From the IMG/VR virus record IMGVR_UViG_3300045988_014525: a DNA stretch of 64,000 nucleotides; one strand, 5' to 3'. Both the position numbers and the translations under genes were made by a program. This document shows positions 1 through 64,000 of the stretch, piece by piece; the first letter of the stretch is position 1, and the number at the start of each line of letters is the position of its first letter. This stretch comes from a virus. A model generated the notes under the pieces. That model made no database searches and was not told the DNA's origin. It saw only the letters and a list, made by a program, of their open reading frames with translations.

Positions 1-1280
1 TGTATCTCAGAGTTTTTAATAGATTCATCAGAAACATTTTTAATTGAATTAATTCGATTAGAAATATTAGAAAGAGTAATAGAATCTTCAGTTACTACAT
101 TAGGAGTATAAACAAATTTATCAAAACTATTAAGAACCTTATTAAGAAGGTTTAGTTTAGGAAACGTATTACGATTCTTAACATTAACAGTTATCTTACC
201 GTCACGTTCGCTCATTTCATTACGTTGCCAAATAGTTTGTTTAAGTTGAACAAATATCTTATTACGCATAGATTCATTAGATTCATCTTCAAGAAGTTTA
301 GCAGCATTCTCAAGATGAGATGCGTCTTTAAATCTAGCAGCAATTGTGTGCAGACTATTAACAAAAGATTCAACATTAGAGAAGTTAGCATAGTTATTAA
401 TAACTTTAAAACTCTTTGCAAAAGGAACTGATTCGGGAATACCAGAATAAGTATCAGTATCTACATCCGGTTTACCATTAATAAAGGAATTACTCTTAGT
501 TTTACTAAGTTTACCAAACCATTCTTTAACATCTTTGCTAACATTCTTATCAACATTCTTACGTTGATCAGATAGTTCGCTCCAATCAGCTTTAGTTAAT
601 TCAGGAGTTTCAATATCAGTTCTAGAATCTTGTTCAGTGTTCTCATTAGAATCAGCTTCAACATCAATATCTTCATTTTCATCAACACCAAATTGTTTAC
701 TAAGAGATATAACTTCGGGAGAATTAGTAACTAAATCAAATAAAATGTTATTATTGAAGTTACCACCATCATAAAGATTAACGATAATAGTATCAATGAA
801 AGATATTTGATCAGCAGTAAGATTAGCACCATTAGCTTTCTTATGTCTTTGCAGCTGACCAATAAGTAACTTCTTTACCCATTCAATGGTTCGTTCTTTC
901 TTTTCTTCATCTTTATTCTTTTTAGATTCTGCTACTTTTTTATTAATAGCTCCTTCTGCTTTAATAAGCATAGTACTAAGAATATTAATAGCATGATCTT
1001 CTTTAGCAACATCATCTCCGAATAGTCCAGTACGACTAGTACGAATTTTCTGAATGTAATCTTGAGTGTTAATGACATTTCTATTATTAAAAGCAATAAC
1101 TGCATTGACATTAGAAGTAGTCATTTCAGTAGCATCAAATTCTTTACCAGTAATATTCTTATACCACTTTGAAAACTCTGTATCTTCAATAGTAGCAAGA
1201 TATTCGGTAGCACGTCTTACATCATTATTAGTAAGAGGTAATATCTTACTTAATAATTCATTTTTAGGAACACAACTCAT
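1..1280 (-). CDS. N-terminal 426 codons of a large protein that runs off the left edge; function unknown
   Basis: ATG at 1280-1278 on the minus strand. I walked the frame codon by codon to position 3 and found no stop. It is missing from the ORF track because the window truncates it. A TATATTTG box lies about 38 nt upstream. Confidence 0.8.
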   Translation of the reverse strand, partial: MSCVPKNELLSKILPLTNNDVRRATEYLATIEDTEFSKWYKNITGKEFDATEMTTSNVNAVIAFNNRNVINTQDYIQKIRTSRTGLFGDDVAKEDHAINILSTMLIKAEGAINKKVAESKKNKDEEKKERTIEWVKKLLIGQLQRHKKANGANLTADQISFIDTIIVNLYDGGNFNNNILFDLVTNSPEVISLSKQFGVDENEDIDVEADSNENTEQDSRTDIETPELTKADWSELSDQRKNVDKNVSKDVKEWFGKLSKTKSNSFINGKPDVDTDTYSGIPESVPFAKSFKVINNYANFSNVESFVNSLHTIAARFKDASHLENAAKLLEDESNESMRNKIFVQLKQTIWQRNEMSERDGKITVNVKNRNTFPKLNLLNKVLNSFDKFVYTPNVVTEDSITLSNISNRINSIKNVSDESIKNSEI

Positions 1281-1318
1281 ATCAATTATATAATTAGTTA
1301 ATTAAATACCAATATCTT

Positions 1319-1326
1319 CAAATATA
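1319..1326 (-). promoter_or_regulatory. Bacteroidota-type -7 box TATATTTG
   Basis: The plus strand reads CAAATATA, about 38 nt upstream of the ATG at 1280. It is the first gene after a noncoding island. The octamer is short, so chance hits are possible. Confidence 0.45.
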
Positions 1327-1460
1327 ACACTAATAAGACTAATATCAAAGTCAGCACTAGGATATTTGAAAATAGGGTAAATCAAGTGCAGCGAAACGCC
1401 CGCTGTGCCGCTTTTTCTTGCCTCTGTGCGATTTATATACGCTTCCTTTACTTCTCATCA

Positions 1461-1530
1461 GTGCAAAATGAAAGTCCCGCAGAGAGGCTAGAAATGGCTC
1501 ATTCTAAGACTCTATACGGGACTTTTGCAC
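1461..1530. ncRNA. structured intergenic island A: 70-nt extended hairpin with a conserved GCT-triloop core
   Basis: The paired segments are 1461-1465/1526-1530, 1471-1479/1517-1525, 1483-1486/1510-1513 and 1489-1496/1500-1506. The core GAGGCTAGAAATGGCTCATTCTAAG matches island C on the opposite strand. G+C is much higher than the surroundings. Confidence 0.45.
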
Positions 1531-1545
1531 TTAATAGTACTAATA

Positions 1546-4500
1546 CTACTCACATACAAAACTAAGAGCACCTTCGTTAAACAATCGTGTTACAGTAGCC
1601 TTTTGTCGTTCGGTTAAACCTGCTATATACGTATCGAAGTTATCTACTTGTCCGTAGTTATCAATAACCGCACTATCTAGAAGATCAAGACCATCAAAGT
1701 CATCAAACTCTGGAATACCAGTAGTTATATCTTCGTCGTTAATACTAGTTATTTCAACTTGTGTTTCACCGTTTGTATCTTGACCTATTTGAGATAAACG
1801 ATTACGAATTTCTCCTAACATAGTATTATCAAGATTAGCATTAATCTTACCAATAATATTAGCAATTGCTTCAACTATCTTAGTAAAAAGATTGTCGCTT
1901 AATTGATCTCCTTTGCTATCATACTTAATAGTAGATAGAAGTCTAGCAAGTTCTCTACTAGTGAGAGCTTCAGTTACAAACTCTTCTATTTGAACTGCAC
2001 GAGGAGCGCCTTCTTTAAGATACTTACCATAAGTATTAGCAAGAGCTGAATCAGATTTAATAAACGAAGCAAATTTATCATATAAATCGCCAAATAATTG
2101 TTCTATATTAGCACGCTCATCGTTAAGTAAGAAATGAACTCCTTCATGAACTATCTTAAGAACTTTCTGAGTAGCATCTAATGTTTGCCATTGAGTAGTT
2201 AAGACTAATTCATTAGTACCAGCAGCTATACTAGCGAAACGTTTATCATTAGTTTCAACAGTAGGATTAACAGTAAGACCTGCTTGTTCTAAAGCAGATA
2301 CTACACCTAAAAGAGCTTCATTGTTAGTAAGACTAGTAGCTATTTCAGTAATAGTACCATTAATAGAAGTAGAAGGTACAACAGTTGGAGTAGGAACTTC
2401 AGCAGGAGAAGATCCCTTTACGGGGGTGGTCTTCGTGAGCTTCGCTGTCTTACTACGAACAGGAGCAACCAAAGTAATACGTTTGTTAAACCTGTCGTTA
2501 GTAAAATTAAAGTTACTAACAATGTTACCGTTATCATCTTTAATAGCTCCCAAATCAGCGACCACAACACCATCATTAGCAACAAACTCATTATAAGAAC
2601 TATAACCTGTATCAAACCAAACATCTCTATCTAGATTAGGAATGCGAGCTTCAAGTGTTCCATTCTCACCAATTCTAAACATGTCAGATTCATTAGTAAT
2701 AGCAGAATTAACTACATTACGAGTAATAGTAGAATAAACACCTTGCATAGCTTTCGCAAAGTTATTATTTGTATTAGTTGGTCTTGTTCTAGTATTAGGT
2801 AGATAAGCAGATAAGTTATAAGTAGAGCCATCGGGATATACGAACTTAACATTAGGATTATCTTGGTTAACATTAAACCAAATAGTAGGAGCTTGTCTTC
2901 CAAGATTAGGAATAAGAGCATTACCTTGAACACGATAACCAAACAAAGGTTTACCTGCACCAATATACTTATCTATTTCTTTAAGCAGAGCATCATGAAG
3001 ATGAACATTCTTATCATGAGTAGCTTTAAGAAGTTGAGTAAATAAAGAATCAAGACCTTCATTAAATGCTTTTGTATAAGCAGTTTCTTTAGTATGAGAA
3101 TTAGCCATAGTATTCTCTCTGGTAGCAGCAGTCATAAGTCTACCTTCTGAGTCTTTAACTACTACTCCGACAACACCACGTTTAACTCCACTAGCATCGA
3201 TTTTTTGACCAGTTTTGATATCAATAATACATTCATCTCCACCACGAACTAATTGAAAACCATTAGTCATATCAGCAGTAGTAACTTCTGCAATACTACT
3301 ATACTTAGGATTACCACGTCCATCTTTAGCATATATAAGACTACCGCTACTGGTACTTCCAATAGTTAATCGTTTACTCTTAGACTTATTCTTACTAATA
3401 GAAGAACGAAGATTATTAATATCAGAGTAAGACTTCTTAATCTTATTCATCCAATTGTTAAGAGAATCAGAAACTATCTTACCAAAGTAAGGACTAGCTA
3501 ATGAAACATTATAATCAAAGAATATAATATTATTAAGATGCTTAACTTTAGTAAGAAGATCAACATCGTTACCAAAACGAGTATTAAGTTCTTTCCATAG
3601 TTCGTTATCTTGAAGAGTATTAAGTAGATGACCGAAAGTACTTTCAATATCTGGATTGTTACGAACTTTAAATAGTCTACGAATATTACTAAGAGTAGCA
3701 AGGAATTCTTTAGCAGATTCATCATTACTATTAACAATATCTTTAAGTCTACTAATGAATGCTATGTCGTTATTACTAATAGTATATGTCCAACCTTGAT
3801 TAATAGCAACAGCATGACCATTTTCATACTTAACAAATGGAAGTTCACCAATAGTAAGACCTTTAGACTTAACGAACATATGTCCATTAGAATCTAATTC
3901 AACAGTAACAGTATTACCAGTTCTTAACTTACCAATTTGACTATATACTTTACTGTCTTCGAGATTAATAAGATCAAAGTAATAACTAGCACTATTATCT
4001 TCTTTCTTCTTTTCACTAATTGCTTTATCTAAAGTTTTCTTAGATTCAACAACAATCTCATTAGGAGCTTTATATTCAACATCAGTACTTATTATCTTAC
4101 CATCAGCAATAAGACTATTAGCAATAATCTTCATATCATTATAAAGATTAATAGCATTAGGATTCAAACGTTGGAGATAAACCATCATATCATTAATACT
4201 AGTGAAGTTCTTACCTTCAATAGCATTACCATTAATCTTATTATAAAGATCAATAATAAGTTTAATCTCTTCTATACGTTGACGCATAGGGTCTAAGTCT
4301 TGAACAGCAGATTCAAGAACTCCTTCTTCTCCTTCTGTTTTATGAGTTGCTTCTATTTCGTTATTAGCAAGAGCTATGTTAAGTTCTTCAATAGTAACGT
4401 CGGCTATTAACTTACCAGCTTTATCATAGCCATTAATACTAACATTACCAAAACGACTCTTTTCAACTAATATAGAATATACTTTAACTGGCTTACCTTT

Positions 4501-7500
4501 AATATAATCAACACTAGAGAAAGGAGTTGTAATCTTATAATTAAAAGTATCAATATTAGCTTCTGTTATAGCATTAGAAGTAGCAGCAGTAGAAACTACT
4601 TTATCAAGAGTAGCTTTAAGTTGTTTCTCTTCTTCTGTTTTAGGAGCAGGAGCAGGTTGAGCAACAGGAGGAGTATTAGGAGCTTCTGTTGGAGTACCTT
4701 GTTCCACCCCCGTAAGAGAAGGAGGTTGTGGTTTTGCTACTTGCTTAGCTTTATCAGCTTGTTCTTTAGCAAGACGAACTCGTTCATTATGAGCATTAGT
4801 CTTAGAAATATTACTTTGAATATCTTTAAGAAGTTTATCTTTATCTTTAGAACTCTTTATAATATCAGCAGCTTTACTAAGAGATACTATCTCTGGATTA
4901 TTAGCATCTTCTTCTGACATTTGATTATTAAGTACTCTATTAAGAGCAGCTAACTGTTCGTCAGTAGCATTTGCAATATATCCATTAATAGCATTCTTAG
5001 CTGTATCTAATTGAAGTTTAGCAGCACGTTCTTGATCGGCTTTAATCTCTTGAGCTTTACGTTGAACTTCTTCATTAGTAGTTGCAACTTTACTACGAAA
5101 GTTATCTCGATTAATTTCATGATAAAGTTGAAGCTCCATATTATCAACATATTCGCTGTTAATAGCACGAAGTTCTTTCATTACTTTAGTCATTGCAAAA
5201 TCCTGTACAGACTGACGATATAACTTCATGTTCTCTTCGGATTCAGTAAACTTATCAAGTTCTTGCATTACTAATTCATCTTTAGGTAAACCTAAGACTT
5301 CATCATAAGCATAACGAATATTGCGAGAATAAAGTTTATCAGAAGGTGTAAGTAAATTATTAGCATCATCTATTTTGTGTTCAATAGTATTTATTAAATC
5401 TTTATAGTTAGAAGCAGTAAGTTTATCAATAGGATTCTTACTATCTTTAACTTTGTTGTATAATTCATATGCTTCTTTACGATATTCTTCAAGACTAGCA
5501 ATAAGAATACGATTCTTAACCATAGGATCAACGTATTCTCCAAGTTGAGGAATAGATTGTTCTAATTCATTTTGAATAGATTGAATCTTTTGAATACGTT
5601 GATCTAATAAGTCTGCTTCATTAGAATTAAAGATATTCTCACTAATAGCAATATCAAGAAGAGCATCTTCGATATTAGCACTACGCATTGCAGTAGAATA
5701 AGTCTTGTACTTTTCAAGAGTCTTCTCCATTAACGCATTAAGTTCAGCAGTATCATCAGTAAAACTAGATTCTTCTGCTAAACCATTATCTATAAGTTTC
5801 TTTTTAAGACGAGGATCATTAATATAATCTTGAAGTAATTCGTAATTACCAGCACGAATAGCATTAAGGGTAAGACTAGAAACAAACCTAGTTTTAGCTT
5901 CATTAGCCATTGTCTCTTGTTCTTCTGGAGTTAACTTAGCATTACGAGGAGTACCAACACTAGCATCTTGACTAATAGTTCCATCATCTAGATAGTGAAT
6001 AATATTTCCATTAGCATCTCGTTCAAAATCATAAGGATTAAGACCTTGACTTATCTGAGACATAGTATTCTGATATTGATTAAATACTTGTTCACGACCA
6101 GTTATCTCAGCAATACGAATTTGTTCATCAGTAATTCCTCCTTTACGATTATTAATAGCTGACATAGTTCCACCAAATACAACTCCACCAATAACTCCCC
6201 AAAGAGCAGAGTTATATAATTGAGGATCTTGTAGATAATTACGTATTCTATCGATAGAAACAGCTCCTTTATAATCGTTAAGTTGCCCAAGAAGATAACG
6301 ACCATAAGCAGTTCCTTCTTCTTGACCTACATAGTTAATTGCTTCTTCAACACCTTCTGATAATTCAGATACAAGAAGATTCTCACTAGAGTTAATTAAA
6401 CGATTAAACTTACCTGCAATACCAGTAACAGTAGATTTAGCAGCTTGACCTAATGTTTGACTAGCTCCTTCAACACCAGTAGAAGCAAGTCTATCTAATG
6501 TCTGATTCTGAGCATAACGAAGTCTAGGAGTAATAGCACGATTGACTTGTCCTAACATCTTATTAACAGCACGAAGCTGCATATAATCAAATACTACATT
6601 GGCAGCATTATAAGAGAAGTTTCTCATAGATGCTTTATCAGCAATAGTTTTAGCGATCGCATCTTTATCATCAGTACCTGCTTCGTTAACAATGTCTTGA
6701 TTATCTTCTAACCATTTACGATATTCAACATCAGACATATTAACAAATAGATCAGTAGCTTCTTGATGAATCTGTTCTGCAACACCACGAGCTTCTTGAT
6801 AATTTTCACCAAGACGCATACCTATTGCAGTAATACCATCTTTAGCAAGAGCTTGAACTCTAGCCATATTATAAGCATTGTCTAGTTTAGTAATTGCACG
6901 AGCTTTATTCATAGCTCTTGCAACAGGACTACTAGTTTTAGCTAATGCTCCAATTCCTTTACCTATTGCACCAACACCTTTCTCAAAAGCCATACCGGGA
7001 ATCATAAGAGAAAGAGAACTAGCAATACTAGGAACTTGACTAAAGAACCAACCTGAGAAGTCATCAAAGTCAAATGCTTTATCGGGATTTTCACGATAGA
7101 TAGGAGCAAGCTCATCTCTAACATAATCAGAAATAGCATCTCCTGCACGAGTAATAGGATTACTAAAAGGTTTATCATCCCAAAGACCACCAGTAGCTAC
7201 ATCTACTAACATACCTATACCACCAACAGTATCTCCAAGAACTGTACCTATTGTTTGAACTAAAGTATTACCTGCTTGTTTCCATGCAGACTGATTCTTA
7301 GCTCTAAGTTTTTCAAGTTCTGATTGAGACTGATATTGATTAGGTTGAGCGCCATAACTAGCAAGACTATCATAATCCTCTGCTTTACCAGTAAATACAT
7401 TAGTTCCCATCATATTAGATAGAACATCTTTCTTCATTGATTCAGCATCAGGCTGATATAACTTGATAGGTTCATTAACAGAATTAGCCCCAACACTAAT

Positions 7501-7548
7501 TGGAGCTGTTTCTGTAACCTTAACTTTTTCAAATATATTATCGGGCAT
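1546..7548 (-). CDS. giant virion protein (2000 aa) with a C-terminal HExxH zincin-type metallopeptidase motif
   Basis: Uninterrupted 2000-aa ORF. KIVHEGVHFLLN is encoded at 2121-2156 (HEGVH at 2134-2148). The N-terminal third is Gly/Ala-rich. Its position after the tail genes matches the ejected giant proteins of crAss-like phages (positional inference). Confidence 0.7.
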   Translation of the reverse strand: MPDNIFEKVKVTETAPISVGANSVNEPIKLYQPDAESMKKDVLSNMMGTNVFTGKAEDYDSLASYGAQPNQYQSQSELEKLRAKNQSAWKQAGNTLVQTIGTVLGDTVGGIGMLVDVATGGLWDDKPFSNPITRAGDAISDYVRDELAPIYRENPDKAFDFDDFSGWFFSQVPSIASSLSLMIPGMAFEKGVGAIGKGIGALAKTSSPVARAMNKARAITKLDNAYNMARVQALAKDGITAIGMRLGENYQEARGVAEQIHQEATDLFVNMSDVEYRKWLEDNQDIVNEAGTDDKDAIAKTIADKASMRNFSYNAANVVFDYMQLRAVNKMLGQVNRAITPRLRYAQNQTLDRLASTGVEGASQTLGQAAKSTVTGIAGKFNRLINSSENLLVSELSEGVEEAINYVGQEEGTAYGRYLLGQLNDYKGAVSIDRIRNYLQDPQLYNSALWGVIGGVVFGGTMSAINNRKGGITDEQIRIAEITGREQVFNQYQNTMSQISQGLNPYDFERDANGNIIHYLDDGTISQDASVGTPRNAKLTPEEQETMANEAKTRFVSSLTLNAIRAGNYELLQDYINDPRLKKKLIDNGLAEESSFTDDTAELNALMEKTLEKYKTYSTAMRSANIEDALLDIAISENIFNSNEADLLDQRIQKIQSIQNELEQSIPQLGEYVDPMVKNRILIASLEEYRKEAYELYNKVKDSKNPIDKLTASNYKDLINTIEHKIDDANNLLTPSDKLYSRNIRYAYDEVLGLPKDELVMQELDKFTESEENMKLYRQSVQDFAMTKVMKELRAINSEYVDNMELQLYHEINRDNFRSKVATTNEEVQRKAQEIKADQERAAKLQLDTAKNAINGYIANATDEQLAALNRVLNNQMSEEDANNPEIVSLSKAADIIKSSKDKDKLLKDIQSNISKTNAHNERVRLAKEQADKAKQVAKPQPPSLTGVEQGTPTEAPNTPPVAQPAPAPKTEEEKQLKATLDKVVSTAATSNAITEANIDTFNYKITTPFSSVDYIKGKPVKVYSILVEKSRFGNVSINGYDKAGKLIADVTIEELNIALANNEIEATHKTEGEEGVLESAVQDLDPMRQRIEEIKLIIDLYNKINGNAIEGKNFTSINDMMVYLQRLNPNAINLYNDMKIIANSLIADGKIISTDVEYKAPNEIVVESKKTLDKAISEKKKEDNSASYYFDLINLEDSKVYSQIGKLRTGNTVTVELDSNGHMFVKSKGLTIGELPFVKYENGHAVAINQGWTYTISNNDIAFISRLKDIVNSNDESAKEFLATLSNIRRLFKVRNNPDIESTFGHLLNTLQDNELWKELNTRFGNDVDLLTKVKHLNNIIFFDYNVSLASPYFGKIVSDSLNNWMNKIKKSYSDINNLRSSISKNKSKSKRLTIGSTSSGSLIYAKDGRGNPKYSSIAEVTTADMTNGFQLVRGGDECIIDIKTGQKIDASGVKRGVVGVVVKDSEGRLMTAATRENTMANSHTKETAYTKAFNEGLDSLFTQLLKATHDKNVHLHDALLKEIDKYIGAGKPLFGYRVQGNALIPNLGRQAPTIWFNVNQDNPNVKFVYPDGSTYNLSAYLPNTRTRPTNTNNNFAKAMQGVYSTITRNVVNSAITNESDMFRIGENGTLEARIPNLDRDVWFDTGYSSYNEFVANDGVVVADLGAIKDDNGNIVSNFNFTNDRFNKRITLVAPVRSKTAKLTKTTPVKGSSPAEVPTPTVVPSTSINGTITEIATSLTNNEALLGVVSALEQAGLTVNPTVETNDKRFASIAAGTNELVLTTQWQTLDATQKVLKIVHEGVHFLLNDERANIEQLFGDLYDKFASFIKSDSALANTYGKYLKEGAPRAVQIEEFVTEALTSRELARLLSTIKYDSKGDQLSDNLFTKIVEAIANIIGKINANLDNTMLGEIRNRLSQIGQDTNGETQVEITSINDEDITTGIPEFDDFDGLDLLDSAVIDNYGQVDNFDTYIAGLTERQKATVTRLFNEGALSFVCE
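2413..2429 (-). repeat. GC-rich dispersed element copy (core CCCCCGTAA)
   Basis: The plus strand reads TCCCTTTACGGGGGTGG. It is sense in the 2000-aa ORF and is read as TTPVKGS. Confidence 0.9.
4704..4723 (+). repeat. GC-rich dispersed element copy
   Basis: CCACCCCCGTAAGAGAAGGA. It is antisense in the 2000-aa ORF and is read as SLTGVE. Confidence 0.9.
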
Positions 7549-7550
7549 AA

Positions 7551-10274
7551 TTACTTTAATAATTCAATCATTTGTTGTTGGAAATCAGTACTAACATTTT
7601 CACCTGTAAGATTACGATACATAGAATTAAATCGTTGGAACAATACAGGACGTTGTTCAACAGGAACTTCAGTAATAGAATTAACACCTGCATCTACCAT
7701 GACTTTATGGAATATTCCAGCAATCACATTATCTTGCTCCTTTACGGGGGAAGCAGCAATCGAGCCATTACGAGCTTGAAGTTTCTCAATCTCTGATTTA
7801 ACAGGAGCAAGAGTAGCTTTATTAGCATAATTATTAGTAAGCAGATCAGTCATATCTTGAAGATTACCAGTAATTTGACCACTACTAGTTTCTACCGTAA
7901 TTCTAGGATTACCATTTTCATCAGTACTATAAAATGCTTCATAACTTCCATCTCCTAATTCAGAATCAGATAATTTATAACCACGTTGTAAAGCAGAATT
8001 ATATTTAATTCCGTAAACAGTGCGAGCTGCTTTAACGGCAGGTATTTCTGAGAATTGTTTAATAGCATTATTAAGTGGAGCACCTACTATAAAATAACTA
8101 CCTGCATCAAGATAATTAGGTTCTTTACCATCTGCTCTTCTAGGACTATTCTTAGTAGTCTTTGGAATATATGGAAGAGTAACTGTCATACCATATTCGC
8201 CAGTAGCACTATCAACAGCCCATCCGGGAATTACTCGATTTTTATCTTGAGTATAACTAGCAGCAATATTTTCAACAATATTTCTACGCATTTCGCTATC
8301 TTCTACTTGAACTAATTTACCACTCTTATCTCGCATAAGAATCTTTAATGCTCCACCATCGGCAGTAGAAAGATTCTTAATAGCAGCTTCTGAATAATCA
8401 TCGAGAAGATTCTTAGTCATTGTTTGACCATCAACAGTAACAGTTTGAGGAATATAGAAATTTTGTATTTGAACAAAATTACTAGGAAAACTACTATCTA
8501 ATCTTTCAGTAGATTGTTTAGACAGATTAGATACTTCCCTATAAATACTAGCAATAGAATTCTTTCTATCTTTTCCTTCCCAACCGTTATATATCTTAGC
8601 GTGAGATTCAAACTTAGTAGGAAGTTCTTGAGAAGAACTAGAAAATCCTACTTGGCTATTACCAATAATATCAGCTATTTCTGGAGCAGCTTTAGTATAA
8701 GCATCTTTAGATATATAAACATACTCATCGCCATTTACTTTTTGATAACGAATGTCTTTAGATGTAAAACCTAAATTAGCAAGTTTTGTACGAATAGTAG
8801 ATAGATTATCCGGAGTATTACGAACCAATACTCTATCATTAACTTTACCATTAGATTCTACAAATAATTTATTAATAGCTTTAGCGTACTTTTGCTGATA
8901 TGGATTATCACTACTAGCCATATTACCATTACTAAATCTTTTACCTAAGAAATCAACGGCTTGAACTTCTTGTTCAGTAAGATGAGATTTCATAGCTTCG
9001 AGACGATTAGTATTGGTTTGAATAGTATTGCGAAGATTCTCAGCTTGAGTTAATAATTCATTACGAGCATTATCAGTAATACTAACGTTCTGATTAATAC
9101 GAGCACGAAGTTCAGCATATGCTTGATCATCAGTAAGATTTTTATCTATATTATACTGAGCATACATATTTCCTAGACTAGTTTGAGCATCATTAAGAGC
9201 AGACGTTAACTTACTAGGAGTATCTGGCTGAACTTCACGAGCACCAAAAGGAGAATAGAAATCTGTAATAACTCTAAGTTCTTTAGGATTAGCTGATGCA
9301 GTTTTAGCAGCTTTAGCAGATGCGGCAGCTGCTTCTTTACGACGAGATTCCATTATAGAGAAACCAATACTAGTATCAATACTAGAACTAACATGTTTGT
9401 AAGCAGAAGCAGCATATCTAGGAGCAAGTAGATTTTCTTCGAATTCTTCTTGACTCATAATAGTACCGTCTTTCTTAGTAACAAGATTATTCTTATCACC
9501 ACGACTAGCTTTCCAAGCATTAACAATGTAATCTTGTTTAAGAGAAGCACGAGCACCGGGAGTTTGATTAATAGCAGCCTCAACTGCTTGACGAATTTTA
9601 GTAGCATCTAATTTCTTAATACCGCTAGCAGTTTTAAGATAAGGTAAATCTCCTTCTGCAATACTAGCACCACTTTGTTTAATATTACCTTTATCATCTC
9701 CCCATACTAATTGTTCTCCTTGTGAAGCATCTACACCAACAGTAGATAATGCTTTACGATATATCTCATCAATATCTACTTGAGTAACAGGACGATAATT
9801 AGGAGTAAAAGTAGTACCGCCAGTAATTCTACCGTTTTCATCAGTAGTATCTTGATAGTTATATTTATTTTGAGCTAAAGCATATGCTTTAATATCACCA
9901 TCGTATTCTTTACTAGAATTAATCTCATCTTGAAACTTCTTGTATTGTTGCTGATATCTTTCACGACCAATCAAAGCAGGATTACTAGCGACTTCTCCTG
10001 CTAACTTAGTAGCAGTAGTTAAAGCAGTAGCATAACTTCCTTCTTGTGCAGCAGCTTCAATTTGATTATTAATTTGTTGACTATAATCCGTAAGCCATTT
10101 GTTTTCTGCTTCATTAAGTTCCTTATTAGCAAGAAAGGTTTTAATCTTATTAGCAGTATCAATAGCAGTTTCATGTTTCTGCTGTAACGTGTTAAGCGTA
10201 GCAGAATAAGCATCTAAGGGAGCGGCAACCCGTTCCCTTTTCTGATAACCTGATGTTTTAATATCTATTGGCAT
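7551..10274 (-). CDS. large virion protein (907 aa), function unknown
   Basis: Uninterrupted ORF with a 2-nt gap to the next gene in the same block. I recognise no catalytic motif. Confidence 0.8.
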   Translation of the reverse strand: MPIDIKTSGYQKRERVAAPLDAYSATLNTLQQKHETAIDTANKIKTFLANKELNEAENKWLTDYSQQINNQIEAAAQEGSYATALTTATKLAGEVASNPALIGRERYQQQYKKFQDEINSSKEYDGDIKAYALAQNKYNYQDTTDENGRITGGTTFTPNYRPVTQVDIDEIYRKALSTVGVDASQGEQLVWGDDKGNIKQSGASIAEGDLPYLKTASGIKKLDATKIRQAVEAAINQTPGARASLKQDYIVNAWKASRGDKNNLVTKKDGTIMSQEEFEENLLAPRYAASAYKHVSSSIDTSIGFSIMESRRKEAAAASAKAAKTASANPKELRVITDFYSPFGAREVQPDTPSKLTSALNDAQTSLGNMYAQYNIDKNLTDDQAYAELRARINQNVSITDNARNELLTQAENLRNTIQTNTNRLEAMKSHLTEQEVQAVDFLGKRFSNGNMASSDNPYQQKYAKAINKLFVESNGKVNDRVLVRNTPDNLSTIRTKLANLGFTSKDIRYQKVNGDEYVYISKDAYTKAAPEIADIIGNSQVGFSSSSQELPTKFESHAKIYNGWEGKDRKNSIASIYREVSNLSKQSTERLDSSFPSNFVQIQNFYIPQTVTVDGQTMTKNLLDDYSEAAIKNLSTADGGALKILMRDKSGKLVQVEDSEMRRNIVENIAASYTQDKNRVIPGWAVDSATGEYGMTVTLPYIPKTTKNSPRRADGKEPNYLDAGSYFIVGAPLNNAIKQFSEIPAVKAARTVYGIKYNSALQRGYKLSDSELGDGSYEAFYSTDENGNPRITVETSSGQITGNLQDMTDLLTNNYANKATLAPVKSEIEKLQARNGSIAASPVKEQDNVIAGIFHKVMVDAGVNSITEVPVEQRPVLFQRFNSMYRNLTGENVSTDFQQQMIELLK
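7738..7753 (-). repeat. GC-rich dispersed element copy
   Basis: The plus strand reads TCCTTTACGGGGGAAG. It is sense in the 907-aa ORF and is read as ASPVKE. Confidence 0.9.
10216..10239. other. GC-rich 10-bp hairpin inside the 5-prime end of the 907-aa gene
   Basis: AAGGGAGCGG-CAAC-CCGTTCCCTT (one G-T pair), 35-58 nt downstream of the start codon. Confidence 0.5.
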
Positions 10275-10282
10275 AACTTCAA

Positions 10283-11602
10283 TTATTTAGTTTTACGTTT
10301 ACCACCACATCTATATAAATAACTCATCTTAGATAATCTCTTCATGTTTTTATCCATGTTCTTCTCGAACAAATCTACTTGTTCGGGAGTAGCAGACATT
10401 TGAGCAGCAAGACGAAGTTTATCCATTTTCTTTTTATCTCTTCCAAGTTGATAATCTCGAACAGCACCAGTAACACTATCAATCATCGCAGTACGATTGT
10501 TAGCAATCGCTTGAATCTTATCGTTCTCAATTTGAGTAACCATATTATTATGAGCATTAGTAGTTGCAGCATTTTGAGCAGCTACACTTTGACGATTCAT
10601 TGCATCTTGGTTTTGCAATTGAGTCTCCATATTTTCTTTCTCACCTCTAATACGATTACGTTCAGAAAGAGAAGCATTAGAAACTCGTTGACGTCTAGCA
10701 AGACTAGCAACAGAACTAGCAGTATTACCTGCTATATCTCTACGAGTTGTTAATTCATTTTCAGTCACATCTGACAATTGAGGATTAACATTAATAGTAG
10801 TCTTTAGTTTAGCAGGAGCTACTAATTGAGGCTTCTGTGGAGCTTGAATATTATTAATACTAGACTTATTCATAAAGCCACTAATCAAACTTCCAACTGC
10901 ACCAATACCACTACTAATAGCATCTCCATTCTTATCTAGAAACTTAGCAAATTTACTAACTTTCTTTATAGGATTACCATCAGCATCTAATTCAACAGTA
11001 GTTCCTTTCTTAGCAAATCGAGAATTAGTAATACCTTTTTCTCTCTTAAAACTTTCTTGTTCTTTAAAAGCAGAATCAGTTTGCTTAGGATTACTAATTG
11101 CTTTAGCAGCAGGAGAAAGACCACTACGAGTAAGAGGAAGAGTACTAAGAATCTTCATCTCTTTATCTTTCTTATCAATCTTAACAACTTCTCCGGCTTC
11201 TGCTTCGATACTGTTCTTACCTTTACCGATAACAATACCACCTTCATTATGCTTACGACCACGAAGAAGATAAGAGTTATTACCAATAGGCATAGCAGAA
11301 CCACCTTCGGTTATAACTGGCGTTACTCCTTTACGGGGGAGGTTTGCCTTTCCACCTTTCTTCATAAGTTGATTACGAATATCATCATAAACTTCTTCAT
11401 TTTGTGTAACTTGCTGAGTAAGAATACTAGCTTGCTGTTGAGCATTATCCATCTTTTGTCTACGTTCTGCTTCAAGTTGAGCAGCTTTCTCAGCCTTACG
11501 TTTCTTAGCGCCACCGATAATACCACCGATCAATTGAGTACCAACTGAAATAGCAGCACCAATAAACGCTTTAGGTCTTTGTTGTCTAACTGTTGTTACC
11601 AT
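10283..11602 (-). CDS. virion protein (439 aa) with an N-terminal Gly-rich hydrophobic segment and a coiled-coil C-terminal half
   Basis: ORF in the track. The N-terminus reads AFIGAAISVGTQLIGGIIGG followed by a basic stretch. The start overlaps the stop of the upstream gene by 1 nt. Confidence 0.75.
   Translation of the reverse strand: MVTTVRQQRPKAFIGAAISVGTQLIGGIIGGAKKRKAEKAAQLEAERRQKMDNAQQQASILTQQVTQNEEVYDDIRNQLMKKGGKANLPRKGVTPVITEGGSAMPIGNNSYLLRGRKHNEGGIVIGKGKNSIEAEAGEVVKIDKKDKEMKILSTLPLTRSGLSPAAKAISNPKQTDSAFKEQESFKREKGITNSRFAKKGTTVELDADGNPIKKVSKFAKFLDKNGDAISSGIGAVGSLISGFMNKSSINNIQAPQKPQLVAPAKLKTTINVNPQLSDVTENELTTRRDIAGNTASSVASLARRQRVSNASLSERNRIRGEKENMETQLQNQDAMNRQSVAAQNAATTNAHNNMVTQIENDKIQAIANNRTAMIDSVTGAVRDYQLGRDKKKMDKLRLAAQMSATPEQVDLFEKNMDKNMKRLSKMSYLYRCGGKRKTK
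11327..11342 (-). repeat. GC-rich dispersed element copy
   Basis: The plus strand reads TCCTTTACGGGGGAGG. It is sense in the 439-aa ORF in the alternative frame (LPRKG). Confidence 0.9.
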
Positions 11603-14600
11603 TATTCTCTATATTTATTAATATAACATTCAACATTACTTAGTGTAACTTTCGTATCTGTTTGATGAATGATAAAACGAATACCAATATATTTACCATT
11701 AATTAAACTATCTCGTCTATTATAACGAGTAAGTTCAGTAATACGATTCTTATCTTCATCATCTAATATCTCTATTGCATATTTTCCAGTGATTCTTTCT
11801 ATTGGTTCGATAGTCTCAACAGAACGAATTAGATTACGGAAGTAATTAAAGTTCCATTTACCGTGTTCATAATATGCTTTAGTAAGATTAGGAACATTAC
11901 GTTCTTCACTACTAATATCCCATTCAGATGATATGCAAGAGTTTGTAAATATAAGAATTTTATCTCCACTATAATTAATATTACCTAGCTTTCTTATATC
12001 ATAAGTAATATAATTAAGAAGTTTGATTGTTTCAAATTGAAGATTAAATACTATATCTACAACTGCACAATGAGAATCTTTATCACCAAGATAGAATACA
12101 TTCTTATCTGTTGGAATTTTAAATATTCCATAATCAAGATAAGTATCTACTTTAATATCTCCAATACGACCAATAACATTCTTAGAATTATCATTAGTAA
12201 TATAGAGACCAGTCTTAGTATTAAAGTATTTAGCAAAGTAATCGTGATGACTAATCCAAGTATTAGTTATAAAGGAATAAGAAGATGTAACGATAGTATC
12301 TTCCCCCGTAAAGGAAAGTAGCAAGCGATTAGCTTCTTTATCCATGCCTAGATCAATACGAGTATTACTAGTAAGAAATCTATCTATTACTATTTGAATA
12401 CCATCAGTAATATCATTAAGTTGTTTATCATCAAAACGATATATCTTACGTTTACTTCTATCAAAGAATATATAGCCTACTTCATTACAAGTAAAAGAAG
12501 TAAAGTCTTGCAAACCTCCATAACCTTTTTCACTAGTGAATACTTCTTGATATTCAGTATCAAAAGCATCTGGCATATACATTTGTACATCTTTGTCACG
12601 AGTAGCAAGAGTACTATCTCGATTAAAGATGAACATAGAATGTTCACAATGAGCAATAAGATAAACACCTATACCTAAGATATTAATAATATCTCCTTTG
12701 TTCTCACTAATAATTTTATAACCATCAGCAGGAAATTGTCTCCAAGCATTGTTAGTAGATTCGGATTGAATCACATTACTTCTACGAATAAACTTACCAT
12801 AACTTTCTATTTGATTAGAAAGAGCAGTAGGATCATAAGCATTAAGTAAAGGACGAGAATAATCTGTATATCTAGCAGCTAGTTCATAAAGACTATAAAG
12901 AGTAGCAGCAGTAAGTTGCTTATTCAATATGTTCTTAATGATATCTTCGCTATTATCTCGATAACTAAAATATACTTCGGGAACTTTACCTACTTTAATC
13001 TTAGCAGAACGAGGATAACGAACTTGCTTATATATCTGAACTGCATTAACATGCATCATATCACGACCACTAGTATTAGTATTAGGGTCATTAACAAATG
13101 CAAGATAATACTTACCGACTACATTAGCAGGGTCAATAGCATAAATAGGTTGCCATTCTCCTGCAAATTCAACACCACGTCCATCAAACATAAAGATAGA
13201 ACTGAACCTAGTATAACCAGAAACATTCTGTCTTTGTGCATTATTTCCATAACTACTAGTTTCTTTAGTAGTATAGAAATTAGGAGCTAATCTTATTAGC
13301 TTAACGTTATCTTTCTGAATATATAATTCTTGATTAACACGAAGAAGTCTACCAATAGTAGTAGATTTATGTGATTCGCCATTACTATTATTATTTATAG
13401 CAACAGGAGTTGGTTTTCTTCCATTAGCATAGAAACTAAGTTTATAATATTGACCTGCCTCAGTAGATACAAGTTGTGTATATTGAGAAAGAGCAATAAT
13501 AGTAGAATTAGTAACGTCAAGATAACTATTAAGATTATCCATCGTATATTCTTCCGAACTACCGGGAAAACAATCCCAAGTTACATATGTAGAAACATCT
13601 TGTGTAGTAGCTTGATCTCTAGTTTTGAAAGTAGTATAAAGAAGATCTATAAGAATATTAGGAACTCCACCTTTCTTAGTAACGTAAATATCTTCTGAAT
13701 AGAACTGAGTTTCAACAGTATCAACAGATAAACTTTGAAAGTTAGCATTTCTAAGAGTAGTAGAACTAGCTCCAATTGCCATATCTCTATGTTGATCTAT
13801 GATACCATCACCAATAATAATACTATCTATTTCTTCGTAACTAATAAAGTATCCAACAAATCCTTCATACATTGGAATATTATCGAATACAAAGTTTCCT
13901 TTTATTCTATGTGGAGTACGGAACAAACGATCTCCATTATTATTAGTATAAGGACAAAGATAAGTAATTCTACGAGTATTATTAGTTTCAAATCGAGGAT
14001 CAAGATTAAACCAATAGTAATCAACACCTTCAGTTTCAGACATAGCAATAAGCCCTAACTTATCTTTAATAGTACTATCATTATAATTAGGATAAGAAGG
14101 ATTAGTCTTAGCTGCTCTAATGGCTGCAACTACATCAGATACTTTAGTGTCGTCATAACAAGTCATATAGATTGGTCTATCGTACTCGCCAGTCTGAGTA
14201 TTACTATAAGTACCAATAGTTATTTGAACTCCTTTCTTAGTATCGCCAGTACGCATATTATTGTTCTCAATAATAATACCATCTGTATAACTTCCGTCAG
14301 GATAAACATAATGAACGTAGAAACGATAGACTTCATCTTCAATAGGTTTAGCATCTACTGTATAATTAAGAGTATTTCCGTATTCATCTTTTTCTGAATA
14401 AACACCAACTCTAATATTAGAAGTATCTATCTTACTTATATCTAACTTACGACTTTCTTCTTTATAATTAGCAACATATAATCTATTACCATAGTTGCAC
14501 ATTGTTTTAACATTATAAATATTAAAGTTATTAGCAGAATTAAGAACTTCATCTACTGAAAGTTTTTCTAGTACATTACGATTACCAGTAATATGATATT

Positions 14601-15441
14601 TACCACTATCACTGAATTGATAATTACCTAGATTAAATGCTTCTGTTCCGTCTTTATAAGTACAAACATAAGCAATTTGAAATGATTTAAATTTATTGTT
14701 AGTTTTATTATCTATTTGAATATCTAGATCAATGGAACTAGAAGCATAATCAGTATCCTCAGCATAACCATCATTAAGATAATAAGTAGGATCCCAATTA
14801 CGAGTAGTTCCTCTACTACCTTGAAGAGTAATAGAAGAAATAGAACCAGTCTTAAATGGAGCGTCAATATAGATAATAGTTCCTAAATCTTTCCAACTAG
14901 TATATTCATAATTACTAATTTCAAAACGAATAAATACTAGATAAGTTCCAACTCTCATTCGTCCTCCAACAGCAGTTCCACTATCAAGTACTGTTACTTG
15001 CGGAATAGCAGGATTAAGAGTATAAATATCATCAGAACCTAAATCAGCGTTATTTAAGTTTATAACTTTAAGAGGAACGTCTTTATCAGCATTACGCTCG
15101 CTTATAGCTACAATAAGATCACCGCGAACATTATAAGTATAAGTACCGAATACTTCGCCACCATACCAATTCCAAGAATTAACAACTTGATTAAGTTCTT
15201 GTGTTTCTTCATCAAAACGATAAATGTTATTATTATCGCAGAATATAACAAGTTCAGTAGCACAAGGAATAATACCTACAATCTTTATATCTTCATCTAA
15301 AGTAACAATAGTTTCTAAAGACTTTTCATTCTCAATAGAATTACCATCTTTAGAAACTACTATATTCATCGCATGAGTAATAGAACCATTCTTGATAAAT
15401 TCTATTCCATCATCTTTATTTAGTTCTTTGATTATTTCCAT
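11602..15441 (-). CDS. very large tail/virion structural protein (1279 aa)
   Basis: Uninterrupted ORF tightly coupled to its neighbours. Size and position downstream of the fibre genes suggest a tail hub or muzzle-type protein (inference only). Confidence 0.7.
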   Translation of the reverse strand: MEIIKELNKDDGIEFIKNGSITHAMNIVVSKDGNSIENEKSLETIVTLDEDIKIVGIIPCATELVIFCDNNNIYRFDEETQELNQVVNSWNWYGGEVFGTYTYNVRGDLIVAISERNADKDVPLKVINLNNADLGSDDIYTLNPAIPQVTVLDSGTAVGGRMRVGTYLVFIRFEISNYEYTSWKDLGTIIYIDAPFKTGSISSITLQGSRGTTRNWDPTYYLNDGYAEDTDYASSSIDLDIQIDNKTNNKFKSFQIAYVCTYKDGTEAFNLGNYQFSDSGKYHITGNRNVLEKLSVDEVLNSANNFNIYNVKTMCNYGNRLYVANYKEESRKLDISKIDTSNIRVGVYSEKDEYGNTLNYTVDAKPIEDEVYRFYVHYVYPDGSYTDGIIIENNNMRTGDTKKGVQITIGTYSNTQTGEYDRPIYMTCYDDTKVSDVVAAIRAAKTNPSYPNYNDSTIKDKLGLIAMSETEGVDYYWFNLDPRFETNNTRRITYLCPYTNNNGDRLFRTPHRIKGNFVFDNIPMYEGFVGYFISYEEIDSIIIGDGIIDQHRDMAIGASSTTLRNANFQSLSVDTVETQFYSEDIYVTKKGGVPNILIDLLYTTFKTRDQATTQDVSTYVTWDCFPGSSEEYTMDNLNSYLDVTNSTIIALSQYTQLVSTEAGQYYKLSFYANGRKPTPVAINNNSNGESHKSTTIGRLLRVNQELYIQKDNVKLIRLAPNFYTTKETSSYGNNAQRQNVSGYTRFSSIFMFDGRGVEFAGEWQPIYAIDPANVVGKYYLAFVNDPNTNTSGRDMMHVNAVQIYKQVRYPRSAKIKVGKVPEVYFSYRDNSEDIIKNILNKQLTAATLYSLYELAARYTDYSRPLLNAYDPTALSNQIESYGKFIRRSNVIQSESTNNAWRQFPADGYKIISENKGDIINILGIGVYLIAHCEHSMFIFNRDSTLATRDKDVQMYMPDAFDTEYQEVFTSEKGYGGLQDFTSFTCNEVGYIFFDRSKRKIYRFDDKQLNDITDGIQIVIDRFLTSNTRIDLGMDKEANRLLLSFTGEDTIVTSSYSFITNTWISHHDYFAKYFNTKTGLYITNDNSKNVIGRIGDIKVDTYLDYGIFKIPTDKNVFYLGDKDSHCAVVDIVFNLQFETIKLLNYITYDIRKLGNINYSGDKILIFTNSCISSEWDISSEERNVPNLTKAYYEHGKWNFNYFRNLIRSVETIEPIERITGKYAIEILDDEDKNRITELTRYNRRDSLINGKYIGIRFIIHQTDTKVTLSNVECYINKYRE
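12300..12316 (+). repeat. GC-rich dispersed element copy
   Basis: CTTCCCCCGTAAAGGAA. It is antisense in the 1279-aa ORF and is read as SFTGED. Confidence 0.9.
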
Positions 15442-16166
15442 TAGCTTCTCGGTCTAAAAGTTGCATTGAAGAACATAGACGACCAACCACTATAAATGTC
15501 GCCTTGATTATCAATAATAACAGATGCTTTAGCAGCGTTACGAGCTTCTCTCCAAAGATAATATGGATTAACTAATTGATTACCTTGCAGAGAATAAACA
15601 GGATGTTTAGTTCCTCTACTAAGTATCTTCCACATACAATACCATTCTAAAGCAGTAACTAGTTTACCATTATTAGGAATAACAGGAATATCACAATGAA
15701 ATGTATTACTATATACTGACTTAACAGAAAGATATTTAACTGTAACTTTATTTGCATCAAAGTTTAGTTCAATAGAATTACTACTCTGAACATAAACATA
15801 ATTACGATTAGAATCATGTTCTGGATAAGGTTCTACTACACGTCTACTACGTTTAGTATTACTTTTATCTTCTTCAAAGTAATAAGTTCTAGACTGATTA
15901 CAACAGCTCTTAGATTCTTTAGCATTAGGTATTTCACACCCATCTACATAAACACTAAAAGCATTTACACAACAAGGAAATTCAGCGATTCTATCGTGAA
16001 CTTCCACAACCATTTCTTTTTTTTCATATTGAAGGATTCCCATTTCATTCATGGCATCAATACACCAAGCAGCTACACGAGGAATGTAATCACTTGTCAT
16101 TATATTGAAGTCATTATCTAAACGAGCAATTATGCCTTCTATCGGTAATACCTCTTTGTTCATCAT
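15441..16166 (-). CDS. structural-module protein (241 aa), function unknown
   Basis: ORF in the track. The listed start overlaps the upstream gene by 53 nt. The internal Met at 16100 would remove that overlap. Confidence 0.7.
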   Translation of the reverse strand: MMNKEVLPIEGIIARLDNDFNIMTSDYIPRVAAWCIDAMNEMGILQYEKKEMVVEVHDRIAEFPCCVNAFSVYVDGCEIPNAKESKSCCNQSRTYYFEEDKSNTKRSRRVVEPYPEHDSNRNYVYVQSSNSIELNFDANKVTVKYLSVKSVYSNTFHCDIPVIPNNGKLVTALEWYCMWKILSRGTKHPVYSLQGNQLVNPYYLWREARNAAKASVIIDNQGDIYSGWSSMFFNATFRPRS

Positions 16167-17091
16167 TTCTTATATATTTAATAGTATAAGTTTCATCAAA
16201 CTTAACAATCATAGATAGTCTAGCCATAGCATCAATTGGATACTTAATAATATCTTCAATCGAATTACACTTAGACATCATAACTTTACAAGTCTCAACA
16301 GTTCGTTTATTACAAGGAATAAATTTAAATAAACCTCTAAACTTAAAGTTAGCATCTATAAGAACAAGTTGACACCACCACGGACTCTGAAGATAAGCAA
16401 CATATTCAACACCGTTATATGGAACTCCTTTACGCTTAGCAGCAATAGCATCATCGTGATCATATGGAACTTTACCTTCTTCAATAAGTTTAGCTTTGTT
16501 CTTACGAGTTGTTTGCCAATCTATCATCTTCTTTCTTTTAATAAGATTTCCAGTACTATTATAAACGTCACCTCTACGAACTCTTTCAATTAAAGCACAA
16601 CCAAGTTTATTATTGAACTTAACTATCTTACCTCGAAGAACTTCTCTATTAACTTGTTCGTAATATCTATATAGATAATTACGAAACTGTATAAGAGTTA
16701 TATCTTTACGATTCTTAATACGAATCAATAAGTTCTTGCTAGTTTTAAGTTTACCAATAACAACAAAATAACGTTTAAAAGTATTATAAATATCTCCGTA
16801 CTTTAACTGTTTAGCTTCTGAGAACATAGCATAGACTTTATCAACATTGTTTTCTAATCTATGATTAGCATCTGGTTCATCAGTATTCCATTCCCAAAAG
16901 TTATAAAGACAAATACCAAATATACTACGTACTTCGTCTCTACGACTTTCAATATTGAACTTTAGCTTATTTAGTAAAGATGAATAATGATTTATCTTAC
17001 CTAGAGTAAGTTGGTAATCTTCATTACTTGTTTCAATGAAACGTTTATACATATGACGATAATCATATCTATCCATCTTTGGACTTATCAT
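16114..17091 (-). CDS. structural-module protein (325 aa), basic, function unknown
   Basis: ORF in the track, with a 4-nt ATGA-type overlap with the upstream gene. Confidence 0.75.
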   Translation of the reverse strand: MISPKMDRYDYRHMYKRFIETSNEDYQLTLGKINHYSSLLNKLKFNIESRRDEVRSIFGICLYNFWEWNTDEPDANHRLENNVDKVYAMFSEAKQLKYGDIYNTFKRYFVVIGKLKTSKNLLIRIKNRKDITLIQFRNYLYRYYEQVNREVLRGKIVKFNNKLGCALIERVRRGDVYNSTGNLIKRKKMIDWQTTRKNKAKLIEEGKVPYDHDDAIAAKRKGVPYNGVEYVAYLQSPWWCQLVLIDANFKFRGLFKFIPCNKRTVETCKVMMSKCNSIEDIIKYPIDAMARLSMIVKFDETYTIKYIRNDEQRGITDRRHNCSFR

Positions 17092-17783
17092 ACTTCTATA
17101 TCAGGATTTTGATTAATATTATCTTTAACAGGAACTTCATTAGTAATACGTTCTACGTTAAGTAGATTGCGTTTATATATTACATCCTTAATACGTTCAA
17201 CCATATCTTCGGGAATAATAAATTCATTATCGTCTCCACTATTATCGACAATACCTTTATGAGTTTCAATAGGAATTTCAGTAGGTATTTCAAACGGAGA
17301 TTCAATAACAATTGCGCCTAATGAATTAATAAGAGAATTGCCTTGACTATTAATATATAAATAACCATTTATATAATCATAAGTTGGCAACTTACACATA
17401 CCGGGAAGTTCAGCATAAAACTTAGAAGAACTCTCTTTAATAAAAGGAATAGCTAAGTTATCGAATCCAACAGTACGAACACTTAGAAAAGGAAGATTGT
17501 TTTCAAGTCTTACAGGACGAGGAACTCTTTGAGCACTACGTTTGACCTTATACTTTATAGTAACTAAAGATTGAAATATATCTCCATCGGGAACATCAAT
17601 AATACTTATACGATAACGTTGCATAAGTATCTTATCAATAGCTCCATGACGTTCGTAACTTTGACGAACTTGTTCATTAAAAGTATGAATAACAGCAGAA
17701 CGAATTGTCATTCGTGTAACATGATTATTACTTTGATGAACAGCATGAGCTATCTCAGAAACAATTTGATTAATCGAAGCCAT
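17088..17783 (-). CDS. structural-module protein (231 aa), first gene of an operon
   Basis: ORF in the track. It follows a 370-nt noncoding island and has a TATATTTG box 22 nt upstream of the ATG. Confidence 0.75.
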   Translation of the reverse strand: MASINQIVSEIAHAVHQSNNHVTRMTIRSAVIHTFNEQVRQSYERHGAIDKILMQRYRISIIDVPDGDIFQSLVTIKYKVKRSAQRVPRPVRLENNLPFLSVRTVGFDNLAIPFIKESSSKFYAELPGMCKLPTYDYINGYLYINSQGNSLINSLGAIVIESPFEIPTEIPIETHKGIVDNSGDDNEFIIPEDMVERIKDVIYKRNLLNVERITNEVPVKDNINQNPDIEV

Positions 17784-17805
17784 TGTTATAAATATTAGTT
17801 GCTAA

Positions 17806-17813
17806 CAAATATA
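17806..17813 (-). promoter_or_regulatory. Bacteroidota-type -7 box TATATTTG
   Basis: The plus strand reads CAAATATA, 22 nt upstream of the ATG at 17783, after a 370-nt noncoding island. Confidence 0.5.
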
Positions 17814-17919
17814 ACAATTATTTCATCAATAACAAATAGGAATAGTAGAAACACGAACAATAACTCTAATAGTAACAGCAAGACCTAGATGAAAAGGATA
17901 GTTTGTAAAGATAAATTGA

Positions 17920-17965
17920 TGGACGACGCATTTTAAGAAGCGTAGAGACAGGGTTAGTGCAAAGT
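17920..17965. ncRNA. intergenic island B: diverged copy of the island core
   Basis: GACGCATTTTAAGAAGCGTAGAGACA aligns with GAGCCATTTTAAGCCTCGTAGTGACA of island C. Only a 4-bp ACGC/GCGT stem is retained. Confidence 0.3.
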
Positions 17966-18043
17966 CGATTAGTTGTTAAGGTTAAGGCTATGAATTCAAT
18001 GTAGGGCACGAGAGATACTAAATAGAGGGTGTCTTGCTTGTTA

Positions 18044-18066
18044 CTTCCCCCATAAAGGGATGTGAA
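18044..18066 (+). repeat. GC-rich dispersed element copy (variant, G to A in the core)
   Basis: CTTCCCCCATAAAGGGATGTGAA. It is intergenic and forms the left arm of an inverted pair around the 18092-18121 hairpin. Confidence 0.8.
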
Positions 18067-18091
18067 TCGTATATGACTTTTGGATACAAGA

Positions 18092-18121
18092 AGAGCTAGT
18101 ACAATCGGCAGTACTAGCTCT
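18092..18121 (-). terminator. perfect 11-bp hairpin after the membrane-protein genes
   Basis: AGAGCTAGTAC-AATCGGCA-GTACTAGCTCT, 34 nt after the stop at 18155. The trailing T tract is weak. It is bracketed by an inverted pair of the dispersed element. Confidence 0.5.
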
Positions 18122-18125
18122 AAGT

Positions 18126-18144
18126 CACTCCTTTACAGGGGTGG
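18126..18144 (-). repeat. GC-rich dispersed element copy (variant)
   Basis: The plus strand reads CACTCCTTTACAGGGGTGG. It is intergenic and forms the right arm of the inverted pair. Confidence 0.75.
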
Positions 18145-18154
18145 TAACAGCAAC

Positions 18155-18499
18155 TTATTTATCACTGTTGTCTTCTCTCTCAATCTTTCTATAATCAATA
18201 CCAAATCGAACAAGAATAGGTTTAATAATCCAACTCCATGATACAAATGATAGTATTACTGAATTCAATATCATTTTAACATCTCCAAGTTTCAAGCTAA
18301 AATAGATGATTCCGAGGATAAACGCACAAGCAATTGTAATAACTCTTTTAGTCCATGTTTTAACTGGTTTCTGACCATTATTAGCATCAATTGCACTAAT
18401 TACAAGATAAGCAATAACGTTAACGCTGATTACAAATCCAAAATCAAAACTTTCGGCAGTAGTTCTGATTATCTCTTCGAGAAGTGACAGAAAACTCAT
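18155..18499 (-). CDS. small membrane protein (114 aa, about 3 TM segments), holin-like candidate
   Basis: The track ORF is 18155..18532. I prefer the ATG at 18499 (MSFLSLLEE...) because it forms an ATGA overlap with the stop of the upstream 55-aa ORF. It has three hydrophobic stretches. Confidence 0.6.
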   Translation of the reverse strand: MSFLSLLEEIIRTTAESFDFGFVISVNVIAYLVISAIDANNGQKPVKTWTKRVITIACAFILGIIYFSLKLGDVKMILNSVILSFVSWSWIIKPILVRFGIDYRKIEREDNSDK

Positions 18500-18663
18500 A
18501 CGATAAACAGTAACATACCGAACGTTCCACAAAGGATAACGCTAATAACTTTAATCCAAATTAATGTTTTAGCAGGAATCACATCTTTAATCTCTTTGAA
18601 AGCAAAACTAGCTATGACTATCATCAATAGTAGTACGAATAATACTTTAACCACAATTCCCAT
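18496..18663 (-). CDS. small membrane protein (55 aa, 2 hydrophobic segments)
   Basis: Hand translation gives MGIVVKVLFVLLLMIVIASFAFKEIKDVIPAKTLIWIKVISVILCGTFGMLLFIV. It is below the track length cutoff. It is translationally coupled to the next ORF, with a TAACTTTG box about 41 nt upstream. Confidence 0.5.
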   Translation of the reverse strand: MGIVVKVLFVLLLMIVIASFAFKEIKDVIPAKTLIWIKVISVILCGTFGMLLFIV

Positions 18664-18704
18664 GAGTACGATGTTTTTAATGTTTTCTATGTTTCAATGC
18701 GATA

Positions 18705-18712
18705 CAAAGTTA
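18705..18712 (-). promoter_or_regulatory. Bacteroidota-type -7 box TAACTTTG
   Basis: The plus strand reads CAAAGTTA, about 41 nt upstream of the ATG at 18663, downstream of a terminator-like hairpin. Confidence 0.4.
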
Positions 18713-18736
18713 TTTATTATATTGGTATATACAAAT

Positions 18737-18765
18737 AAAGAGAGCTACTTTTTGTAACTCTCTTT
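18737..18765 (-). terminator. terminator-like hairpin
   Basis: The 8-bp stem AAAGAGAG/CTCTCTTT has a 13-nt loop and is followed on the minus strand by ATTTGTAT. Confidence 0.4.
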
Positions 18766-18788
18766 ATATCAGTTAGTTGTAGTAGGTA

Positions 18789-18947
18789 TTACATCTCGTT
18801 GAAGTACTTCCATACCTTGTTGCCATCGAAATCATCATCTTCGAACCAAAAGTCAACAGCACTAGCAATAATCTTTTCATCAAAGTTATTACCAAACCAT
18901 TTCTCAAACAGTTCGCAATAAGTTCGAGCATTATCGCTAATTAACAA
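18789..18947 (-). CDS. possible small acidic Trp-rich protein or gene remnant (no ATG start)
   Basis: The open frame reads (L)LISDNARTYCELFEKWFGNNFDEKIIASAVDFWFEDDDFDGNKVWKYFNEM and ends at 18789. An in-frame TAA lies at 18960-18962. There is no ATG, only a TTG at 18947. It is flanked by two terminator-like hairpins. Confidence 0.25.
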   Translation of the reverse strand: MLISDNARTYCELFEKWFGNNFDEKIIASAVDFWFEDDDFDGNKVWKYFNEM

Positions 18948-18984
18948 TCTGATTAAATCTTAGTAAAAATATACTAGAGTAGCG

Positions 18985-19023
18985 AACAAAATAAAAGGCT
19001 AAGTTGTTTTAACCTAGCCTTTT
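18985..19023 (-). terminator. intrinsic terminator after the 168-aa gene
   Basis: The 9-bp stem AAAAGGCTA/TAGCCTTTT (18993-19001 with 19015-19023) is followed on the minus strand by ATTTTGTT. It lies 27 nt after the stop at 19050. Confidence 0.65.
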
Positions 19024-19049
19024 AAGTGCATACTATTAGAGTTATCGTT

Positions 19050-19556
19050 TTATTCGATTAGTTCATAGTTTTCAATAGAATCAACTGGTGTAGCTCCTTC
19101 TCTTACGGGGGAGGTTTCAGCAATACACCGATAAAGATTACCTTCGTAATTAACGATAGTATTTACTTTAATAACCTTATCAAAGAAAGATTCCCAAGCA
19201 GGATAAAGTTCTTTAAGTTGAAGAGCTTTAGCATTATCGAAATTATATTCGTTAATATGAAGTTTAGCATAACTAATTCCTGCTGCAATAATAAGAAAAG
19301 AATTGAAATTAGTATCAATAGGAACTTCTTGTCCTTCTTCTTCCCAACTCCATTCTTCACTATTAAGAACTTCGGATAGTTCTTGACTATCCCAATAATA
19401 CTTAGTGAGATTTTCTTCGTCTGCTTGAGTAAGAACAGGAGCAATCTGTTCATAACCAATTAGAACTTTAGAACCATCTTTATTCTTTCTCTGATGTGCG
19501 AGAACAGGTAATCCATGACCTATTAACCACGTAACTGTAACAATTACATAAACCAT
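19050..19556 (-). CDS. 168-aa protein, acidic and Trp-rich; possible fibre accessory or carbohydrate-binding protein
   Basis: ORF in the track immediately downstream of the 1593-aa fibre gene. The C-terminal Y-x-G-x-LYRC pattern is weakly reminiscent of small sugar-binding modules. A good terminator follows. Confidence 0.7.
   Translation of the reverse strand: MVYVIVTVTWLIGHGLPVLAHQRKNKDGSKVLIGYEQIAPVLTQADEENLTKYYWDSQELSEVLNSEEWSWEEEGQEVPIDTNFNSFLIIAAGISYAKLHINEYNFDNAKALQLKELYPAWESFFDKVIKVNTIVNYEGNLYRCIAETSPVREGATPVDSIENYELIE
19096..19114 (-). repeat. GC-rich dispersed element copy
   Basis: The plus strand reads CCTTCTCTTACGGGGGAGG. It is sense in the 168-aa ORF (TSPVREG). It shares an 18-mer with the 4707-4724 copy. 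Confidence 0.9.
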
Positions 19557-19592
19557 AATTTAATTAATTTAATTTGTTTCACAATAAATATA

Positions 19593-22500
19593 TTACTCAT
19601 TAGAAGTTTGATCAAATATAGAATCGTTAAGATCAATAATACCACCGTTATTAATAAGATTACGAAGCATATTAATATGATAAGTATTATTAATTGATTT
19701 ACTCCATAGCATTTCTTTATAGAATACCATCTTACGATATTGATTCCATTTACCTATTGTAATACCTAAGTCATCAGTATTAGTACCTGCTTTAATTATA
19801 GTTCCATTATAATTAGTCTTAGTACAATATTGAATTGGATCAGTGTTTGTAAGATTTCCATTACTTGCTCCAAAACTAAGTTGAAATTCTTTATTTTCAG
19901 CACTTATATAACTATGAACAAATGCACCACCTCCTAATTTTGTATTTCCTTTTCTTTGAATACAACTATTTAGATTAGGATTATCGAAATCTTTATATTT
20001 AATAATATAAGTATAATCAGTAAACGCAGGAACATTGGCACATTCTACATAATTAGTAATACCATCAAGACAAAGACCATTAGGATATTCGGGAAGTATT
20101 TCTAATGTTACATTTAGATTACCATTATTATTAATTACTATTCCTATCCACGGTTTCCCACTAGGAGTTTCTGTTGGTGCAAATTTAACACTCTTCGGAA
20201 GAGTATAAACTCCATCTTGATTAATATTAATATAAGTAAGTTTACTAGGATTATTTTCATTGATATAAAAATAATTTACTGATTGTTCATTCTTAAGACC
20301 TGTTATTTTTAATTTAAAACTAGGTATTTCTATTGGAACAACAGCGTCGTTATTATAAACATAACTATATGTAATAGCTGCATTAAGAGCTTTAGTTACT
20401 TTAATTATATTAGGACTAACTTCTAAATTCCAATTATTTCCACTACTAACAATATTCCAAGTCTTATTTGCACCAAACACAACAGGATAACCATTATAAC
20501 CAGACATACCTTCGTAAGCAACATTCTTATTTTCTAAAGAATAAGCATCTTCATCAGAAGTAGACGCAACAGGTTTAGCAGTACCTAAATTCTTAATAGT
20601 ATTTCGAGTCGCAGTATCACTATTTGATTTACCAGTAACATCCCAATAATATTCGGGCTTCGGAAGATAACCAGTTGGAATACCACACCATTTATTAAGT
20701 ATAGCACGATCAACAGCATTAGGAACTTCTGGAAGAAGAATAGTTCTATACATGGCAAACTGAGCATAGGTGCTACCTGTTTTAGATCTTCCAAATATAG
20801 GACTTATAGAATTAGAAGAATCTACAATAGAACATGTAGCAGTAACAACATGAGTATTGTTATTTAAATCAGTATTACCAATATAGTTATTTAATACATT
20901 ATTTATATAAACATCGCCTGTTAAACGTTCTGAATAAACATTATTGTTATTGTTACCAATATATAATGCAAATGTATTAGTATCTGGAGTATTATCTAAA
21001 GTACTACGTTGATCATAAATAATAGATGACTTTAAATTATAATTTAATTTACTAACTAAACATTTACCACCATGATCAAGATTTTGAACAGTACCATAAT
21101 CATTTACACCATCAAAATAAAGACTATCTTTATAATCAGGAAGAACTTCTAATATTATAGTAGCATCATTATTATCATCTACAATAAATCCTACTAAACT
21201 ATTAGGAGTAGATTCATCAGGTTCTATTTGATAACTTTGAGGCATATCATATGTACCATCTTTAACTATTACTAAATCAGAAGTAATATTTCTATTAGAT
21301 TCAGATATATATCTATAAAGTATTTTTCTTCCTTGTCTAATACCAGTTACTTTTAGTTTAAATGAAGGAATAGTACTTAAATAACTAGTTCCATTATTAT
21401 AAACATTAGAATATAATAACGCAGAATTACTATTAGTTTTATAGATAGTGAGTTTGTTAGAACTAATATCGTATTTAACAATATCAGATTCAGCTCTTAA
21501 TATAGTCCAAGTTTTATTCTTTCCGAATACAACAGGATATCCATCTTTACCACTCATTCCTTCATAAGAGAAGTTATATAGTTTAAGATGTCTATTTTGA
21601 CCACTTATATCTGGAAGATAACCAAGATTCTTAAGACCTATGTTATTAATCATAGATGGGTCATAAATAAATAATGGTTCAGCAGTAGATAATAACCAAA
21701 CACTATCGCTAGTAAAAGTTAATGTTTTTGTTACATCTATATCCATAGATGAAATTTGAGACCAACCATAATAACCCTTTCCATTTATTTTATATCCATA
21801 AATAGTATATAAACTAGTTGGATTATATAAAACATCTATAATATTAATAATACTTCCTATCTTAATCTTATCTCCATAAGTATATTCTTTATTAGTGTCC
21901 TTATCTACTAATTTAAACATTACTGGATAAGGTTGAACAATATCCTCATAACGAATATATTCTTCAATAGTAATATCTATTTTAGGATATGAATTATGAA
22001 CAACAAATTTATATCTATAATAATTATCACTAACACTATAAAGTTCTACTTCTTTTCCATCGACAGTAACTTTAAGTACTTCGTCTATACCGTTTGTTCT
22101 AATACTAATTAAAACAATAGAATTTTTCTCAATATAAGAACCAATAGATATACTAGTTCCACCATTTTCTCTATAATATGAGATACTGTTGTATTCGCCA
22201 TTAGAAGTAACAATAGGTCTAAATGGAAAACTATTATCTGGATAAAGACTACCTAACTTATACTTCTTGAGTTGACGTTCAAGAATGAAGTTTGACATAG
22301 TATAAGGAAATAACATAAGATTCCATAAAGCCAAGTATGAGAATCTAGGATCGTTATCCCGAACAGTTCCAAGCCATAGAGTATTAGTATCAAGACTACT
22401 TCCAACCGATAGAGTTTGGCGATTAATACCATATGTATATTTAGTTTGTATAGCAAATGATTTCTCAGTGATTTTATCATTAAGTAATGGACTATTGCCA

Positions 22501-24374
22501 GCACCGAAATTATAACTGGCAGTTTTATTAGGATTAAGTAGAAATGATTGTTCTGCTATAAAAGCTCCATCTTGACCAACTTTAGATTTAGATATTAAAC
22601 CTCCTGTTCCAATACCATTATCAACACTAGCAGTATACAACCATTTACGTAAAGCACAAATAGTATAATCTTTCCAAATAGGAACATTAGTAACTTTACC
22701 AAAGTTATCTATACCATTAAGAACAATAGCATCGGTAATATCATCAATAGCAAGTAAGGTAATTTTAATATTCATTGAATCATTAAAACCTCCTGTAATA
22801 CACCAACCACTATATGTATCAGTTTCAGTAGATAGAAATTCCGGTATTTCATATTCACCATCTTTTAATATTTCTTTATAAAATAATGTACCATCAACAG
22901 TATTAAGTCTGTAACCTAATTTACCATTAGTAATAGTAGACGTTCCTTCTATTTTTACTTTATAAGTAGGCAAAGATTTAGTTTTAGTATTTATCTCTAA
23001 GAAATTACTAGCAGATGTATTTGCAGTAATTACAAAATTATCTTTATTAACTTCAACAGTTGCTCTAGCTGGAAGATATGTATAATCTTTAAAACTAATA
23101 GGATAATTACCAATGCCAGATTGTTTATCCCATAGCATATTATACATTTTAATATTATAACCATTAATATAATCAATAAGTTCATCATTAAACTCTGCAT
23201 GATTAACATTAGTAATACCTTGTTTACGAATATCGTAAAGCATACTAGGTTTAATGATTTCACCCGGTCTATCAAGATTATAATAAGCAATAACTTGATT
23301 AATTTCATCTGTGGTTAGGACTTTGTTGGCGATAAAGCCACCTGCGTAGGCAATCTGAGATAATTCACTAAAAGTTCCGTCAGGTTTTATACTTCCATTA
23401 ACTGAAAATATAGTATTCTTACGAAAAGCTAGATGCTTATTATAATTATGAATATTATAATTTTCTTTATCTCCAAGTATATTAAAAATACCTGTTTGAT
23501 TTTGACTCGATAAATTATAAGTATATCCAATTATACCAGTTACATCTGTATTTAAAATACTATTCCTAACAAATCCCCAATTATTAGTCTCGAAATAATT
23601 ATATAATAAATTTACTTTAATACCTGTCGAACTAATATCTTGTTGTACACTATGAATAATACTCACCACCGTAATCTCGTTGCTACCCTCCAACATCTCA
23701 GATACGGTCTTTTCGCTGACAATCATGTCGTCTACTCCGTCTGTACATAGCCAGCCTTCGAAGTCGGGGATTATCTCAATAGAGAAACCAGTCCAATCAA
23801 GATCAACGTCTTTAATACTGTTAATATAAAAACCAGTACTACTACGATTCCCTTCCAATGGATTACTTGCAGGTAAATCATATATTCCATCAGAATTTAT
23901 ATATACTACTTTGTTATTGTTACTATCTACAACAGATACATATCTTATAGTACTTTTTATTCCAGTAACTTTAATTCTAAAAGCATTATTAGATTCACTT
24001 CTAGGATGAGAAATTAAATACTCGTTTGTTATTTTACCTACAACCTTTACGGAAGTATTATTTTTAACAATTCCTGTTTGATTAGGATGAATTTCCCATT
24101 TAGGATCAAAATATTCTTCATACAGCCCATACCCACTATTCCTCGCAAATCCGAAGTTCAGCAATTTAAAATCATTACCTTTCCCAGTCTTATCTTTAAG
24201 AATATTTCTATCACTATCGGTATTCTTCTTACCATAAGTAGAAATAACACTAACTAAACTCGATTGAATATTAGGTGGAAGAAAACGTCTTCCACCATCA
24301 ACTCTAGGCTTGAAACCAATTGCATTAGCAATTCCAAGTCCACTAATATTAATACCCATATTGCAAACCTTCAA
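19593..24374 (-). CDS. tail fibre/receptor-binding protein (1593 aa) with four tandem module copies, each leading into a LamG/ConA-like segment
   Basis: Uninterrupted ORF. Four paralogous blocks end in LCTDGVDDMIV (23710-23760), IVLNGIDNFGKV (22690-22740), LYFDGVNDYGTV (21070-21120) and LCLDGITNYVEC (20041-20085). An alternative start is the Met at 24359. Confidence 0.75.
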   Translation of the reverse strand: MKVCNMGINISGLGIANAIGFKPRVDGGRRFLPPNIQSSLVSVISTYGKKNTDSDRNILKDKTGKGNDFKLLNFGFARNSGYGLYEEYFDPKWEIHPNQTGIVKNNTSVKVVGKITNEYLISHPRSESNNAFRIKVTGIKSTIRYVSVVDSNNNKVVYINSDGIYDLPASNPLEGNRSSTGFYINSIKDVDLDWTGFSIEIIPDFEGWLCTDGVDDMIVSEKTVSEMLEGSNEITVVSIIHSVQQDISSTGIKVNLLYNYFETNNWGFVRNSILNTDVTGIIGYTYNLSSQNQTGIFNILGDKENYNIHNYNKHLAFRKNTIFSVNGSIKPDGTFSELSQIAYAGGFIANKVLTTDEINQVIAYYNLDRPGEIIKPSMLYDIRKQGITNVNHAEFNDELIDYINGYNIKMYNMLWDKQSGIGNYPISFKDYTYLPARATVEVNKDNFVITANTSASNFLEINTKTKSLPTYKVKIEGTSTITNGKLGYRLNTVDGTLFYKEILKDGEYEIPEFLSTETDTYSGWCITGGFNDSMNIKITLLAIDDITDAIVLNGIDNFGKVTNVPIWKDYTICALRKWLYTASVDNGIGTGGLISKSKVGQDGAFIAEQSFLLNPNKTASYNFGAGNSPLLNDKITEKSFAIQTKYTYGINRQTLSVGSSLDTNTLWLGTVRDNDPRFSYLALWNLMLFPYTMSNFILERQLKKYKLGSLYPDNSFPFRPIVTSNGEYNSISYYRENGGTSISIGSYIEKNSIVLISIRTNGIDEVLKVTVDGKEVELYSVSDNYYRYKFVVHNSYPKIDITIEEYIRYEDIVQPYPVMFKLVDKDTNKEYTYGDKIKIGSIINIIDVLYNPTSLYTIYGYKINGKGYYGWSQISSMDIDVTKTLTFTSDSVWLLSTAEPLFIYDPSMINNIGLKNLGYLPDISGQNRHLKLYNFSYEGMSGKDGYPVVFGKNKTWTILRAESDIVKYDISSNKLTIYKTNSNSALLYSNVYNNGTSYLSTIPSFKLKVTGIRQGRKILYRYISESNRNITSDLVIVKDGTYDMPQSYQIEPDESTPNSLVGFIVDDNNDATIILEVLPDYKDSLYFDGVNDYGTVQNLDHGGKCLVSKLNYNLKSSIIYDQRSTLDNTPDTNTFALYIGNNNNNVYSERLTGDVYINNVLNNYIGNTDLNNNTHVVTATCSIVDSSNSISPIFGRSKTGSTYAQFAMYRTILLPEVPNAVDRAILNKWCGIPTGYLPKPEYYWDVTGKSNSDTATRNTIKNLGTAKPVASTSDEDAYSLENKNVAYEGMSGYNGYPVVFGANKTWNIVSSGNNWNLEVSPNIIKVTKALNAAITYSYVYNNDAVVPIEIPSFKLKITGLKNEQSVNYFYINENNPSKLTYININQDGVYTLPKSVKFAPTETPSGKPWIGIVINNNGNLNVTLEILPEYPNGLCLDGITNYVECANVPAFTDYTYIIKYKDFDNPNLNSCIQRKGNTKLGGGAFVHSYISAENKEFQLSFGASNGNLTNTDPIQYCTKTNYNGTIIKAGTNTDDLGITIGKWNQYRKMVFYKEMLWSKSINNTYHINMLRNLINNGGIIDLNDSIFDQTSNE

Positions 24375-24663
24375 CAGCAGTTACTACTTCTTTAACTAAT
24401 TCAACATTCCAACCCGGAAATACAATAGTTTCAATAGGATCTTCCATACCATAAAGAATAACACTAACTGTAATATTCTCTTCAGTAACGTTCTTTAGCA
24501 AGAATGGTTCTTTGCCACCACGACCATCGGGAATACTAAAGTTAGCACCTGTAATATTACCCATTATAGAAATTTGTAGACTGTTCGCAGCATTAGCGCG
24601 ATTATAAATACAATTACCTTCCATATCAATATTATTTAAAGAGTTAATAATAAGTGCTTCCAC
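24349..24663 (-). CDS. small protein (104 aa from GTG, or 91 aa from ATG 24624) between two fibre genes
   Basis: ORF in the track. The listed start is a GTG that lies inside the 24654-24690 hairpin, so the start is uncertain. Confidence 0.55.
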   Translation of the reverse strand: MEALIINSLNNIDMEGNCIYNRANAANSLQISIMGNITGANFSIPDGRGGKEPFLLKNVTEENITVSVILYGMEDPIETIVFPGWNVELVKEVVTAVEGLQYGY

Positions 24664-24670
24664 CCGTTCA

Positions 24671-24690
24671 TTCCTTTACGGGGGAAGCAC
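24671..24690 (-). repeat. GC-rich dispersed element copy within a larger hairpin
   Basis: The plus strand reads TTCCTTTACGGGGGAAGCAC and is intergenic. ACGGGGGAAGCAC (24678-24690) pairs with GTGCTTCCACCCGT (24654-24667), with one mismatch. Confidence 0.85.
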
Positions 24691-24732
24691 ACAAATATAC
24701 TAATTTATTTTTAATGTCATAACTATTATTAA

Positions 24733-27700
24733 TTAAGTCATACCATTATTCCAAGTAGCAGGAATACTTGCTCCATTAGTTAGATTATCTTTAACCATTC
24801 GATAAAATACATTAGCTCTATTATTAGACGATAGAGCATTAAGCCAAGTCCAAAACTCTGGAACACTACCAACAGTAGCAGTAGCAGCATAGAATACTCC
24901 CGAACAATTAGTAATGTTCTTATGCTTATTAGCAGTAAATAGATTAGAACTAATCTTCTTAGGACTTCGACCGCTCCATCCTTCACTATTAGTTGCAGAA
25001 GCAAAACAATAACTAATATCTCGAAGATTTGTATTACGAGAGAAAGTATTCTCATGAACTTGTGTTTCAGCAGTAGTTCCTAAGAACTGACATTCTAACC
25101 AAGCATGATCTATATTCTGTAAATTTAAGTTATTAATAAATGTAGATTGATCAATAATTACTTTACTAGGAATAATAGTAAATACAAACGCATAACTCAT
25201 TGTAATTAACTTAGGAATATTAGCAAAGAATTCAGTAGAATAAGCAAGACCTTCTTCATTAGTCGTAGTATTGTTCCACTTATAAGGAGCTAATAACGGC
25301 ATCATATAGAACATATAAGATATGTTTTGTACATTAGATATAGGCTTGAACAAGTAAGGACAAGGACGACCACGAAGACCGTAATTCATATAATCATAAG
25401 AAGGATCTCCATTACTTCTTCCACTATAATAGAATACTCCTACGACATTAACTCCCGTAGTATTACTACAACTAGAGAATATATCTGGCGGACAGAAGTA
25501 GTTCATGATTTTACGATTAGTTGCTTCTGACGCAGGAGCACTAATAGCATCAGCAGGATCATTAAACTCCTGTGGAATATCTGGACTAACAGAAATATTA
25601 CCAGCAGTAACAGCAGTATATAACTCTGAATTACTAATCATATCGTACAATCCTGTAAGACCATCATAAGCATAGACATTCCAAACAAGTTCATATTTAT
25701 TATAATTAGGATTATCTATAACACGACGAATATCTCTACTAGGATTAGGAATAGTTTGCTCTTCATCAATGAATTCATTAGGATTATAATTAGGATTCAC
25801 TATATACTTAACAGGATTATATTGTTCATTAGGTATAAGTAAATCACCATAATCATTAGACTTCAAACTACCATAGTTCATAGTATATGGAGCAGCATTA
25901 ACATCTTGGAAGTATTGCAAGCAATAAGCCATATTAGTGATACTCTTTCTACGAATAGTTCTTACTATACTATAAGAACGTTCTTTAGGCATAGCAGTTG
26001 GAAGTTCTTCATCGGGAATCCAATTTCCATCAGAATCAATACCAAAATTAGGAGTTATATTATCAGTATCAGCATCCGCTTCTTTCCATCCTTTAATAGT
26101 AGAACTAACAAGTTGTTCTTGATAGAATAACTTATAAGGTATCATTCCTGTCTTAGCAAACTTAACATTAGTTTCTGCAAAACAGTAAGCAGCGTTAACT
26201 ATTTTACAGTTCTTGAAACCTCCCCCCGTAAGGGAGTACTTCACGTTTTCCATGTTATAAAACTCGTATGATATATTAGTAAGATTAACACAATCTTTAA
26301 ATATATCTTTAGGTAGTTCTACAACAGTTCCAGTAGGACATTTTATATTACTAAAGAATCCCGGAGCTTCGACTAATGCACTACAACCGCTAAACACTTC
26401 ATAAGGAAATATTTCTGTATCTTCTTTAAGGAATGTTTTAGTGAATCCTGTAAAGCAAGGATTAGTAGTTGCATTCGTAGCAGATGTACCAGTAATATAT
26501 TTAAGTTTAGCTTTAATTCTACGGAACATAGAATTATGAATAGGGAATTCAATAGTACTATTACTAGCAGCATTGAAAGAACCATAAATACCATAGAACA
26601 CACTAGTAAACTTATCTGTTTTACCTTCGATCTGTCCTCCGAATACATTTAATAATGAACCAGTAGAATGATTAAGATTATTAAAACTATTAGTTACATA
26701 TTGTAATCTAGGATTGTTGTAGAACAAAGGACAATACTTAGTTCTCTTCTCATCATCATTCTCAACTAGATCAAAGTTAATATTAGAACCGTTAAACATT
26801 CCATTAACATAAACTAGCTGAGGAAGATTAATAAGAAGTCTACTAGCTTTAGCAGCACTGAAATCAGAAGTAGTTGGTTCAATTGTCCATTCTCTACTAG
26901 CATCAGTAATAAAACAAAGTGTACCACTAAATAACAAATAGAAATAAGTTATCTTCCATTCTATATTACCAACAGGTTTAGCAAATATAAAATCGTCTGT
27001 ATATTTAATACCACTAAAATAGAACGCTTGTGACATTGCTGTAACATTAACAAGTGGAGATAACAAACCGTTTCTATTAGTTATTTCTTCATTACCATTT
27101 CTAGTACAAGTATAGATAATACAATTTCCACCGGAAATATTATAGAACAAAGAACTCATACTAGTTACTTTGCCACAATTAATAAACATATTGCGATTGA
27201 AACTATCTACAATACTAAGTTGTATTTTAGCACCATAGAAGCAATTGTCTAGTATAGTAACGTTATTACATTTATAAAGAACATAATAAGCATCAAAGAG
27301 TTTACAATTAGTTCCTTTAAATGTATTACTCATATTAGTAGTACCAATAGTTATGTTAGTACAAAGATTGGTATTAGCTTCCCATTCAGTTTTACCTTCT
27401 GTTGTATTAGTTTTAGAACCATAGTATTGATTAGCATACATTGGTGTTTTACCGTTAACTAAAGCAGGTGGTTCATGAATATAGAAGTTATTACATTCAT
27501 TAAATGTACTAGTACCAGTAAGTTTAATATGTCCAAATACTCGTTTAAGAGAAGTACATCCAACAAAGAAACTACTACCAACACTAACAGGAGCATCTGG
27601 ATTATTATCAAACTTAAAGTAATGAACGCCTGCTGCACTAGTAACAGTAAATGTACTAAGTCTTAAATTAGTAACATCGAAAATAGGATTATCATTATAT

Positions 27701-30700
27701 TTAGGAATTGGTTTATTACCATATTGAATAGAATTAATATTAGTATTATTCATAATCAATTTAGTAAGTTTCGGCAATTCGGCAGCAGCTTGAATAGGCT
27801 TAGTAGTATTAGTTCCACTAATATTAAGTTCTTCAATATTCGGAGCGCCAACAATATAAATATCTAATCCACTATTAGTACATTTACTAATATTAATAGT
27901 CTTAACTTTGTTACAGTTAGATACGTTAAACGTAGTAAGATTTACGTTATTGGTACAAGTAATTGCAACAAGATTAGGACAGTTAGTAATATTAATAGTA
28001 TGTAAATCTCCGAGATTACTAAGATTTAGTTCAGTAATCTTTTCACAAGAATCAATAGTAACAGATTTCAATCTTTTACATCCACTAAAATCTATACTAT
28101 CTAAGAATGGCTGATTAACTAAGTTAATAATCTCAATAGAACTATTAGTAATATTAAGAGATGCAAGAGAAGCATTAGGCAGAGACATAGAAGTTACTAT
28201 TGAATTAGATATATCTAAGTCTTTCAACTTAGTATATTTTTCAATATTAACTGTAAATGTACCTACTTCAGAACTTCCACTCCAAAACTTAGTATTAGAT
28301 AGATTAATATGTCTAACATCTGAAAAGTCTTCGTCATTAACAAACACTGTTTCAAATGGAACAGGAGCATTACTAAGAGTATCAACATCAGATAAATCCA
28401 ATTGAGAGAAACTAGGAAGTTTCATAGTAGACATGAAACGTTGGAATCTCATTTCTTTTAGACCTTTGATGTCATTGATTTGCGGAGTATTGTTAATAGT
28501 AATCTGAGTATTAAAAGAACTAATAGGTGCTAACTTAATTAAAGTAGGAACTCCTTCTTGTAAAAAATATCTAGTGTCAGTAGTATTACCAATGTTGATA
28601 ACAAATATCATTGAAACATTAGAAGTAATAGTAAGACGAGGATTTGTAGCTTCTGCACCACCAGCAGAGAAAGCGCCTTTAGTATTATACGGTTGAAGAT
28701 TAGATACATTATTGTATCTAAATACTCCATCAAAGAACCACCAACGTTTCTTTAACCAATCTCGAACATATTCAACACGAGTACCATGTAAGAATTCAAT
28801 ATTAGCATAAGACGCAGAACCTCCTGCTTCACTAACATAAGCAGTAAGATACTTAACATTGTAGTCATAATTAAATAGAAGTTCTCCGCATGACTTAGTT
28901 TGTGCAGAGAAATATTCATCTATATAATGATTAACGTCTTTACTAATATTAGCATTGTTTCTCCATAAATCCCAAAGTTCTTCAAGAGAAGAATCAAAAA
29001 CTCCAGTATTAATAAAAATACTATCACGAAGAACATCCCACATACGAGAACTATAAGTATCGTAACCACCATCAGGAGAATTACGAGTAATAACTAATGA
29101 GTTAACATCTGTATTAGGATTATTAGAGAAGGTATCAAGGTATGCTGTTTTAGCAACAGATTCAAGAGCAGTATTATCAAGACCATTAGCAGTATCCATA
29201 TCGTAGAACCTAATATACCATTTCTTAGTTCCTCCAATATCATAACATACGATAGTCATATTTTTACCAAGAGAATCGACAAGACCGAACTTAACACATA
29301 CTAAGAAATAAGAATAAGCATTTTTAATTGAGAACTTAGTATCAAGTTCAGCAGCAAGAGTAGACCAACTTGATTGAGCAGGATATTCACCATCTGTTTC
29401 AACATATCCACCAGATTGTTCATTCCAAGTATATTTCTTAACTGTGGAAGAAGTCATTTGAGCAAATAGAGTAAATAGTTCTTGAAGAGCTGTCCAAACA
29501 GCATCGTCAGTAACAGCAGCAGTTGGGTCTAGCCAATTACCACCATTATATTTAAACTCCCCTACATGCTTAATAATAGATATATCGTCTTGCATAAACA
29601 AAGCTAACGGTAATGTCTTGTTTCCATCAACAATAACATTAGCGTTTTCACCTATTTCATAAGAGTAAACTTTCTGTTGATCAATACTACCAAACTTTTC
29701 ATTCTGACCATAAGCATGATAAGAAGTAACAAAAGCAGGGAGAGCATTATCTACATATTCACCAGTACTATTCTTTATCTTAGTAGTAAAGTCTTTTAAG
29801 AATCGGAAGCCCATATTGTAATAAGCACCACGACCTAAATTGAAACTATAAATACCAAGACAAGTCTGAGTTTCTTCTCCATCAAACTGAATAAGAAGAA
29901 TACATGGAAAACCTTCAAGAGTTTGTTTAATAGTTACTTTCTCATGAACTTTAGTTTTATCTCTAGTATCAGTTGGACGACGAGCTTCGAGTTCTTCCAT
30001 TGGAGGAGTTTTCTCAAATAGAATATCAGCGTTATCATTAATCCATTTACCAATAGAAGCATTGTTAGCATGAGCACTATCGACAACATCGGCTTTAAGA
30101 GTAAACTGTCGTTCGGGAAACCAAGTCTCTTTAGGCTGGAATAATTCGTAATCAAGATTACTACCGTCATCTGCTTTCAACATCTTATCAAAACGAATCT
30201 CAAGATTCTTAATAAGATTGTTCATAGTAGATGTTCCTTGCTTAGAAACAGCAACATCAGTAGTACTTTCAGCACTAGATTTTCCAGAAGTAGGACTAAA
30301 GTAACTCATAGTACAACCTGTATACCAATTATTATTCTGTCCACCAATCTCTTCAAATACTGCACGAGTAAAACCTGTATTAGCACAATTGATTAACATT
30401 ATGTCAACAGGAAGAGTACGAGTAGTATCAGAGATAAGACTATTAAAGTTAACAGTAGCATAAGTCTGATTAATATCATCCCATAAAGTAGAATGTGCAG
30501 AGTTATCAGAAGTAGAGAAGAAATTACGTAACTTAGCAGAATTGTAAGCTACGAAATCAATACTACCATCTTCTAGAAGTTTAGCTCTAGCATTAGCATT
30601 CATATAATTAATAACAATCTCTTTGTCATTAAGTGGAGAACGGAATAACTTAATATCATAGAAGTTAACATCAGAATAATTCTGAATACGACCAACATTA

Positions 30701-32613
30701 CTAATATCACAACCAAGATAAATCTTAGAAGAACTCTTCCAAGTAAAGTCAGTCTTTATTTCACGTGCAACATTAAGAGTACCGTTAACAAAAATACCAA
30801 CAACTCGTTTATCGGGATTCTTATTAACAATAAAGTCAACAGTGTTGATAACATTCTGTTGTACCTTACAACTAATAGTTTCTTTAATGTTGCCATCAGT
30901 ATAACTCCAAGTAATATCTTCAAGACCAATTTTAATACCTTCTGAGAATTGTTCATCAGTATTATAGTCACCACAGAAGAATACTGTTCTATTAGTAAAT
31001 GGATGAACATCTGTTTTAAAAGTAACAGACATAGAAAATCCTTGTCTACTCCAATTTGTTAGTTCAGTAGAATTATCTTTAAAAGGTTGAATATCTATAA
31101 TACCATATGCTTCACCCGAAATACGTAACATAGATTGTCCATCTTGAGTTAAGAATCCAGATAAAGCACCATTAGTATTATAAACTTCAAGATTAGTAAC
31201 TGCACCAACAGGTTCTAAAGAACCCGGAGGAGTAAACTTAGGAACATTAGATGTCCATTGTCTAGCAGTAGGAGTTTGAGGAAATGATTCTTGACGAATA
31301 TGCCAAGCAGCATACATAGAATTATTAGGATTCTGATCGGGAATCAAAGACTGAGAACTTGCAACAATTTGACAAATAAGTTCAACATCAGTAATAGGAT
31401 CTCCTTTTTCAGACCAACAACGAAGAGTTATATTCCAATCACCAAGAATATCTCCTTCTGTTGGAATAGCCCAAGAAAATACTTGTTGTTTACCACGCTG
31501 AACATATTGATTATCGTTATAGTTTCCAGTATCAAAATAACCGATATCATGAATAGTACCATTATGTTCAAGACGAACAGCATAGTAAATAAGAGAAACA
31601 CCTGCAAGATAAGGAGTAAATGCAAATGAAATATTACCACCTTGAGAGAATTTAGTTTTCTCAACTCCTTCATCTACTTCTGCTTTACTAGTAATACCTT
31701 CTACGAGAACTACTAGATTAACACCATCTTCTACTACTGTACGATTAGTTACAACATCTGATTGAACAGTAGAACCTGACATATCAGTAAATGCTTGTGC
31801 TTGAATAGTATAAGAACTACCTGCAATAATATTACCAAGTTCCCACAAGTTAACATTTACTTGACGAGGAGTAGTACTAGTTGTAATACCAAGATCAATA
31901 CTCTTAGAAAAACCGTTAGTTATATTAGTTACAACAAGACTAGCTGCGCTACCAATAATCTTACTAGTAACAGTATAAGTTATAAAATAATCAATACCAA
32001 CAGTAGCAGTACTTCCTGCAACACTACTTGCTAATTTAATACTAGCTTCTACTATATTAAGTAAATAAGATTCGGCAGCAAATCCATCAGTATCGGTAGC
32101 CGTAATGACTACCGAATGAGTACTGTTATTTGAGAATTGATCTAACTTAGGAATAATAAGAGTACCGGGAGTATTAGTCCATGCTTCTTGATCTTTAATA
32201 ATACTATTGCCATCAAGAGAAACATTTATAAAATAACGCTTATTATTCTTAGATGATTCAATAAGATAATTAAGCTTTATATTAGTTGTAACACTAGAAT
32301 ATAAATACTTTGTATTACCTTCTACTACAATGTCTCCATTAGTAATAGTAACTTTAGCATCGGTAGTACCTCCACCGCCTCCACTACCACCGCCACCATG
32401 CTCTGCTAACCAAGCAATATGACCATCATGTTCTGCAAGTTTCTCCTTGTACTTAACAAGAACTTCATTAATATTCTCTTCTACTTTTCCATTAGCGACT
32501 TCTTCAGGATCTAGAAGACGAGGATCAGTAGTGATAATATTATTAGCATTACCGGCAGCAACTACTTCCCACTGTCCGGTCTCTTTATTAAATCTCTTAA
32601 TTACTTCTGACAT
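24733..32613 (-). CDS. giant fibre/adhesin-like tail protein (2626 aa) with a Gly linker, Ig-like repeats, a LamG-like domain and LRR regions
   Basis: Uninterrupted ORF. A GGGGSGGGGG linker is encoded at 32367-32397. The LamG-like block FKTDVHPF...YDIKLFRSPLNDKEIVINY lies at 30600-31030. LRRs (LxxLxLxN/C periodicity) lie at about 27800-28330. Cys-containing BspA-like repeats lie at about 26200-27650. Confidence 0.75.
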   Translation of the reverse strand: MSEVIKRFNKETGQWEVVAAGNANNIITTDPRLLDPEEVANGKVEENINEVLVKYKEKLAEHDGHIAWLAEHGGGGSGGGGGTTDAKVTITNGDIVVEGNTKYLYSSVTTNIKLNYLIESSKNNKRYFINVSLDGNSIIKDQEAWTNTPGTLIIPKLDQFSNNSTHSVVITATDTDGFAAESYLLNIVEASIKLASSVAGSTATVGIDYFITYTVTSKIIGSAASLVVTNITNGFSKSIDLGITTSTTPRQVNVNLWELGNIIAGSSYTIQAQAFTDMSGSTVQSDVVTNRTVVEDGVNLVVLVEGITSKAEVDEGVEKTKFSQGGNISFAFTPYLAGVSLIYYAVRLEHNGTIHDIGYFDTGNYNDNQYVQRGKQQVFSWAIPTEGDILGDWNITLRCWSEKGDPITDVELICQIVASSQSLIPDQNPNNSMYAAWHIRQESFPQTPTARQWTSNVPKFTPPGSLEPVGAVTNLEVYNTNGALSGFLTQDGQSMLRISGEAYGIIDIQPFKDNSTELTNWSRQGFSMSVTFKTDVHPFTNRTVFFCGDYNTDEQFSEGIKIGLEDITWSYTDGNIKETISCKVQQNVINTVDFIVNKNPDKRVVGIFVNGTLNVAREIKTDFTWKSSSKIYLGCDISNVGRIQNYSDVNFYDIKLFRSPLNDKEIVINYMNANARAKLLEDGSIDFVAYNSAKLRNFFSTSDNSAHSTLWDDINQTYATVNFNSLISDTTRTLPVDIMLINCANTGFTRAVFEEIGGQNNNWYTGCTMSYFSPTSGKSSAESTTDVAVSKQGTSTMNNLIKNLEIRFDKMLKADDGSNLDYELFQPKETWFPERQFTLKADVVDSAHANNASIGKWINDNADILFEKTPPMEELEARRPTDTRDKTKVHEKVTIKQTLEGFPCILLIQFDGEETQTCLGIYSFNLGRGAYYNMGFRFLKDFTTKIKNSTGEYVDNALPAFVTSYHAYGQNEKFGSIDQQKVYSYEIGENANVIVDGNKTLPLALFMQDDISIIKHVGEFKYNGGNWLDPTAAVTDDAVWTALQELFTLFAQMTSSTVKKYTWNEQSGGYVETDGEYPAQSSWSTLAAELDTKFSIKNAYSYFLVCVKFGLVDSLGKNMTIVCYDIGGTKKWYIRFYDMDTANGLDNTALESVAKTAYLDTFSNNPNTDVNSLVITRNSPDGGYDTYSSRMWDVLRDSIFINTGVFDSSLEELWDLWRNNANISKDVNHYIDEYFSAQTKSCGELLFNYDYNVKYLTAYVSEAGGSASYANIEFLHGTRVEYVRDWLKKRWWFFDGVFRYNNVSNLQPYNTKGAFSAGGAEATNPRLTITSNVSMIFVINIGNTTDTRYFLQEGVPTLIKLAPISSFNTQITINNTPQINDIKGLKEMRFQRFMSTMKLPSFSQLDLSDVDTLSNAPVPFETVFVNDEDFSDVRHINLSNTKFWSGSSEVGTFTVNIEKYTKLKDLDISNSIVTSMSLPNASLASLNITNSSIEIINLVNQPFLDSIDFSGCKRLKSVTIDSCEKITELNLSNLGDLHTINITNCPNLVAITCTNNVNLTTFNVSNCNKVKTINISKCTNSGLDIYIVGAPNIEELNISGTNTTKPIQAAAELPKLTKLIMNNTNINSIQYGNKPIPKYNDNPIFDVTNLRLSTFTVTSAAGVHYFKFDNNPDAPVSVGSSFFVGCTSLKRVFGHIKLTGTSTFNECNNFYIHEPPALVNGKTPMYANQYYGSKTNTTEGKTEWEANTNLCTNITIGTTNMSNTFKGTNCKLFDAYYVLYKCNNVTILDNCFYGAKIQLSIVDSFNRNMFINCGKVTSMSSLFYNISGGNCIIYTCTRNGNEEITNRNGLLSPLVNVTAMSQAFYFSGIKYTDDFIFAKPVGNIEWKITYFYLLFSGTLCFITDASREWTIEPTTSDFSAAKASRLLINLPQLVYVNGMFNGSNINFDLVENDDEKRTKYCPLFYNNPRLQYVTNSFNNLNHSTGSLLNVFGGQIEGKTDKFTSVFYGIYGSFNAASNSTIEFPIHNSMFRRIKAKLKYITGTSATNATTNPCFTGFTKTFLKEDTEIFPYEVFSGCSALVEAPGFFSNIKCPTGTVVELPKDIFKDCVNLTNISYEFYNMENVKYSLTGGGFKNCKIVNAAYCFAETNVKFAKTGMIPYKLFYQEQLVSSTIKGWKEADADTDNITPNFGIDSDGNWIPDEELPTAMPKERSYSIVRTIRRKSITNMAYCLQYFQDVNAAPYTMNYGSLKSNDYGDLLIPNEQYNPVKYIVNPNYNPNEFIDEEQTIPNPSRDIRRVIDNPNYNKYELVWNVYAYDGLTGLYDMISNSELYTAVTAGNISVSPDIPQEFNDPADAISAPASEATNRKIMNYFCPPDIFSSCSNTTGVNVVGVFYYSGRSNGDPSYDYMNYGLRGRPCPYLFKPISNVQNISYMFYMMPLLAPYKWNNTTTNEEGLAYSTEFFANIPKLITMSYAFVFTIIPSKVIIDQSTFINNLNLQNIDHAWLECQFLGTTAETQVHENTFSRNTNLRDISYCFASATNSEGWSGRSPKKISSNLFTANKHKNITNCSGVFYAATATVGSVPEFWTWLNALSSNNRANVFYRMVKDNLTNGASIPATWNNGMT
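26218..26236 (+). repeat. GC-rich dispersed element copy (C6)
   Basis: ACCTCCCCCCGTAAGGGAG. It is antisense in the 2626-aa ORF (SLTGGG) and has a CTCCC/GGGAG stem. Confidence 0.9.
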
Positions 32614-32615
32614 AA

Positions 32616-35600
32616 TTATTTAATTATAGTTATTATATCATTTCCATTATTAGTTTCACCATTACCACCAATAGCTTCTGCATTAGGAGCTTCGCCTTGA
32701 ATATTAATATTATATTTACCACTATTATTAAATACGTTAGCTACTTTCTTAACTTTAGCTTCGATTTTATTATTGTAAACATTATATATAATATAGAAAG
32801 GATAACGCTGACCAGCATTTACTTTAGCAGTAATATTAGTTCTACTATTAATAGTAATACTAGCAGGAAAGAAATATCGAAGCCACGGAGTATTCGGGCT
32901 AGGCAATTCCTTATTACTAGTGTGTTTATAGCCCGTAGCTTGGCTCATAATGTACACAGGAGCGGTTATTTTACTGACTAACTCAAATGTACACAGATGT
33001 TTTACCATGTCGTAATTCGAATTATTTTGCCATGATTTAGGGAATTTCTGACCCTTTAGGAAGCCCTCTGCTGTCTCTTCGTACAATTCCGTACTTCCGA
33101 AGTTGCTCTGCAATAACTCCGCTGTAACTTGAATTATAGGCTTCATAGAGCTATTAGGATTCTCTATCAAAGGATAGCTGCAACTATATGTATGTTTATG
33201 ACCTCCAAGACACAAACGATAACCATTATCATTTAAAAACTTCGAGAACCAATAAGCATTAGCTTTACTAGTATTAAAGTTAAGACGACTTCCACTACGT
33301 TCAACATCTGGATATTCAGTACCGTCCCAATAGAACGAATTGATAAGATTTTGAGTAATGATTGTAAAAGGCATCTCATGACAATAAGCTATCTTATGAT
33401 TAATACTACTATCAATATATTCTAAGTCTTTCTCGCACCATTGACGAATATAATCATAAACAACACTTTGTGGATTAAGACCATAAACATCTCGTTCAGT
33501 ATTAGAACTAATCTCACTGTTAACACATAAGAAATGAGTATCAGCAAAATCAAATGAATACAAACATTCAATATAAATCTCTTTATTCTGTATAGTAAAT
33601 ACAGGAGGATTCTCTTCATTTATTTCATGACAATAGAAAAATCGAATGTTAGTAGCATTGATCTTAGAGTTATCGCCACCATCGCCAAGAACATAAACAT
33701 TAGCAGGAGTTAAGTCGTTGTTACCAACAGTAACCATTTCTGGTAGAGTAAATAAAGGAACACGACCGGAATCATAATCTAACCATTCGTTAATACGATT
33801 ACCATTCTGAGTCATATCACCAGTATTAATCATAAACTCAACATTCTCACTAGCAGCATTAATATGGTTATCTGCAATATTCTTAGCAGCTATTTTCCAT
33901 ACTTGATATTCATCCCAATTGAAACCTTGTTGATCAGATGTTTGTAAGAACGTCCATTTGTTCTGAATATTAACAGCATCTTTAATAGTGAACTTATAAG
34001 TAGGACTTTTATAACTAGAATCACTCATACGTTCAATATAGTATTCATAGTCTCCTGCTGACAATTCAGTTAACACAACTTTATGAGAAGTAAAAGGAGT
34101 ACCATCAGTAGTAATTGCACGAATACGATTATAATACTTACGAACACCAGTTTCATCTTTAAATGATTCAATACCTGTCCAACCATTAGCTCCTACTTTT
34201 CTATAATAAAGCATTTCATCATAGTATCCAACAGATACCCAATTAAAGCAACGACTAGCATTAGGAGCTGTACCTCGACGACCTAATGTCATAGTTACTT
34301 TATTAGGTTTAGCAGAATCTAACAAAGTCTTGTTGAAGAATATATTCTTATTTTCAAATGAAGCACGAGGAACATACTTATCAACAGTAGGAATAACATT
34401 AGCTTCTAGATTAATGAAGTACATATCATTAGCGTTATTTCTAGCACTAAGAGCTTTAGTAGCTTGATTAACAGGATCCATAGTATAATACTTAGTGAAT
34501 AAGTAATTACTAGTTAGATAACCATAAGCAGTATTCTCAGCAGCATCTACTTTATCTGCGTCACCAGCATTAAGTATTTGTAAGCCTACGAGATCAATAT
34601 ATCCTTTAGATACCCTTATGGGGGTGGTCGCATTATTATATGGATTAGCAACACTAGATGGAGTAGTTCCCCAAGTTAAGAAGAATTTAGCTTTACGATT
34701 ATCAAATTTAATAAGTTTACCATCGCTAGCTATCCACTCCATATCAAAGGTTTTAACTTTAATACGAGTAGTATTAACATCCATAACTGAACATTGAGCA
34801 CCACGAATAAGGAATGTAGAACCTGCTTTTATCTCCCCCCATAAAGGAAGTGTTTCCCAATCTCCACCCTCTGTACCATACTGTAATGATAATCCTTTTA
34901 GAGATACATCTTTACCAGTAAGATTACTAAGTTCAACGAAGTTATGAGAACACGGATTATAACTATATTCATCACTAGTAATACCTCCGCAATATAAAGA
35001 ATTTATATATAGTTTTTGAAGATATAAACTAGTAACATAAACCCAACCAGTATTAGGATCTTCTTGACCACCAGTAGGTTCAGCTTGATCAGTATCAAGT
35101 TCTTTCTTATAAACAACAAGTTGTCCATTGTTGTTTACTTTAACTCGATAGATTTGACCACTAGGAGCAATCAAACCAATAGTATCAAGTTTATCGAGAG
35201 CTTCGTAATCAATGCTACCTCCACCTCCGCTACCTCCACTACCAGTAAGATTAACAGGTTCTCCGTTTATCTTAGTATATAAACGTTTAACATCTATGGC
35301 AAGAAGAAGTTCGTATTCAACAAACTTCTGAAAGTTAGCTTGTATTTCAGCTAATGTACCATAGTGTCCACAAACAGCTTTAGTAGTTGGTTCAAAGCCC
35401 TCAGCAGTCGGTTCTAGACTATTAGCAATACGGTTGACATTACGAAGAACAATGTTCATCTTTTCACTTGGAGCAACACTAGGATCAACAGGCTCATACT
35501 TACTAAGTAGAGTACTAGTTACAGTATTGCTAACATGTCCTGGAGTAATAATCAAATCTCTTTGACGAACAATAGTATCCAAATAGTTTTGGATACTTTG

Positions 35601-36116
35601 TATTGCTTCTATAACAGAAGCAAGATCATCATTACCAACAACACCTGCTTCTTTGCCAGACGTATCTATCCAAAGAGCATCTTTATTAATAGGAGGAGTA
35701 TCTTGTGCGATAACAGCTTCTACAGTTTTATTAATAACTTCGTCACGTAGATCACTAACTTCTTTGTTAGTATTTTCAATAGTAGTATTTACTTCTTCGA
35801 ATTTATCATCTACGTCTACGAATTTATCATCTATTTCTTTCTTATTATAATAATCAGAAAGATCAGCACTTAATTGTTTAAGTACTAAATGTTTGTTTTC
35901 AATACCTCCTTTGAACCAATATTCTTCAATTACATTTCCTTCTTTTCTAATACCTACGGTTAAACCTACCGCACGGGTAGGTTTAGTTAACGCAGATAAT
36001 GCTTGACCAATATCGTCATAAGGACCATATTTAGCATCTAAATTAGGATACAAATTGAATTGTTCGTCAGTAGCATTGTTAACAATAAGTTGTCCAACAA
36101 CAATTCCTTGTTTCAT
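32616..36116 (-). CDS. tail fibre protein (1166 aa) with a shared N-terminal anchor module, an LTD-like domain and a C-terminal metallophosphoesterase domain
   Basis: Uninterrupted ORF. The N-terminal 80 aa are paralogous to the 940-aa fibre. HNFVELSNLTGKDVSL (LTD-like) lies at about 34900-34960. The phosphoesterase motifs are SDQQG (about 33925-33950), GDMTQNG (33801-33821), GNND (about 33715-33738) and GGHKH (about 33190-33210). Confidence 0.75.
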   Translation of the reverse strand: MKQGIVVGQLIVNNATDEQFNLYPNLDAKYGPYDDIGQALSALTKPTRAVGLTVGIRKEGNVIEEYWFKGGIENKHLVLKQLSADLSDYYNKKEIDDKFVDVDDKFEEVNTTIENTNKEVSDLRDEVINKTVEAVIAQDTPPINKDALWIDTSGKEAGVVGNDDLASVIEAIQSIQNYLDTIVRQRDLIITPGHVSNTVTSTLLSKYEPVDPSVAPSEKMNIVLRNVNRIANSLEPTAEGFEPTTKAVCGHYGTLAEIQANFQKFVEYELLLAIDVKRLYTKINGEPVNLTGSGGSGGGGSIDYEALDKLDTIGLIAPSGQIYRVKVNNNGQLVVYKKELDTDQAEPTGGQEDPNTGWVYVTSLYLQKLYINSLYCGGITSDEYSYNPCSHNFVELSNLTGKDVSLKGLSLQYGTEGGDWETLPLWGEIKAGSTFLIRGAQCSVMDVNTTRIKVKTFDMEWIASDGKLIKFDNRKAKFFLTWGTTPSSVANPYNNATTPIRVSKGYIDLVGLQILNAGDADKVDAAENTAYGYLTSNYLFTKYYTMDPVNQATKALSARNNANDMYFINLEANVIPTVDKYVPRASFENKNIFFNKTLLDSAKPNKVTMTLGRRGTAPNASRCFNWVSVGYYDEMLYYRKVGANGWTGIESFKDETGVRKYYNRIRAITTDGTPFTSHKVVLTELSAGDYEYYIERMSDSSYKSPTYKFTIKDAVNIQNKWTFLQTSDQQGFNWDEYQVWKIAAKNIADNHINAASENVEFMINTGDMTQNGNRINEWLDYDSGRVPLFTLPEMVTVGNNDLTPANVYVLGDGGDNSKINATNIRFFYCHEINEENPPVFTIQNKEIYIECLYSFDFADTHFLCVNSEISSNTERDVYGLNPQSVVYDYIRQWCEKDLEYIDSSINHKIAYCHEMPFTIITQNLINSFYWDGTEYPDVERSGSRLNFNTSKANAYWFSKFLNDNGYRLCLGGHKHTYSCSYPLIENPNSSMKPIIQVTAELLQSNFGSTELYEETAEGFLKGQKFPKSWQNNSNYDMVKHLCTFELVSKITAPVYIMSQATGYKHTSNKELPSPNTPWLRYFFPASITINSRTNITAKVNAGQRYPFYIIYNVYNNKIEAKVKKVANVFNNSGKYNINIQGEAPNAEAIGGNGETNNGNDIITIIK
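34612..34627 (-). repeat. GC-rich dispersed element copy (variant)
   Basis: The plus strand reads ACCCTTATGGGGGTGG. It is sense in the 1166-aa ORF (TTPIRV). Confidence 0.75.
34833..34850 (+). repeat. GC-rich dispersed element copy (variant, C6)
   Basis: CTCCCCCCATAAAGGAAG. It is antisense in the 1166-aa ORF in the alternative frame (LPLWGE). Confidence 0.75.
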
Positions 36117-36137
36117 ATTTATTCGTCATTCATTATT

Positions 36138-36677
36138 TTAACCATTGTAAACGGTAGGATCGCCATAAAAATCATTAGTCAATTGCCATATGCAATTAAC
36201 AATATCTATTCCATTATCGAAACCCACTAATTTAAGACATCCATGTCCCAAACCTGTTATAATATAAGATAACACTGCTCCATAAGTAGTAATTTTAAGT
36301 TTATCACTATCCATTGAGTCTTTGAAAAGTATCCTATCTCTGTCTCCATTTACATGGAACTTTAAAACAGGAGCAGACCTAGTTGTTAAGTATGGAATCA
36401 ATATTGTCTTAGTATAACCATATGGAACTTGTGGAAGATAGATATTAGTACTATTAGTAAGATAGGCTTTATCCAATTGATTAGACATTATATCTCCATT
36501 AGCTTGAATTATGATATTCTTATCAGCTAACCAACCACTTCCATCTTTGTTGAAGTGATGTTTACCACCACCGAACCAAGCGTTACCATTAGCGAAATCA
36601 ATACAGATATTAGGCTTGAAAGCATTACTTTCTGCATACGGGTCATTCGGATTAAAATCTTCATAATTAGTAGCCAT
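36138..36677 (-). CDS. 179-aa protein between fibre genes (fibre subunit or assembly factor candidate)
   Basis: ORF in the track. It has its own TATATTTG box and a G8 tract directly upstream of the ATG. Confidence 0.7.
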   Translation of the reverse strand: MATNYEDFNPNDPYAESNAFKPNICIDFANGNAWFGGGKHHFNKDGSGWLADKNIIIQANGDIMSNQLDKAYLTNSTNIYLPQVPYGYTKTILIPYLTTRSAPVLKFHVNGDRDRILFKDSMDSDKLKITTYGAVLSYIITGLGHGCLKLVGFDNGIDIVNCIWQLTNDFYGDPTVYNG

Positions 36678-36683
36678 AGCTTA

Positions 36684-36691
36684 CCCCCCCC
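36684..36691 (-). repeat. homopolymer G8 (C8 on the plus strand) between the -7 box and the start codon
   Basis: TTACCCCCCCCAC on the plus strand. It is the longest G/C homopolymer I saw in the window. Confidence 0.9.
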
Positions 36692-36692
36692 A

Positions 36693-36700
36693 CAAATATA
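36693..36700 (-). promoter_or_regulatory. Bacteroidota-type -7 box TATATTTG followed by a G8 tract
   Basis: The minus strand reads TATATTTGTGGGGGGGGTAAGCTATG. The box ends 15 nt before the ATG at 36677. Confidence 0.45.
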
Positions 36701-36706
36701 AATATT

Positions 36707-36730
36707 CATAATAGTATTCATAATAGTATT
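36707..36730. repeat. tandem 12-mer CATAATAGTATT x2
   Basis: Perfect direct duplication just upstream of the 36693-36700 box. Confidence 0.85.
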
Positions 36731-36734
36731 CGTT

Positions 36735-39557
36735 TTACATTAATTCTAAATGTTTACTTTGTAATCTATAACCACCGGGAGGATAAGGCATTGTATTAAC
36801 TGTACGTTTTTCAAATGCAGCTATATTTTCAATAATATAACAATATGCCGTTTCATCAGTAACACCACCATTACCTGAATTAAAATTTTCAATAGAAAAT
36901 ATAGATAAATCTAAAGTAGCAGCAGAACCAAGAATAACTCCCTCAGAAGTTGCCATTCCCCAATTACTTGGGTCTTTAATAGCTTGATCTTCTGTTTCAC
37001 CGGAAAGATAAAGACCTGTATAATAGAAATGATTAATAAAAGATTCTTCTCCAAGATAAACAGCTATTGGATTCAAAGACATATTTACTATTTTAATCTT
37101 TCCCCAATACTTAGTACTAGTATCTTCTCCATATATTGGAAGATGAATATTAATACTACATTTATTTTGATCAGATAAATCAGAACCAGTTATAACAATA
37201 TAAGTATTTTCAGAAGGATCTAATTGATAAATATAATTAGTATCTGTTCTTAAATCTACAAAAAGATATTTATTAAGTACTTGTTGAGATACTTCTCCTT
37301 TTACCATTTTAACATCACCAGTAGCAAAGTTAACTTGATAATTAGGTGTAAAATTCTCAGTACCAAAGTTTTCATATGCAGTAGTAGCTACACCATTAGC
37401 ATCAACTCCTTGTTGACTAAACATATAGTCACCATTGAATACAGCACTACCAATAAGACCATTAGCTATGATACCGATCTTAGTATATATAGCTTCGTAA
37501 CCTTCGAACTTAATCCAAAATCTTTGATTATTAGCAACAGAAGCACTAGGAGTACTATAAACTTGATCAGTACCTTTCCATGGGCCTTCATAATTAAGAA
37601 CATAGAAATTACCATCAGCAGGGTCATATACATAAGGAGCTTTATATTCATCAGAAGTATAAGACTTAGTAGAATCGTAAATACCCTGAGGATAGATAAT
37701 CTGATTATGTCCATCAGAACCCGGAAGTCCATTTGTTCCAGTAAGTTTAAAAGGAGTACTCCAATCTAATTCAAGAGAACCAACTTTATCTTCATTATCT
37801 GAATAATGAATACGAGTTTGAATACACCATATATAAAGTTTCTCTTCCGTAGGAACAGGAACTTCTAATGACCAACCAGTAGGAGTACGTTGTTTAGCAA
37901 TAGTTGAATTAAACGTAGCATCCGGATTAATATCAGTTCCTAGAGAATATCTAGCTTCAATAGAAATTCCCGGAAGTCCATCAATACCATTACTACCATT
38001 TACTCCATCTCTACCAGCAGGACCGGTATCACCTTTCTTACCAGCTTCGCCAGTAATACATACAGGATCTTCCCAATATCCTTCAATAGCATTACTAGGA
38101 AGAATAGTTGCTTTAGTCATCCACATATAAGGGGATTCAGTAGTAAGAGTTGGAAACTCAACAGTCCAAGCAGCACCCGGATTTCTATCTGATCTAGCAA
38201 TACTAGGATGTTCTGTTGCACTAGAAGAACTAGCAAATCTAAACTCAGTATGTTTACCATCTTGAGCATCTCCATCTCTACCATTGACTGGAATGACATC
38301 AGACCAACTAACTACTTTATTAGAAGAACCATCAACAGTACCAATACATTGCCACCATTGTCCATCATTAGAATCCGGACTATCTTTCCAACCAGCAGGA
38401 ATTAATTCTTGACTAGTAGGTTTAGCAGGAATAGTAGCAGACTTAGCATAGATATAAGTTTTCCAATTAGGAACTGTACCATCTGTACCATTAGTACCAT
38501 CAGCTCCCGGTTTTCCACTCATAAGTACAGGACCTGCCCAATTACTTGCAAGAGTTCCATCAATATTAATCTGAGCAAATATTCCCCAAACAGCACCGCT
38601 ACCACTAGGAATAGTAGTAGACCAAGCAGAACCGGGATTAATATTATCTTCATCAAACGGAGGAGCGTTAACATAATCAATAGTTTTTTGGTACATCATA
38701 CGAACTCCAACACCTGATTGTCCATCTTCTGCATTAATACGAATAGGAGCACTCCATTGACCTTCGAGTTTACCGTCATTAAACATTCCAATAGTCATCC
38801 AAAGATATTGTCCTTTATCCATTGTAGGAACAATATCAGACCACTCTGAACCGGGATCGTTAGCATTACGATTAATAGCAGGTGCATCACTAGGAGATGT
38901 ATTAACTGCATATTTGAAATTATAATATTTTCCAGCAACACCATCTTCACCAGTGCATTTAATAGGAGTAGACCAACTTGTTACTTTACCTGTTGCACCA
39001 CGTACTTCACCAACTGACATCCACCAAATACCAACAGCTGTTGGAACATCTGACCATCCTGTTGGAACGATATCTTCCCCCGTAGGAGGGTCTGGTTGTG
39101 TAGCAGATTGTTTAAAAACAAATGTCTTCCAATTAGGAACAGTACCTGCTTCACCTGCTGGAATACCAAACTCTAAATCATATAACGGAGTACCGGATTC
39201 ATCAGCTCCTTTATATACTACTTCAGCAGTAGGAGCTGCACCTTCGGGAAGAGCTAAAGCAATAGCTTTATCAAACTTTGGAGTCTTACCTGCTTCTCCA
39301 CCTCCACCGCCACTTCCGTTATTCTTAACGACAAGATCAGCATCTCTTACACCACCGTTGAACCAAAATTCTTGTATCGTACTATTCACTCGAATACCTA
39401 CTGTTAGACCAATAGCACGTAATTCATTAGGAATATTAGAAAGAGCTTCGGCAATAGAACTGTAAGGGCCATACTTAAAGTCAAGATTAGGATACGGTTT
39501 AAAATCTTTATCAGTTGCATTGTTATTAATCAACTGACCAACAGTAATTACATTCAT
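36735..39557 (-). CDS. tail fibre protein (940 aa) with a shared N-terminal anchor module, six Trp-containing repeats and short collagen-like G-X-Y runs
   Basis: Uninterrupted ORF. A GSGGGGG linker is encoded at 39294-39320. The repeated units have the form ..W(S/T)..P......W.........G....WS.P. A G-X-Y run (GEAGKKGDTGPAGRDGVNGSNGIDGLPG) lies at about 37970-38055. Confidence 0.75.
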   Translation of the reverse strand: MNVITVGQLINNNATDKDFKPYPNLDFKYGPYSSIAEALSNIPNELRAIGLTVGIRVNSTIQEFWFNGGVRDADLVVKNNGSGGGGGEAGKTPKFDKAIALALPEGAAPTAEVVYKGADESGTPLYDLEFGIPAGEAGTVPNWKTFVFKQSATQPDPPTGEDIVPTGWSDVPTAVGIWWMSVGEVRGATGKVTSWSTPIKCTGEDGVAGKYYNFKYAVNTSPSDAPAINRNANDPGSEWSDIVPTMDKGQYLWMTIGMFNDGKLEGQWSAPIRINAEDGQSGVGVRMMYQKTIDYVNAPPFDEDNINPGSAWSTTIPSGSGAVWGIFAQINIDGTLASNWAGPVLMSGKPGADGTNGTDGTVPNWKTYIYAKSATIPAKPTSQELIPAGWKDSPDSNDGQWWQCIGTVDGSSNKVVSWSDVIPVNGRDGDAQDGKHTEFRFASSSSATEHPSIARSDRNPGAAWTVEFPTLTTESPYMWMTKATILPSNAIEGYWEDPVCITGEAGKKGDTGPAGRDGVNGSNGIDGLPGISIEARYSLGTDINPDATFNSTIAKQRTPTGWSLEVPVPTEEKLYIWCIQTRIHYSDNEDKVGSLELDWSTPFKLTGTNGLPGSDGHNQIIYPQGIYDSTKSYTSDEYKAPYVYDPADGNFYVLNYEGPWKGTDQVYSTPSASVANNQRFWIKFEGYEAIYTKIGIIANGLIGSAVFNGDYMFSQQGVDANGVATTAYENFGTENFTPNYQVNFATGDVKMVKGEVSQQVLNKYLFVDLRTDTNYIYQLDPSENTYIVITGSDLSDQNKCSINIHLPIYGEDTSTKYWGKIKIVNMSLNPIAVYLGEESFINHFYYTGLYLSGETEDQAIKDPSNWGMATSEGVILGSAATLDLSIFSIENFNSGNGGVTDETAYCYIIENIAAFEKRTVNTMPYPPGGYRLQSKHLELM
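39074..39090 (+). repeat. GC-rich dispersed element copy (GTAG variant)
   Basis: CTTCCCCCGTAGGAGGG. It is antisense in the 940-aa ORF (PPTGED). The paralogous internal repeat at 38401-38420 lacks it. Confidence 0.8.
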
Positions 39558-39558
39558 A

Positions 39559-40218
39559 TTATCTTATACTAAAATTAAGTTTAATATCTTCTTTAAAACT
39601 TCCCATAGGAGAATAGAAAAAGTAAACAGTATAATGAATACCATCGACTACTTCATTATTAATCATTCTACGATAAGCACCATCAGCAGGAGCAACTTCT
39701 TTCCATAATGTGGTAGTTAGAACATCTCCAAATTCAGAGTTATCAAGAGAAACACTATCGGGAACAATAACAAAATGAATACTTTGTTCTTGTTTAATAA
39801 TGACACTTTGATTTTCTTCATCTCGAATATCTAAAGCAACATGAGGAAGAGCAATAATATCTGCAACACTCATCTCTTTAAATGTAAGAGGTGGAATATT
39901 AGTATGACCAATATATACATTAATTGGTTTAGCTTCAATTGCTTCTTTACATTCTAATCGTAGCTGAGCTATAATATAATTAATAAGAAGATCAGCTTTC
40001 TTCTCTTCTCCTAATTGATAAGCAGCACAAGCAGCTTGAAACATATTCCAACAATTAATAACTTGACGATTAACTCCTTTACAAGTAGAAGTACAATCTT
40101 TGATCAAGTCAATACCTAAGTCGGAAACCATAATCAACAACTTAGTATATACACAGTTGTATTTAAAAGGAACAGTAAGATACACATAAGTACCATCTTC
40201 GTTTTGTATCATAAGCAA
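39559..40218 (-). CDS. structural-module protein (219 aa), function unknown
   Basis: ORF in the track, 1-nt gap to the fibre gene. Confidence 0.7.
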   Translation of the reverse strand: MLMIQNEDGTYVYLTVPFKYNCVYTKLLIMVSDLGIDLIKDCTSTCKGVNRQVINCWNMFQAACAAYQLGEEKKADLLINYIIAQLRLECKEAIEAKPINVYIGHTNIPPLTFKEMSVADIIALPHVALDIRDEENQSVIIKQEQSIHFVIVPDSVSLDNSEFGDVLTTTLWKEVAPADGAYRRMINNEVVDGIHYTVYFFYSPMGSFKEDIKLNFSIR

Positions 40219-40424
40219 ACTAATTTAGAATACATTTCATTTACGTTTTCTTTTTGTTCTTTGGATAAATCCTCGTACACATTTTGCATATGCTGTAAAA
40301 CAATGCAGCAGTAGTATATACAAATATCGTCATTATTAACGACATATCCAAGAGAACTGAGATGTGCCATTTGCACACCTCGTTCTATTGATTCATCAAT
40401 AACTCTTTCAAAATTAACTTTCAT
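40209..40424 (-). CDS. small protein (71 aa), function unknown
   Basis: ORF in the track, with short overlaps with both neighbours. Confidence 0.55.
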   Translation of the reverse strand: MKVNFERVIDESIERGVQMAHLSSLGYVVNNDDICIYYCCIVLQHMQNVYEDLSKEQKENVNEMYSKLVCL

Positions 40425-41038
40425 TATTTTAATGTGTTATTCGTTATATAAGTAATGTAAGACTGAAATTTAATGTTCAACTTGTTACTAAAACTAAGTA
40501 TCTTATCTTCTTTGCTAAGACTAGCATTATAAATAATCTCAATAATTGATTTTTCAATAACAGCCATCCATTGCTTTTGCATAAAGTCAGAAGGTTTAGC
40601 GCCATTGATCTTATACATAGATAAAGTAGAAAATACCGTATAATATTCAGCATTTATAATGTTATGAATATTAGACAGTATATTATCTTTATTAGTATCA
40701 ATATGATTATTAATAATAGTAGTAGAAACAAAAGAAATAATTCGCATAGCAGAAGCATACATTGAATCTTCAATAGCAGCCTTACACTTATCCTTATCTT
40801 TATTGACTATATTCTTCGTAATATCAGTTACGAACGTAGATAACTCAAGTAGCGACAACGATAGTTTATCAAGTGTTGTACTTACTTTAATTACAAACTT
40901 TTCTGAATCAGACTTCTTACGATTGTCTAGCCATTTATAGAGAAGTAAGAATATAGCAACTACGACTACGGATGCTATACCTTGACTAAGCGCAGATTCT
41001 AATATTTCTTTCATGATGTAAATGAATAAAGGGATCAC
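40424..41038 (-). CDS. 204-aa protein with an N-terminal transmembrane segment
   Basis: ORF in the track with the hydrophobic stretch IASVVVVAIFLLLY. The true start may be the Met at residue 9 (MKEILES). Confidence 0.65.
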   Translation of the reverse strand: MIPLFIYIMKEILESALSQGIASVVVVAIFLLLYKWLDNRKKSDSEKFVIKVSTTLDKLSLSLLELSTFVTDITKNIVNKDKDKCKAAIEDSMYASAMRIISFVSTTIINNHIDTNKDNILSNIHNIINAEYYTVFSTLSMYKINGAKPSDFMQKQWMAVIEKSIIEIIYNASLSKEDKILSFSNKLNIKFQSYITYITNNTLK

Positions 41039-41110
41039 TATTAGTAATTAGACCAATAGCAATCCCTTTAATTAATATTTAGCTTTTTGTTATACTGCTG
41101 GGTCTGGAGC

Positions 41111-42007
41111 TTATCCCTCAGAAGTAACAGGTTGACTGTCAACTGAAGAAAGAGCAGTGAAGATTTTATCAAGAGTAGCTATTGATGCAGAACCAGTAGG
41201 AACAGCAAGATAAACAATACTCTTAACGTTTTCAGTATTACCACTTCTAAGATTACGGGAATTGTAGAATGTCAAAGCGTAAGTTGTCCAGCCTGTCGCA
41301 CTCGAACGAACAGGAAGTTTGTACAGCTGAATAGCATCACGTTCAGTAGCATTGATACCTTCTGCACCAATACAACGAAGTTGCAATTCTTTCAAGAATG
41401 CATCATCGTTAATAGGAGCAACACCTTTAGTATTAACTGTAACCGTAGCACCAAATAGTTTATCACCTACAACAACATTCCAATTCTGATAATCTTTAGC
41501 AGTAATAGTAATCTTAGCAGCCGAAGCAGTAGCAGTAAATCCTTCGTTCTTACCAAGAGCTTTAAGTTCATCTGCTAAACGTTTTGCAACAGTAGTAGCA
41601 GTATCTCCTTCTGTGGCACGAGTAGAAGAACTCCATTTATAACGTTCATTAAGAACAGTTCCCGGTTTTACCATAGTAATGGTATAATCCTTATCCTTTA
41701 CGGGGGTGGGAACAGTAATATCAACACTTAGATTAGTACCTGCTGCATATTCTGTCTTTGCATACTCAAAGCGATAAGTGTCTATATCGAGAACACTATT
41801 GTAATAATCGCTAGCATTAGCAAAAGCTCCGCCACCTATAAATATAGAGAAGCGAGGAATACGTCTAGCAGGAGCATCTGTAATAACCGCACCAGTATCA
41901 TCATACAATGCGATTGCACCTTCCGCAATACCAGCTTCACCTATCTCGTTAATACTAGCAGGAGTAGTGGCAAGAGCGACGTTTTTAGCGAAAAGAAGTC
42001 TTTCCAT
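41111..42007 (-). CDS. abundant-looking virion protein (298 aa), function unknown
   Basis: ORF in the track. G+C and G/C-ending codon use are visibly higher than in neighbours, as in the capsid gene. It lies in the head module. Confidence 0.7.
   Translation of the reverse strand: MERLLFAKNVALATTPASINEIGEAGIAEGAIALYDDTGAVITDAPARRIPRFSIFIGGGAFANASDYYNSVLDIDTYRFEYAKTEYAAGTNLSVDITVPTPVKDKDYTITMVKPGTVLNERYKWSSSTRATEGDTATTVAKRLADELKALGKNEGFTATASAAKITITAKDYQNWNVVVGDKLFGATVTVNTKGVAPINDDAFLKELQLRCIGAEGINATERDAIQLYKLPVRSSATGWTTYALTFYNSRNLRSGNTENVKSIVYLAVPTGSASIATLDKIFTALSSVDSQPVTSEG
41694..41710 (-). repeat. GC-rich dispersed element copy
   Basis: The plus strand reads TCCTTTACGGGGGTGGG. It is sense in the 298-aa ORF (PTPVKD). 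Confidence 0.9.
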
Positions 42008-42008
42008 A

Positions 42009-42668
42009 TTATTCTAATTTAGATAATTCATTTGAAACTCTCTCGTAACTATCATTATTAGAGATAGCATTATAAGTATTAACTGCTCGTTCAATAACTT
42101 TCTGCATAGCTATATCGGATAGTTCATTAGTAGTATCTGTTTCAAGATTAACAAGAGTAGGATATTTAATATAAGTTACTACAAACTTACTTATATCAAA
42201 GTTTCCAATAACTTCAATACCATCTTCTAGTTTATAACAAATAGGACTAACTGCAACTGATTTACTATGATAATCATTTTGAGTTTGAGGAACATAATCA
42301 ATTTCAATCAATCGACATTTTGCTAGCACCTCCCCCGTAAGGGAGCTAACAGATATCAAATACATTATCTGTGGAATAAACACAGTAGTATTAATTCGAT
42401 AACCTTTACCAAAAGTAATATCTGTTTTTCTAGGACTAACAATAGGACGATTAACTAACAAAGGATCAAGTTCGTTAAGTCTTATAACATTATCAGAGAT
42501 ACCATCGAGTTCGCGATTGCCTTTACGAGAGAATATATCTCTAACATAATTAATACTTTCAGTATTAATCAGTTCATCAATTTGTTCAGGAAGTATTGCC
42601 CGAACAGTTTTCATTCCCATTTGTTGTGCAAGTAGCACGAACCGATCATGTATCTCTGTAATCTTCAT
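42009..42668 (-). CDS. head/connector-module protein (219 aa)
   Basis: ORF in the track, 1-nt gap to the next gene. Confidence 0.7.
   Translation of the reverse strand: MKITEIHDRFVLLAQQMGMKTVRAILPEQIDELINTESINYVRDIFSRKGNRELDGISDNVIRLNELDPLLVNRPIVSPRKTDITFGKGYRINTTVFIPQIMYLISVSSLTGEVLAKCRLIEIDYVPQTQNDYHSKSVAVSPICYKLEDGIEVIGNFDISKFVVTYIKYPTLVNLETDTTNELSDIAMQKVIERAVNTYNAISNNDSYERVSNELSKLE
42329..42345 (+). repeat. GC-rich dispersed element copy
   Basis: CCTCCCCCGTAAGGGAG. It is antisense in the 219-aa ORF (SLTGEV) and has a CTCCC/GGGAG stem. Confidence 0.9.
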
Positions 42669-42676
42669 AACAATAG

Positions 42677-43849
42677 TTATAATTGAACCTTGATTTCCAA
42701 ACCTTTACGGAACTGAGCATTCTCTGGATTATTGAAATAAGCAATTGCTTCTTTCATGTTAGAACCAATAAATGCTGCTTCGGGAGTAAGTATTGTCTGA
42801 TTAACATCAGAACGAACAAGTTCACCTTTAGCAATAAGTTCTTCAATAAGAGCTTGGGTAGTAAGGTTATTGTTGTTAAACATTTTGTTAAATTTCTCCG
42901 GTTCACGAATAGCGTAATCATCAAGCATCTTTTCTTTAACGCTTTCATCAAGATTAAGACTTGTGATAACATCTGTTCCAGTAGAAGCACAATAACAAAC
43001 AAACATTGCTTTGAACTTTTCTGCGTCATCGAGAAGATCGAGATAATTTCTACGAGCTTTATTAGATTGAATACGAAGACGTTTAGCTCTATTCTGTTCT
43101 CTCTGTTCATCACGAATATAGAAACGAACACGAGGATTAAAATGAATAACCTGTGTATCCTTTGCTACATCGGGATAGAACAAACAGTGACGAAAGGCAA
43201 TGTAGTGTTCAATGTTATCGGGACGTCCATATTGATAACGAGTAGACTCTAAAGCATTAAGTTCAATAACATAGTTATTGATAGCTTCTTTCAGCAACTT
43301 AGCAGTAGACTTATCAGCATTTTCATATGCTTCAATAATAGTCTGTTCTTTAATTGCGTATTTCAGATAATCTTCTTTTCTTCTCCAACGAAAATCACAA
43401 TTAAATTCATAACCGTCCATAGGAACTGGAATAGAGATATTCTGAAACCAACGAGAAACTCGTTCTTGGAATTTAGTATCGTTAGCGGAGCAACCAACAA
43501 TAGCAGGCATGTAAGCAGCCATTTCTTCTGCATTACTAGCAAGCATTCTAGCCGAATTGATACTTCCACCGATACTATCATGACGATCTTGAATATATTG
43601 TCTGTTGATTTGTCTATAAACAGAACCAACTGTAATATCGGCAGTAAGACCAATTTTAATCTTTCTTACTTCTTTGAATTCTTTATCTAAACCATCTTTC
43701 TCTTTAAGAGCTTCTGTATAGGTTTCTTTCAAAGTCTTTTCCTTATCGGATTTAGTAGGAGCTTTGGGAACAGGATTAGTAACGGCAGTATTAACACCGT
43801 TACTAGCAATACCTGCTATATTGATCCCTTTTTCTATTTTTCCTTCCAT
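42677..43849 (-). CDS. head-module protein (390 aa) immediately downstream of the capsid gene
   Basis: ORF in the track; the call is positional only. Confidence 0.7.
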   Translation of the reverse strand: MEGKIEKGINIAGIASNGVNTAVTNPVPKAPTKSDKEKTLKETYTEALKEKDGLDKEFKEVRKIKIGLTADITVGSVYRQINRQYIQDRHDSIGGSINSARMLASNAEEMAAYMPAIVGCSANDTKFQERVSRWFQNISIPVPMDGYEFNCDFRWRRKEDYLKYAIKEQTIIEAYENADKSTAKLLKEAINNYVIELNALESTRYQYGRPDNIEHYIAFRHCLFYPDVAKDTQVIHFNPRVRFYIRDEQREQNRAKRLRIQSNKARRNYLDLLDDAEKFKAMFVCYCASTGTDVITSLNLDESVKEKMLDDYAIREPEKFNKMFNNNNLTTQALIEELIAKGELVRSDVNQTILTPEAAFIGSNMKEAIAYFNNPENAQFRKGLEIKVQL

Positions 43850-43868
43850 TATAATATAAGTTTAAATG

Positions 43869-45341
43869 TTACAATGAGCAACGAAGAATAAACATCTTCT
43901 CAGCACGGTTAACTTGCAGACCACGAGACATCTTAACTTCGTAAGTAGATTTATCAATCTCAGTAGCAATTGCTCTATCTGGAACAGCACCCCAAGACGG
44001 AGGAATCGGAGTAAGACCTTTAAGAACACCTACAAGATAAGACTGACCTTTCATACGAACCATACGGATATTACGTTCTCCATTGTAAGTAGAATTGTCA
44101 ATGAACATCAACTGATGTGAACACATTGGCAAACCAGTACGAGGATGAATATTACCGTTAGCACGGTCAAGTTCTGCAATCGGAGACTTATCCAAGAAAG
44201 GAAGATGAACAGCAGTAATAGTATGTCCGTCAATAGTTTTATATTTACGGAAGTATTTACCATAAGTAAGACCTCCGCCTTCTTCACCGATCATCTTATC
44301 TCCAAGCGGAGTAATGAATCCTTCTGATTTAGCTTCGCCTCTCATTGATTCATCGAAATCTTCAAGACCTCCGCGACCTGCAAACAAAGTAATTTGCATA
44401 GCACCTGTATCAGTATCTTTGTCGAGAACGTCACCAACAGTACGTTTCAACTTAGATAACGGCAAGTATTCGCCATAAGTATCATAGTTAGATTCTTCGA
44501 GGATTTCAAACATACCAGCAGTTTCGGGAATCGGCTGATCATTATCCCAGTCTTTCATATCAATAGTACCGTTAGGAGTACGATTGTATTTAGATGTCCA
44601 AATATCAATCTCATTAGAGATACGCATCTGTACATCGAACTGTCTCATCTCTTCGTTAATCCAACGAGTATCAGTTCCACCACCACGAGTTTTAAAGGCA
44701 TAGTTAACAATAACATTACTAATGTTACCAGCAATTTCTTTAGTATAACGTTTGAAACCAAGTTGAGACTTCATCATACCCGGCCCCATAACATTACTCT
44801 TATTACCTTTAGAATAAGATTCCGGAATACTTGGAGACAACATACACCAGTACTTACCTTTCTCGAAGTTCTCTGGATCTACATAAGCTGACTTATCGGG
44901 ATTCTTAATACGAAGAGCATACTTATGTCCACCATGAGTTCCAGGACCTAGATCACGCATAATACGAACAGTTGTTCCATCAGGTGACATAAGACCGAAC
45001 TGTTCAATGAATAGACCAGTAGCAAATTCAACTTCAATAGTTTTACCACCAATACCCGGAGTAGTATCTGCCATATTAAACCAAACAACATAGTCATTAG
45101 TTTTCATACGACCCATAGTCTTCCAAGTCCATTCAACAGTAGAAATATCACGAACACCAGCAGCTCCTTGACCTTCTGTTAAGAAAGTAAGAGGAAAACG
45201 ATCATCATCCATACCATAAGTATAGGTAAGGAAGTTATTTATTTCCTCTGGCTTTTGAAGCATTAATGCAGCTAGAGATTGCTCATTAGAGTAACCTCTA
45301 TCATCATATCTACCTCTTTCGACTTCTCTTAGTTTATACAT
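43869..45341 (-). CDS. major capsid protein (490 aa)
   Basis: It follows terL, portal and the scaffold-like ORF in canonical order. Its size is typical for HK97-fold coat proteins of crAss-like phages. G+C is raised, as expected for a highly expressed gene. There is no motif-level proof. Confidence 0.6.
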   Translation of the reverse strand: MYKLREVERGRYDDRGYSNEQSLAALMLQKPEEINNFLTYTYGMDDDRFPLTFLTEGQGAAGVRDISTVEWTWKTMGRMKTNDYVVWFNMADTTPGIGGKTIEVEFATGLFIEQFGLMSPDGTTVRIMRDLGPGTHGGHKYALRIKNPDKSAYVDPENFEKGKYWCMLSPSIPESYSKGNKSNVMGPGMMKSQLGFKRYTKEIAGNISNVIVNYAFKTRGGGTDTRWINEEMRQFDVQMRISNEIDIWTSKYNRTPNGTIDMKDWDNDQPIPETAGMFEILEESNYDTYGEYLPLSKLKRTVGDVLDKDTDTGAMQITLFAGRGGLEDFDESMRGEAKSEGFITPLGDKMIGEEGGGLTYGKYFRKYKTIDGHTITAVHLPFLDKSPIAELDRANGNIHPRTGLPMCSHQLMFIDNSTYNGERNIRMVRMKGQSYLVGVLKGLTPIPPSWGAVPDRAIATEIDKSTYEVKMSRGLQVNRAEKMFILRCSL

Positions 45342-45368
45342 ATCAATTTAATTTAGTTAGTTAACTCG

Positions 45369-46634
45369 TTAAGACAATATTAAATCATTGTTATCAACGG
45401 GCTTATTACCTTTGTTTCCACTATTCAGAACTAACGTCTTGCGAGTAGCAGCTTGTTGGGCTTGAGTTCTAAGTTTAACAACCTTTTCTTTATTAACAGC
45501 CATATTAACAAGACTAGAATAGTTACCACCTGTAAATCTAAGATACGCTCTAAGTAAATCATCCTGCATACGAGAATTACTATCTACTTTAGCTTCATCT
45601 AACATATAAGCAGTATTTCCTTCATCATCAACAACTTTAGTAAGATACTTCTGAAAATCTGCACGAGTAGCAACAGTAGTCTTACCATCAAAAGTACGTT
45701 GAATAGTTTCGGGAATCTTATAACCTAGAATTTCACCTTTAGCAATAGTTTCATCTACAGATTTCCAATAAGCATCAATTGCAGCTCTTTCTTCTGCTTC
45801 GGCAGCTTCGCGTTTAGCAGTTTGTTCAGCACGACGATCATTGTAAATCTCAGCAACAGTTTTATTTGATTCAACAGCAGTATCATAAAGAATACCGGAA
45901 GCTTTCAGATAGTCAATATAAGAATTAACGTTTCCTTTCTTTCCTTCGAGTGCCCATTCTTCTTTGATAACAGCAATCTGTTGTTCTTCATTATCTTTGT
46001 CAATAACAACATCTGATCTATCTGGAATTTCATTAAATCCTTCAATAGAACCATTTAGTTTCAAATGAGAATAAGCCTGTTCAAGAACAGGATATTGTTT
46101 AAACAGATTGTTAATAGCAACTTCTTCACGTTCTTGCATACGAGCTTGAAGTACAGTATTAATATAACTATTAATACCTTCAACAGAATCTTCGAATACA
46201 ATTTGATTACCATTTTCATCTTTGAAATCAGCACCAAAACGTTCTTGCAAAACACTAAGAACAGAAGGCTCTTCTGTTGTATTAGCAGCAATAAGTGCTT
46301 GAAGTTCTTCTGATGTTTTAACGATAGTACCATTAGCATCTACTGCATTGCCTTGTGCATCAACAGTACAAGGAATATCATCAATAGTAACTTGATCGCC
46401 TTCAGCTACTGTTACATTTTGATTATTATTAGCAGTATTGTTATCTGTTTGAGTAGTTGTATCTTCCCCCGTAGAGGGACTTTGCTGATTGTTTCCTTCG
46501 TTACTACCTTTGTCTTCCGGAGCAGGAGGATTAGTAATAGTAGTAGTATCAGAACCATTATCAACAGTAGTATCAGCAGTACCATTATCAATACTGTCAA
46601 TACTTAAATCAAGTTCTTCATTAATAACTCCCAT
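45369..46634 (-). CDS. scaffold-like protein (421 aa) with an acidic low-complexity N-terminus and a coiled-coil C-terminal half
   Basis: ORF between the portal and capsid genes. The N-terminus is rich in D/E/N/T, with a charged helical region EAAEAEERAA. It is the first gene after a 390-nt noncoding island that carries a TATATTTG box. Confidence 0.5.
   Translation of the reverse strand: MGVINEELDLSIDSIDNGTADTTVDNGSDTTTITNPPAPEDKGSNEGNNQQSPSTGEDTTTQTDNNTANNNQNVTVAEGDQVTIDDIPCTVDAQGNAVDANGTIVKTSEELQALIAANTTEEPSVLSVLQERFGADFKDENGNQIVFEDSVEGINSYINTVLQARMQEREEVAINNLFKQYPVLEQAYSHLKLNGSIEGFNEIPDRSDVVIDKDNEEQQIAVIKEEWALEGKKGNVNSYIDYLKASGILYDTAVESNKTVAEIYNDRRAEQTAKREAAEAEERAAIDAYWKSVDETIAKGEILGYKIPETIQRTFDGKTTVATRADFQKYLTKVVDDEGNTAYMLDEAKVDSNSRMQDDLLRAYLRFTGGNYSSLVNMAVNKEKVVKLRTQAQQAATRKTLVLNSGNKGNKPVDNNDLILS
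46463..46479 (+). repeat. GC-rich dispersed element copy (GTAG variant)
   Basis: CTTCCCCCGTAGAGGGA. It is antisense in the scaffold-like ORF (PSTGED). Confidence 0.8.
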
Positions 46635-46667
46635 ATAAATATGTTTTTGGTTAATATTACTTTGTCA

Positions 46668-46675
46668 CAAATATA
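46668..46675 (-). promoter_or_regulatory. Bacteroidota-type -7 box TATATTTG
   Basis: The minus strand reads TATATTTGTGACAAAG, about 33 nt upstream of the ATG at 46634, after the portal terminator. Confidence 0.5.
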
Positions 46676-46767
46676 TTCCATTAGGTTCAAACATTCAAGT
46701 TTCAATTGCTTAAATACCTCGTACAGCAGTAACAGATGGCGAGATTTACGAGATTAAGAGTAATAGA

Positions 46768-46840
46768 GTCACTAGTATTATCAGACGATTTGAACGCTGC
46801 ATACGTCCTTAAAATGAGCCATTTTAAGCCTCGTAGTGAC
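46768..46840. ncRNA. structured intergenic island C: 73-nt element with a 7-bp closing stem and a perfect 9-bp inner hairpin
   Basis: The closing stem is GTCACTA (46768-46774) with TAGTGAC (46834-46840). The inner hairpin CTTAAAATG-AGC-CATTTTAAG lies at 46808-46828. It sits between the portal terminator and the scaffold-gene promoter box. Confidence 0.45.
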
Positions 46841-46930
46841 ACGTTAACACGAAATAATACAGTTGTTCATCTAGGTATATAAAATTCAACTGTGAAGCTC
46901 TAAGTACTGTCTACGTGCATGTTGCATCCA

Positions 46931-46962
46931 TAAAAATACCCCCGATAATCGAATATCGAGGG
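46931..46962 (-). terminator. intrinsic terminator after the portal gene
   Basis: The minus strand reads CCCTCGAT-ATTCGATT-ATCGGGGG, a 7-bp stem with one mismatch. It is followed by TATTTTTA and lies about 60 nt after the portal stop. Confidence 0.65.
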
Positions 46963-47023
46963 TAACGCTTTCTCATAGAGACGAACTTAACTAACAAAAC
47001 AAACACCAATTTAAACAGCACAA

Positions 47024-49474
47024 CTACTTCTTTTTAGTAGAACTAGACTTAGGTCTATCATATCTATTCTTATTCTCTTTAGCAATAGCTAGATCATTCT
47101 GTCTATCAAGAGCGTGATCAATAAAATCAAGATTCTTAGCTCTACGAGTTTCAGCAAGTTCTTGTTCTTTAAGAGATAACTCTCTCTGTTTCTCTACGGG
47201 GGAAGTTCCAGCTTGACTTGAATTACCAATACTAGCCATAGCTGCTTCAACATCCATACCTTTAGCTTGAAGAGCAAAGTATTGTTTAACTTCCTCAGTA
47301 AGTCTATCTTGTTCTCCTTTAGCAGCTATAAGTTCAAGAGCTTCTCTATGTTTCTGTTCTTCTAATTGTTGGTCTAGTTGACGAAGAGATTCTTCGTTCT
47401 TCTGACGAAGTTCTTGATAACGTTCAACAGCTATCTTAAGAGCAGGAACATTACCAGAAGTAATAGCAGCAAGAGCCATATCTAAATCTCCATTCTGAGC
47501 AGCACTGAAAGCCCAGTTCTTTAATTGCTCATAATTCTCAGTTTCTTTATCAGAATTCTTAGCTTTAATAAGATATTGACCATAAGAATGAGCATTAACA
47601 TTAAGAGAGATGTATTTACGATTACGAGACTTATCAAAATAAGCAGTATCTAAACCATCAATCCAAGCATACTTAGAATTGTTCAAATCAATATCATATT
47701 CATCTTCACGGAACTTATCAAACATATAGTTAATAATAACTGTTCCCATAGAGCCACGAGAAATAGCTTCTTCTGTTGTAGACTTACCTGCACTAGTAGC
47801 AATTTGTCCATAACGTTGAGGAGTCATATCAACCATCTCACGAGCACTATTCTTAATAGATTCAATAAGATTAGTCATTTCAGTTATATAGCCACTAATA
47901 TTTGCATCGAGCATACGAATTTGTTGAGCTTTCAAACTATTCATATCTTCGCTATCATCGTAAGCAAGAATACCTTCGGCAGCAAGATTATAAATAATTC
48001 TATCAGTTTCTTCACCAGCACCAAGAAGAGACTTACCAATAAGAAGAGCAAACATCTTATTTTTAGCAATCATCATCTCTCTATGATAAGAGAAGATATT
48101 AATAAGAATTTGGAAAGGAGTAAGTATTTCAACAACACTAAACTTACCCATCATAGGAATTGGTTCAACAAGACCAGTATAAGGAAGTTTAGGATCATCG
48201 TCATTTTGGAATACAACAGGTTTAGCACCACCGGGATAAATACCATATTGTTTCATTCCAATTCGATAACCTTCATAGATTTGTTTCTTATAGATAGTTT
48301 CAATATTAATATGTCCAAGTTCAGTATTGAATTCAAAGTCATCTGGAACAATCATTTGATCTTCAAATCCAATCTCATTAATATAATGAAGAACTTTAAC
48401 TTCTGCATAACCTACCCAACAAGCATGCCAAACTTCTAGAAGATCACCATTCTGTTCACGAACATCAACATTACCAGCAGTAAATAAAGCTCTATCTTCT
48501 TCATCTAGTTCTTTACACTTTTCTGGAAAGAAATAAGTATAAGAATTAAGATTAAACGTTTTGCTAGGAACACCAGTACCATTAACAGGATTATAATAAT
48601 TAGTAATAAATTCAAGTTCTGTTTCAGTAAGATCATCTTTGAATTGATCTATTACTTGAGAATAAGACATTTGCAATCTTCTAGCAACCATGTCATAACC
48701 TGATACAAAGATAGCTCCATTAGGAACAGGAAACATTTCAGTAGTAGGAACTGTTTCTTTAATTACTTTCTTTCCTTTAACAGTATGATAACTATAACAT
48801 TCTCCCGTTGTTATAAAATTGAAATAAGCAATAGGAGCTTGAACATCTGTATTAGTAGTATCATCGATTACATCAATAAGTTGTTGAGCTTGAACACTAA
48901 TCTCATCAATATAGTTTTCGATAAACTCTTTCTCAAACTGTTCAGCATCGGCAGCAAGTTCTTGCGGATTGATTTGTTGAGTAGGTTGACCTTGAGCAGC
49001 AAGTTCTTCATTCTGAGCATTAGCTTCTTGAACTCGTCTTTGAAACTCTTCTTGAAATGCTAAAAGTGCTCGTTTAGTAATATCATTCTTAATCGCATTA
49101 TCACGTGCCATAATGATATCGGGATTATTAGCTGTAACTAAGAACTCATGTTGTTCTTTAGTGTACTCAGAAATATATCTACGAACAATATCATTAATGA
49201 TATCAAGATTTCGCATAGTAGCAGGAAAACGAGTATAGATTTCCTTTGTAGCATTAAAAGGATTAAGAGTTTTACGATAGAACTCGTTAGGAATATTATT
49301 ATGTAAAATCTCTAATAACTGCTCAGTCTTAGTTCTATCATTAGCACTAAGTCCGGCAGCTATAACATAATCAATACAACGAGAACCCCAAGTATAATCC
49401 TTTTGAGAATTGGGAATCCTTTGTTCGGGGAAATCTCCAACTCGACTATTAATTTTGAGATTGACAGTACTCAT
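47024..49474 (-). CDS. portal protein (816 aa)
   Basis: Large ORF directly after terL in transcription order, with a charged helical C-terminal tail. The call rests on position and size. An intrinsic terminator follows. Confidence 0.6.
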   Translation of the reverse strand: MSTVNLKINSRVGDFPEQRIPNSQKDYTWGSRCIDYVIAAGLSANDRTKTEQLLEILHNNIPNEFYRKTLNPFNATKEIYTRFPATMRNLDIINDIVRRYISEYTKEQHEFLVTANNPDIIMARDNAIKNDITKRALLAFQEEFQRRVQEANAQNEELAAQGQPTQQINPQELAADAEQFEKEFIENYIDEISVQAQQLIDVIDDTTNTDVQAPIAYFNFITTGECYSYHTVKGKKVIKETVPTTEMFPVPNGAIFVSGYDMVARRLQMSYSQVIDQFKDDLTETELEFITNYYNPVNGTGVPSKTFNLNSYTYFFPEKCKELDEEDRALFTAGNVDVREQNGDLLEVWHACWVGYAEVKVLHYINEIGFEDQMIVPDDFEFNTELGHINIETIYKKQIYEGYRIGMKQYGIYPGGAKPVVFQNDDDPKLPYTGLVEPIPMMGKFSVVEILTPFQILINIFSYHREMMIAKNKMFALLIGKSLLGAGEETDRIIYNLAAEGILAYDDSEDMNSLKAQQIRMLDANISGYITEMTNLIESIKNSAREMVDMTPQRYGQIATSAGKSTTEEAISRGSMGTVIINYMFDKFREDEYDIDLNNSKYAWIDGLDTAYFDKSRNRKYISLNVNAHSYGQYLIKAKNSDKETENYEQLKNWAFSAAQNGDLDMALAAITSGNVPALKIAVERYQELRQKNEESLRQLDQQLEEQKHREALELIAAKGEQDRLTEEVKQYFALQAKGMDVEAAMASIGNSSQAGTSPVEKQRELSLKEQELAETRRAKNLDFIDHALDRQNDLAIAKENKNRYDRPKSSSTKKK
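47191..47205 (-). repeat. GC-rich dispersed element copy (GTAG variant)
   Basis: The plus strand reads TCTCTACGGGGGAAG. It is sense in the portal ORF (TSPVEK). Confidence 0.8.
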
Positions 49475-49710
49475 ACAAATATAAGTTTTATGATTAGTAT
49501 TACAACTACTAGAATCACATTGCCTATGATTCCGCCAAGCAATGTAGCAATAATATCTAATATATCAAACTTTCCACCATATAATTTGTCTTTGTATTCC
49601 ATACCAACAGCAACACCTAACGTGAATATTATAGTTAGAAAACCTGTTAGTATTCCGTATTTAAAATGTAGCATACGGTTACTTACTTTCATCCAATTAA
49701 ACATGAGCAT
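49471..49710 (-). CDS. small membrane protein (79 aa, 2-3 TM segments) between terL and portal
   Basis: ORF in the track. Its stop overlaps the portal start by 4 nt. It is strongly hydrophobic. Confidence 0.5.
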   Translation of the reverse strand: MLMFNWMKVSNRMLHFKYGILTGFLTIIFTLGVAVGMEYKDKLYGGKFDILDIIATLLGGIIGNVILVVVILIIKLIFV

Positions 49711-49724
49711 TAATTTTAATAGTT

Positions 49725-52022
49725 TTAATATCTAGGTCTAGTCCAAAAGTTTTCCTCTTGAGTGTCGACCTTTTTACGATGTTTCATTTCATTCTCAGCA
49801 AACTTATCATTAGCAGCCCATTCAATACCACGAACAATCATTTCAGATACACGGTCAAAGTTACCTGTTTCATTCCACTTCTTTAATTCAAGAACAGAAG
49901 GATGATCATATATAGTATGAAGAACTAATAGTTCTCGTCCGTCTGGACGTTTACCAACAACAGTATAAAGCATTTCTTTAAGCATTCGTAGACCGTCAAG
50001 TTTAACTTGATTATTACCTACATTATATCCAATAGTAGTACTAATCTTATTCTTAATAGAAGTATCCCATAACCAAACTGGATGACAACCTAAATAACGA
50101 AGAGCTTTCCACTTCTTAAAGTTACTAATAGTTTCACCTCGATTGGTTTCAACATTAGTAGTTCCAATACAATTATACATACGAGCTAAATTATAACAAA
50201 TTCTATCAGCTTCTTCAAGAGTATTAGGACGACCATAATAAGTAGCACAAAGTTTAGTTTTATAACCATTATAAATACAAGGATTCATCCAAACTTTAAT
50301 ACTATTATGAGAGTGTTTATTAGTAATTTCGCCTTTGTCTTTATCAATACCAACAGGGTCATAACTTATACTATAAATTCCGGGAGGACAACCTTTGATC
50401 GGAGTGTTACTTTTCTTATCAGTATAAACAACACTAATAGGTCTAAAGAATATACGAATACAACCATGTGGATCTTCGTTACTATGACGAGGAACGTTTT
50501 TAATATAATCAAAATAATCATGATTAAACTTAGCTCCTTCACGAGTAGCAATACGAGCATTAGACATAAACTCAAACTTCTCGTTATCATATTCAACAAA
50601 CGAACCATCAGTATAGAATTTATAGTCATTGCTAATACGAAGTTCTTGTTCCCATTCATCAAGTATTTCACTACTGAATATATTCTCAGTAACAGAACTA
50701 AAAGATTCAGCAGGCATATTAGCATATTGACCACAATAACTAATATACTTAGAGAATGATTTAGAATTCTTCTTCTCAGCAGCACGTTCTTCTTCTGCAA
50801 TCTTAAATCCAAGAGCTACATCGGAATTACCGTCTTTATCAAGAGAAGTAAGATTAGCAATAGAAGAATCTTCACTAATCTTATAACCTTCAAGACCCCA
50901 ACAATAAGGTTTAAAATAACCACAAACAGAATCTCTACTATCTTTATCCCAAACATTTTCAAAAGGCATGAACGAACCAGATCGAGGATCATAGAAGTTT
51001 TGCTCGAATACAGCCCAACCTTTATTAGCTTTACCAGCAGTTCCCCAAGCATTTAAGAAACCAGTAAGTACAGAACCTGTTTTAAGTGTCGGAGTAGTAA
51101 CGTCCATAAAGTCATCGAAATTCTCGAACTCAGACATTTCCTCACATTTAATCTCTCCGGCATCTTTACCAACAGCAGCAGATGGATTATTATTAGTTGA
51201 TACTGATATACAAGCACTGTTCCAACTACTAGTATCTACAACTCCTGTACTCTGATCTTTAAAACCTAGAATAAAATCACTTGAATCAATCTTAGCAATA
51301 CCTCTAGCAAAAGGAGTATGACTTTCATAAAAGATAATCTGTTTCTTCATAAAGTCAGATAGACCACCAGATTGAATCAAGAACTTATTATCGGCAGCCG
51401 CATGAATAACAGAACGATTAGGAACTAGATTTATATAATTAGCAGAACCGATAGCTTCCATATAACTAAAACCACCACGACGAGTTTTATCATTAATAAG
51501 AAAGAAACCATTGTCTTTACAAAACTGTTTAATAATGAAATACCACCATTGACAGTCAATAAAACGAGGAAAGCCTAGAATCTTCTTACCAGTAACTTTA
51601 CCTTTCTCTATTCTAAGAGTTTTAGTATCTAGTTTAAGGATACGTCCATAGTTAATAAAATTATAATGCTCGCCTGTAATATATAAATCTTCAACTTCAC
51701 CAGTTTCGGTATTTAATTTACAAGGAGCTTTATAACCTACCATTCTACGAATAGTTTCCTGCTTACGAAAGTTAATATGAGGAATACTATCTTCATTAAA
51801 TAGTGTGTACTTTCCTCCATTCTTTTCAAACTCATTAGCAGCAGGAGTAAGCAAATGAGTATTAACGAATCTATACTTTGGATTAATATTAAGAAGAAAT
51901 CCTCCCGATTCACCTATAAGGAATGAATCGGTAGGATCATGATAACCATTATCTTTAGCATGTGGATAATGAGATTTATCTTCATTTATATAATTCCAAA
52001 ATGGATACTCGCGTAATTCCAT
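49725..52022 (-). CDS. terL: terminase large subunit (765 aa)
   Basis: ORF upstream of the portal-size ORF. The segment NDKTRRGGFSY resembles a terminase P-loop variant (weak). Size and position are typical for crAss-like terL. Confidence 0.65.
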   Translation of the reverse strand: MELREYPFWNYINEDKSHYPHAKDNGYHDPTDSFLIGESGGFLLNINPKYRFVNTHLLTPAANEFEKNGGKYTLFNEDSIPHINFRKQETIRRMVGYKAPCKLNTETGEVEDLYITGEHYNFINYGRILKLDTKTLRIEKGKVTGKKILGFPRFIDCQWWYFIIKQFCKDNGFFLINDKTRRGGFSYMEAIGSANYINLVPNRSVIHAAADNKFLIQSGGLSDFMKKQIIFYESHTPFARGIAKIDSSDFILGFKDQSTGVVDTSSWNSACISVSTNNNPSAAVGKDAGEIKCEEMSEFENFDDFMDVTTPTLKTGSVLTGFLNAWGTAGKANKGWAVFEQNFYDPRSGSFMPFENVWDKDSRDSVCGYFKPYCWGLEGYKISEDSSIANLTSLDKDGNSDVALGFKIAEEERAAEKKNSKSFSKYISYCGQYANMPAESFSSVTENIFSSEILDEWEQELRISNDYKFYTDGSFVEYDNEKFEFMSNARIATREGAKFNHDYFDYIKNVPRHSNEDPHGCIRIFFRPISVVYTDKKSNTPIKGCPPGIYSISYDPVGIDKDKGEITNKHSHNSIKVWMNPCIYNGYKTKLCATYYGRPNTLEEADRICYNLARMYNCIGTTNVETNRGETISNFKKWKALRYLGCHPVWLWDTSIKNKISTTIGYNVGNNQVKLDGLRMLKEMLYTVVGKRPDGRELLVLHTIYDHPSVLELKKWNETGNFDRVSEMIVRGIEWAANDKFAENEMKHRKKVDTQEENFWTRPRY

Positions 52023-52029
52023 ATTTTAT

Positions 52030-52491
52030 TTATTTTATAAGCATTGCAGCAACAATAGTTATAATAGTTCCAAAACCAATAGCTACATTACGTTGCTTTT
52101 TATATTTCTTAGATTTCTTTTGTTCATCATTAAGACTATCAATAGCATTATTAGCAACAGTAGATATTCTACGAATCTCAAACTTTTGTCTAGCTATAAT
52201 ACTATCAGCAAATATACAATCTTGAACTTTAAGTTTATAAGCAGCTTTAAAAGTTTCATATTGAGACCTATATTCATTAGATAGAATTAGCTTTGCATTA
52301 GCTATTTTAATAATATCTTTATTAAGACTTATTGAATCCACCCCCGTAAAGGAATGTGAAACTAGAGAATCTACTTCGTTCTCCATTCGCTTCAATCTAT
52401 CTTCCAACTGGCTTTGAGCACAACTCAATGAACTTCCGAACAATAGCAATACTATCACTATCGACAACAGCTTTATGTAGTTCTTCTTCAT
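52030..52491 (-). CDS. lipoprotein with a coiled coil and a C-terminal TM segment (153 aa); spanin-like
   Basis: The track ORF is 52030..52566. I prefer the Met at 52491. That start gives MKKNYIKLLSIVIVLLLFGSSLSC, a signal peptide with a lipobox Cys. The middle is helical and the C-terminus reads AIGFGTIITIVAAMLIK. Confidence 0.55.
   Translation of the reverse strand: MKKNYIKLLSIVIVLLLFGSSLSCAQSQLEDRLKRMENEVDSLVSHSFTGVDSISLNKDIIKIANAKLILSNEYRSQYETFKAAYKLKVQDCIFADSIIARQKFEIRRISTVANNAIDSLNDEQKKSKKYKKQRNVAIGFGTIITIVAAMLIK
52337..52360 (+). repeat. GC-rich dispersed element copy (long form)
   Basis: TCCACCCCCGTAAAGGAATGTGAA. It is antisense in the lipoprotein ORF (SFTGVD). Its 22-mer is identical to 61655-61676. 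Confidence 0.9.
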
Positions 52492-52693
52492 TCTTTGTAT
52501 TATTAGCATTATTAATAAAGATAGTATCAATAAGTTTAGTAATACTATCACGTTTGTTACTTTCAACGTAAACAGTGTCTACTTTGATATAAGGAATTTC
52601 TACACATTTCTTATCGTTATTTAATAATGTCCATAACCATACGGTTAGAACTAGCATTACTATAACTATCAATACTATCTTTAATGTCTTCAT
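52397..52693 (-). CDS. type II membrane protein (98 aa), i-spanin-like
   Basis: ORF in the track with the N-terminal TM segment LKIVLIVIVMLVLTVWLWTLL. It has an ATGA overlap with the upstream hydrolase-like gene. Its 3-prime 95 nt overlap the lipoprotein gene in another frame. Confidence 0.5.
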   Translation of the reverse strand: MKTLKIVLIVIVMLVLTVWLWTLLNNDKKCVEIPYIKVDTVYVESNKRDSITKLIDTIFINNANNTKNEEELHKAVVDSDSIAIVRKFIELCSKPVGR

Positions 52694-53301
52694 CTCAACA
52701 AGTCTTTTTCTTCAAGTAGAGTATAAGTAAATCTATCTCCCCAAATAGGAGTAGCAAGAGTAACAAGATTCATTAGTTCATTGAAATCAAAACTACGAGC
52801 TAGAACTTGACAACCAGCAGACCAACCATCTACAACAACACTAGAATCTCCGGCTTTATGAATATTAATTCCAAACATTCCTTCTTCAATAGTCTCAGGA
52901 TTAAAATCAAGATAATAATCTTTATTATTATCACGATAGACTTTAACAGGTTTATATTGAACTAGAGCTTTATATTGTCCTTTATGATAACCAACTTTCC
53001 AAGCACCACGATATTGACCGGGAACTAGAATAGCACAACCTTTAACGTTAACAGGATTAGAAAGACTCTTATATCCGGGATCTGTTGTACAAGGAAATAT
53101 AGGACAGAACTTATTACCTTTCTTATTCCAATATTCAATAATGAAGGCATCGTTGAATTCATTACTGTGATCAGCAGAACGAACACCAATAAGATTAAGA
53201 TTATAATCACCGTTTACAAAATAAGCGTAACCTTTCGCTTCTAATGTCTTTTTCCAATCAGTTTTAAGACATTTATTAATTAGTTTATCGTTATATTTCA
53301 T
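52690..53301 (-). CDS. putative cell-wall hydrolase (203 aa) with a YkuD-like H...SxGC motif
   Basis: INIHKAGDSSVVVDGWSAGCQVL resembles the His...Ser-x-Gly-Cys catalytic signature of L,D-transpeptidase-fold enzymes. It sits directly upstream of the two spanin-like genes. Confidence 0.4.
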   Translation of the reverse strand: MKYNDKLINKCLKTDWKKTLEAKGYAYFVNGDYNLNLIGVRSADHSNEFNDAFIIEYWNKKGNKFCPIFPCTTDPGYKSLSNPVNVKGCAILVPGQYRGAWKVGYHKGQYKALVQYKPVKVYRDNNKDYYLDFNPETIEEGMFGINIHKAGDSSVVVDGWSAGCQVLARSFDFNELMNLVTLATPIWGDRFTYTLLEEKDLLR

Positions 53302-53552
53302 AATTTATTTATTACTTCGTTTACTATTCGTTCTAAGTCTTTTAGTTTAATTGAACTATAAAGATGTTTATAACGATGTGCTTCAATTCTTTCACAATGT
53401 TCTCTATAACTTTTAGATAATAATCGTCTAATGTTTTCATTAATCTTATGTTCAGAGAAATCATTAAACTTATAAATACAACTTCTATATCTTATAAATA
53501 TAGTATGTTTAGGAAGATCAATAGTACTAATATGTTGAGGTCTAATCATCAT
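53298..53552 (-). CDS. small basic protein (84 aa), function unknown
   Basis: ORF in the track, coupled to both neighbours by short overlaps. Confidence 0.6.
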   Translation of the reverse strand: MMIRPQHISTIDLPKHTIFIRYRSCIYKFNDFSEHKINENIRRLLSKSYREHCERIEAHRYKHLYSSIKLKDLERIVNEVINKL

Positions 53553-54550
53553 TATGCAAATAGATTTAATTGTTTCTTTTGAGTACCGTGAATAGATTGA
53601 TAACGACTATGAAATATAGCATTAACTTCATTATCCATTCGATTTATCTTATACCATTTAGCAGATTCTTGTTTAGTAGTATCAATATGAAATCCGTCAC
53701 CAAATCTTTGAGGACGACCGTATTTATTAAGAACAAAAGGAATTTCAATATGACAAAGAGCTAAACCTCTACAAGGAAGACCAGTAATAAGAGATACCAT
53801 TCGAGAATAGATATTAAGCTGTAAGCTATAAGTATTTCCATTACAATTAGAGAGATGTCCAAGAGGAGGAAGCATAGTATCATCTTGTTTACTTACCCAT
53901 TCATTTGTTTCTTGATTAGGACGAACAGTTTTATCTTTACGATAATAACCTGCTTCAAAACGTAATCCAGTGCGATTAGTTTTCCAATCTAGAATAACAA
54001 AACCATCTTCACGAATAGGAAGAATATCAATAGTTCCACTAATAAGATAGTCAGGAAGAAAAGCACCGATTTCAGAATATATCTTGTAATCTCTATCAGT
54101 ATAATATTTAAAGACTTCGTATATCTCCGGATATTTATTTTCAGTATGATCTATAAACTCATCAATATCTAATAGTTTAACATGATCGTCTATAATATCT
54201 AAATCAGCAACAGTAGTCATTTGAGTACTAGCAGATTTATTAAGATATTTAATAGCATTAAAGAACTTACTGTTTTTACGTATTCCATCTTCAAAGTTAT
54301 TATGATAGACATTACCCATATCACAAGCATTGTCACGAATAGTATCCCATTCCTTCTTAATTAGCTTAGCAGAAGTACCAAGTTCTTTGGCTTTATATCT
54401 AGCCCAATAATCAGTTTCAAATTTAGGAACATAATCATGAATAAGAGTAGTAACACTTTTATAAGAGTTACCACAACTATCAGTGTACTTATGAGTTGGT
54501 TCATCGAAGAACAACTTCGTCTGTTTATATTTCGGTGCTATCTGTATCAT
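53552..54550 (-). CDS. PD-(D/E)XK (RecB/Cas4-like) nuclease (332 aa)
   Basis: The motifs GTIDIL (D), ILDWKT (D-x-K) and QLNIY (QxxxY) occur in the canonical order for this family. Confidence 0.7.
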   Translation of the reverse strand: MIQIAPKYKQTKLFFDEPTHKYTDSCGNSYKSVTTLIHDYVPKFETDYWARYKAKELGTSAKLIKKEWDTIRDNACDMGNVYHNNFEDGIRKNSKFFNAIKYLNKSASTQMTTVADLDIIDDHVKLLDIDEFIDHTENKYPEIYEVFKYYTDRDYKIYSEIGAFLPDYLISGTIDILPIREDGFVILDWKTNRTGLRFEAGYYRKDKTVRPNQETNEWVSKQDDTMLPPLGHLSNCNGNTYSLQLNIYSRMVSLITGLPCRGLALCHIEIPFVLNKYGRPQRFGDGFHIDTTKQESAKWYKINRMDNEVNAIFHSRYQSIHGTQKKQLNLFA

Positions 54551-55269
54551 TACTTTGTTAGTTCATATGTTTGTACTTCCCCCGTAAAGGAACTTCTAGT
54601 ATTAGTTTGCGTTAACCCTAATCTAGCTCTTTCAGCTTCGGCTTGAGCTTCAATATCAGCAGCATCAGTAGCTAGCATACTAGTAGTAATTGTTTTACCA
54701 CCACGAGCTTTACGCTGTTGATTATCTAGCATAACAGCTTGCTTAGCTTCATTGAGAGTTTTAAGTTGGTTAGGAAGAAGATTAATAATAGTACTTAGTT
54801 TATTAATATAATCAATAACGACTAGAGTATCTTCATCTTTAAGACCTCCGTGCATCTTAATAGATAACTGCTCAGATATAAAGTTAGCTGCGAGATTAGC
54901 ATTATGAAGAGCACGAGATGCACTATTAAGAGCTTCTTCGGCAGGTGTCCAACCTTTCTTATATTCATCAATAATTCGATTAATAAGTTCATCCGGTTCC
55001 CAGTTAGCATCGAGACCATAATTACTCTTAGCAACAACAAGAGCTTCGGGACGACTATAACCCATTTGATTAGGAGGAGACTTAGGATCAGCTACATAAT
55101 AGATAACTCCAACTTCTTGAATATATCTACTCTTAGTAGGAGTTTTATCTCTAATATAAAGCTCTCTAACATCTTTGTCTTGAATCTGACGAATGTTAGG
55201 AGCAAATGGAATACCTTGCTCATTAACAGCAAGCATTCGAGTTATATCTAAAGGAGCAACTTCAATCAT
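54550..55269 (-). CDS. 239-aa protein, function unknown
   Basis: ORF in the track, 1-nt overlap with the nuclease gene. Confidence 0.7.
   Translation of the reverse strand: MIEVAPLDITRMLAVNEQGIPFAPNIRQIQDKDVRELYIRDKTPTKSRYIQEVGVIYYVADPKSPPNQMGYSRPEALVVAKSNYGLDANWEPDELINRIIDEYKKGWTPAEEALNSASRALHNANLAANFISEQLSIKMHGGLKDEDTLVVIDYINKLSTIINLLPNQLKTLNEAKQAVMLDNQQRKARGGKTITTSMLATDAADIEAQAEAERARLGLTQTNTRSSFTGEVQTYELTK
54576..54592 (+). repeat. GC-rich dispersed element copy
   Basis: CTTCCCCCGTAAAGGAA. It is antisense in the 239-aa ORF (SFTGEV). Confidence 0.9.
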
Positions 55270-55763
55270 AATTCTACGGTTTGAGAAGCATAATAATCAA
55301 GAGTATCATGAGCACCCATATGAGCATAGAGATAAAAATATAATCTAAACCATCTATCAGAACGAAATCTTTTAAGGATTCTATCAGCGTGATTTCTATT
55401 AAGTCTAATAGTTCTATTAATAATAATAGTACGACTGCGAAAGCCACGTCTAACTTTAAATCTTTCACGAAGAAGATTCTTTTTAAACTCCATGTACTCT
55501 TCACGACTCATTGTATCTCTATGGACTTTCATCACATGTTGATGTTCAATAGCATCAAGCTTTCCTTCATTAGGAACAAAAGCTCCGAAGTATGGAATAG
55601 AAACACGACCTAATTCAGCACAACGAGCTACAACTTGACGTTCAACACTTTCGATAATATCTTCAAGTATTTCACCATCAGTGATACTAGTTCGTATAGT
55701 AGCAATAATATCTTCTCTACGAACTAGTAAATCACGTTTTTCATTTAGGTCAATAGTAGGCAT
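55266..55763 (-). CDS. 165-aa basic protein, function unknown
   Basis: ORF in the track, with coupled overlaps. Confidence 0.7.
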   Translation of the reverse strand: MPTIDLNEKRDLLVRREDIIATIRTSITDGEILEDIIESVERQVVARCAELGRVSIPYFGAFVPNEGKLDAIEHQHVMKVHRDTMSREEYMEFKKNLLRERFKVRRGFRSRTIIINRTIRLNRNHADRILKRFRSDRWFRLYFYLYAHMGAHDTLDYYASQTVEL

Positions 55764-56386
55764 TATAATCCGAGCAAATTAGAAGCTATAATAAACTTAT
55801 TAAACGGAGAATTCTCTGGAATACCTTCGTTACTATTATGACCAATAATATCAACAATACGAATGATCTTATAGTCAACACAAGTAACAGTTTGAATAAT
55901 AGTAGTATCTAACTTAGGAAGAGTATGACTAGTAGTATCAAGAGTCTTAATAACAGAAGCAGCTGCACTTTGTCCAACTTTACCAAAGATAGTTCCTCGT
56001 TTAATACTCATAGAAAGATCTTTATCAGTATTAATAAACTTACGGATATGACCAATGGACAATTCGTTCTTACGAGTATTACAATCAATACCGTTAAACA
56101 AATCACTAGGAGCAGCAAAAATAAAACGATTAACAGGAGTTTTATCGTTATCGTTCTCATCTGCATAATTAGCTTTAATAAGAACAGCTTTAGTATTAGC
56201 AAGACCTTTGTTATTAGTATCAATAAGGTCTACTAAAGGAGCAGTAGTTATAAGAGCAATAAGAGCATAATGCTTGCGAAGTTCAATATGTTCAACACAA
56301 GAACTAACATAATCAAATCCAATTTCATGAACTGATTGAGGAAGTCTAAAAGTTTCTTTAGTAGAATTGTTAACTAGATTAAGCAT
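55763..56386 (-). CDS. 207-aa protein, first gene of the leftward block
   Basis: ORF in the track. It borders the divergent control region, with a TATGTTTG box 75 nt upstream. Confidence 0.7.
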   Translation of the reverse strand: MLNLVNNSTKETFRLPQSVHEIGFDYVSSCVEHIELRKHYALIALITTAPLVDLIDTNNKGLANTKAVLIKANYADENDNDKTPVNRFIFAAPSDLFNGIDCNTRKNELSIGHIRKFINTDKDLSMSIKRGTIFGKVGQSAAASVIKTLDTTSHTLPKLDTTIIQTVTCVDYKIIRIVDIIGHNSNEGIPENSPFNKFIIASNLLGL

Positions 56387-56460
56387 AACTACAATAGTTT
56401 AAATGAATACTAAATTTACCAGTACTAACAGCAGTAGTATTAACACCAGTAGTAACAGTG

Positions 56461-56468
56461 CAAACATA
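56461..56468 (-). promoter_or_regulatory. Bacteroidota-type -7 box TATGTTTG
   Basis: The plus strand reads CAAACATA, 75 nt upstream of the ATG at 56386 at the edge of the divergent region. Confidence 0.35.
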
Positions 56469-56550
56469 AGGATTATAATCGGATTTAGTAGTAGAATTAT
56501 AGTTAAAAGTAGTTAAGTATAGGTATATTCACTTCCGTACCTTAGTGTAA

Positions 56551-56644
56551 ATGCGCATACGTGCGCATGTTCTAGGTGTACGCACACGTGTACGTGCGTA
56601 CATTATATACACGCGCGTATATAAGTAATGTACACGTGCGCACA
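56551..56644. repeat. cluster of CG/CA alternating purine-pyrimidine palindromes
   Basis: ATGCGCA-TACG-TGCGCAT lies at 56551-56568. GTACGCAC-ACGTGTAC-GTGCGTAC lies at 56578-56601. TATATAC-ACGCGC-GTATATA lies at 56604-56623. TGTACACGTGCGCACA lies at about 56629-56644. The G+C content is very atypical for this genome. Confidence 0.85.
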
Positions 56645-56650
56645 AATAAG

Positions 56651-56683
56651 TATCAATTATTATATGAAATATAATAATTGATA
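56651..56683. repeat. perfect 15-bp inverted repeat with a 3-nt spacer
   Basis: TATCAATTATTATAT-GAA-ATATAATAATTGATA. Confidence 0.95.
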
Positions 56684-56918
56684 GATATAATATATTTATA
56701 ATATATTATACTAGTACCCACGCTGCATAGTACAGATGCGGTTGTCGATACTACTGTTGAAGATATTGCAGAAGGTATTGAAGTCTGTACTGCAAAATGT
56801 ATTGAAGTTTGTACTGTTGTAGATATTACTGAAACTACTGTTAGAACTACTAGTCGAGCTATTGTTGTAACTATTGTTGCAACTATTACAATTACTATTA
56901 GAGGGAGTCTTGCTCATA

Positions 56919-56939
56919 TCCACCCCCGTAAAGGAATGT
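56919..56939 (+). repeat. GC-rich dispersed element copy (long form), left arm of an inverted pair
   Basis: TCCACCCCCGTAAAGGAATGT, in the divergent control region. Confidence 0.9.
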
Positions 56940-57008
56940 CAATTGCTTAAACTTCTTGTACTCCTATTGAATCTAGTTCTGATCTACCTGCCATTGACTG
57001 TGCTGAAA

Positions 57009-57053
57009 TTACTACTCAAGTTACTACTCAAGTTACTACTCAAATTACTACTA
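57009..57053. repeat. tandem 12-mer TTACTACTCAAG, about 3.7 copies
   Basis: Read directly. It lies between the inverted pair of dispersed-element copies. Confidence 0.9.
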
Positions 57054-57085
57054 TATCTACTAGTGGAGTTACTAGCAATTACCTA

Positions 57086-57109
57086 TTCACATTCCTTTAC
57101 GGGGGGTGG
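57086..57109 (-). repeat. GC-rich dispersed element copy (long form, G6), right arm of an inverted pair
   Basis: The plus strand reads TTCACATTCCTTTACGGGGGGTGG. It lies 146 bp from the left arm. Confidence 0.9.
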
Positions 57110-57140
57110 TGACAGCTAGGCTCCATCTACTATTACAACT

Positions 57141-57190
57141 CTTTAAAGAGGTTGTTCTCGTAGAGAATGAACTCTTGCTATTGCAGAGAG
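57141..57190. repeat. about 50-nt dispersed direct repeat unit, copy 1
   Basis: CTTTAAAGAGGTTGTTCTCGTAGAGAATGAACTCTTGCTATTGCAGAGAG. It contains the mini-palindrome TTCTC-GTA-GAGAA. Confidence 0.75.
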
Positions 57191-57280
57191 AGTTCTAGAT
57201 ATTGCAAATTGAATTAAAACTAGTACTGAATTAGATATTGATTATACTGTTGATTATACTATTGCAAGAGGTGCTGCTCT

Positions 57281-57330
57281 TTTTGAAAGAAGTTTCTCGA
57301 AGAGAATTATTCTTTCATTTTGTCAGAGAG
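57281..57330. repeat. about 50-nt dispersed direct repeat unit, copy 2 (diverged)
   Basis: TTTGAAAGAAGTTTCTCGAAGAGAATTATTCTTTCATTTTGTCAGAGAGG. Confidence 0.6.
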
Positions 57331-57423
57331 GTGCTAGAGTTATTAGAGTTGCTATTTGTATAAGGAGTAGAGGAAGTACTAAAATTTAGCGTAAAGATGA
57401 TACTAGAGGAATTAATAAAGGAA

Positions 57424-57497
57424 GTAATAGAGTTAGTAATAGAGTTAGTGATAGAGTTGCTGCTAGAAAAAATAAAATAAAATTTTTAGCGAGTGTG
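57424..57497. repeat. iteron-like array 1: 12-mer GTAATAGAGTTA x3 plus an AT-rich tail
   Basis: The 12-mers lie at 57424-57459. The tail is CTAGAAAAAATAAAATAAAATTTTTAGCGAGTGTG. Confidence 0.85.
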
Positions 57498-57552
57498 TTG
57501 TTATGATCGCGCAGCTAATGTTACTGAAACAATTTAGAAACAAGTTCATGTT

Positions 57553-57600
57553 GTTTAAAGATCTGTTCTCGTAGAGAATATATCTTTCTATTGTAAAAGG
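57553..57600. repeat. about 50-nt dispersed direct repeat unit, copy 3
   Basis: GTTTAAAGATCTGTTCTCGTAGAGAATATATCTTTCTATTGTAAAAGG. Confidence 0.75.
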
Positions 57601-57613
57601 AGATTCTAAGAGA

Positions 57614-57694
57614 GATAAAGTTAGTGATAAAGTTAATGATAAAGTTAATGATAAAGTTTCTACTAGAAAATAAAATAAAATTTTTGTAGTGCGT
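57614..57694. repeat. iteron-like array 2: 12-mer GATAAAGTTAAT x4 plus the same AT-rich tail
   Basis: The 12-mers lie at 57614-57661. The tail is CTAGAAAATAAAATAAAATTTTTGTAGTGCGT. Confidence 0.85.
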
Positions 57695-57760
57695 AAATTT
57701 AAGTGGCTACGGCTCCATACCAATACCCCCGCCCATCCAACTACTTATTGAACTCCCCCT

Positions 57761-57788
57761 GTCAGACCGAATGACCTTAAACATATTG
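57761..57788 (+). promoter_or_regulatory. 28-nt early-promoter/operator-like repeat, copy 1 (3 mismatches)
   Basis: GTCAGACCGAATGACCTTAAACATATTG. It ends 33 nt before the ATG at 57822. Confidence 0.55.
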
Positions 57789-57821
57789 CTGTTAATATTA
57801 TTAATTAAATTATTAATCATT

Positions 57822-58184
57822 ATGAAAGATGTAAGGTTTATCTTATGGTTATCATTGTTTCTAGTAGGTGCAATGACTGCTATTGTTGTCTCATGTGTTG
57901 ATACTAGTGCTGATAGTGCTAGTCCAACTACTGCTAGTAGCTATGTTATTCCTGATTACATAGATGCTACTAGATCATTATCATTGGGTGAAATACATAG
58001 TATTACTACGTATCTTATCAATGGCGATGATTTTGCTACTGTTGTTCTTACTGATGGTACTGAGTGTTATTGCGATCAAGCTATTGCTCGTGATCTTCGT
58101 GATGCTATTGATGGAGCTAATGATAAGGAGTTTGAACTGTGGACGAATAACGATAATGAACATGAGATTGTATGTATTAATTGA
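57822..58184 (+). CDS. secreted lipoprotein (120 aa), first rightward gene
   Basis: The track ORF starts at 57771. I prefer the ATG at 57822. That start gives MKDVRFILWLSLFLVGAMTAIVVSCVDTSADS, a signal peptide with a lipobox Cys followed by acidic/Ser residues. Confidence 0.65.
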   Translation: MKDVRFILWLSLFLVGAMTAIVVSCVDTSADSASPTTASSYVIPDYIDATRSLSLGEIHSITTYLINGDDFATVVLTDGTECYCDQAIARDLRDAIDGANDKEFELWTNNDNEHEIVCIN

Positions 58185-58188
58185 ACGG

Positions 58189-58225
58189 TTGACATTGTTA
58201 CGTGGTGTAGCAATGTCAATCTTAT
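58189..58225 (+). terminator. hairpin after the lipoprotein gene (terminator or operator)
   Basis: The 9-bp stem TTGACATTG/CAATGTCAA (58189-58197 with 58211-58219) is followed by TCTTATATA. The arms contain the TTGACATT core of the 28-nt repeat. Confidence 0.5.
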
Positions 58226-58366
58226 ATATACTAATGGGTGTGATCAAATATTCACAAACATACGATTGTTCCGATCTGATACTGTTACTAAGAATACTCA
58301 AAGGATTCGCTATATTCAAGAGTGATGCAGAGGATTACTTAGGATTGTAAACTTAACAACGATACA

Positions 58367-58394
58367 GTCAAACCGATTGACATTAAACATATTG
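58367..58394 (+). promoter_or_regulatory. 28-nt early-promoter/operator-like repeat, copy 2
   Basis: GTCAAACCGATTGACATTAAACATATTG, a perfect tandem partner of copy 3 with a 31-nt period. Confidence 0.6.
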
Positions 58395-58397
58395 AGT

Positions 58398-58425
58398 GTC
58401 AAACCGATTGACATTAAACATATTG
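58398..58425 (+). promoter_or_regulatory. 28-nt early-promoter/operator-like repeat, copy 3
   Basis: Identical 28-mer. It ends 37 nt before the ATG at 58463. Confidence 0.6.
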
Positions 58426-58462
58426 CATTATTTTATTATAAACATTAAAAACATTTGAAACC

Positions 58463-59116
58463 ATGAGTAAAGAAAAAGAAACTGTTGTTAGTGAAGCCGT
58501 AGTAGCTAATAACGCTGTTGAAGCCACTGAAGCCACTGTTACAGAAGCTACTAATGAAACTACTAAAGTAGCTGAAGATGCTCCTACTGCCGAACTACTA
58601 CCATTGTCGGCTTATTGGGGTAAGGATGCAGATACTGTTACAGACCTTATGTTAGGTCGTAGCGACGTTACTAATCATGCTAATTGCATTATTACTAATG
58701 TTGTTGACCGTGATAGTGACAATGGTTTTATGACCATTGTTGTTTCTAAAGGTCTGCCACAGTATGTTCTTAATGCCGATACTGGTGCTTATGAGATGAG
58801 TACTACTCGTAATATCTTTACCAGTCGCATTCAGATTGCAGCCATATTAAAAGGTATGAACGAGACAGTGCTCGCCAAGATTGTCGAGACAGCACCGTTC
58901 ATGGTTGTCGTATCGGTATTGGAAGGTGCTCGTATTTCCGTGATGTCAAGACTGCTCGCTGCTGGTGAGCAATACATCAATCCGTATGCGTCTAAAGCAC
59001 CGTCTGAAGTTCGTGTTACCGAACATGATCGTATCGAGTATTTCCCATACGAGCTTAAACTTGGCAACAAGTTCACCGCTTTGGAGAAGATACAGCTTGC
59101 AATGATGTTCAAGTAG
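58463..59116 (+). CDS. 217-aa acidic protein, function unknown; probably strongly expressed early
   Basis: ORF in the track. It is preceded by two tandem 28-nt promoter-like repeats. G+C is visibly higher than in neighbours. Confidence 0.75.
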   Translation: MSKEKETVVSEAVVANNAVEATEATVTEATNETTKVAEDAPTAELLPLSAYWGKDADTVTDLMLGRSDVTNHANCIITNVVDRDSDNGFMTIVVSKGLPQYVLNADTGAYEMSTTRNIFTSRIQIAAILKGMNETVLAKIVETAPFMVVVSVLEGARISVMSRLLAAGEQYINPYASKAPSEVRVTEHDRIEYFPYELKLGNKFTALEKIQLAMMFK

Positions 59117-59124
59117 GAGTTAGT

Positions 59125-59157
59125 AATGCTAGTGGGACAAATAGTCCTGCTAGCATT
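59125..59157 (+). terminator. hairpin after the 217-aa gene
   Basis: The outer stem is AATGCTAG/CTAGCATT and the inner stem is GGAC/GTCC. It starts 9 nt after the stop. There is no clear T tract. Confidence 0.35.
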
Positions 59158-59340
59158 AAAGCTGTCAGTGCTATTCAGCGTGTTTACACAGATACTCTTG
59201 CTACGTGTTAGAAAGATACTCTTGCTGTCATCCGACTTATGTTCGTTGTCCGGCAAAGCCATCTGGCAAAGATAATCACGATAGGAAACGACCTAGGACA
59301 ACTGATAAGCTACTTATAACAACTGATAAACTAATTCATC

Positions 59341-60222
59341 ATGTACACTACTAAAGACATCAAGTCGATAACTGTCCAATCAGTCCATCTTATAATCATT
59401 CGTATGAATGATAATAAGAGCTATATAATAGATGCTCAAGAGCTTGTTGATATAATTAATAAGGAAATATACTTGAAAAAGTGTAGAAAATCTAGAGTTA
59501 GTGCTAGAGTAAGTGACGATCTAAAGGCTAGATTAGATGGCTATGAGAGTGAAATAAGAGGTAGAATGAGTAAATCTAAGAGTAAAAGTAAGAGTAATAG
59601 TGAACTTAGGAGCAAGTTTAGTGCTGATGAACTAGATACTATTGATAAAATTGTAGATGAAATAGAGAAGTTTAAAGAGATTATTGGAGGTAAGTGTGAC
59701 AGAGGTAGTGATTTAGGTGCTGCCGAAGCCGCTCAACTTTCCTCTAATCAAGCTACTCAACTTCCTACTCAAGTAGTTAGCGCCCCTTGTTCTCCCTTAG
59801 AGTCTAAAGTCTCCGACTTTATCTCTAACTCTCTTTTATCCAATCCTATCAACAGTCCCAGTCCAACTGATAACTCAATTGACAAGCCTATTGTCATTAA
59901 TACTCCTATTGATACTCCTATTGATACTCCTATTGATACTCCTACTATCTCTGATTGTATTAACACTATTAACACTGACGTTAACACTATTAACACTGGC
60001 AACAATAGTTCTAATAGTTATTATTGTAAGATTGATAATAGTATTAGTAGCTCTCGTTGCAATAATGATAATCCTAGTATCTCCGATACTACTCATATCA
60101 AAACAGCCAACAGTAGTTCTAAGATAGTCAACAGTAGTTCTAATAGTACTAATAGGTTTAATAGGTTTAAGAGATTCATTAAGACAATTAAGTCTATATT
60201 TAAAACTACTCGTTACAACTGA
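59341..60222 (+). CDS. 293-aa low-complexity protein (SK and PIDT repeats, Asn/Ser-rich C-terminal half)
   Basis: ORF in the track. A 12-nt tandem repeat at 59902-59937 encodes TPID x3. Confidence 0.6.
   Translation: MYTTKDIKSITVQSVHLIIIRMNDNKSYIIDAQELVDIINKEIYLKKCRKSRVSARVSDDLKARLDGYESEIRGRMSKSKSKSKSNSELRSKFSADELDTIDKIVDEIEKFKEIIGGKCDRGSDLGAAEAAQLSSNQATQLPTQVVSAPCSPLESKVSDFISNSLLSNPINSPSPTDNSIDKPIVINTPIDTPIDTPIDTPTISDCINTINTDVNTINTGNNSSNSYYCKIDNSISSSRCNNDNPSISDTTHIKTANSSSKIVNSSSNSTNRFNRFKRFIKTIKSIFKTTRYN
59902..59937 (+). repeat. in-frame tandem 12-mer ACTCCTATTGAT x3
   Basis: It encodes TPID x3 inside the 293-aa ORF. Confidence 0.9.
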
Positions 60223-60251
60223 TAAATTTAATTCTTAACAATTTACAATTT

Positions 60252-61070
60252 ATGGAAGATATTACAATTACTCAAGACCAACTATTCGATGTTATTAAGA
60301 GAACAATGTCTTTTAGCAAGGAATATGCTATTGAAAAGCTAGATAATGATGGAAACTTTATTGTTTTCATTAACGAAGACTTTACTAATTTCTTTATTCT
60401 ACGTAAGTCTCTAGTTGATTATATAGCTACTAAATCTAGTGTTTATGCTAATCTTCAAAATTCTTATAATAAGTTAGTTAAAACTGCTAAAAAACGTGCT
60501 AAAGAACTAATTAATCGTGAAGATGAGATTAAGTCATTAAGAGAAGAACTTAAAGTATTAAGAGAAGAAAAGAAGTGCAAGTCTTATGTAGTTGCTAAAG
60601 CTAACTATGATGAACTTTATAAAACTCATGAAGAACTTCTTAGTGATCATAATAAACTTATTGATGAATATAAAGGTCTTCAAGTAAATTATACTGATCT
60701 TAAGAACACTTATGATGAGCTTCAACATATTTCCGATTCTTATAAGAATGATATAGAAATTCTTAGAACTGCTAATAAGAATCTTCGAGCAGCTAATAAT
60801 AATTATGATCTTATTAAATCTCAAAACGATCAATTTGTTATTAGTTATAATCAACTTGAATCTGCTTATAAACATGTTCTTAGTCGAAATGAAGAACTTA
60901 ATAGTATAGTTAAACATAATAACACTGAGATTACAGTTCTAAGAGATACTGTTGAACAACTGCGTGCTAAGATTAAAACTCAGGATGCTATAATTGAGAT
61001 AAATAAGGAGAAGATTGAAAAGAAAGATAAAGAACTTCAATCATATAAGAATAGCAATAAACAAGATTAA
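60252..61070 (+). CDS. 272-aa coiled-coil protein
   Basis: ORF in the track with long heptad-like K/E/L/N-rich sequence. Confidence 0.7.
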   Translation: MEDITITQDQLFDVIKRTMSFSKEYAIEKLDNDGNFIVFINEDFTNFFILRKSLVDYIATKSSVYANLQNSYNKLVKTAKKRAKELINREDEIKSLREELKVLREEKKCKSYVVAKANYDELYKTHEELLSDHNKLIDEYKGLQVNYTDLKNTYDELQHISDSYKNDIEILRTANKNLRAANNNYDLIKSQNDQFVISYNQLESAYKHVLSRNEELNSIVKHNNTEITVLRDTVEQLRAKIKTQDAIIEINKEKIEKKDKELQSYKNSNKQD

Positions 61071-61078
61071 TTTGATTT

Positions 61079-61261
61079 ATGACAAGTTTCGATAATTACT
61101 TTATAAAAGTAATGCTAATGTTCATTGCTTTTATTACTATCTGGAATATGTTGCGATCTCATACTAAACATAGTAATATCATTTGTTTTATTATAGCTAT
61201 TATAGCTGTTACTTTTACTTCTATTTGTTCAATTATTACTTATAACATTATTCTATTATGA
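61079..61261 (+). CDS. 60-aa membrane protein (2 TM segments)
   Basis: ORF in the track, with an ATGA overlap with the next gene. Confidence 0.55.
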   Translation: MTSFDNYFIKVMLMFIAFITIWNMLRSHTKHSNIICFIIAIIAVTFTSICSIITYNIILL

Positions 61262-61716
61262 AGATATTACAAAATTCTGATAAGCAACTAGTTGTTGCTG
61301 CAAAAGATTCTATTATTATATTATCTGATGATAAAACTCTTGTTTCTGTTGACAAAGAGATTGTTTGTGCTGCTGCTGATACTCTTGGTATTCTTGACGA
61401 ACTTAAAGAACAAATTCGTTATTATAATGACGAACTTAATAAGATTTATGAAGATGGTCGAAATTTAAATGTTCAACTAGAAACCTATAAAGTTGAAATT
61501 AGAAATCTTAAAGACAATCTTGATCAAGTAAATAATCTATGTGAAGAAAGAGAGCGTATTATCAATGAGTGTAATCAAAAGATTATTGATTATGAAGAGA
61601 TTATTAAAGACTTAACGAAGGCGAATGAGTATTATATTCGTAAAAAGGATTGTGCCACCCCCGTAAAGGAATGTGATGATAACGATAGCTCTTATCCACC
61701 TACTAAAGTTAAGTAA
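61258..61716 (+). CDS. 152-aa coiled-coil protein
   Basis: ORF in the track. Confidence 0.7.
   Translation: MKILQNSDKQLVVAAKDSIIILSDDKTLVSVDKEIVCAAADTLGILDELKEQIRYYNDELNKIYEDGRNLNVQLETYKVEIRNLKDNLDQVNNLCEERERIINECNQKIIDYEEIIKDLTKANEYYIRKKDCATPVKECDDNDSSYPPTKVK
61655..61676 (+). repeat. GC-rich dispersed element copy (long form)
   Basis: CCACCCCCGTAAAGGAATGTGA. It is sense in the rightward 152-aa ORF (ATPVKEC). Confidence 0.9.
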
Positions 61717-61792
61717 TCTTAATAAAGCTCTTAATCTTTAGTATTATCTAAATATTATTCATATACTTGTGCATTATTAAATACTACGAGTT

Positions 61793-61954
61793 ATGGAAGA
61801 TTATTTAGATGGTGCTATTGGATTTCCTATTTGTGCATTAGGTACTGATGTTGATTATCTCGATTGTGAGATAGCCGACAGATGGAATCGTGGTGAAACT
61901 TTATCTGAATCTAATCAAGATTTAGATTTAGATATAGAAACTATTGAAGATTAA
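61793..61954 (+). CDS. 53-aa acidic protein
   Basis: Hand translation gives MEDYLDGAIGFPICALGTDVDYLDCEIADRWNRGETLSESNQDLDLDIETIED. It is below the track cutoff and fills an otherwise empty gap. Confidence 0.45.
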   Translation: MEDYLDGAIGFPICALGTDVDYLDCEIADRWNRGETLSESNQDLDLDIETIED

Positions 61955-61972
61955 CTATTAAATAATAATATT

Positions 61973-62293
61973 ATGGCAGATATTTTAGAAGCTAAACGTC
62001 CAACTATTGCTCAGTGTAAAGCTGAGATTATTATTCTTCGTAACCGTAACTCTGAATTGAATACTACTCTTAATAGTGCTAAAATAACAAGTGAACAGTT
62101 ACGTATGTCTAATCAATCTTACGAATGTCGTATTCGTAATCTTGAAGAAGATATTAACAGACTTCGTAATCGTAATGCTGACCTCGGTAATAAACTAGGA
62201 ATGAAAGATGCTAAAAGGCTTTATACTACTGTTGGTATTGTAGGTTTTGCTTTCATTCTTGGATTTGTACTTGGTATTCTCATTAAACTCTAA
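61973..62293 (+). CDS. 106-aa coiled-coil protein with a C-terminal TM anchor
   Basis: ORF in the track. The C-terminus reads TVGIVGFAFILGFVLGILI. Confidence 0.7.
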   Translation: MADILEAKRPTIAQCKAEIIILRNRNSELNTTLNSAKITSEQLRMSNQSYECRIRNLEEDINRLRNRNADLGNKLGMKDAKRLYTTVGIVGFAFILGFVLGILIKL

Positions 62294-62457
62294 CCAGTTT
62301 GTTTTATTTATACGCTAGTTAATGCAATTGAAAATACGTCTTGTCAAAGGGTTTTGAAATCTTTTAATTTATGAATTAATTAGCCAATGCTATTAATATT
62401 GATAGACTGTGAAGTTAGTCAGTATTGATAGCATTTTTTAATTTAAAACTTTATAAT

Positions 62458-62715
62458 ATGGAATTAAATATACTTGAAGGTCTTATTGTTACTTCTAAGA
62501 ATCTTCTAAATGGTTATATAGTAGCTAATGGAGGGTATGAAAGTATCAATATTACAACTCTTCGTAAAGCTGTTGATAATATGAGTTCTAATCCTCATTA
62601 TAATAATCCTAAAGATCATAGGATGATATTTAGTAATTATCTATTTATTATCAGTAAAATTGCTAATATTATAAATGAAGATATTACTGAATATCTCAAA
62701 AGTAAATTAGTATAA
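62458..62715 (+). CDS. 85-aa protein, function unknown
   Basis: The track ORF starts at a TTG at 62425. The ATG at 62458 (MELNILEG) is more plausible. Confidence 0.6.
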   Translation: MELNILEGLIVTSKNLLNGYIVANGGYESINITTLRKAVDNMSSNPHYNNPKDHRMIFSNYLFIISKIANIINEDITEYLKSKLV

Positions 62716-62972
62716 TTTCTGTTCTATTAATTATGTATGTGTATTATACACTAAGATTCAGTCATAGTAACACGGTCTGCGAAGATAGTGTTATTTTAAA
62801 TGAACATACTGATGATGACTTATTAAGTTGAAACATTGTTCGAGTAATCGTTGAAGTAAGGGAAATCCTCTTCGTAAAATGTCTATGTTTAGTTATATTT
62901 TCCTTAGATTAAACTGTTTAAGGTTACTAGTAATACAGTTCGTGAGAATAGTATTGTCTATTTTATCCCATC

Positions 62973-62998
62973 GGAGTAGAAGCGTCTACTCCTTTTTT
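62973..62998 (+). terminator. canonical rho-independent terminator
   Basis: GGAGTAG-AAGCGT-CTACTCC followed by TTTTTT. Confidence 0.8.
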
Positions 62999-63028
62999 AT
63001 TGATTATTCATTTAAATCATTATTATAT

Positions 63029-63358
63029 ATGAAAACAACTCATAAACAAATGTTGGAGTTTCTATTAATCATTCAAAGATTAGTTAGGAAACATTGTACT
63101 GATCTTTACTTTTTAGTTTCTACTCAATTTAAAGAATCTGAAAAAGTTCTTAGTTATATTAGTGTTTATATTACTATATATAATTTTAATAGTGATACTA
63201 TTAAATATAGTAGATTCTTTTCATTCTATATTGTTAATGATATTGAGGAAAATAATATTGTTCTTGATAATTTAAGGAACTATATTCATATGGAAGTAGC
63301 AACTATTAATAATCTAAGAGAGAAAGTCAAACGAGATTCTCTTACGGGGGAAGTATAA
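63029..63358 (+). CDS. 109-aa protein, function unknown
   Basis: The track ORF starts at 62879, but a strong terminator (62973-62998) lies inside that extension. The ATG at 63029 (MKTTHKQ) follows the terminator. Confidence 0.6.
   Translation: MKTTHKQMLEFLLIIQRLVRKHCTDLYFLVSTQFKESEKVLSYISVYITIYNFNSDTIKYSRFFSFYIVNDIEENNIVLDNLRNYIHMEVATINNLREKVKRDSLTGEV
63338..63353 (-). repeat. GC-rich dispersed element copy
   Basis: The plus strand reads TCTCTTACGGGGGAAG. It is antisense-form in the rightward 109-aa ORF (SLTGEV, then stop). Confidence 0.9.
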
Positions 63359-63395
63359 ACAATCTATTATTATTAATTATTTAAAACAAACTGGT

Positions 63396-63542
63396 ATGAT
63401 TAAAAAAAGAATTAGAATTGGTCGTAGTGAAAGACTTTATAGTCTAGTAGCTTTTACACTTAACACTGTTAATACTGTTAAGTTGTTGCAAATTGAATCA
63501 CGTAGAAGAATATCGACTTATGGCAAATCAGATAGAGTTTAA
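63396..63542 (+). CDS. possible 48-aa basic peptide
   Basis: Hand translation gives MIKKRIRIGRSERLYSLVAFTLNTVNTVKLLQIESRRRISTYGKSDRV. It overlaps the next gene start by 23 nt. Confidence 0.3.
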   Translation: MIKKRIRIGRSERLYSLVAFTLNTVNTVKLLQIESRRRISTYGKSDRV

Positions 63543-63837
63543 CGTAGATAGCGAAGGTAGAATAGAAACTACTTTCGCTAATTGTATTATATGTGGTAAT
63601 AAATCTATTAGTATAGGTTCTACTAACTATAATATATGTCCTGAATGTACTGAAGTTCTAGAATCTGGTAAAAACTGTCTTGTTATTGAAGATCTTTATC
63701 ATGATGAACAAAAGGTAATAGGTGGTAGAGCTATGATTCTTGAATCTGCTGCTATTAACGCTAAATCTTCTGTTGTTGTAATGTCTAAGAAGGAATTCGA
63801 ACAATTATATAAAATCTATGTATCTAAAATGAATTAG
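63520..63837 (+). CDS. 105-aa zinc-ribbon protein
   Basis: The track ORF starts at a TTG at 63493. The ATG at 63520 gives MANQIEF. The protein has CIICGN...CPEC (CxxC-x16-CxxC). Confidence 0.65.
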   Translation: MANQIEFNVDSEGRIETTFANCIICGNKSISIGSTNYNICPECTEVLESGKNCLVIEDLYHDEQKVIGGRAMILESAAINAKSSVVVMSKKEFEQLYKIYVSKMN

Positions 63838-63839
63838 TT

Positions 63840-64000
63840 ATGGAAATAGATCTTTATGATTATATTTATCCAGATGGAGTAGTAGATGTTCGAGTAGGTG
63901 AATACAAAGCTGTTATTAGTAATGATTTTGCTAATAACAGCTTTATTGTTATATTTACTGAACCTATTCCTAATTTAGTAGCTAGAAAGTTTGAAATACC
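63840..64000 (+). CDS. N-terminal fragment of a protein running off the right edge
   Basis: The ATG at 63840 lies 2 nt after the previous stop. The frame stays open to the window end (MEIDLYDYIYPDGVVDVRVGEYKAV...). Confidence 0.6.
   Translation, partial: MEIDLYDYIYPDGVVDVRVGEYKAVISNDFANNSFIVIFTEPIPNLVARKFEI

Follow-up and report, generated by a model that had tools for sequence, protein, structure and literature searches.

Several known systems depend on dispersed sites. Primases start at frequent sites of 3 to 5 nt; the T7 primase recognizes 5'-GGGTC-3' to make pppACCC, and that of T4 recognizes GTT. Stoperators are oriented with transcription, and DNA uptake sequences are part of the genome of the bacterium. 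Known nick consensus sites occupy one strand only (PMC3517423). In this study, we analyzed a GC-rich signal of 16 to 25 bases that is overprinted on genes in a genome of about 30% G+C, using a window of 64 kb, which is the whole stretch of DNA considered here. The initial annotation knew of no such element in crAss-like phages. The searchable literature yielded no earlier description, and the motif appears to have been undescribed until now.

Exact CCCCCGTAA/TTACGGGGG occurs 16 times in the window, 8 times per strand, whereas dinucleotide shuffles contained 0.06 on average and never more than 1. Seven variant copies (CCCCCATAA three times, CCCCCGTAG three times, and CCCCTGTAA once) carry the same flanks. 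An eighth one-mismatch match, CCACCGTAA at 23666, was rejected as a chance match because it lacks them. Motif k-mers were the top over-represented 9- and 10-mers under an order-3 Markov model. A codon-preserving control had been called for; in 300 synonymous-codon shuffles, 0.16 exact copies (maximum of 2) and 0.57 family members (maximum of 3) were expected within ORFs, versus 13 and 18 observed. Enrichment was at least 100-fold over dinucleotide, Markov, and synonymous-codon nulls. Eighteen copies lie in ORFs (8 sense and 10 antisense) and 5 are intergenic, the latter being approximately 3-fold enriched since only 7.9% of the window is non-coding. Our recount reproduced the 16 exact and 7 one-mismatch copies of the initial annotation, their placement and orientation, all of its coordinates, and its estimate of well under one copy by chance. 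The identical 22-mers at 52338 and 61655, the 18-mer at 19094-19111 with its reverse complement at 4707-4724, and the fibre paralogue pair PDPPTGEDIVP / AKPTSQELIP were likewise verified, as were two short forms of uncertain membership (TTCCGTAAAGGTT, without the C run) at 24042..24054 and 42700..42712, both on the - strand.

Copies were kept at orthologous positions although the proteins are only about 40 to 60% identical, and the rare codons ACG, GGG, and CCC were retained at them. Within 2000-aa virion protein coding sequence, ACCA-CCCCCGTAA-AGGGATC (2411..2430, -) is sense, encodes T-P-V-K, and has orthologous copies in crAss002, cr107_1, and Rudgehvirus; TCCA-CCCCCGTAA-GAGAAGG (4703..4722, +) is antisense and gives S-L-T-G-V. 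Orthologous copies in crAss002 and cr107_1 were also found for TCTT-CCCCCGTAA-AGGAAAG (12299..12318, +; antisense in a 1279-aa gene, S-F-T-G-E), the variant ACCA-CCCCCATAA-GGGTATC (34609..34628, -; sense in a 1166-aa gene), and TCCA-CCCCCGTAA-AGGAATG (52337..52356, +; antisense in a 159-aa gene), which belongs to the 22-mer subfamily together with GCCA-CCCCCGTAA-AGGAATG (61654..61673, +; sense in a rightward 152-aa gene). In the same two relatives, the orthologue of GCTT-CCCCCGTAA-AGGAGCA (7735..7754, -; sense in a 907-aa gene) reads CCCCCATAG. ACCT-CCCCCGTAA-AGGAGTA (11324..11343, -), a sense copy in the minority frame (L-P-R-K-G), is present in both, and Rudgehvirus has a 5-codon gap there. 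The site of CCCA-CCCCCGTAA-AGGATAA (41691..41710, -; sense in a 298-aa structural gene) is shared with all three, Rudgehvirus reading CCCCTGTAG, its own genome's version. A degenerate TCCTTTAAGGGGGAT stands in crAss002 at the place of ACCT-CCCCCGTAA-GGGAGCT (42328..42347, +; antisense in a 219-aa gene), and the portal-gene variant ACTT-CCCCCGTAG-AGAAACA (47187..47206, -; sense) is absent from the orthologous place in the relatives compared. The oldest conserved site is the variant TCTT-CCCCCGTAG-AGGGACT (46462..46481, +), antisense in a 421-aa gene that lies upstream of the major capsid gene. It adjoins hypervariable coding sequence, persists in about 45 distinct relatives whose capsid identity goes as low as 65%, and is also found in p-crAssphage at 86766. 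The remaining copies in genes are ACCT-CCCCCGTAA-GAGAAGG (19096..19115, -; sense in a 168-aa gene), the variant TCTC-CCCCCATAA-AGGAAGT (34832..34851, +; antisense in the minority frame, L-W-G-E), ACTT-CCCCCGTAA-AGGAACT (54575..54594, +; antisense near the 3' end of a 239-aa gene), and ACTT-CCCCCGTAA-GAGAATC (63335..63354, -; antisense, ending at the stop codon of a 159-aa gene). GCTT-CCCCCGTAA-AGGAATG (24669..24688, -) is intergenic.

Some copies, at least, originated in place, as previously suggested. At CCTC-CCCCCGTAA-GGGAGTA (26219..26238, +; antisense in a 2626-aa gene), crAss002 and cr107_1 have TCGCTTACTGGTAAG, which encodes the same S-L-T-G peptide without the motif; the differences between the copy at 26223 and crAss002 are mainly synonymous. 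The variant TCTT-CCCCCGTAG-GAGGGTC (39073..39092, +) is antisense in repeat 1 of a 940-aa fibre, whose paralogous repeat 2 is equal in length and lacks the motif. The earlier view that what is conserved is nucleic acid rather than peptide, maintained over coding sequence, was supported. Its refuting test, set beforehand, was a lack of orthologous positions and suppressed synonymous change in relatives; both were found, and the view therefore passed this test.

Every Intestiviridae genome sampled carries 26 to 36 copies, including p-crAssphage, the prototypical human-gut crAssphage, with 29 copies of GACY-CCCCGTRG-AGGATGGA. This family-wide distribution had been missed by the initial annotation. 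The versions are concerted and lineage specific, each lineage having its own form of a shared scheme, CCCC-Y-R-T-R-R-AGGA: CCCCCGTAA in the window, CCCCCATAA in cr107_1, CCCCTGTAR in Rudgehvirus, GCCGCCCCGTAAAAGG in cr8_1, and AGCTCCCCCGTAGAAGAG in distant IMG/VR relatives. The T and the next purine are invariant in all lineages, always with a C4-6 run 5' of them, and the cr107_1/crAss002 lineage tolerates ATA for GTA. The sampled members of Steigviridae, Crevaviridae, and Suoliviridae, which also infect Bacteroidales, lacked the motif.

The reading frame had been described as almost fixed. Window counts bear this out, with 7/8 sense copies reading nCC-CCC-GTA-Axx and 9/10 antisense copies reading xTT-ACG-GGG-Gxx. 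The preference was weaker over eight genomes (sense 42/9/0, antisense 42/17/6). A special property was not supported; the two favoured frames are simply those whose peptides, [STPA]PV[K..] and [FLIV]TG[GAVDE], the proteome can accommodate. Orientation relative to transcription showed no bias (67 co-oriented, 88 anti-oriented).

On each strand, sites recur about every 5 to 6 kb. Per-strand spacing had a CV of 0.33 to 0.44 at scores of at least 20 or higher, versus about 0.9 for random placement; the Rudgehvirus + strand gave 0.60 at a score of at least 15. When each genome was scored at its best threshold, both strands of four independent lineages, namely the window, crAss002, Rudgehvirus, and p-crAssphage, were significantly evenly spaced (P ≤ 0.004 per strand); significance was lost at some thresholds for one crAss002 or cr107_1 strand. 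Neighbouring copies less than 1.2 kb apart were inverted in 44 cases and direct in 1. Both this near-exclusive arrangement and the even spacing had gone unnoticed before. Pairs no more than 150 nt apart were mostly '-> <-' (15, versus 4 '<- ->'; P of about 0.01). One such pair consists of the intergenic variants ACTT-CCCCCATAA-AGGGATG (18043..18062, +; left member) and ACCA-CCCCTGTAA-AGGAGTG (18126..18145, -; right member); a separate perfect hairpin lies between them at 18093-18123. A further close pair, at 56923/57097, occupies the 51-nt arms of an inverted repeat that are 76% complementary and 141 nt apart: the left arm (56893..56943, +) holds TCCA-CCCCCGTAA-AGGAATG at 56919-56938 and the right arm (57085..57135, -) holds CCAC-CCCCCGTAA-AGGAATG at 57090-57109. 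Between them, iteron-like tandem repeats of TTACTACTCAAG (57009..57052; 12-nt unit, 3.7 copies) lie in the main, 1.4-kb divergent intergenic region. In p-crAssphage, '-> <-' pairs precede both genes annotated RepL.

Single copies had been read as hairpins in which the loop is constant and the flanks compensate. No pair of flank columns covaried, individual copies folded no better than shuffles (z of +0.5 to -1.1), and excess stability over flank shuffles was only 1 to 2 kcal/mol; the single-copy hairpin was not supported. Strong folding was confined to inverted pairs, the 18043/18126 pair reaching -24.8 kcal/mol (z of -6.2).

Enrichment, orthologous retention, even per-strand spacing, and inverted neighbours therefore make it very likely that selection maintains the motif as a cis-acting DNA signal, and not as a peptide, an RNA structure, or a mobile insertion, and that it is read strand-specifically, at a site per 5 to 6 kb per strand, by a putative factor particular to Intestiviridae and, for that reason, most probably phage-encoded. 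The same high likelihood covers the view that coding sequence pays a cost for each site, that a nearby second same-strand copy is not kept, and that copies therefore settle in tolerant places, such as intergenic spacers, variable linkers, and peptides like T-P-V-K or S-F-T-G-E.

We tentatively propose, as a possibility well short of that likelihood, that the phage DnaG-family primase uses the sites as strong signals for starting primers, i.e., as dispersed single-strand initiation signals. The C-rich strand would be the template. In 5'-CCCCC-G-T-R-3', synthesis would begin across from the invariant T and leave the 3' purine uncopied. The resulting primer, pppA-C-G-G-G-G-G, would pair stably through its G run with the C run, the genome being otherwise about 30% G+C, and the purine-rich tail 3' of the start, AGGA(G/TG), may be a docking sequence. 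A + copy would serve rightward-moving forks and a - copy leftward-moving forks, which would explain strand equality, even per-strand spacing, and an orientation independent of transcription. At a close '-> <-' pair, synthesis would be divergent, and the pair could be a bidirectional start. Intestiviridae annotations include a DnaG-family primase, an SF1 helicase, and an SNF2 ATPase, and suggest that a DnaB-type helicase is lacking. Counted in favor were the invariant T and purine behind the C4-6 run, the annotated primase, and the close pairs at the 12-nt tandem repeats and RepL genes; counted against were the 16 to 25 nt conserved, the long fragments that 5 to 6 kb would imply, and the tolerated ATA.

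The motif may instead be a Chi-like signal, which predicts even per-strand spacing equally well. Hairpin or terminator design, in which the base of the stem is rich in G:C, would account for the '-> <-' bias as well as primer starts do. The copies may also be protein-binding sites or nick sites; a one-strand nick system does not fit, the motif being equal on two strands.

Each of the three known systems to which the motif had been likened has a defining property that the motif lacks. Known nick systems use one strand (PMC3517423), whereas here both are used equally, and the nick-site analogy drawn by the initial annotation fails on this point. Its stoperator analogy is contradicted by the split of 67 co-oriented and 88 anti-oriented copies, and its uptake sequence analogy by bacterial genomes, which hold the 14-mer only as scattered single matches. 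Compared with the short, frequent sites of known primases, the motif is conserved over 16 to 25 nt and sparse, at one site per 5 to 6 kb.

The window derives from a crAss-like phage of the family Intestiviridae and covers its structural half and part of the early region. Bacteroides phages crAss002 and cr107_1 and 'Rudgehvirus jaberico' are its nearest cultured or named relatives, with approximately 77% nucleotide identity in the capsid, portal, and terminase genes; contigs near-identical to the window exist in IMG/VR. The initial annotation had drawn attention to a short G+C-rich motif scattered over this DNA, and all of the strings and coordinates it quoted were correct on re-check. Exact copies (CCCCCGTAA/TTACGGGGG) occur 16 times, eight per strand, compared with a mean of 0.06 and a maximum of one in 100 dinucleotide-preserving shuffles of the window. 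Seven further copies differ by one mismatch and carry the same flanks (CCCCCATAA three times, CCCCCGTAG three times, and CCCCTGTAA once); one more one-mismatch match, which lacks the flanks, was discarded as a chance occurrence. Under an order-3 Markov model, the top over-represented 9- and 10-mers of the window are sub-words of the motif. The window consensus is (A/T)C(C/T)(T/A)-CCCCC-G-T-A-A-(A)GGA(A/G)(T)G. Of the 23 copies in 64 kb, 12 are on the '+' and 11 on the '-' strand; 5 are intergenic and 18 lie in ORFs (8 sense, 10 antisense). That the signal is maintained on top of coding sequence had been proposed before, and a codon-preserving control agrees with this: shuffling synonymous codons within genes left far fewer copies than observed (0.16 exact and 0.57 family copies expected versus 13 and 18).

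The motif is family-wide rather than a quirk of one metagenomic contig, and it is at least as old as the subfamily splits. Its presence in related phages was confirmed by genome-wide enrichment in crAss002, cr107_1, Rudgehvirus, and p-crAssphage, with 26 to 36 copies per complete genome. Each lineage has its own version, as exemplified by CCCCCGTAA versus CCCCTGTAG. The preferred version in crAss002 (35 to 36 copies) is CCCCC(G/A)TA(A/G)AGGAG, that in cr107_1 (33 to 36 copies) is mostly CCCCCATAA, and that in Rudgehvirus (26 to 30 copies) is TTGnTGTAAnCT-CCCCTGTA(A/G)-AGGAG. Among 80 IMG/VR loci around the capsid gene, motif density was 1 to 5 copies per 10 kb at all divergence levels, and the most distant group (65 to 68% capsid identity) carried AGCT-CCCCCGTAG-AAGAG. 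Remoter Intestiviridae, with approximately 50% TerL identity, likewise displayed one distinct version per lineage: GACY-CCCCGTRG-AGGATGGA in p-crAssphage LMMB, CTAGCCG-CCCCGTAA-AAGGTATGTA in cr8_1, GACC-CCCCGTAG-AGGAT in cr11_1, and TC-CCCCGTAR-AGGAA in cr3_1. The complete p-crAssphage genome (98,458 bp) holds 29 copies, 16 on one strand and 13 on the other; all CCCCGTRR occurrences belong to motif copies, and 12 of its 15 G+C-rich islands are the motif or touch it. The core common to all lineages consists of C4-6, Y/R, an invariant T, two purines, and AGGA.

Neither the motif nor a comparable enriched word was found in 28- to 42-kb samples of Crevaviridae (cr127_1), Steigviridae (crAss001-like, B. 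intestinalis), and Suoliviridae (cr55_1). Since these motif-less families also infect Bacteroidales, the reader of the motif would more likely be encoded by the phage than by the host. The hexamer CCCCGT is absent from both strands of PhiCrAssBcn15 (crAss001-like, 42 kb) and cr127_1 (28 kb), for which a rough composition estimate gives approximately 4 and 1 occurrences; these numbers are too small to tell but could hint at avoidance in families without the motif system. In crAss002 and p-crAssphage, several copies, some of them in ORFs, follow a G+C-rich segment resembling CGCTTCGCTCCGC and a short spacer rich in T. They are located at 4215-4242 of L001 and at 36184-36204 and 39675-39690 of L002, which are sampled crAss002 sequences, and at 5668-5699 and 45120-45145 of L094 and 44491-44530 of L095, both from p-crAssphage LMMB. 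The CGCTTCGCTCCGC-like segments of these two phages showed no significant folding and may represent a longer form of the element.

A functional signal was expected to recur at orthologous positions, and this was the case for nine window copies, which have a counterpart at orthologous codons in at least one of crAss002, cr107_1, and Rudgehvirus. The 80 residues surrounding such copies are often merely 40 to 60% identical, and the core matches each genome's own version (ACC-CCC-GTA-AAG in the window versus ACC-CCT-GTA-GAA in Rudgehvirus). The window site at 46466, 1.1 kb upstream of the capsid gene, is kept in approximately 45 distinct relatives and in p-crAssphage. It adjoins a hypervariable N/D/G/Q-rich coding stretch and retains codons that rank among the genome's rarest, ACG with 51 and GGG with 26 uses in 19.7 thousand codons. 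The fiber copy at 39077 has a paralogue of equal length without the motif, which upholds the earlier view that it arose in place; the copy at 26223 did so too, the crAss002 counterpart TCG-CTT-ACT-GGT-AAG encoding the identical S-L-T-G. A few copies match 3- to 5-codon gaps in Rudgehvirus, so gain by small indel also occurs. Judging by these comparisons, copies are not generally gained by insertion of a mobile unit.

The reading frame of intragenic copies had been described as almost fixed. In eight genomes, a genuine yet incomplete preference was seen, with frame distributions of 42/9/0 for sense and 42/17/6 for antisense copies. It is explained by opportunity, because the proteome offers more compatible peptides in the two favored frames (10 and 16) than in the others (3, 3, and 1); one sense frame of the motif is a stop. 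In the same genomes, approximately 70% of copies lie inside ORFs, and the intergenic share of 30% compares with 8 to 15% noncoding DNA. Counting intragenic and intergenic copies together, 67 are co-oriented and 88 anti-oriented with respect to gene direction. This independence from transcription argues against promoters, terminators, and stoperator-like mRNA roadblocks. A phage promoter, considered for its resemblance to the T7/T3/SP6 initiation region (T7-like TA-RAGGAG from -4 to +6), was rejected as the orientation does not follow downstream genes; in the promoter sense, close pairs are convergent by 15 to 4. In the paper on the phi14:2 RNA polymerase, early transcripts were without a common upstream motif, and host-type promoters were found for middle transcripts only.

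The spacing of copies was scanned on each strand with lineage-specific weight matrices, and single values refer to a score threshold of at least 15. Randomly placed sites have a CV of approximately 0.9, and the observed spacing per strand was far more even. The CV was 0.41 on the '+' and 0.42 on the '-' strand of the window (P of about 0.002 to 0.004 per strand) and 0.44 on either strand of p-crAssphage (P = 0.0014 each). Values of 0.39 and 0.40 were obtained for crAss002 (P < 0.001) and of 0.35 and 0.41 for cr107_1 (P < 0.001), the '+' strand reaching 0.74 (P = 0.25) at a threshold of at least 20 in the former and 0.70 (P = 0.19) at a threshold of at least 24 in the latter. For Rudgehvirus, the '+' strand gave 0.42 at a threshold of at least 20 (P = 0.002) and 0.60 at one of at least 15 (P = 0.036), and the '-' strand gave 0.33 (P < 0.001). 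Gaps on the same strand had means of 5 to 6.5 kb, very short and very long ones both being missing. With both strands pooled, the spacing was much less regular (CV of 0.63 to 0.77), because '+' and '-' copies tend to be near each other.

Close neighbors were almost always inverted: over 13 genomes or loci, 44 of the 45 neighboring pairs no more than 1.2 kb apart were inverted and a single one was direct. Many opposite-strand pairs are merely 27 to 40 nt apart. For pairs of 150 nt or less, the '-> <-' arrangement, in which the C runs face outward, was found 15 times and the opposite '<- ->' arrangement 4 times. Orientation alternated at 30 of 35 steps in crAss002 (P < 1e-4) and, less strictly, at 14 of 22 steps in the window. 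As far as we know, strand-wise regular spacing with inverted neighbors is unreported for phages, and there is a substantial chance that the underlying motif system is itself new. A text and topic search of the searchable literature for the window, p-crAssphage, and cr8 types of the motif returned only unrelated primers and no such motif, in line with the initial statement that no element of this kind had been described for crAss-like phages.

Certain pairs can form strong structures. The crAss002 pair 64740/64779 is a long perfect hairpin (-31 kcal/mol, z of -7), as is the window pair 18047/18133 (z of -6), and the window pair 56923/57097 lies within 51-nt inverted arms flanking a 12-nt tandem repeat of 3.7 units. 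Single copies had been taken for small hairpins with covarying flanks, which our analyses did not support. No column pair covaried among the flanks of 117 copies, the stability of single copies exceeded that of flank-shuffled controls by merely 1 to 2 kcal/mol, and seven individual intergenic copies had folding z values between +0.5 and -1.1. A REP/MITE-like mobile hairpin was rejected since there is no stable hairpin per copy, copies arose in place, and most are intragenic. Searches yielded no Rfam match at gathering score and no tRNA.

The divergent intergenic region of 1.4 kb at 56386-57771, which separates the leftward structural operon from the rightward genes, is rich in 12-nt periodic repeats. 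These are TTACTACTCAAG (3.7 units, 57009-57052), between the inverted arms of the pair 56923/57097, AGTAATAGAGTT (3 units, 57423-57458), and GATAAAGTTAAT (3.8 units, 57614-57658). The region, which may serve as an origin or a regulatory hub, also contains three copies of TGTTCTCGTAGAGAAT, an AT-rich 20-nt palindrome (56646-56688), and an alternating purine-pyrimidine GC-rich stretch (about 56545-56640). Downstream of the ring-protein genes, the two inverted motif copies of the spacer enclose a perfect 11-bp hairpin, AGAGCTAGTAC-aatcggca-GTACTAGCTCT (18093-18123); it is terminator-like, with only a weak T run. Another terminator-like element, with no relation to the motif, occurs in the spacer to the left of the 2000-aa gene: a G+C-rich inverted repeat followed by TTTTT (GCAGCGAAACGCCCGCTGTGCCGCTTTTT, 1388-1413). 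In p-crAssphage LMMB, both RepL-annotated genes (28.3 kb and 96.6 kb) have a '-> <-' pair 280 to 540 nt upstream (28269/28368 in L094 and 46604/46727 in L095), the members being 99 to 123 nt apart. RepL was rejected as a universal partner, as BLAST revealed a homologue neither in the window nor in crAss002 or Rudgehvirus.

The word family ranking second in enrichment, TCGGCAG, was also considered as a dispersed signal. Of its 13 window sites (e.g., 8359, 18105, 27779, 45799, and 59720), 12 are antisense to the local gene, whose sense reading is GCT-GCC-GA (Ala-Ala-Glu/Asp), and the thirteenth, 18105, is intergenic. We regard it as a codon or peptide effect unrelated to the motif. An element of the host genome was rejected as well: the 14-mer CCCCCGTAAAGGAG gave, among the matches listed, scattered single hits per 8-kb stretch in unrelated taxa.

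The process served by the motif has to read one strand at a time and run in both directions along the genome, regardless of transcription. It would profit from having a properly oriented site always within a few kilobases, extra sites costing without gain. Both lagging- or complementary-strand priming and Chi-like regulation of an end-processing helicase-nuclease fit this description. We give somewhat less than an even chance to the reading that a phage-encoded enzyme tracking single strands recognizes the motif, either as dedicated primer starts replacing random priming or as a phage-owned Chi-like self mark; the latter would set phage DNA apart from that of the host while ends are processed. 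In both cases, this would amount to a genome-wide cis-element system that, to our knowledge, is undescribed for any phage. Between priming and a Chi-like signal, primer-start sites are slightly favored, as a tentative choice.

With primer-start sites, the C-rich strand would be the template, and the invariant T plus purine with the C run 5' of it would yield a G-rich primer, stable in AT-rich DNA. T7 primase recognizes 5'-GGGTC-3' and makes pppACCC; T4 primase uses GTT. When copies were compared in this respect, the T and the next purine were invariant and the C run was always 5', whereas many copies in crAss002 and cr107_1 have A instead of G. The T and purine with the C run on their 5' side mirror the T7 site, which slightly favors priming. 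So does the '-> <-' bias of close pairs, which is a prediction of divergent synthesis from a C-rich template, and so do the window pair that flanks iteron-like repeats, as RSF1010 ssiA/ssiB do, and the DnaG-family primase annotated in Intestiviridae. The great conserved length, the 5- to 6-kb interval, and the tolerance of G to A in one lineage are weak points of what is a proposal from sequence.

It is unlikely that the motif is instead a polar checkpoint of the Chi type, at which a helicase-nuclease that starts at a DNA end and follows one strand would be attenuated, or would change over to recombination, on encountering the properly oriented motif. The enzyme would be phage-encoded (a RecD-like SF1 helicase with a RecB-family PD-(D/E)XK nuclease) or, less likely, host AddAB/RecBCD. 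Headful packaging puts ends anywhere, so both orientations would need an even spread; the even spacing per strand at roughly one site per 5 to 6 kb, the equal strand numbers, and the independence of orientation from transcription all suit such a checkpoint, and one motif strand is G-rich, as in known Chi sites. Intestiviridae also encode an AAA_30/PIF1-type SF1 helicase and a PDDEXK_1 nuclease. Moreover, crAss002, which has the motif, is a pac-type headful packager with permuted ends, whereas in crAss001, which is without it, the terminal repeats are fixed (PMC8042965). Against a checkpoint, known Chi sites comprise 5 to 8 nt versus at least 14 to 25 nt conserved here, and the '-> <-' bias of close pairs is not predicted. 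Near copies, there is no excess of blastn breakpoints in the similarity between relatives (0/42, 2/46, and 0/34), a result that also led us to reject a role at module boundaries or recombination junctions. A host enzyme is at odds with flanks that differ between lineages infecting the same host genus and with other Bacteroides phage families being without the motif. We know of no phage-encoded Chi system.

Single-strand interruptions are an improbable alternative. The motif would then be recognized by a phage nickase of the kind known from T5, phiKMV-like phages, and Pseudomonas phage tf, but one acting on both strands. The sites are similar in length and number (tf has a 9-nt consensus and 14 sites, phiKMV 14 specified bases), and crAss002 contains HNH endonuclease genes. 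In the tf/LUZ24 group, nick positions are conserved while the consensus differs by one base between relatives, which the authors ascribed to nickase-site co-evolution (PMC3517423); conserved positions with a drifting consensus are also seen for the Intestiviridae motif. However, all known systems are one-stranded and uneven (PMC3517423), whereas the motif is equally frequent on both strands and evenly spaced, and opposite-strand pairs 27 to 40 nt apart would, if nicked at high occupancy, result in double-strand breaks. Fragile or nicked sites that break assemblies were rejected by a weak test, in which 1 of 48 partial metagenomic contig ends fell within 100 nt of a copy.

A double-stranded DNA binding site appears improbable to a similar degree. 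Here, an architectural or regulatory phage protein would bind the asymmetric site as a monomer for organization, pre-packaging condensation, or silencing. The information content of approximately 14 to 25 bp is typical for a sequence-specific protein, sites and putative reader appear to co-evolve, and copies are enriched in intergenic DNA and clustered in the main regulatory region. Such a protein has no obvious need for separate even spacing on each strand or for the 44:1 avoidance of direct neighbors, and the location of most sites inside ORFs in both orientations speaks against it. The IHF-like phage proteins were rejected as readers: the window genes at 15441-17783, called 'integration host factor / histone-like' in public records of relatives, match the Pfam tail ring protein families CrAss_Ring_1 and CrAss_Ring_2, so that the older annotation is, on these matches, misleading.

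An RNA-level element, be it a terminator, a processing site, or a structured transcript motif, is highly improbable. Close '-> <-' pairs are indeed very stable hairpins (z of -6 to -7), located intergenically or at a convergent junction (crAss002 at 64.7 kb), but no U tract follows them, single copies fold no better than shuffles, and neither flank covariation nor an Rfam match was detected. In addition, the late genes are all on one strand, so their transcripts carry two different sequences in approximately equal numbers. Least probable of all is a selfish or neutral origin, in which the motif would be of no use to the phage and would either be a miniature mobile element or result from biased repair or gene conversion: although some copies coincide with 9- to 15-nt gaps in a relative and the CG, CA, and TG variants resemble deamination products, several copies arose in place with length unchanged, orthologous sites date back at least to the subfamily divergence (TerL identity of approximately 50%), each lineage has one preferred variant instead of a mixture, and the regular placement on each strand is expected from neither drift nor transposition.

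Strong selection acts on the motif in the most familiar group of human gut phages, p-crAssphage among them, and the DNA metabolism of this group is almost unstudied. The motif offers approximately 30 precisely defined sites per genome in the cultured phages crAss002 (B. xylanisolvens) and Rudgehvirus (B. cellulosilyticus), with sharp predictions at a known base for primer 5' ends, nicks, nuclease pausing, or protein footprints. A primase or helicase-nuclease with a specificity of 16 to 25 nt, if that is the reader, would be interesting in its own right. In practice, the motif can be used as a compact signature to recognize and sub-type Intestiviridae contigs, and it has to be considered as a constraint when these genomes are recoded or engineered. 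It is also a clean natural example of a DNA-level signal accommodated within proteins.

In comparison with known systems, the motif is of the broad kind of genome-wide dispersed recognition sequences that includes Chi, uptake, nick, and stoperator sites, but it matches the defining features of none. Three of these analogies had been suggested by the initial annotation, and each holds in part. Uptake sequences of Neisseria (DUS) and Pasteurellaceae (USS) share a 9- to 12-nt core with an extended consensus, both orientations, preferred frames, placement in tolerant protein parts, and inverted pairs in intergenic spacers. They number hundreds to thousands in a competent bacterium and are read by its uptake machinery, which is where the analogy fails: the motif belongs to a family of virulent phages, and among the matches listed for the 14-mer no bacterial genome has it as a repeated element. 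Stoperators of cluster A mycobacteriophages resemble it in length and copy number, with approximately 25 to 35 asymmetric sites of 13 to 14 bp over the genome, bound by a phage protein. Unlike the motif, with 67 versus 88 copies in the two orientations and approximately 70% in ORFs, they belong to temperate phages, are oriented with transcription, and occupy mostly short intergenic gaps, so this parallel breaks down as well. The annotations examined showed no repressor or integrase.

Nick sites of T5, phiKMV-like phages, and tf are likewise short and asymmetric (7 to 19 nt), present in a few to a few dozen copies, many of them intragenic, and positions are shared among relatives with single-base drift alongside the presumed enzyme (PMC3517423). 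The analogy fails on strandedness: those sites are on one strand and uneven, and the motif is divided equally (12 '+' and 11 '-' in the window), even on each strand, with opposite copies 27 to 40 nt apart. Chi sites of RecBCD/AddAB are asymmetric, G-rich, and strand-specific, occur about once per 5 kb, and are overprinted regardless of gene function, as is the motif. They differ in being 5 to 8 nt long, belonging to the host genome, and being skewed with replication direction, whereas the motif has 14 to 25 nt, is phage-family- and lineage-specific, shows no skew, and is not dispersed in bacterial genomes among the matches listed.

Primase sites and single-strand initiation signals form the last comparison. 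The trinucleotides of primases are far shorter and far more frequent than the motif, and ssi signals (G4 oric, RSF1010 ssiA/ssiB) are structured, span approximately 40 to 140 nt, and occur once or twice at an origin, in contrast to some 30 copies per genome inside ORFs. Strand specificity is common to these sites (T7 5'-GGGTC-3', T4 GTT, and ssi) and the motif; if read as a primer start, the motif would also resemble them in its G-T-N core, with the exchange of G for A noted above, in a 3' base that would not be copied, and in a 5' flank that would template the primer. RSF1010 carries two ssi signals inverted on opposite strands beside iterons, and the window pair at 56.9/57.1 kb is likewise inverted beside iteron-like repeats.

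Follow-up and report, generated by a model that had tools for sequence, protein, structure and literature searches.

Between the diverging late and early genes of a gut crAss-like phage lies a composite control region that is noncoding, real and conserved. The region is gene-free and spans about 1.4 kb (56387-57821) of the DNA that we analyzed, a 64,000-nucleotide stretch hereafter referred to as the window, with the leftward late/structural operon on one side and the rightward early genes on the other. The source phage belongs to the genus Jahgtovirus (crAss002-like) and carries a TerL 77% identical to that of crAss002. Two near-invariant islands flank a hypervariable repeat core, a layout common to 23 close relatives, and the same architecture is found in about 45 crAss002-like genomes (44 distinct sequences). 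Among the loci compared, L094 is the Jahgtovirus intestinalis reference OGOL01000109 (PMC10028833). The islands and the core are features of the DNA itself; the roles that we propose for their parts, as putative early promoters, replication origin or packaging (pac) site, functional hairpins and spacer, complete an explanation that we judge somewhat likelier to be right than wrong. The crAss-like phages are the most abundant human gut viruses, and their early promoters, origins and packaging signals are essentially unmapped. For the Jahgtovirus lineage, of which the cultured phage crAss002 is a member, this region offers specific cis-elements that can be tested. Its features are:

56387-56550, - strand: leader of the leftward late/structural operon, with its putative promoter region
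56461-56468, - strand: possible weak Bacteroides -7-like box, TATGTTTG, read from the sequence
56551-56644, no strand assigned: four abutting alternating purine-pyrimidine (CG/CA/TA) tracts with overlapping palindromes, Z-DNA- and cruciform-prone
56560-56642, + strand: three direct CGTGCGYA boxes (at 56560, 56593 and 56635), candidate protein-binding sites
56646-56712, no strand assigned: 91% A+T tract with a perfect 15-bp palindrome, candidate DNA-unwinding or cruciform element
56711-56923, - strand: ORFa, Ser/Asn-rich
56713-56920, no strand assigned: variable tandem repeats, 12- and 24-nt periods (arrays 56767-56816 and 56859-56887)
56874-57119, + strand: ORFb, Leu/Lys-rich
56893-57135, no strand assigned: long inverted repeat with arm cores at 56923-56935 (+) and 57093-57105 (-)
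57146-57176, + strand: hairpin 1, bipartite, AAGAG / TTCTC-GTA-GAGAA / CTCTT, with a C-GNA-G triloop
57284-57317, + strand: hairpin 2, TGAAAGAA / TTCTC-GAA-GAGAA / TTCTTTCA
57415-57694, + strand: two array-plus-tail units 200 bp apart, each a purine-rich 12-nt array with an A/T tail
57557-57587, + strand: hairpin 3, AAAGAT / TTCTC-GTA-GAGAA / ATCTTT, in a strain-specific duplicated module
57701-57762, + strand: C-rich element (CCAATACCCCCGCCC ... GAACTCCCCC), upstream of P1 in several lineages
57763-57789, + strand: P1, 27-nt motif CAAACCRAWTGAC-N4-5-AACATATTGC, candidate early promoter
58376-58394: P2, candidate early promoter just outside the segment
58407-58425: P3, candidate early promoter just outside the segment

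Conservation and Coding Potential

The preliminary description of this DNA had interpreted the region as an origin or switch with iterons, a reading that our analysis partly supports. All four classes of feature on which it drew were found where it had placed them and far above chance expectation, and it had correctly identified the flanking ATGs at 56386 (- strand) and 57822 (+ strand). Comparison with related genomes, which it had proposed as a check, showed that the region is kept in relatives; across the 19 distinct relatives compared, the leader had 5.5% variable sites, all of them transitions. Conservation across close relatives is partly a matter of mere recent common ancestry. A second, in-frame ATG is located upstream, at 57771, within the conserved P1 promoter-like motif.

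Megablast of the region against GenBank phages returned zero matches, and in a distant blastn search of GenBank phages the P1 segment was the only part of the region with similarity. Rfam 15 gave no matches in the window at the gathering score and, at the E-value threshold, only sub-threshold noise of the microRNA type on the CA/CG tract. A tRNA scan of the window found no tRNAs, and scans for sigma-70 promoters and terminators inside the region scored no better than shuffles. The flanking proteins returned coiled-coil noise and no informative family match from Pfam, PHROGs and NCBIfam.

The ORFs predicted in the region had been dismissed as artefacts, and we also found them spurious and the region noncoding, as they have no homologue in other lineages, vary in start and length and, in the window, meet a frameshifting extra G. 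We rejected stop-codon recoding, given the mixture of TAG, TGA and TAA stops in all six frames, and a hidden gene, for which ORF conservation, pN/pS and cross-lineage tblastn were all negative. Thus far ORFa and ORFb might still pass for small low-complexity proteins or the remains of a decayed repeat-protein gene, since both are open in 20 of 20 relatives, all indels are multiples of 3, substitutions have a 3-nt periodicity and ORFa is preceded by the same motif as the exonuclease gene. We consider this very unlikely. The 12-nt repeats explain the periodicity, since several frames, on one strand as well as the other, have an equally low pN/pS. Furthermore, the two ORFs overlap on opposite strands, their GTG or TTG starts are not conserved, ORFb ranges from 51 to 107 aa (the window carrying the extra G), and the crAss002 annotation, like the other lineages in their lack of homologues, has no CDS here.

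Island 1: A Relocating Purine-Pyrimidine/AT Module

Island 1 (56551-56712) combines alternating purine-pyrimidine (RY) tracts, CGTGCGYA boxes, an AT palindrome and an A+T run, with 3.1% of sites variable versus 8.3% in the adjacent gene. The alternating cluster reported earlier resolves into tracts at 56551-56570, 56576-56603, 56604-56623 and 56628-56644, which fill 85 of the 94 nt; the cluster has 12 CpG in these 94 nt. No other RY-alternating runs of at least 14 nt are present in the 64-kb window, and for runs of at least 17 nt we observed 4 versus 0.5 expected from shuffles. Across relatives the RY tract is nearly invariant, with 5 variable sites that are all transitions. The three CGTGCGYA boxes are the only matches in the window (0.47 expected), all of them in Island 1 and on the + strand. 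They are spaced 33 and 42 bp apart and accompanied by one degenerate inverted copy (56579-56589), and their GTGCGYA/TACGCAC core is also found in the modules of crAss002-like genomes and of the distant locus L070. The 15-bp inverted repeat that had been noted beside the cluster is indeed perfect (arms 56651-56665 and 56669-56683, 3-nt spacer) and folds as DNA with -9.7 kcal/mol (z = -6.3).

A module of this kind recurs at 90713-90760 of crAss002, in a gene-poor stretch, as well as at crAss002-like loci, in L057 and in L070, where a 74-nt perfect RY tract is paired with about 110 nt of AT-only sequence. Because it recurs across lineages in differing gene contexts, the module is probably an autonomous cis element. 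These comparisons show that the alternating-RY/AT module is conserved across lineages as a kind of structure and that it relocates relative to genes.

The contigs of two relatives end within the A+T tract, at 56687 and 56689, and equivalent (TA)n runs break many crAss002-like contigs. We rejected the notion that these clustered ends are physical termini, because they sit in (TA)n runs or Nextera adapter read-through and are explained by sequencing or assembly failure in AT runs. The (TA)n/AT module accounts for the frequent assembly breaks at this locus in these phages, which matters when judging the completeness of metagenomic phage genomes. Also rejected was a protelomerase target (telRL-like). 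Such targets need a near-perfect palindrome of at least 40 bp plus a protelomerase gene; the palindromes here are 12-13 nt or imperfect, and a protelomerase is not annotated in crAss002. In the crAss002-like variant B, one palindrome extends for about 45 bp but is imperfect. The palindromes in our region recall TACGCGCGTA cores, which we take to be of the N4/N15 type.

A Hypervariable Repeat Core

Variability rises in the repeat core, with 18% of sites variable in 56713-56920, where strains differ by 12-nt indels. The two 12-nt arrays of the preliminary description are present at 57423-57458 and 57614-57658, each followed by a tail (CTAGAAAA..TAAAATAAAATTTTT, at 57463-57487 and 57663-57685), but they are not independent of each other. 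Both array-plus-tail units belong to one 200-bp tandem duplication that is absent from most strains, with the second copy (about 57516-57664) found only in some. As products of a single strain-specific duplication, the units are not independent evidence. At least four more arrays, with periods of 12, 24 or 36 nt, are located at 56767-56816, 56859-56887, 57009-57052 and 57236-57264. The array units all differ (TTACTACTCAAG, AGTAATAGAGTT, GATAAAGTTAAT, CTATTGTTGCAA and TATTGATTATAC), and both units and copy numbers shift between strains 90-97% identical via 12/24-nt indels. At the same place, crAss002-like genomes carry unrelated (WTAGRA)n arrays. Five different units, their fast turnover among strains and the unrelated arrays of the crAss002-like genomes argue against the earlier view of the 12-mers as iterons. 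The 12-mers would instead be a slippage-prone spacer rather than protein-binding iterons.

The core also contains a 51-nt long-range inverted repeat (56893-56943/57085-57135) absent from the preliminary description, which encloses an array of 3.7 copies of TTACTACTCAAG (57009-57052) and whose fold scores z = -4.5 on either strand. Each arm is a copy of a motif, CCCCCRTAAAGGA, that is dispersed genome-wide, with 22 copies in the window (0.67 expected), mostly inside genes, and 27 in crAss002. We rejected a host element as the identity of this motif, having found merely 3 matches in 596 Gb of bacterial genomes. Near-perfect inverted repeats of 16-19 bp around about 150 bp between divergent operons are reminiscent of the Bacteroides-type invertible switches (invertons), and the region had indeed been proposed to be a regulatory switch. 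Its position at the late/early divergence agrees with that proposal, but switching by inversion was not seen. Inversion of the 56936-57092 segment is extremely unlikely, as the 23 independent assemblies share one orientation (23/23, at the level of assemblies), the arms belong to a motif found mostly within genes, and there is no recombinase nearby or in the crAss002 annotation.

Island 2: Candidate Early Promoters

Island 2 (57701-57821) begins with the C-rich element, in which 6.6% of sites are variable, and ends in the first of three copies of a promoter-like motif (P) that the preliminary description did not contain. The P motif matches 3 times in the window versus 0.04 expected and only upstream of the first rightward genes, the first two of which have their ATGs 33-38 nt downstream of it. 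In the complete genome of crAss002 there are exactly 3 copies, matching these in location and strand, and in the four lineages that carry the motif it is always on the rightward strand, 33-55 nt ahead of start codons. This distribution is consistent with the 27-nt P motifs being candidate early promoters. They would fire rightward upon recognition by the virion RNA polymerase that the phage injects, or by a factor of the host or phage dedicated to them. The motif is unlike the Bacteroides -33/-7 consensus, and could act as an operator instead of a promoter.

Covarying Hairpins and Their Possible Roles

The three TTCTC-GWA-GAGAA units described previously were confirmed at 57155, 57294 and 57566, and are the only C-GNA-G hairpins with a 5-bp stem on the + strand of the window. 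The core carries two to three bipartite hairpins of this type, with an invariant C-GNA-G triloop and an outer stem that covaries. The loops are GTA, GAA or GGA, in which the G and the A never vary, and the outer stems are AAGAG/CTCTT, AATAG/CTATT, GAAAGAA/TTCTTTC, CAAAGA/TCTTTG and AAAGAT/ATCTTT. Orthologs of hairpin 1 include a variant with a GAA loop and AATAG/CTATT, a compensatory double change, and those of hairpin 2 have CAAAGA/TCTTTG with GAA or GGA loops. The mean outer stem is 6.2 bp versus 3.0 bp in shuffles, a value reached by 0 of 2000 shuffles, and the hairpins fold as DNA with z = -3 to -3.6. GNA hairpins of other sequence (CTATTGTC-GYA-GACAATAG) adjoin the module, on the same strand, in crAss002-like genomes. 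The complementarity of the hairpins alone is compatible with either strand, and with DNA or RNA, as the active form. The hairpins would act as single-stranded DNA or RNA, either as priming or entry signals or as parts of a structured noncoding early transcript.

A transcript of this kind raises the possibility, tenable but on the doubtful side, that the core (about 56713-57700) encodes one or more abundant noncoding RNAs like those of phage phi14:2, with the hairpins and inverted repeat as RNA structures and the purine-rich repeats as a protein sponge or stabilizing scaffold. Phage phi14:2 transcribes two long intergenic regions by its early genes, rightward and at a very high level. In our region, the + strand of 57111-57700 resembles the rightward genes' coding strand in being rich in purines and G; only on the + strand does one find G·T(U) juxtapositions tolerated in the hairpins and extended inverted repeat, and structure exceeds that of shuffles. 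Yet the two strands fold equally well, the core is hypervariable, an Rfam match is absent, we found no promoter upstream of the core and no clear terminator, and the regions of phi14:2 have no likeness to ours in repeat architecture or sequence. GNA triloops are notably stable in DNA, not in RNA, which also argues against an RNA form.

As DNA, the C-GNA-G hairpins could be single-stranded promoters for the injected virion RNA polymerase (vRNAP), extruded by supercoiling with the help of the Z-prone/AT tract in the manner of phage N4. A 5-bp stem, a 3-nt loop and the clustering of two to three copies just upstream of the early genes fit such a role, as do the same-strand GNA hairpins of other sequence in crAss002-like early noncoding DNA and, some 20 nt downstream of every hairpin, the conserved purine run AGAGAGG. 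The crAss vRNAP gp66 transcribes in vitro only single-stranded or denatured DNA. We nonetheless find promoter hairpins improbable: the crAss vRNAP is unrelated to the T7-like N4 enzyme, crAss002 has giant RNAP subunits annotated, the hairpins precede repeat arrays rather than genes, and the P motif, compact and linear, is better placed as a candidate promoter. Moreover, the loop of N4 hairpin promoters requires a central purine, whereas two of the three loops in our region have a central T. We give similarly little credence to the broader proposal that the crAss virion RNA polymerase uses the region as an entry platform driven by DNA structure, an N4-like strategy evolved independently for an unrelated polymerase. 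The RY tract and AT palindrome would then flip or extrude under negative supercoiling, the C-GNA-G hairpins would form, and the exposed single-stranded template would let the polymerase start at the hairpins and/or the three 27-nt motifs. The dispersed motif CCCCCRTAAAGGA could be a second signal for the same polymerase machinery.

A Possible Replication Origin or Packaging Site

The earlier claim of a replication origin survived in part. An A+T-rich palindromic tract beside repeated GC-rich boxes is compatible with a putative origin, but the argument from iterons did not hold. The better origin candidate is the alternating-RY/AT module rather than the 12-mers. The module would work by easy unwinding or extrusion under negative supercoiling, most likely as a replication origin in which the boxes would be initiator sites and the AT palindrome the unwinding element; if not an origin, it would be a pac site. 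Iteron-type origins have several direct repeats of one roughly 17-22-bp initiator-binding sequence, conserved within the replicon type. The 12-nt arrays have no such single conserved unit, only the 8-nt CGTGCGYA boxes (3 copies) behave as conserved binding sites, and an adjacent A+T-rich element suited to unwinding is present at 56646-56712. The region coincides with the minimum, at about 56 kb, of the cumulative GC skew. This minimum is broad and confounded with the gene-strand switch; at a fine scale, GC skew had no sharp or informative switch in the window or in crAss002. We found no DnaA box between 56387 and 57821 and, using Pfam, PHROGs and NCBIfam, no Rep/RepL-like or other initiator gene beside the region.

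The idea that the 12-nt tandem repeats are the initiator-bound iterons of an origin and the AT tracts its unwinding element draws on the proximity of tandem direct repeats to A/T tails and the AT palindrome, on the skew minimum and on the origins predicted for Carjivirus communis at an analogous strand switch. It is quite improbable, however, given that the array units differ and change between 90-97% identical strains by 12/24-nt copy-number indels, that both array-plus-tail units are a strain-specific 200-bp duplication and that the (WTAGRA)n arrays of crAss002-like genomes are unrelated. Neither a Rep-like neighbor nor a DnaA box accompanies the repeats, and their 12-bp period lacks helical phasing. 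The alternating-RY/AT module could, on the other hand, be a pac site or a terminal-repeat boundary instead of an origin, with repeats analogous to the T7 arrays. PhageTerm predicts headful packaging for crAss002, starting at a pac site, the crAss001 genome carries short DTRs and has its early genes at one end, the AT run is where contigs of relatives stop in both lineages, and the module behaves as an autonomous one that relocates relative to genes. But the contig ends are inside (TA)n/AT-only runs, three of them with Nextera adapter read-through, and the terminase genes are 4-6 kb off, making a packaging role unlikely. A replication origin, still a hypothesis, is our preferred candidate role for the alternating-RY/AT module.

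Comparison With Known Systems

Phage phi14:2 has long noncoding regions among its early genes that are highly transcribed, and the virion RNAP of crAss-like phages has two barrels (Drobysheva et al., bioRxiv 10.1101/2020.03.07.982082). A common early-promoter motif was not found in phi14:2, the single crAss-like model studied in this respect (bioRxiv 10.1101/2020.03.07.982082). Its regions and that of Jahgtovirus are alike in being kilobase-scale, gene-free and located at the start of the early block, and in both spurious small ORFs were once predicted. They differ in that transcription has been demonstrated for phi14:2, whereas the Jahgtovirus region is known from sequence alone; the phi14:2 regions also lack the 12-nt arrays, the GNA hairpins, the alternating-RY tract and any sequence similarity to the Jahgtovirus region, and phi14:2 belongs to a different family (Steigviridae). 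For Carjivirus communis (p-crAssphage), a preprint by Schmidtke et al. (PMC10983915) gives putative origins, located with OriFinder at the strand switch. As in Jahgtovirus, the site is at the start of the rightward replication/early strand and at a GC-skew turning point, the origins being computational predictions. The predicted C. communis origin adjoins repL genes and has coverage support, whereas the Jahgtovirus region has no RepL neighbor.

The origins of HSV-1 (oriS) and phage lambda (ori) consist of initiator boxes flanking an A+T-rich palindrome. The Jahgtovirus module similarly has GC-rich boxes (three CGTGCGYA and an inverted copy) adjoining an AT palindrome and an A+T run, but its boxes all lie to one side of the palindrome and within 85 nt of alternating purine-pyrimidine sequence, which neither of those origins is known to contain, and would be bound by an initiator that is only hypothetical. 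In N4, the early promoters used by the virion RNAP are hairpins of DNA, their stems 5-7 bp long and their loops 3 nt. The likeness to N4 extends to about three small hairpins with 3-nt loops, lying close to early genes in podoviruses that inject an RNA polymerase of their own, and to exactly three early-promoter-like elements per genome in both. However, the N4 polymerase is T7-like and the crAss enzyme, with its two barrels, is not; no gene directly follows the hairpins here, the linear P motif with its three copies is distinct from them, and the loops are GAA or GGA in some copies and GTA in two of the three window copies. For phage T7, Dunn and Studier reportedly described in 1983 short-repeat arrays beside the terminal repeats. 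In both phages, the noncoding DNA that separates the genome end or early promoters from the remaining genome contains arrays of short tandem repeats, but those of T7 flank a defined terminal repeat, whereas the prediction for crAss002 is headful packaging that starts at a pac site. The testable elements of the Jahgtovirus region are a genome-unique three-copy 27-nt motif, a relocating Z-DNA-prone/AT-palindrome module and covarying GNA-triloop hairpins.

Genomic setting and genomes compared

The long ORFs of the window all point left as far as the ATG at 56386 and right from 57822 onward, and the noncoding region 56387-57821 marks the divergence of the late/structural operon from the early genes. 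Because the window's large terminase (49725-52022, - strand) shares 77% identity with its counterpart in Bacteroides phage crAss002, which infects B. xylanisolvens, and because one of the close relatives, OGOL01000109 (our locus L094), is the reference of Jahgtovirus intestinalis (PMC10028833), we assign the window to Jahgtovirus (Crassvirales, Intestiviridae). We compared the region in 23 close relatives from IMG/VR and metagenomes (flanking gene 89-100% identical), in a set of some 50 crAss002-like loci and more distant lineages, with the nearby exonuclease as anchor, and in the complete crAss002 genome. Every element listed in the preliminary description was recovered at its position. The principal features are as follows:

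56551-56570, 56576-56603, 56604-56623 and 56628-56644: four abutting alternating purine-pyrimidine (RY) tracts, within Island 1 (56551-56712)
56651-56665 and 56669-56683: arms of a perfect 15-bp palindrome, also in Island 1
56923-56935 (+) and 57093-57105 (-): arms of a long inverted repeat, two copies of the dispersed motif CCCCCRTAAAGGA
57701-57821: Island 2
57763-57789, 58376-58394 and 58407-58425: P1, P2 and P3, copies of a promoter-like motif (P motif)
57822-58184 (+): first early gene
58187-58221 (+): terminator-like hairpin

Conserved islands flank a fast-evolving repeat core

The region was found in every close relative (n = 23). Positions 56387-56712 are nearly invariant among them, with 3.1% variable sites in Island 1 versus 8.3% in the adjoining gene, and Island 2 is also conserved (6.6%). 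In the middle of the region 18-41% of the sites vary, indels in the arrays measure exactly 12 or 24 nt, and the late ATG is separated from the first promoter-like motif by at least 13 distinct distances among 17 genomes. The second array and its tail (approximately 57516-57664) are a 200-bp tandem duplication present in some strains only. The crAss002-like genomes share this plan, with about 400 conserved nt, a hypervariable core of purine-rich (WTAGRA)n with a period of 6/12, and a further conserved stretch of about 150 nt with the P motif at its end; outside this last piece, they have no sequence similarity to the window.

Both 12-nt arrays and their common A/T tail are real. Each array has its own unit, which changes by strain (AGTAATAGAGTT in the window, AGTATTAGAGAA or AGTAGTAGAGTT in others). 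Because the units mutate, their number shifts and the repeats of the sister lineage are unrelated, the 12-mers do not appear to be the iterons they had been taken for; such turnover would be beyond what an initiator could track.

The region is noncoding

The window contained no tRNAs, and Rfam yielded nothing at gathering score and, with thresholds relaxed, noise only. Coding potential was tested because the 12-nt period is a multiple of three and substitutions show 3-nt periodicity. All three stop codons interrupt each of the six reading frames, which rules out a gene rescued by stop-codon recoding. Two ORFs (56711-56923, - strand; 56874-57119, + strand) are open in 20 of 20 relatives, yet their starts are non-ATG and unconserved, their length varies widely and no homologue was present in any other lineage compared; pN/pS is similarly low in several frames on both strands. 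These traits and a frameshifting G bear out their earlier dismissal as repeat artefacts. The G extends a run at 57097-57102 to six, versus five in 22 of 22 relatives, and shifts the frame of the spurious ORF 56874-57119; it may mark a genuine difference between strains or a homopolymer error. Although 56713-57110 is noncoding by every test, its substitutions among relatives recur every 3 nt with one phase nearly invariant, a pattern that probably derives from the 12-nt repeat structure.

A dispersed motif and structured hairpins

In its extended form, the motif CCCCCRTAAAGGA that makes up the arms of the long inverted repeat reads roughly TTGCTG-N4-6-CYT-CCCCCGTAAAGGA-RTGTGA. The window has 22 copies of the motif (0.67 expected), half on each strand and mostly within long ORFs, with examples at 2414(-), 7738(-), 12303(+), 18047(+)/18129(-), 24672(-), 41694(-), 52341(+), 54579(+) and 61658(+). 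There are 27 copies in crAss002 and others in several Intestiviridae lineages; the motif is virtually missing from bacterial genomes (3 matches in 596 Gb). Some sites are orthologous between the window and crAss002-like genomes, for example one 29 nt ahead of the exonuclease ATG and another about 320-330 nt ahead of that of TerL. An invertible switch is unsupported, since the segment between the arms has the same orientation in 23 of 23 assemblies. In the crAss002 record (L201), two inverted copies 35 nt apart (64740-64787) lie in the intergenic stretch between the converging late and replication blocks, and could form a bidirectional terminator-like hairpin. Separately, a 13-nt tandem repeat (CCGGCAAAGCTAT, four copies) is located just downstream of the gpR2 homologue in the crAss002-like locus L019 (approximately 2850-2910), and contig L038 ends inside the same repeat.

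The three TTCTC-GWA-GAGAA units of the core are the window's only C-GNA-G hairpins with 5-bp stems on the + strand. Each is bipartite: the inner stem (TTCTC/GAGAA) and loop are invariant except for the middle loop base (T, A or G), whereas the outer stems vary yet always pair (AAGAG/CTCTT, AATAG/CTATT, GAAAGAA/TTCTTTC, CAAAGA/TCTTTG, AAAGAT/ATCTTT). The outer helix averages 6.2 bp, versus 3.0 bp with shuffled flanks, and none of 2000 shuffles was as long; when folded as DNA, the hairpins had z-scores of -3 to -3.6. Triloops of the C-GNA-G type are unusually stable in DNA. The crAss002-like GNA hairpins differ in sequence (CTATTGTC-GYA-GACAATAG, TATAC-GTA-GTATA) and lie on the same strand, directly beside those genomes' own counterpart of the Island 1 module. 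The hairpins point to a putative role as single-stranded DNA, for instance in priming or in the entry of a polymerase, or else as part of an RNA.

An alternating-RY/AT module, probably autonomous

The four alternating tracts are the only such runs of at least 14 nt in 64 kb, and runs of at least 17 nt number four versus 0.5 expected. Island 1 also holds all three copies in the window of the 8-mer CGTGCGYA, on one strand and spaced 33 and 42 bp, with a degenerate inverted copy between them, followed by a 67-bp stretch of 91% A+T that encloses the perfect palindrome. The five variable sites in the tracts are all transitions, which preserve the alternation, a bias that is not significant alone.

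In crAss002-like genomes the module takes the form CACGTGCGCACG - (TA)n - CGCGTGCGTGCGTACCTTAG, about 2.5 kb inside the early block; another variant, which has the short strings CGTACCTTAG and ATAGTACAG in common with the window, contains a roughly 45-bp imperfect palindrome (GTACCTTATTATATACGTGCGTG/TACGCGTGCGTATAATAGGTAC). In crAss002 itself the module is located at about 90.7 kb. Locus L057 has three alternating tracts of 27-34 nt. In the distant locus L070 (exonuclease 51% identical), a 74-nt perfect alternating tract precedes about 110 nt of A/T only, between two leftward genes. Directly adjoining it is a 146-aa ORF (3473-3913, + in the locus) with a helix-turn-helix-like segment, whose product is a candidate module-binding protein. 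Because this kind of module recurs across lineages in differing gene contexts, keeping its structural character while its position relative to genes moves, it appears to be an autonomous cis element.

Contig ends of relatives fall at the module strikingly often. Many contigs of this phage group (L022, L031, L040, L041, L043, L062, L063, L066, L072 and L078) end in its (TA)n or AT-only run, and L015 and L017 end at the equivalent of window 56687-56689. The Nextera adapter sequence CTGTCTCTTATACACATCT terminates L043, L063 and L066. Because these ends fall within (TA)n runs and adapter read-through occurs in three contigs, we consider the clustering technical and reject it as proof of physical termini. 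Assemblies break systematically at the module, and public contigs carry adapter contamination.

Candidate early promoters

The window has three copies of the P motif, CAAACCRAWTGAC-N4-5-AACATATTGC (57770, 58376 and 58407), versus 0.04 expected. The complete crAss002 genome likewise has exactly three, at record positions of about 92469, 92071 and 92035, which match those of the window in location and strand. Four lineages keep the motif as a single copy and a tandem pair, placed 33-55 nt ahead of the start codons of the first two rightward genes. In the window, P2 and P3 are 31 nt apart (58376-58425) and precede the second rightward gene, whose ATG is at 58463; such a pair, spaced 31-36 nt, is present in every related lineage examined. 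The first rightward gene is directly followed by a strong terminator-like hairpin of 16 pairs, which suggests that this gene is its own short transcription unit. The gene product, of 120 aa, has a signal peptide of the lipoprotein type (MKDVRFILWLSLFLVGAMTAIVVSC) and diverges unusually far for relatives that are otherwise close: identity is 65-70% in L011 and L018 versus 94-95% in L012 and L013.

A proposed four-part control mechanism

On sequence grounds, we regard the region as a real, conserved, noncoding control hub, for which a four-part mechanism seems most likely. P1-P3 would be early promoters firing rightward, the left part would be the late-operon leader, and the easily unwound module would act in replication or packaging; the fourth part is the fast-evolving core that bears the hairpins. 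The hairpins may lie in a noncoding early transcript, which is less likely than not and would be compatible with the other roles. For the module, a replication origin is the simplest explanation: the boxes would be binding sites, and the AT palindrome would unwind or extrude. We hold it tentatively: the region has no DnaA box, the neighbours include no Rep-like gene, and GC skew is unable to separate replication from gene orientation. The main alternative, a pac site, is improbable. The origin/control reading of the preliminary description thus stands in part, as a control hub with a plausible origin, for which the evidence would be the alternating-RY/AT module rather than the 12-mers.

Neither the module nor the P motif has a described counterpart in crAss-like phages in the literature searched. 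No early-promoter motif could be identified in the crAss-like phage phi14:2 (bioRxiv 10.1101/2020.03.07.982082), and our search found none of this kind reported for the group. The P motif does not match the Bacteroides -33/-7 consensus; compact (about 27 nt), present in few copies and placed ahead of the first early genes, it is a candidate phage-specific early promoter.
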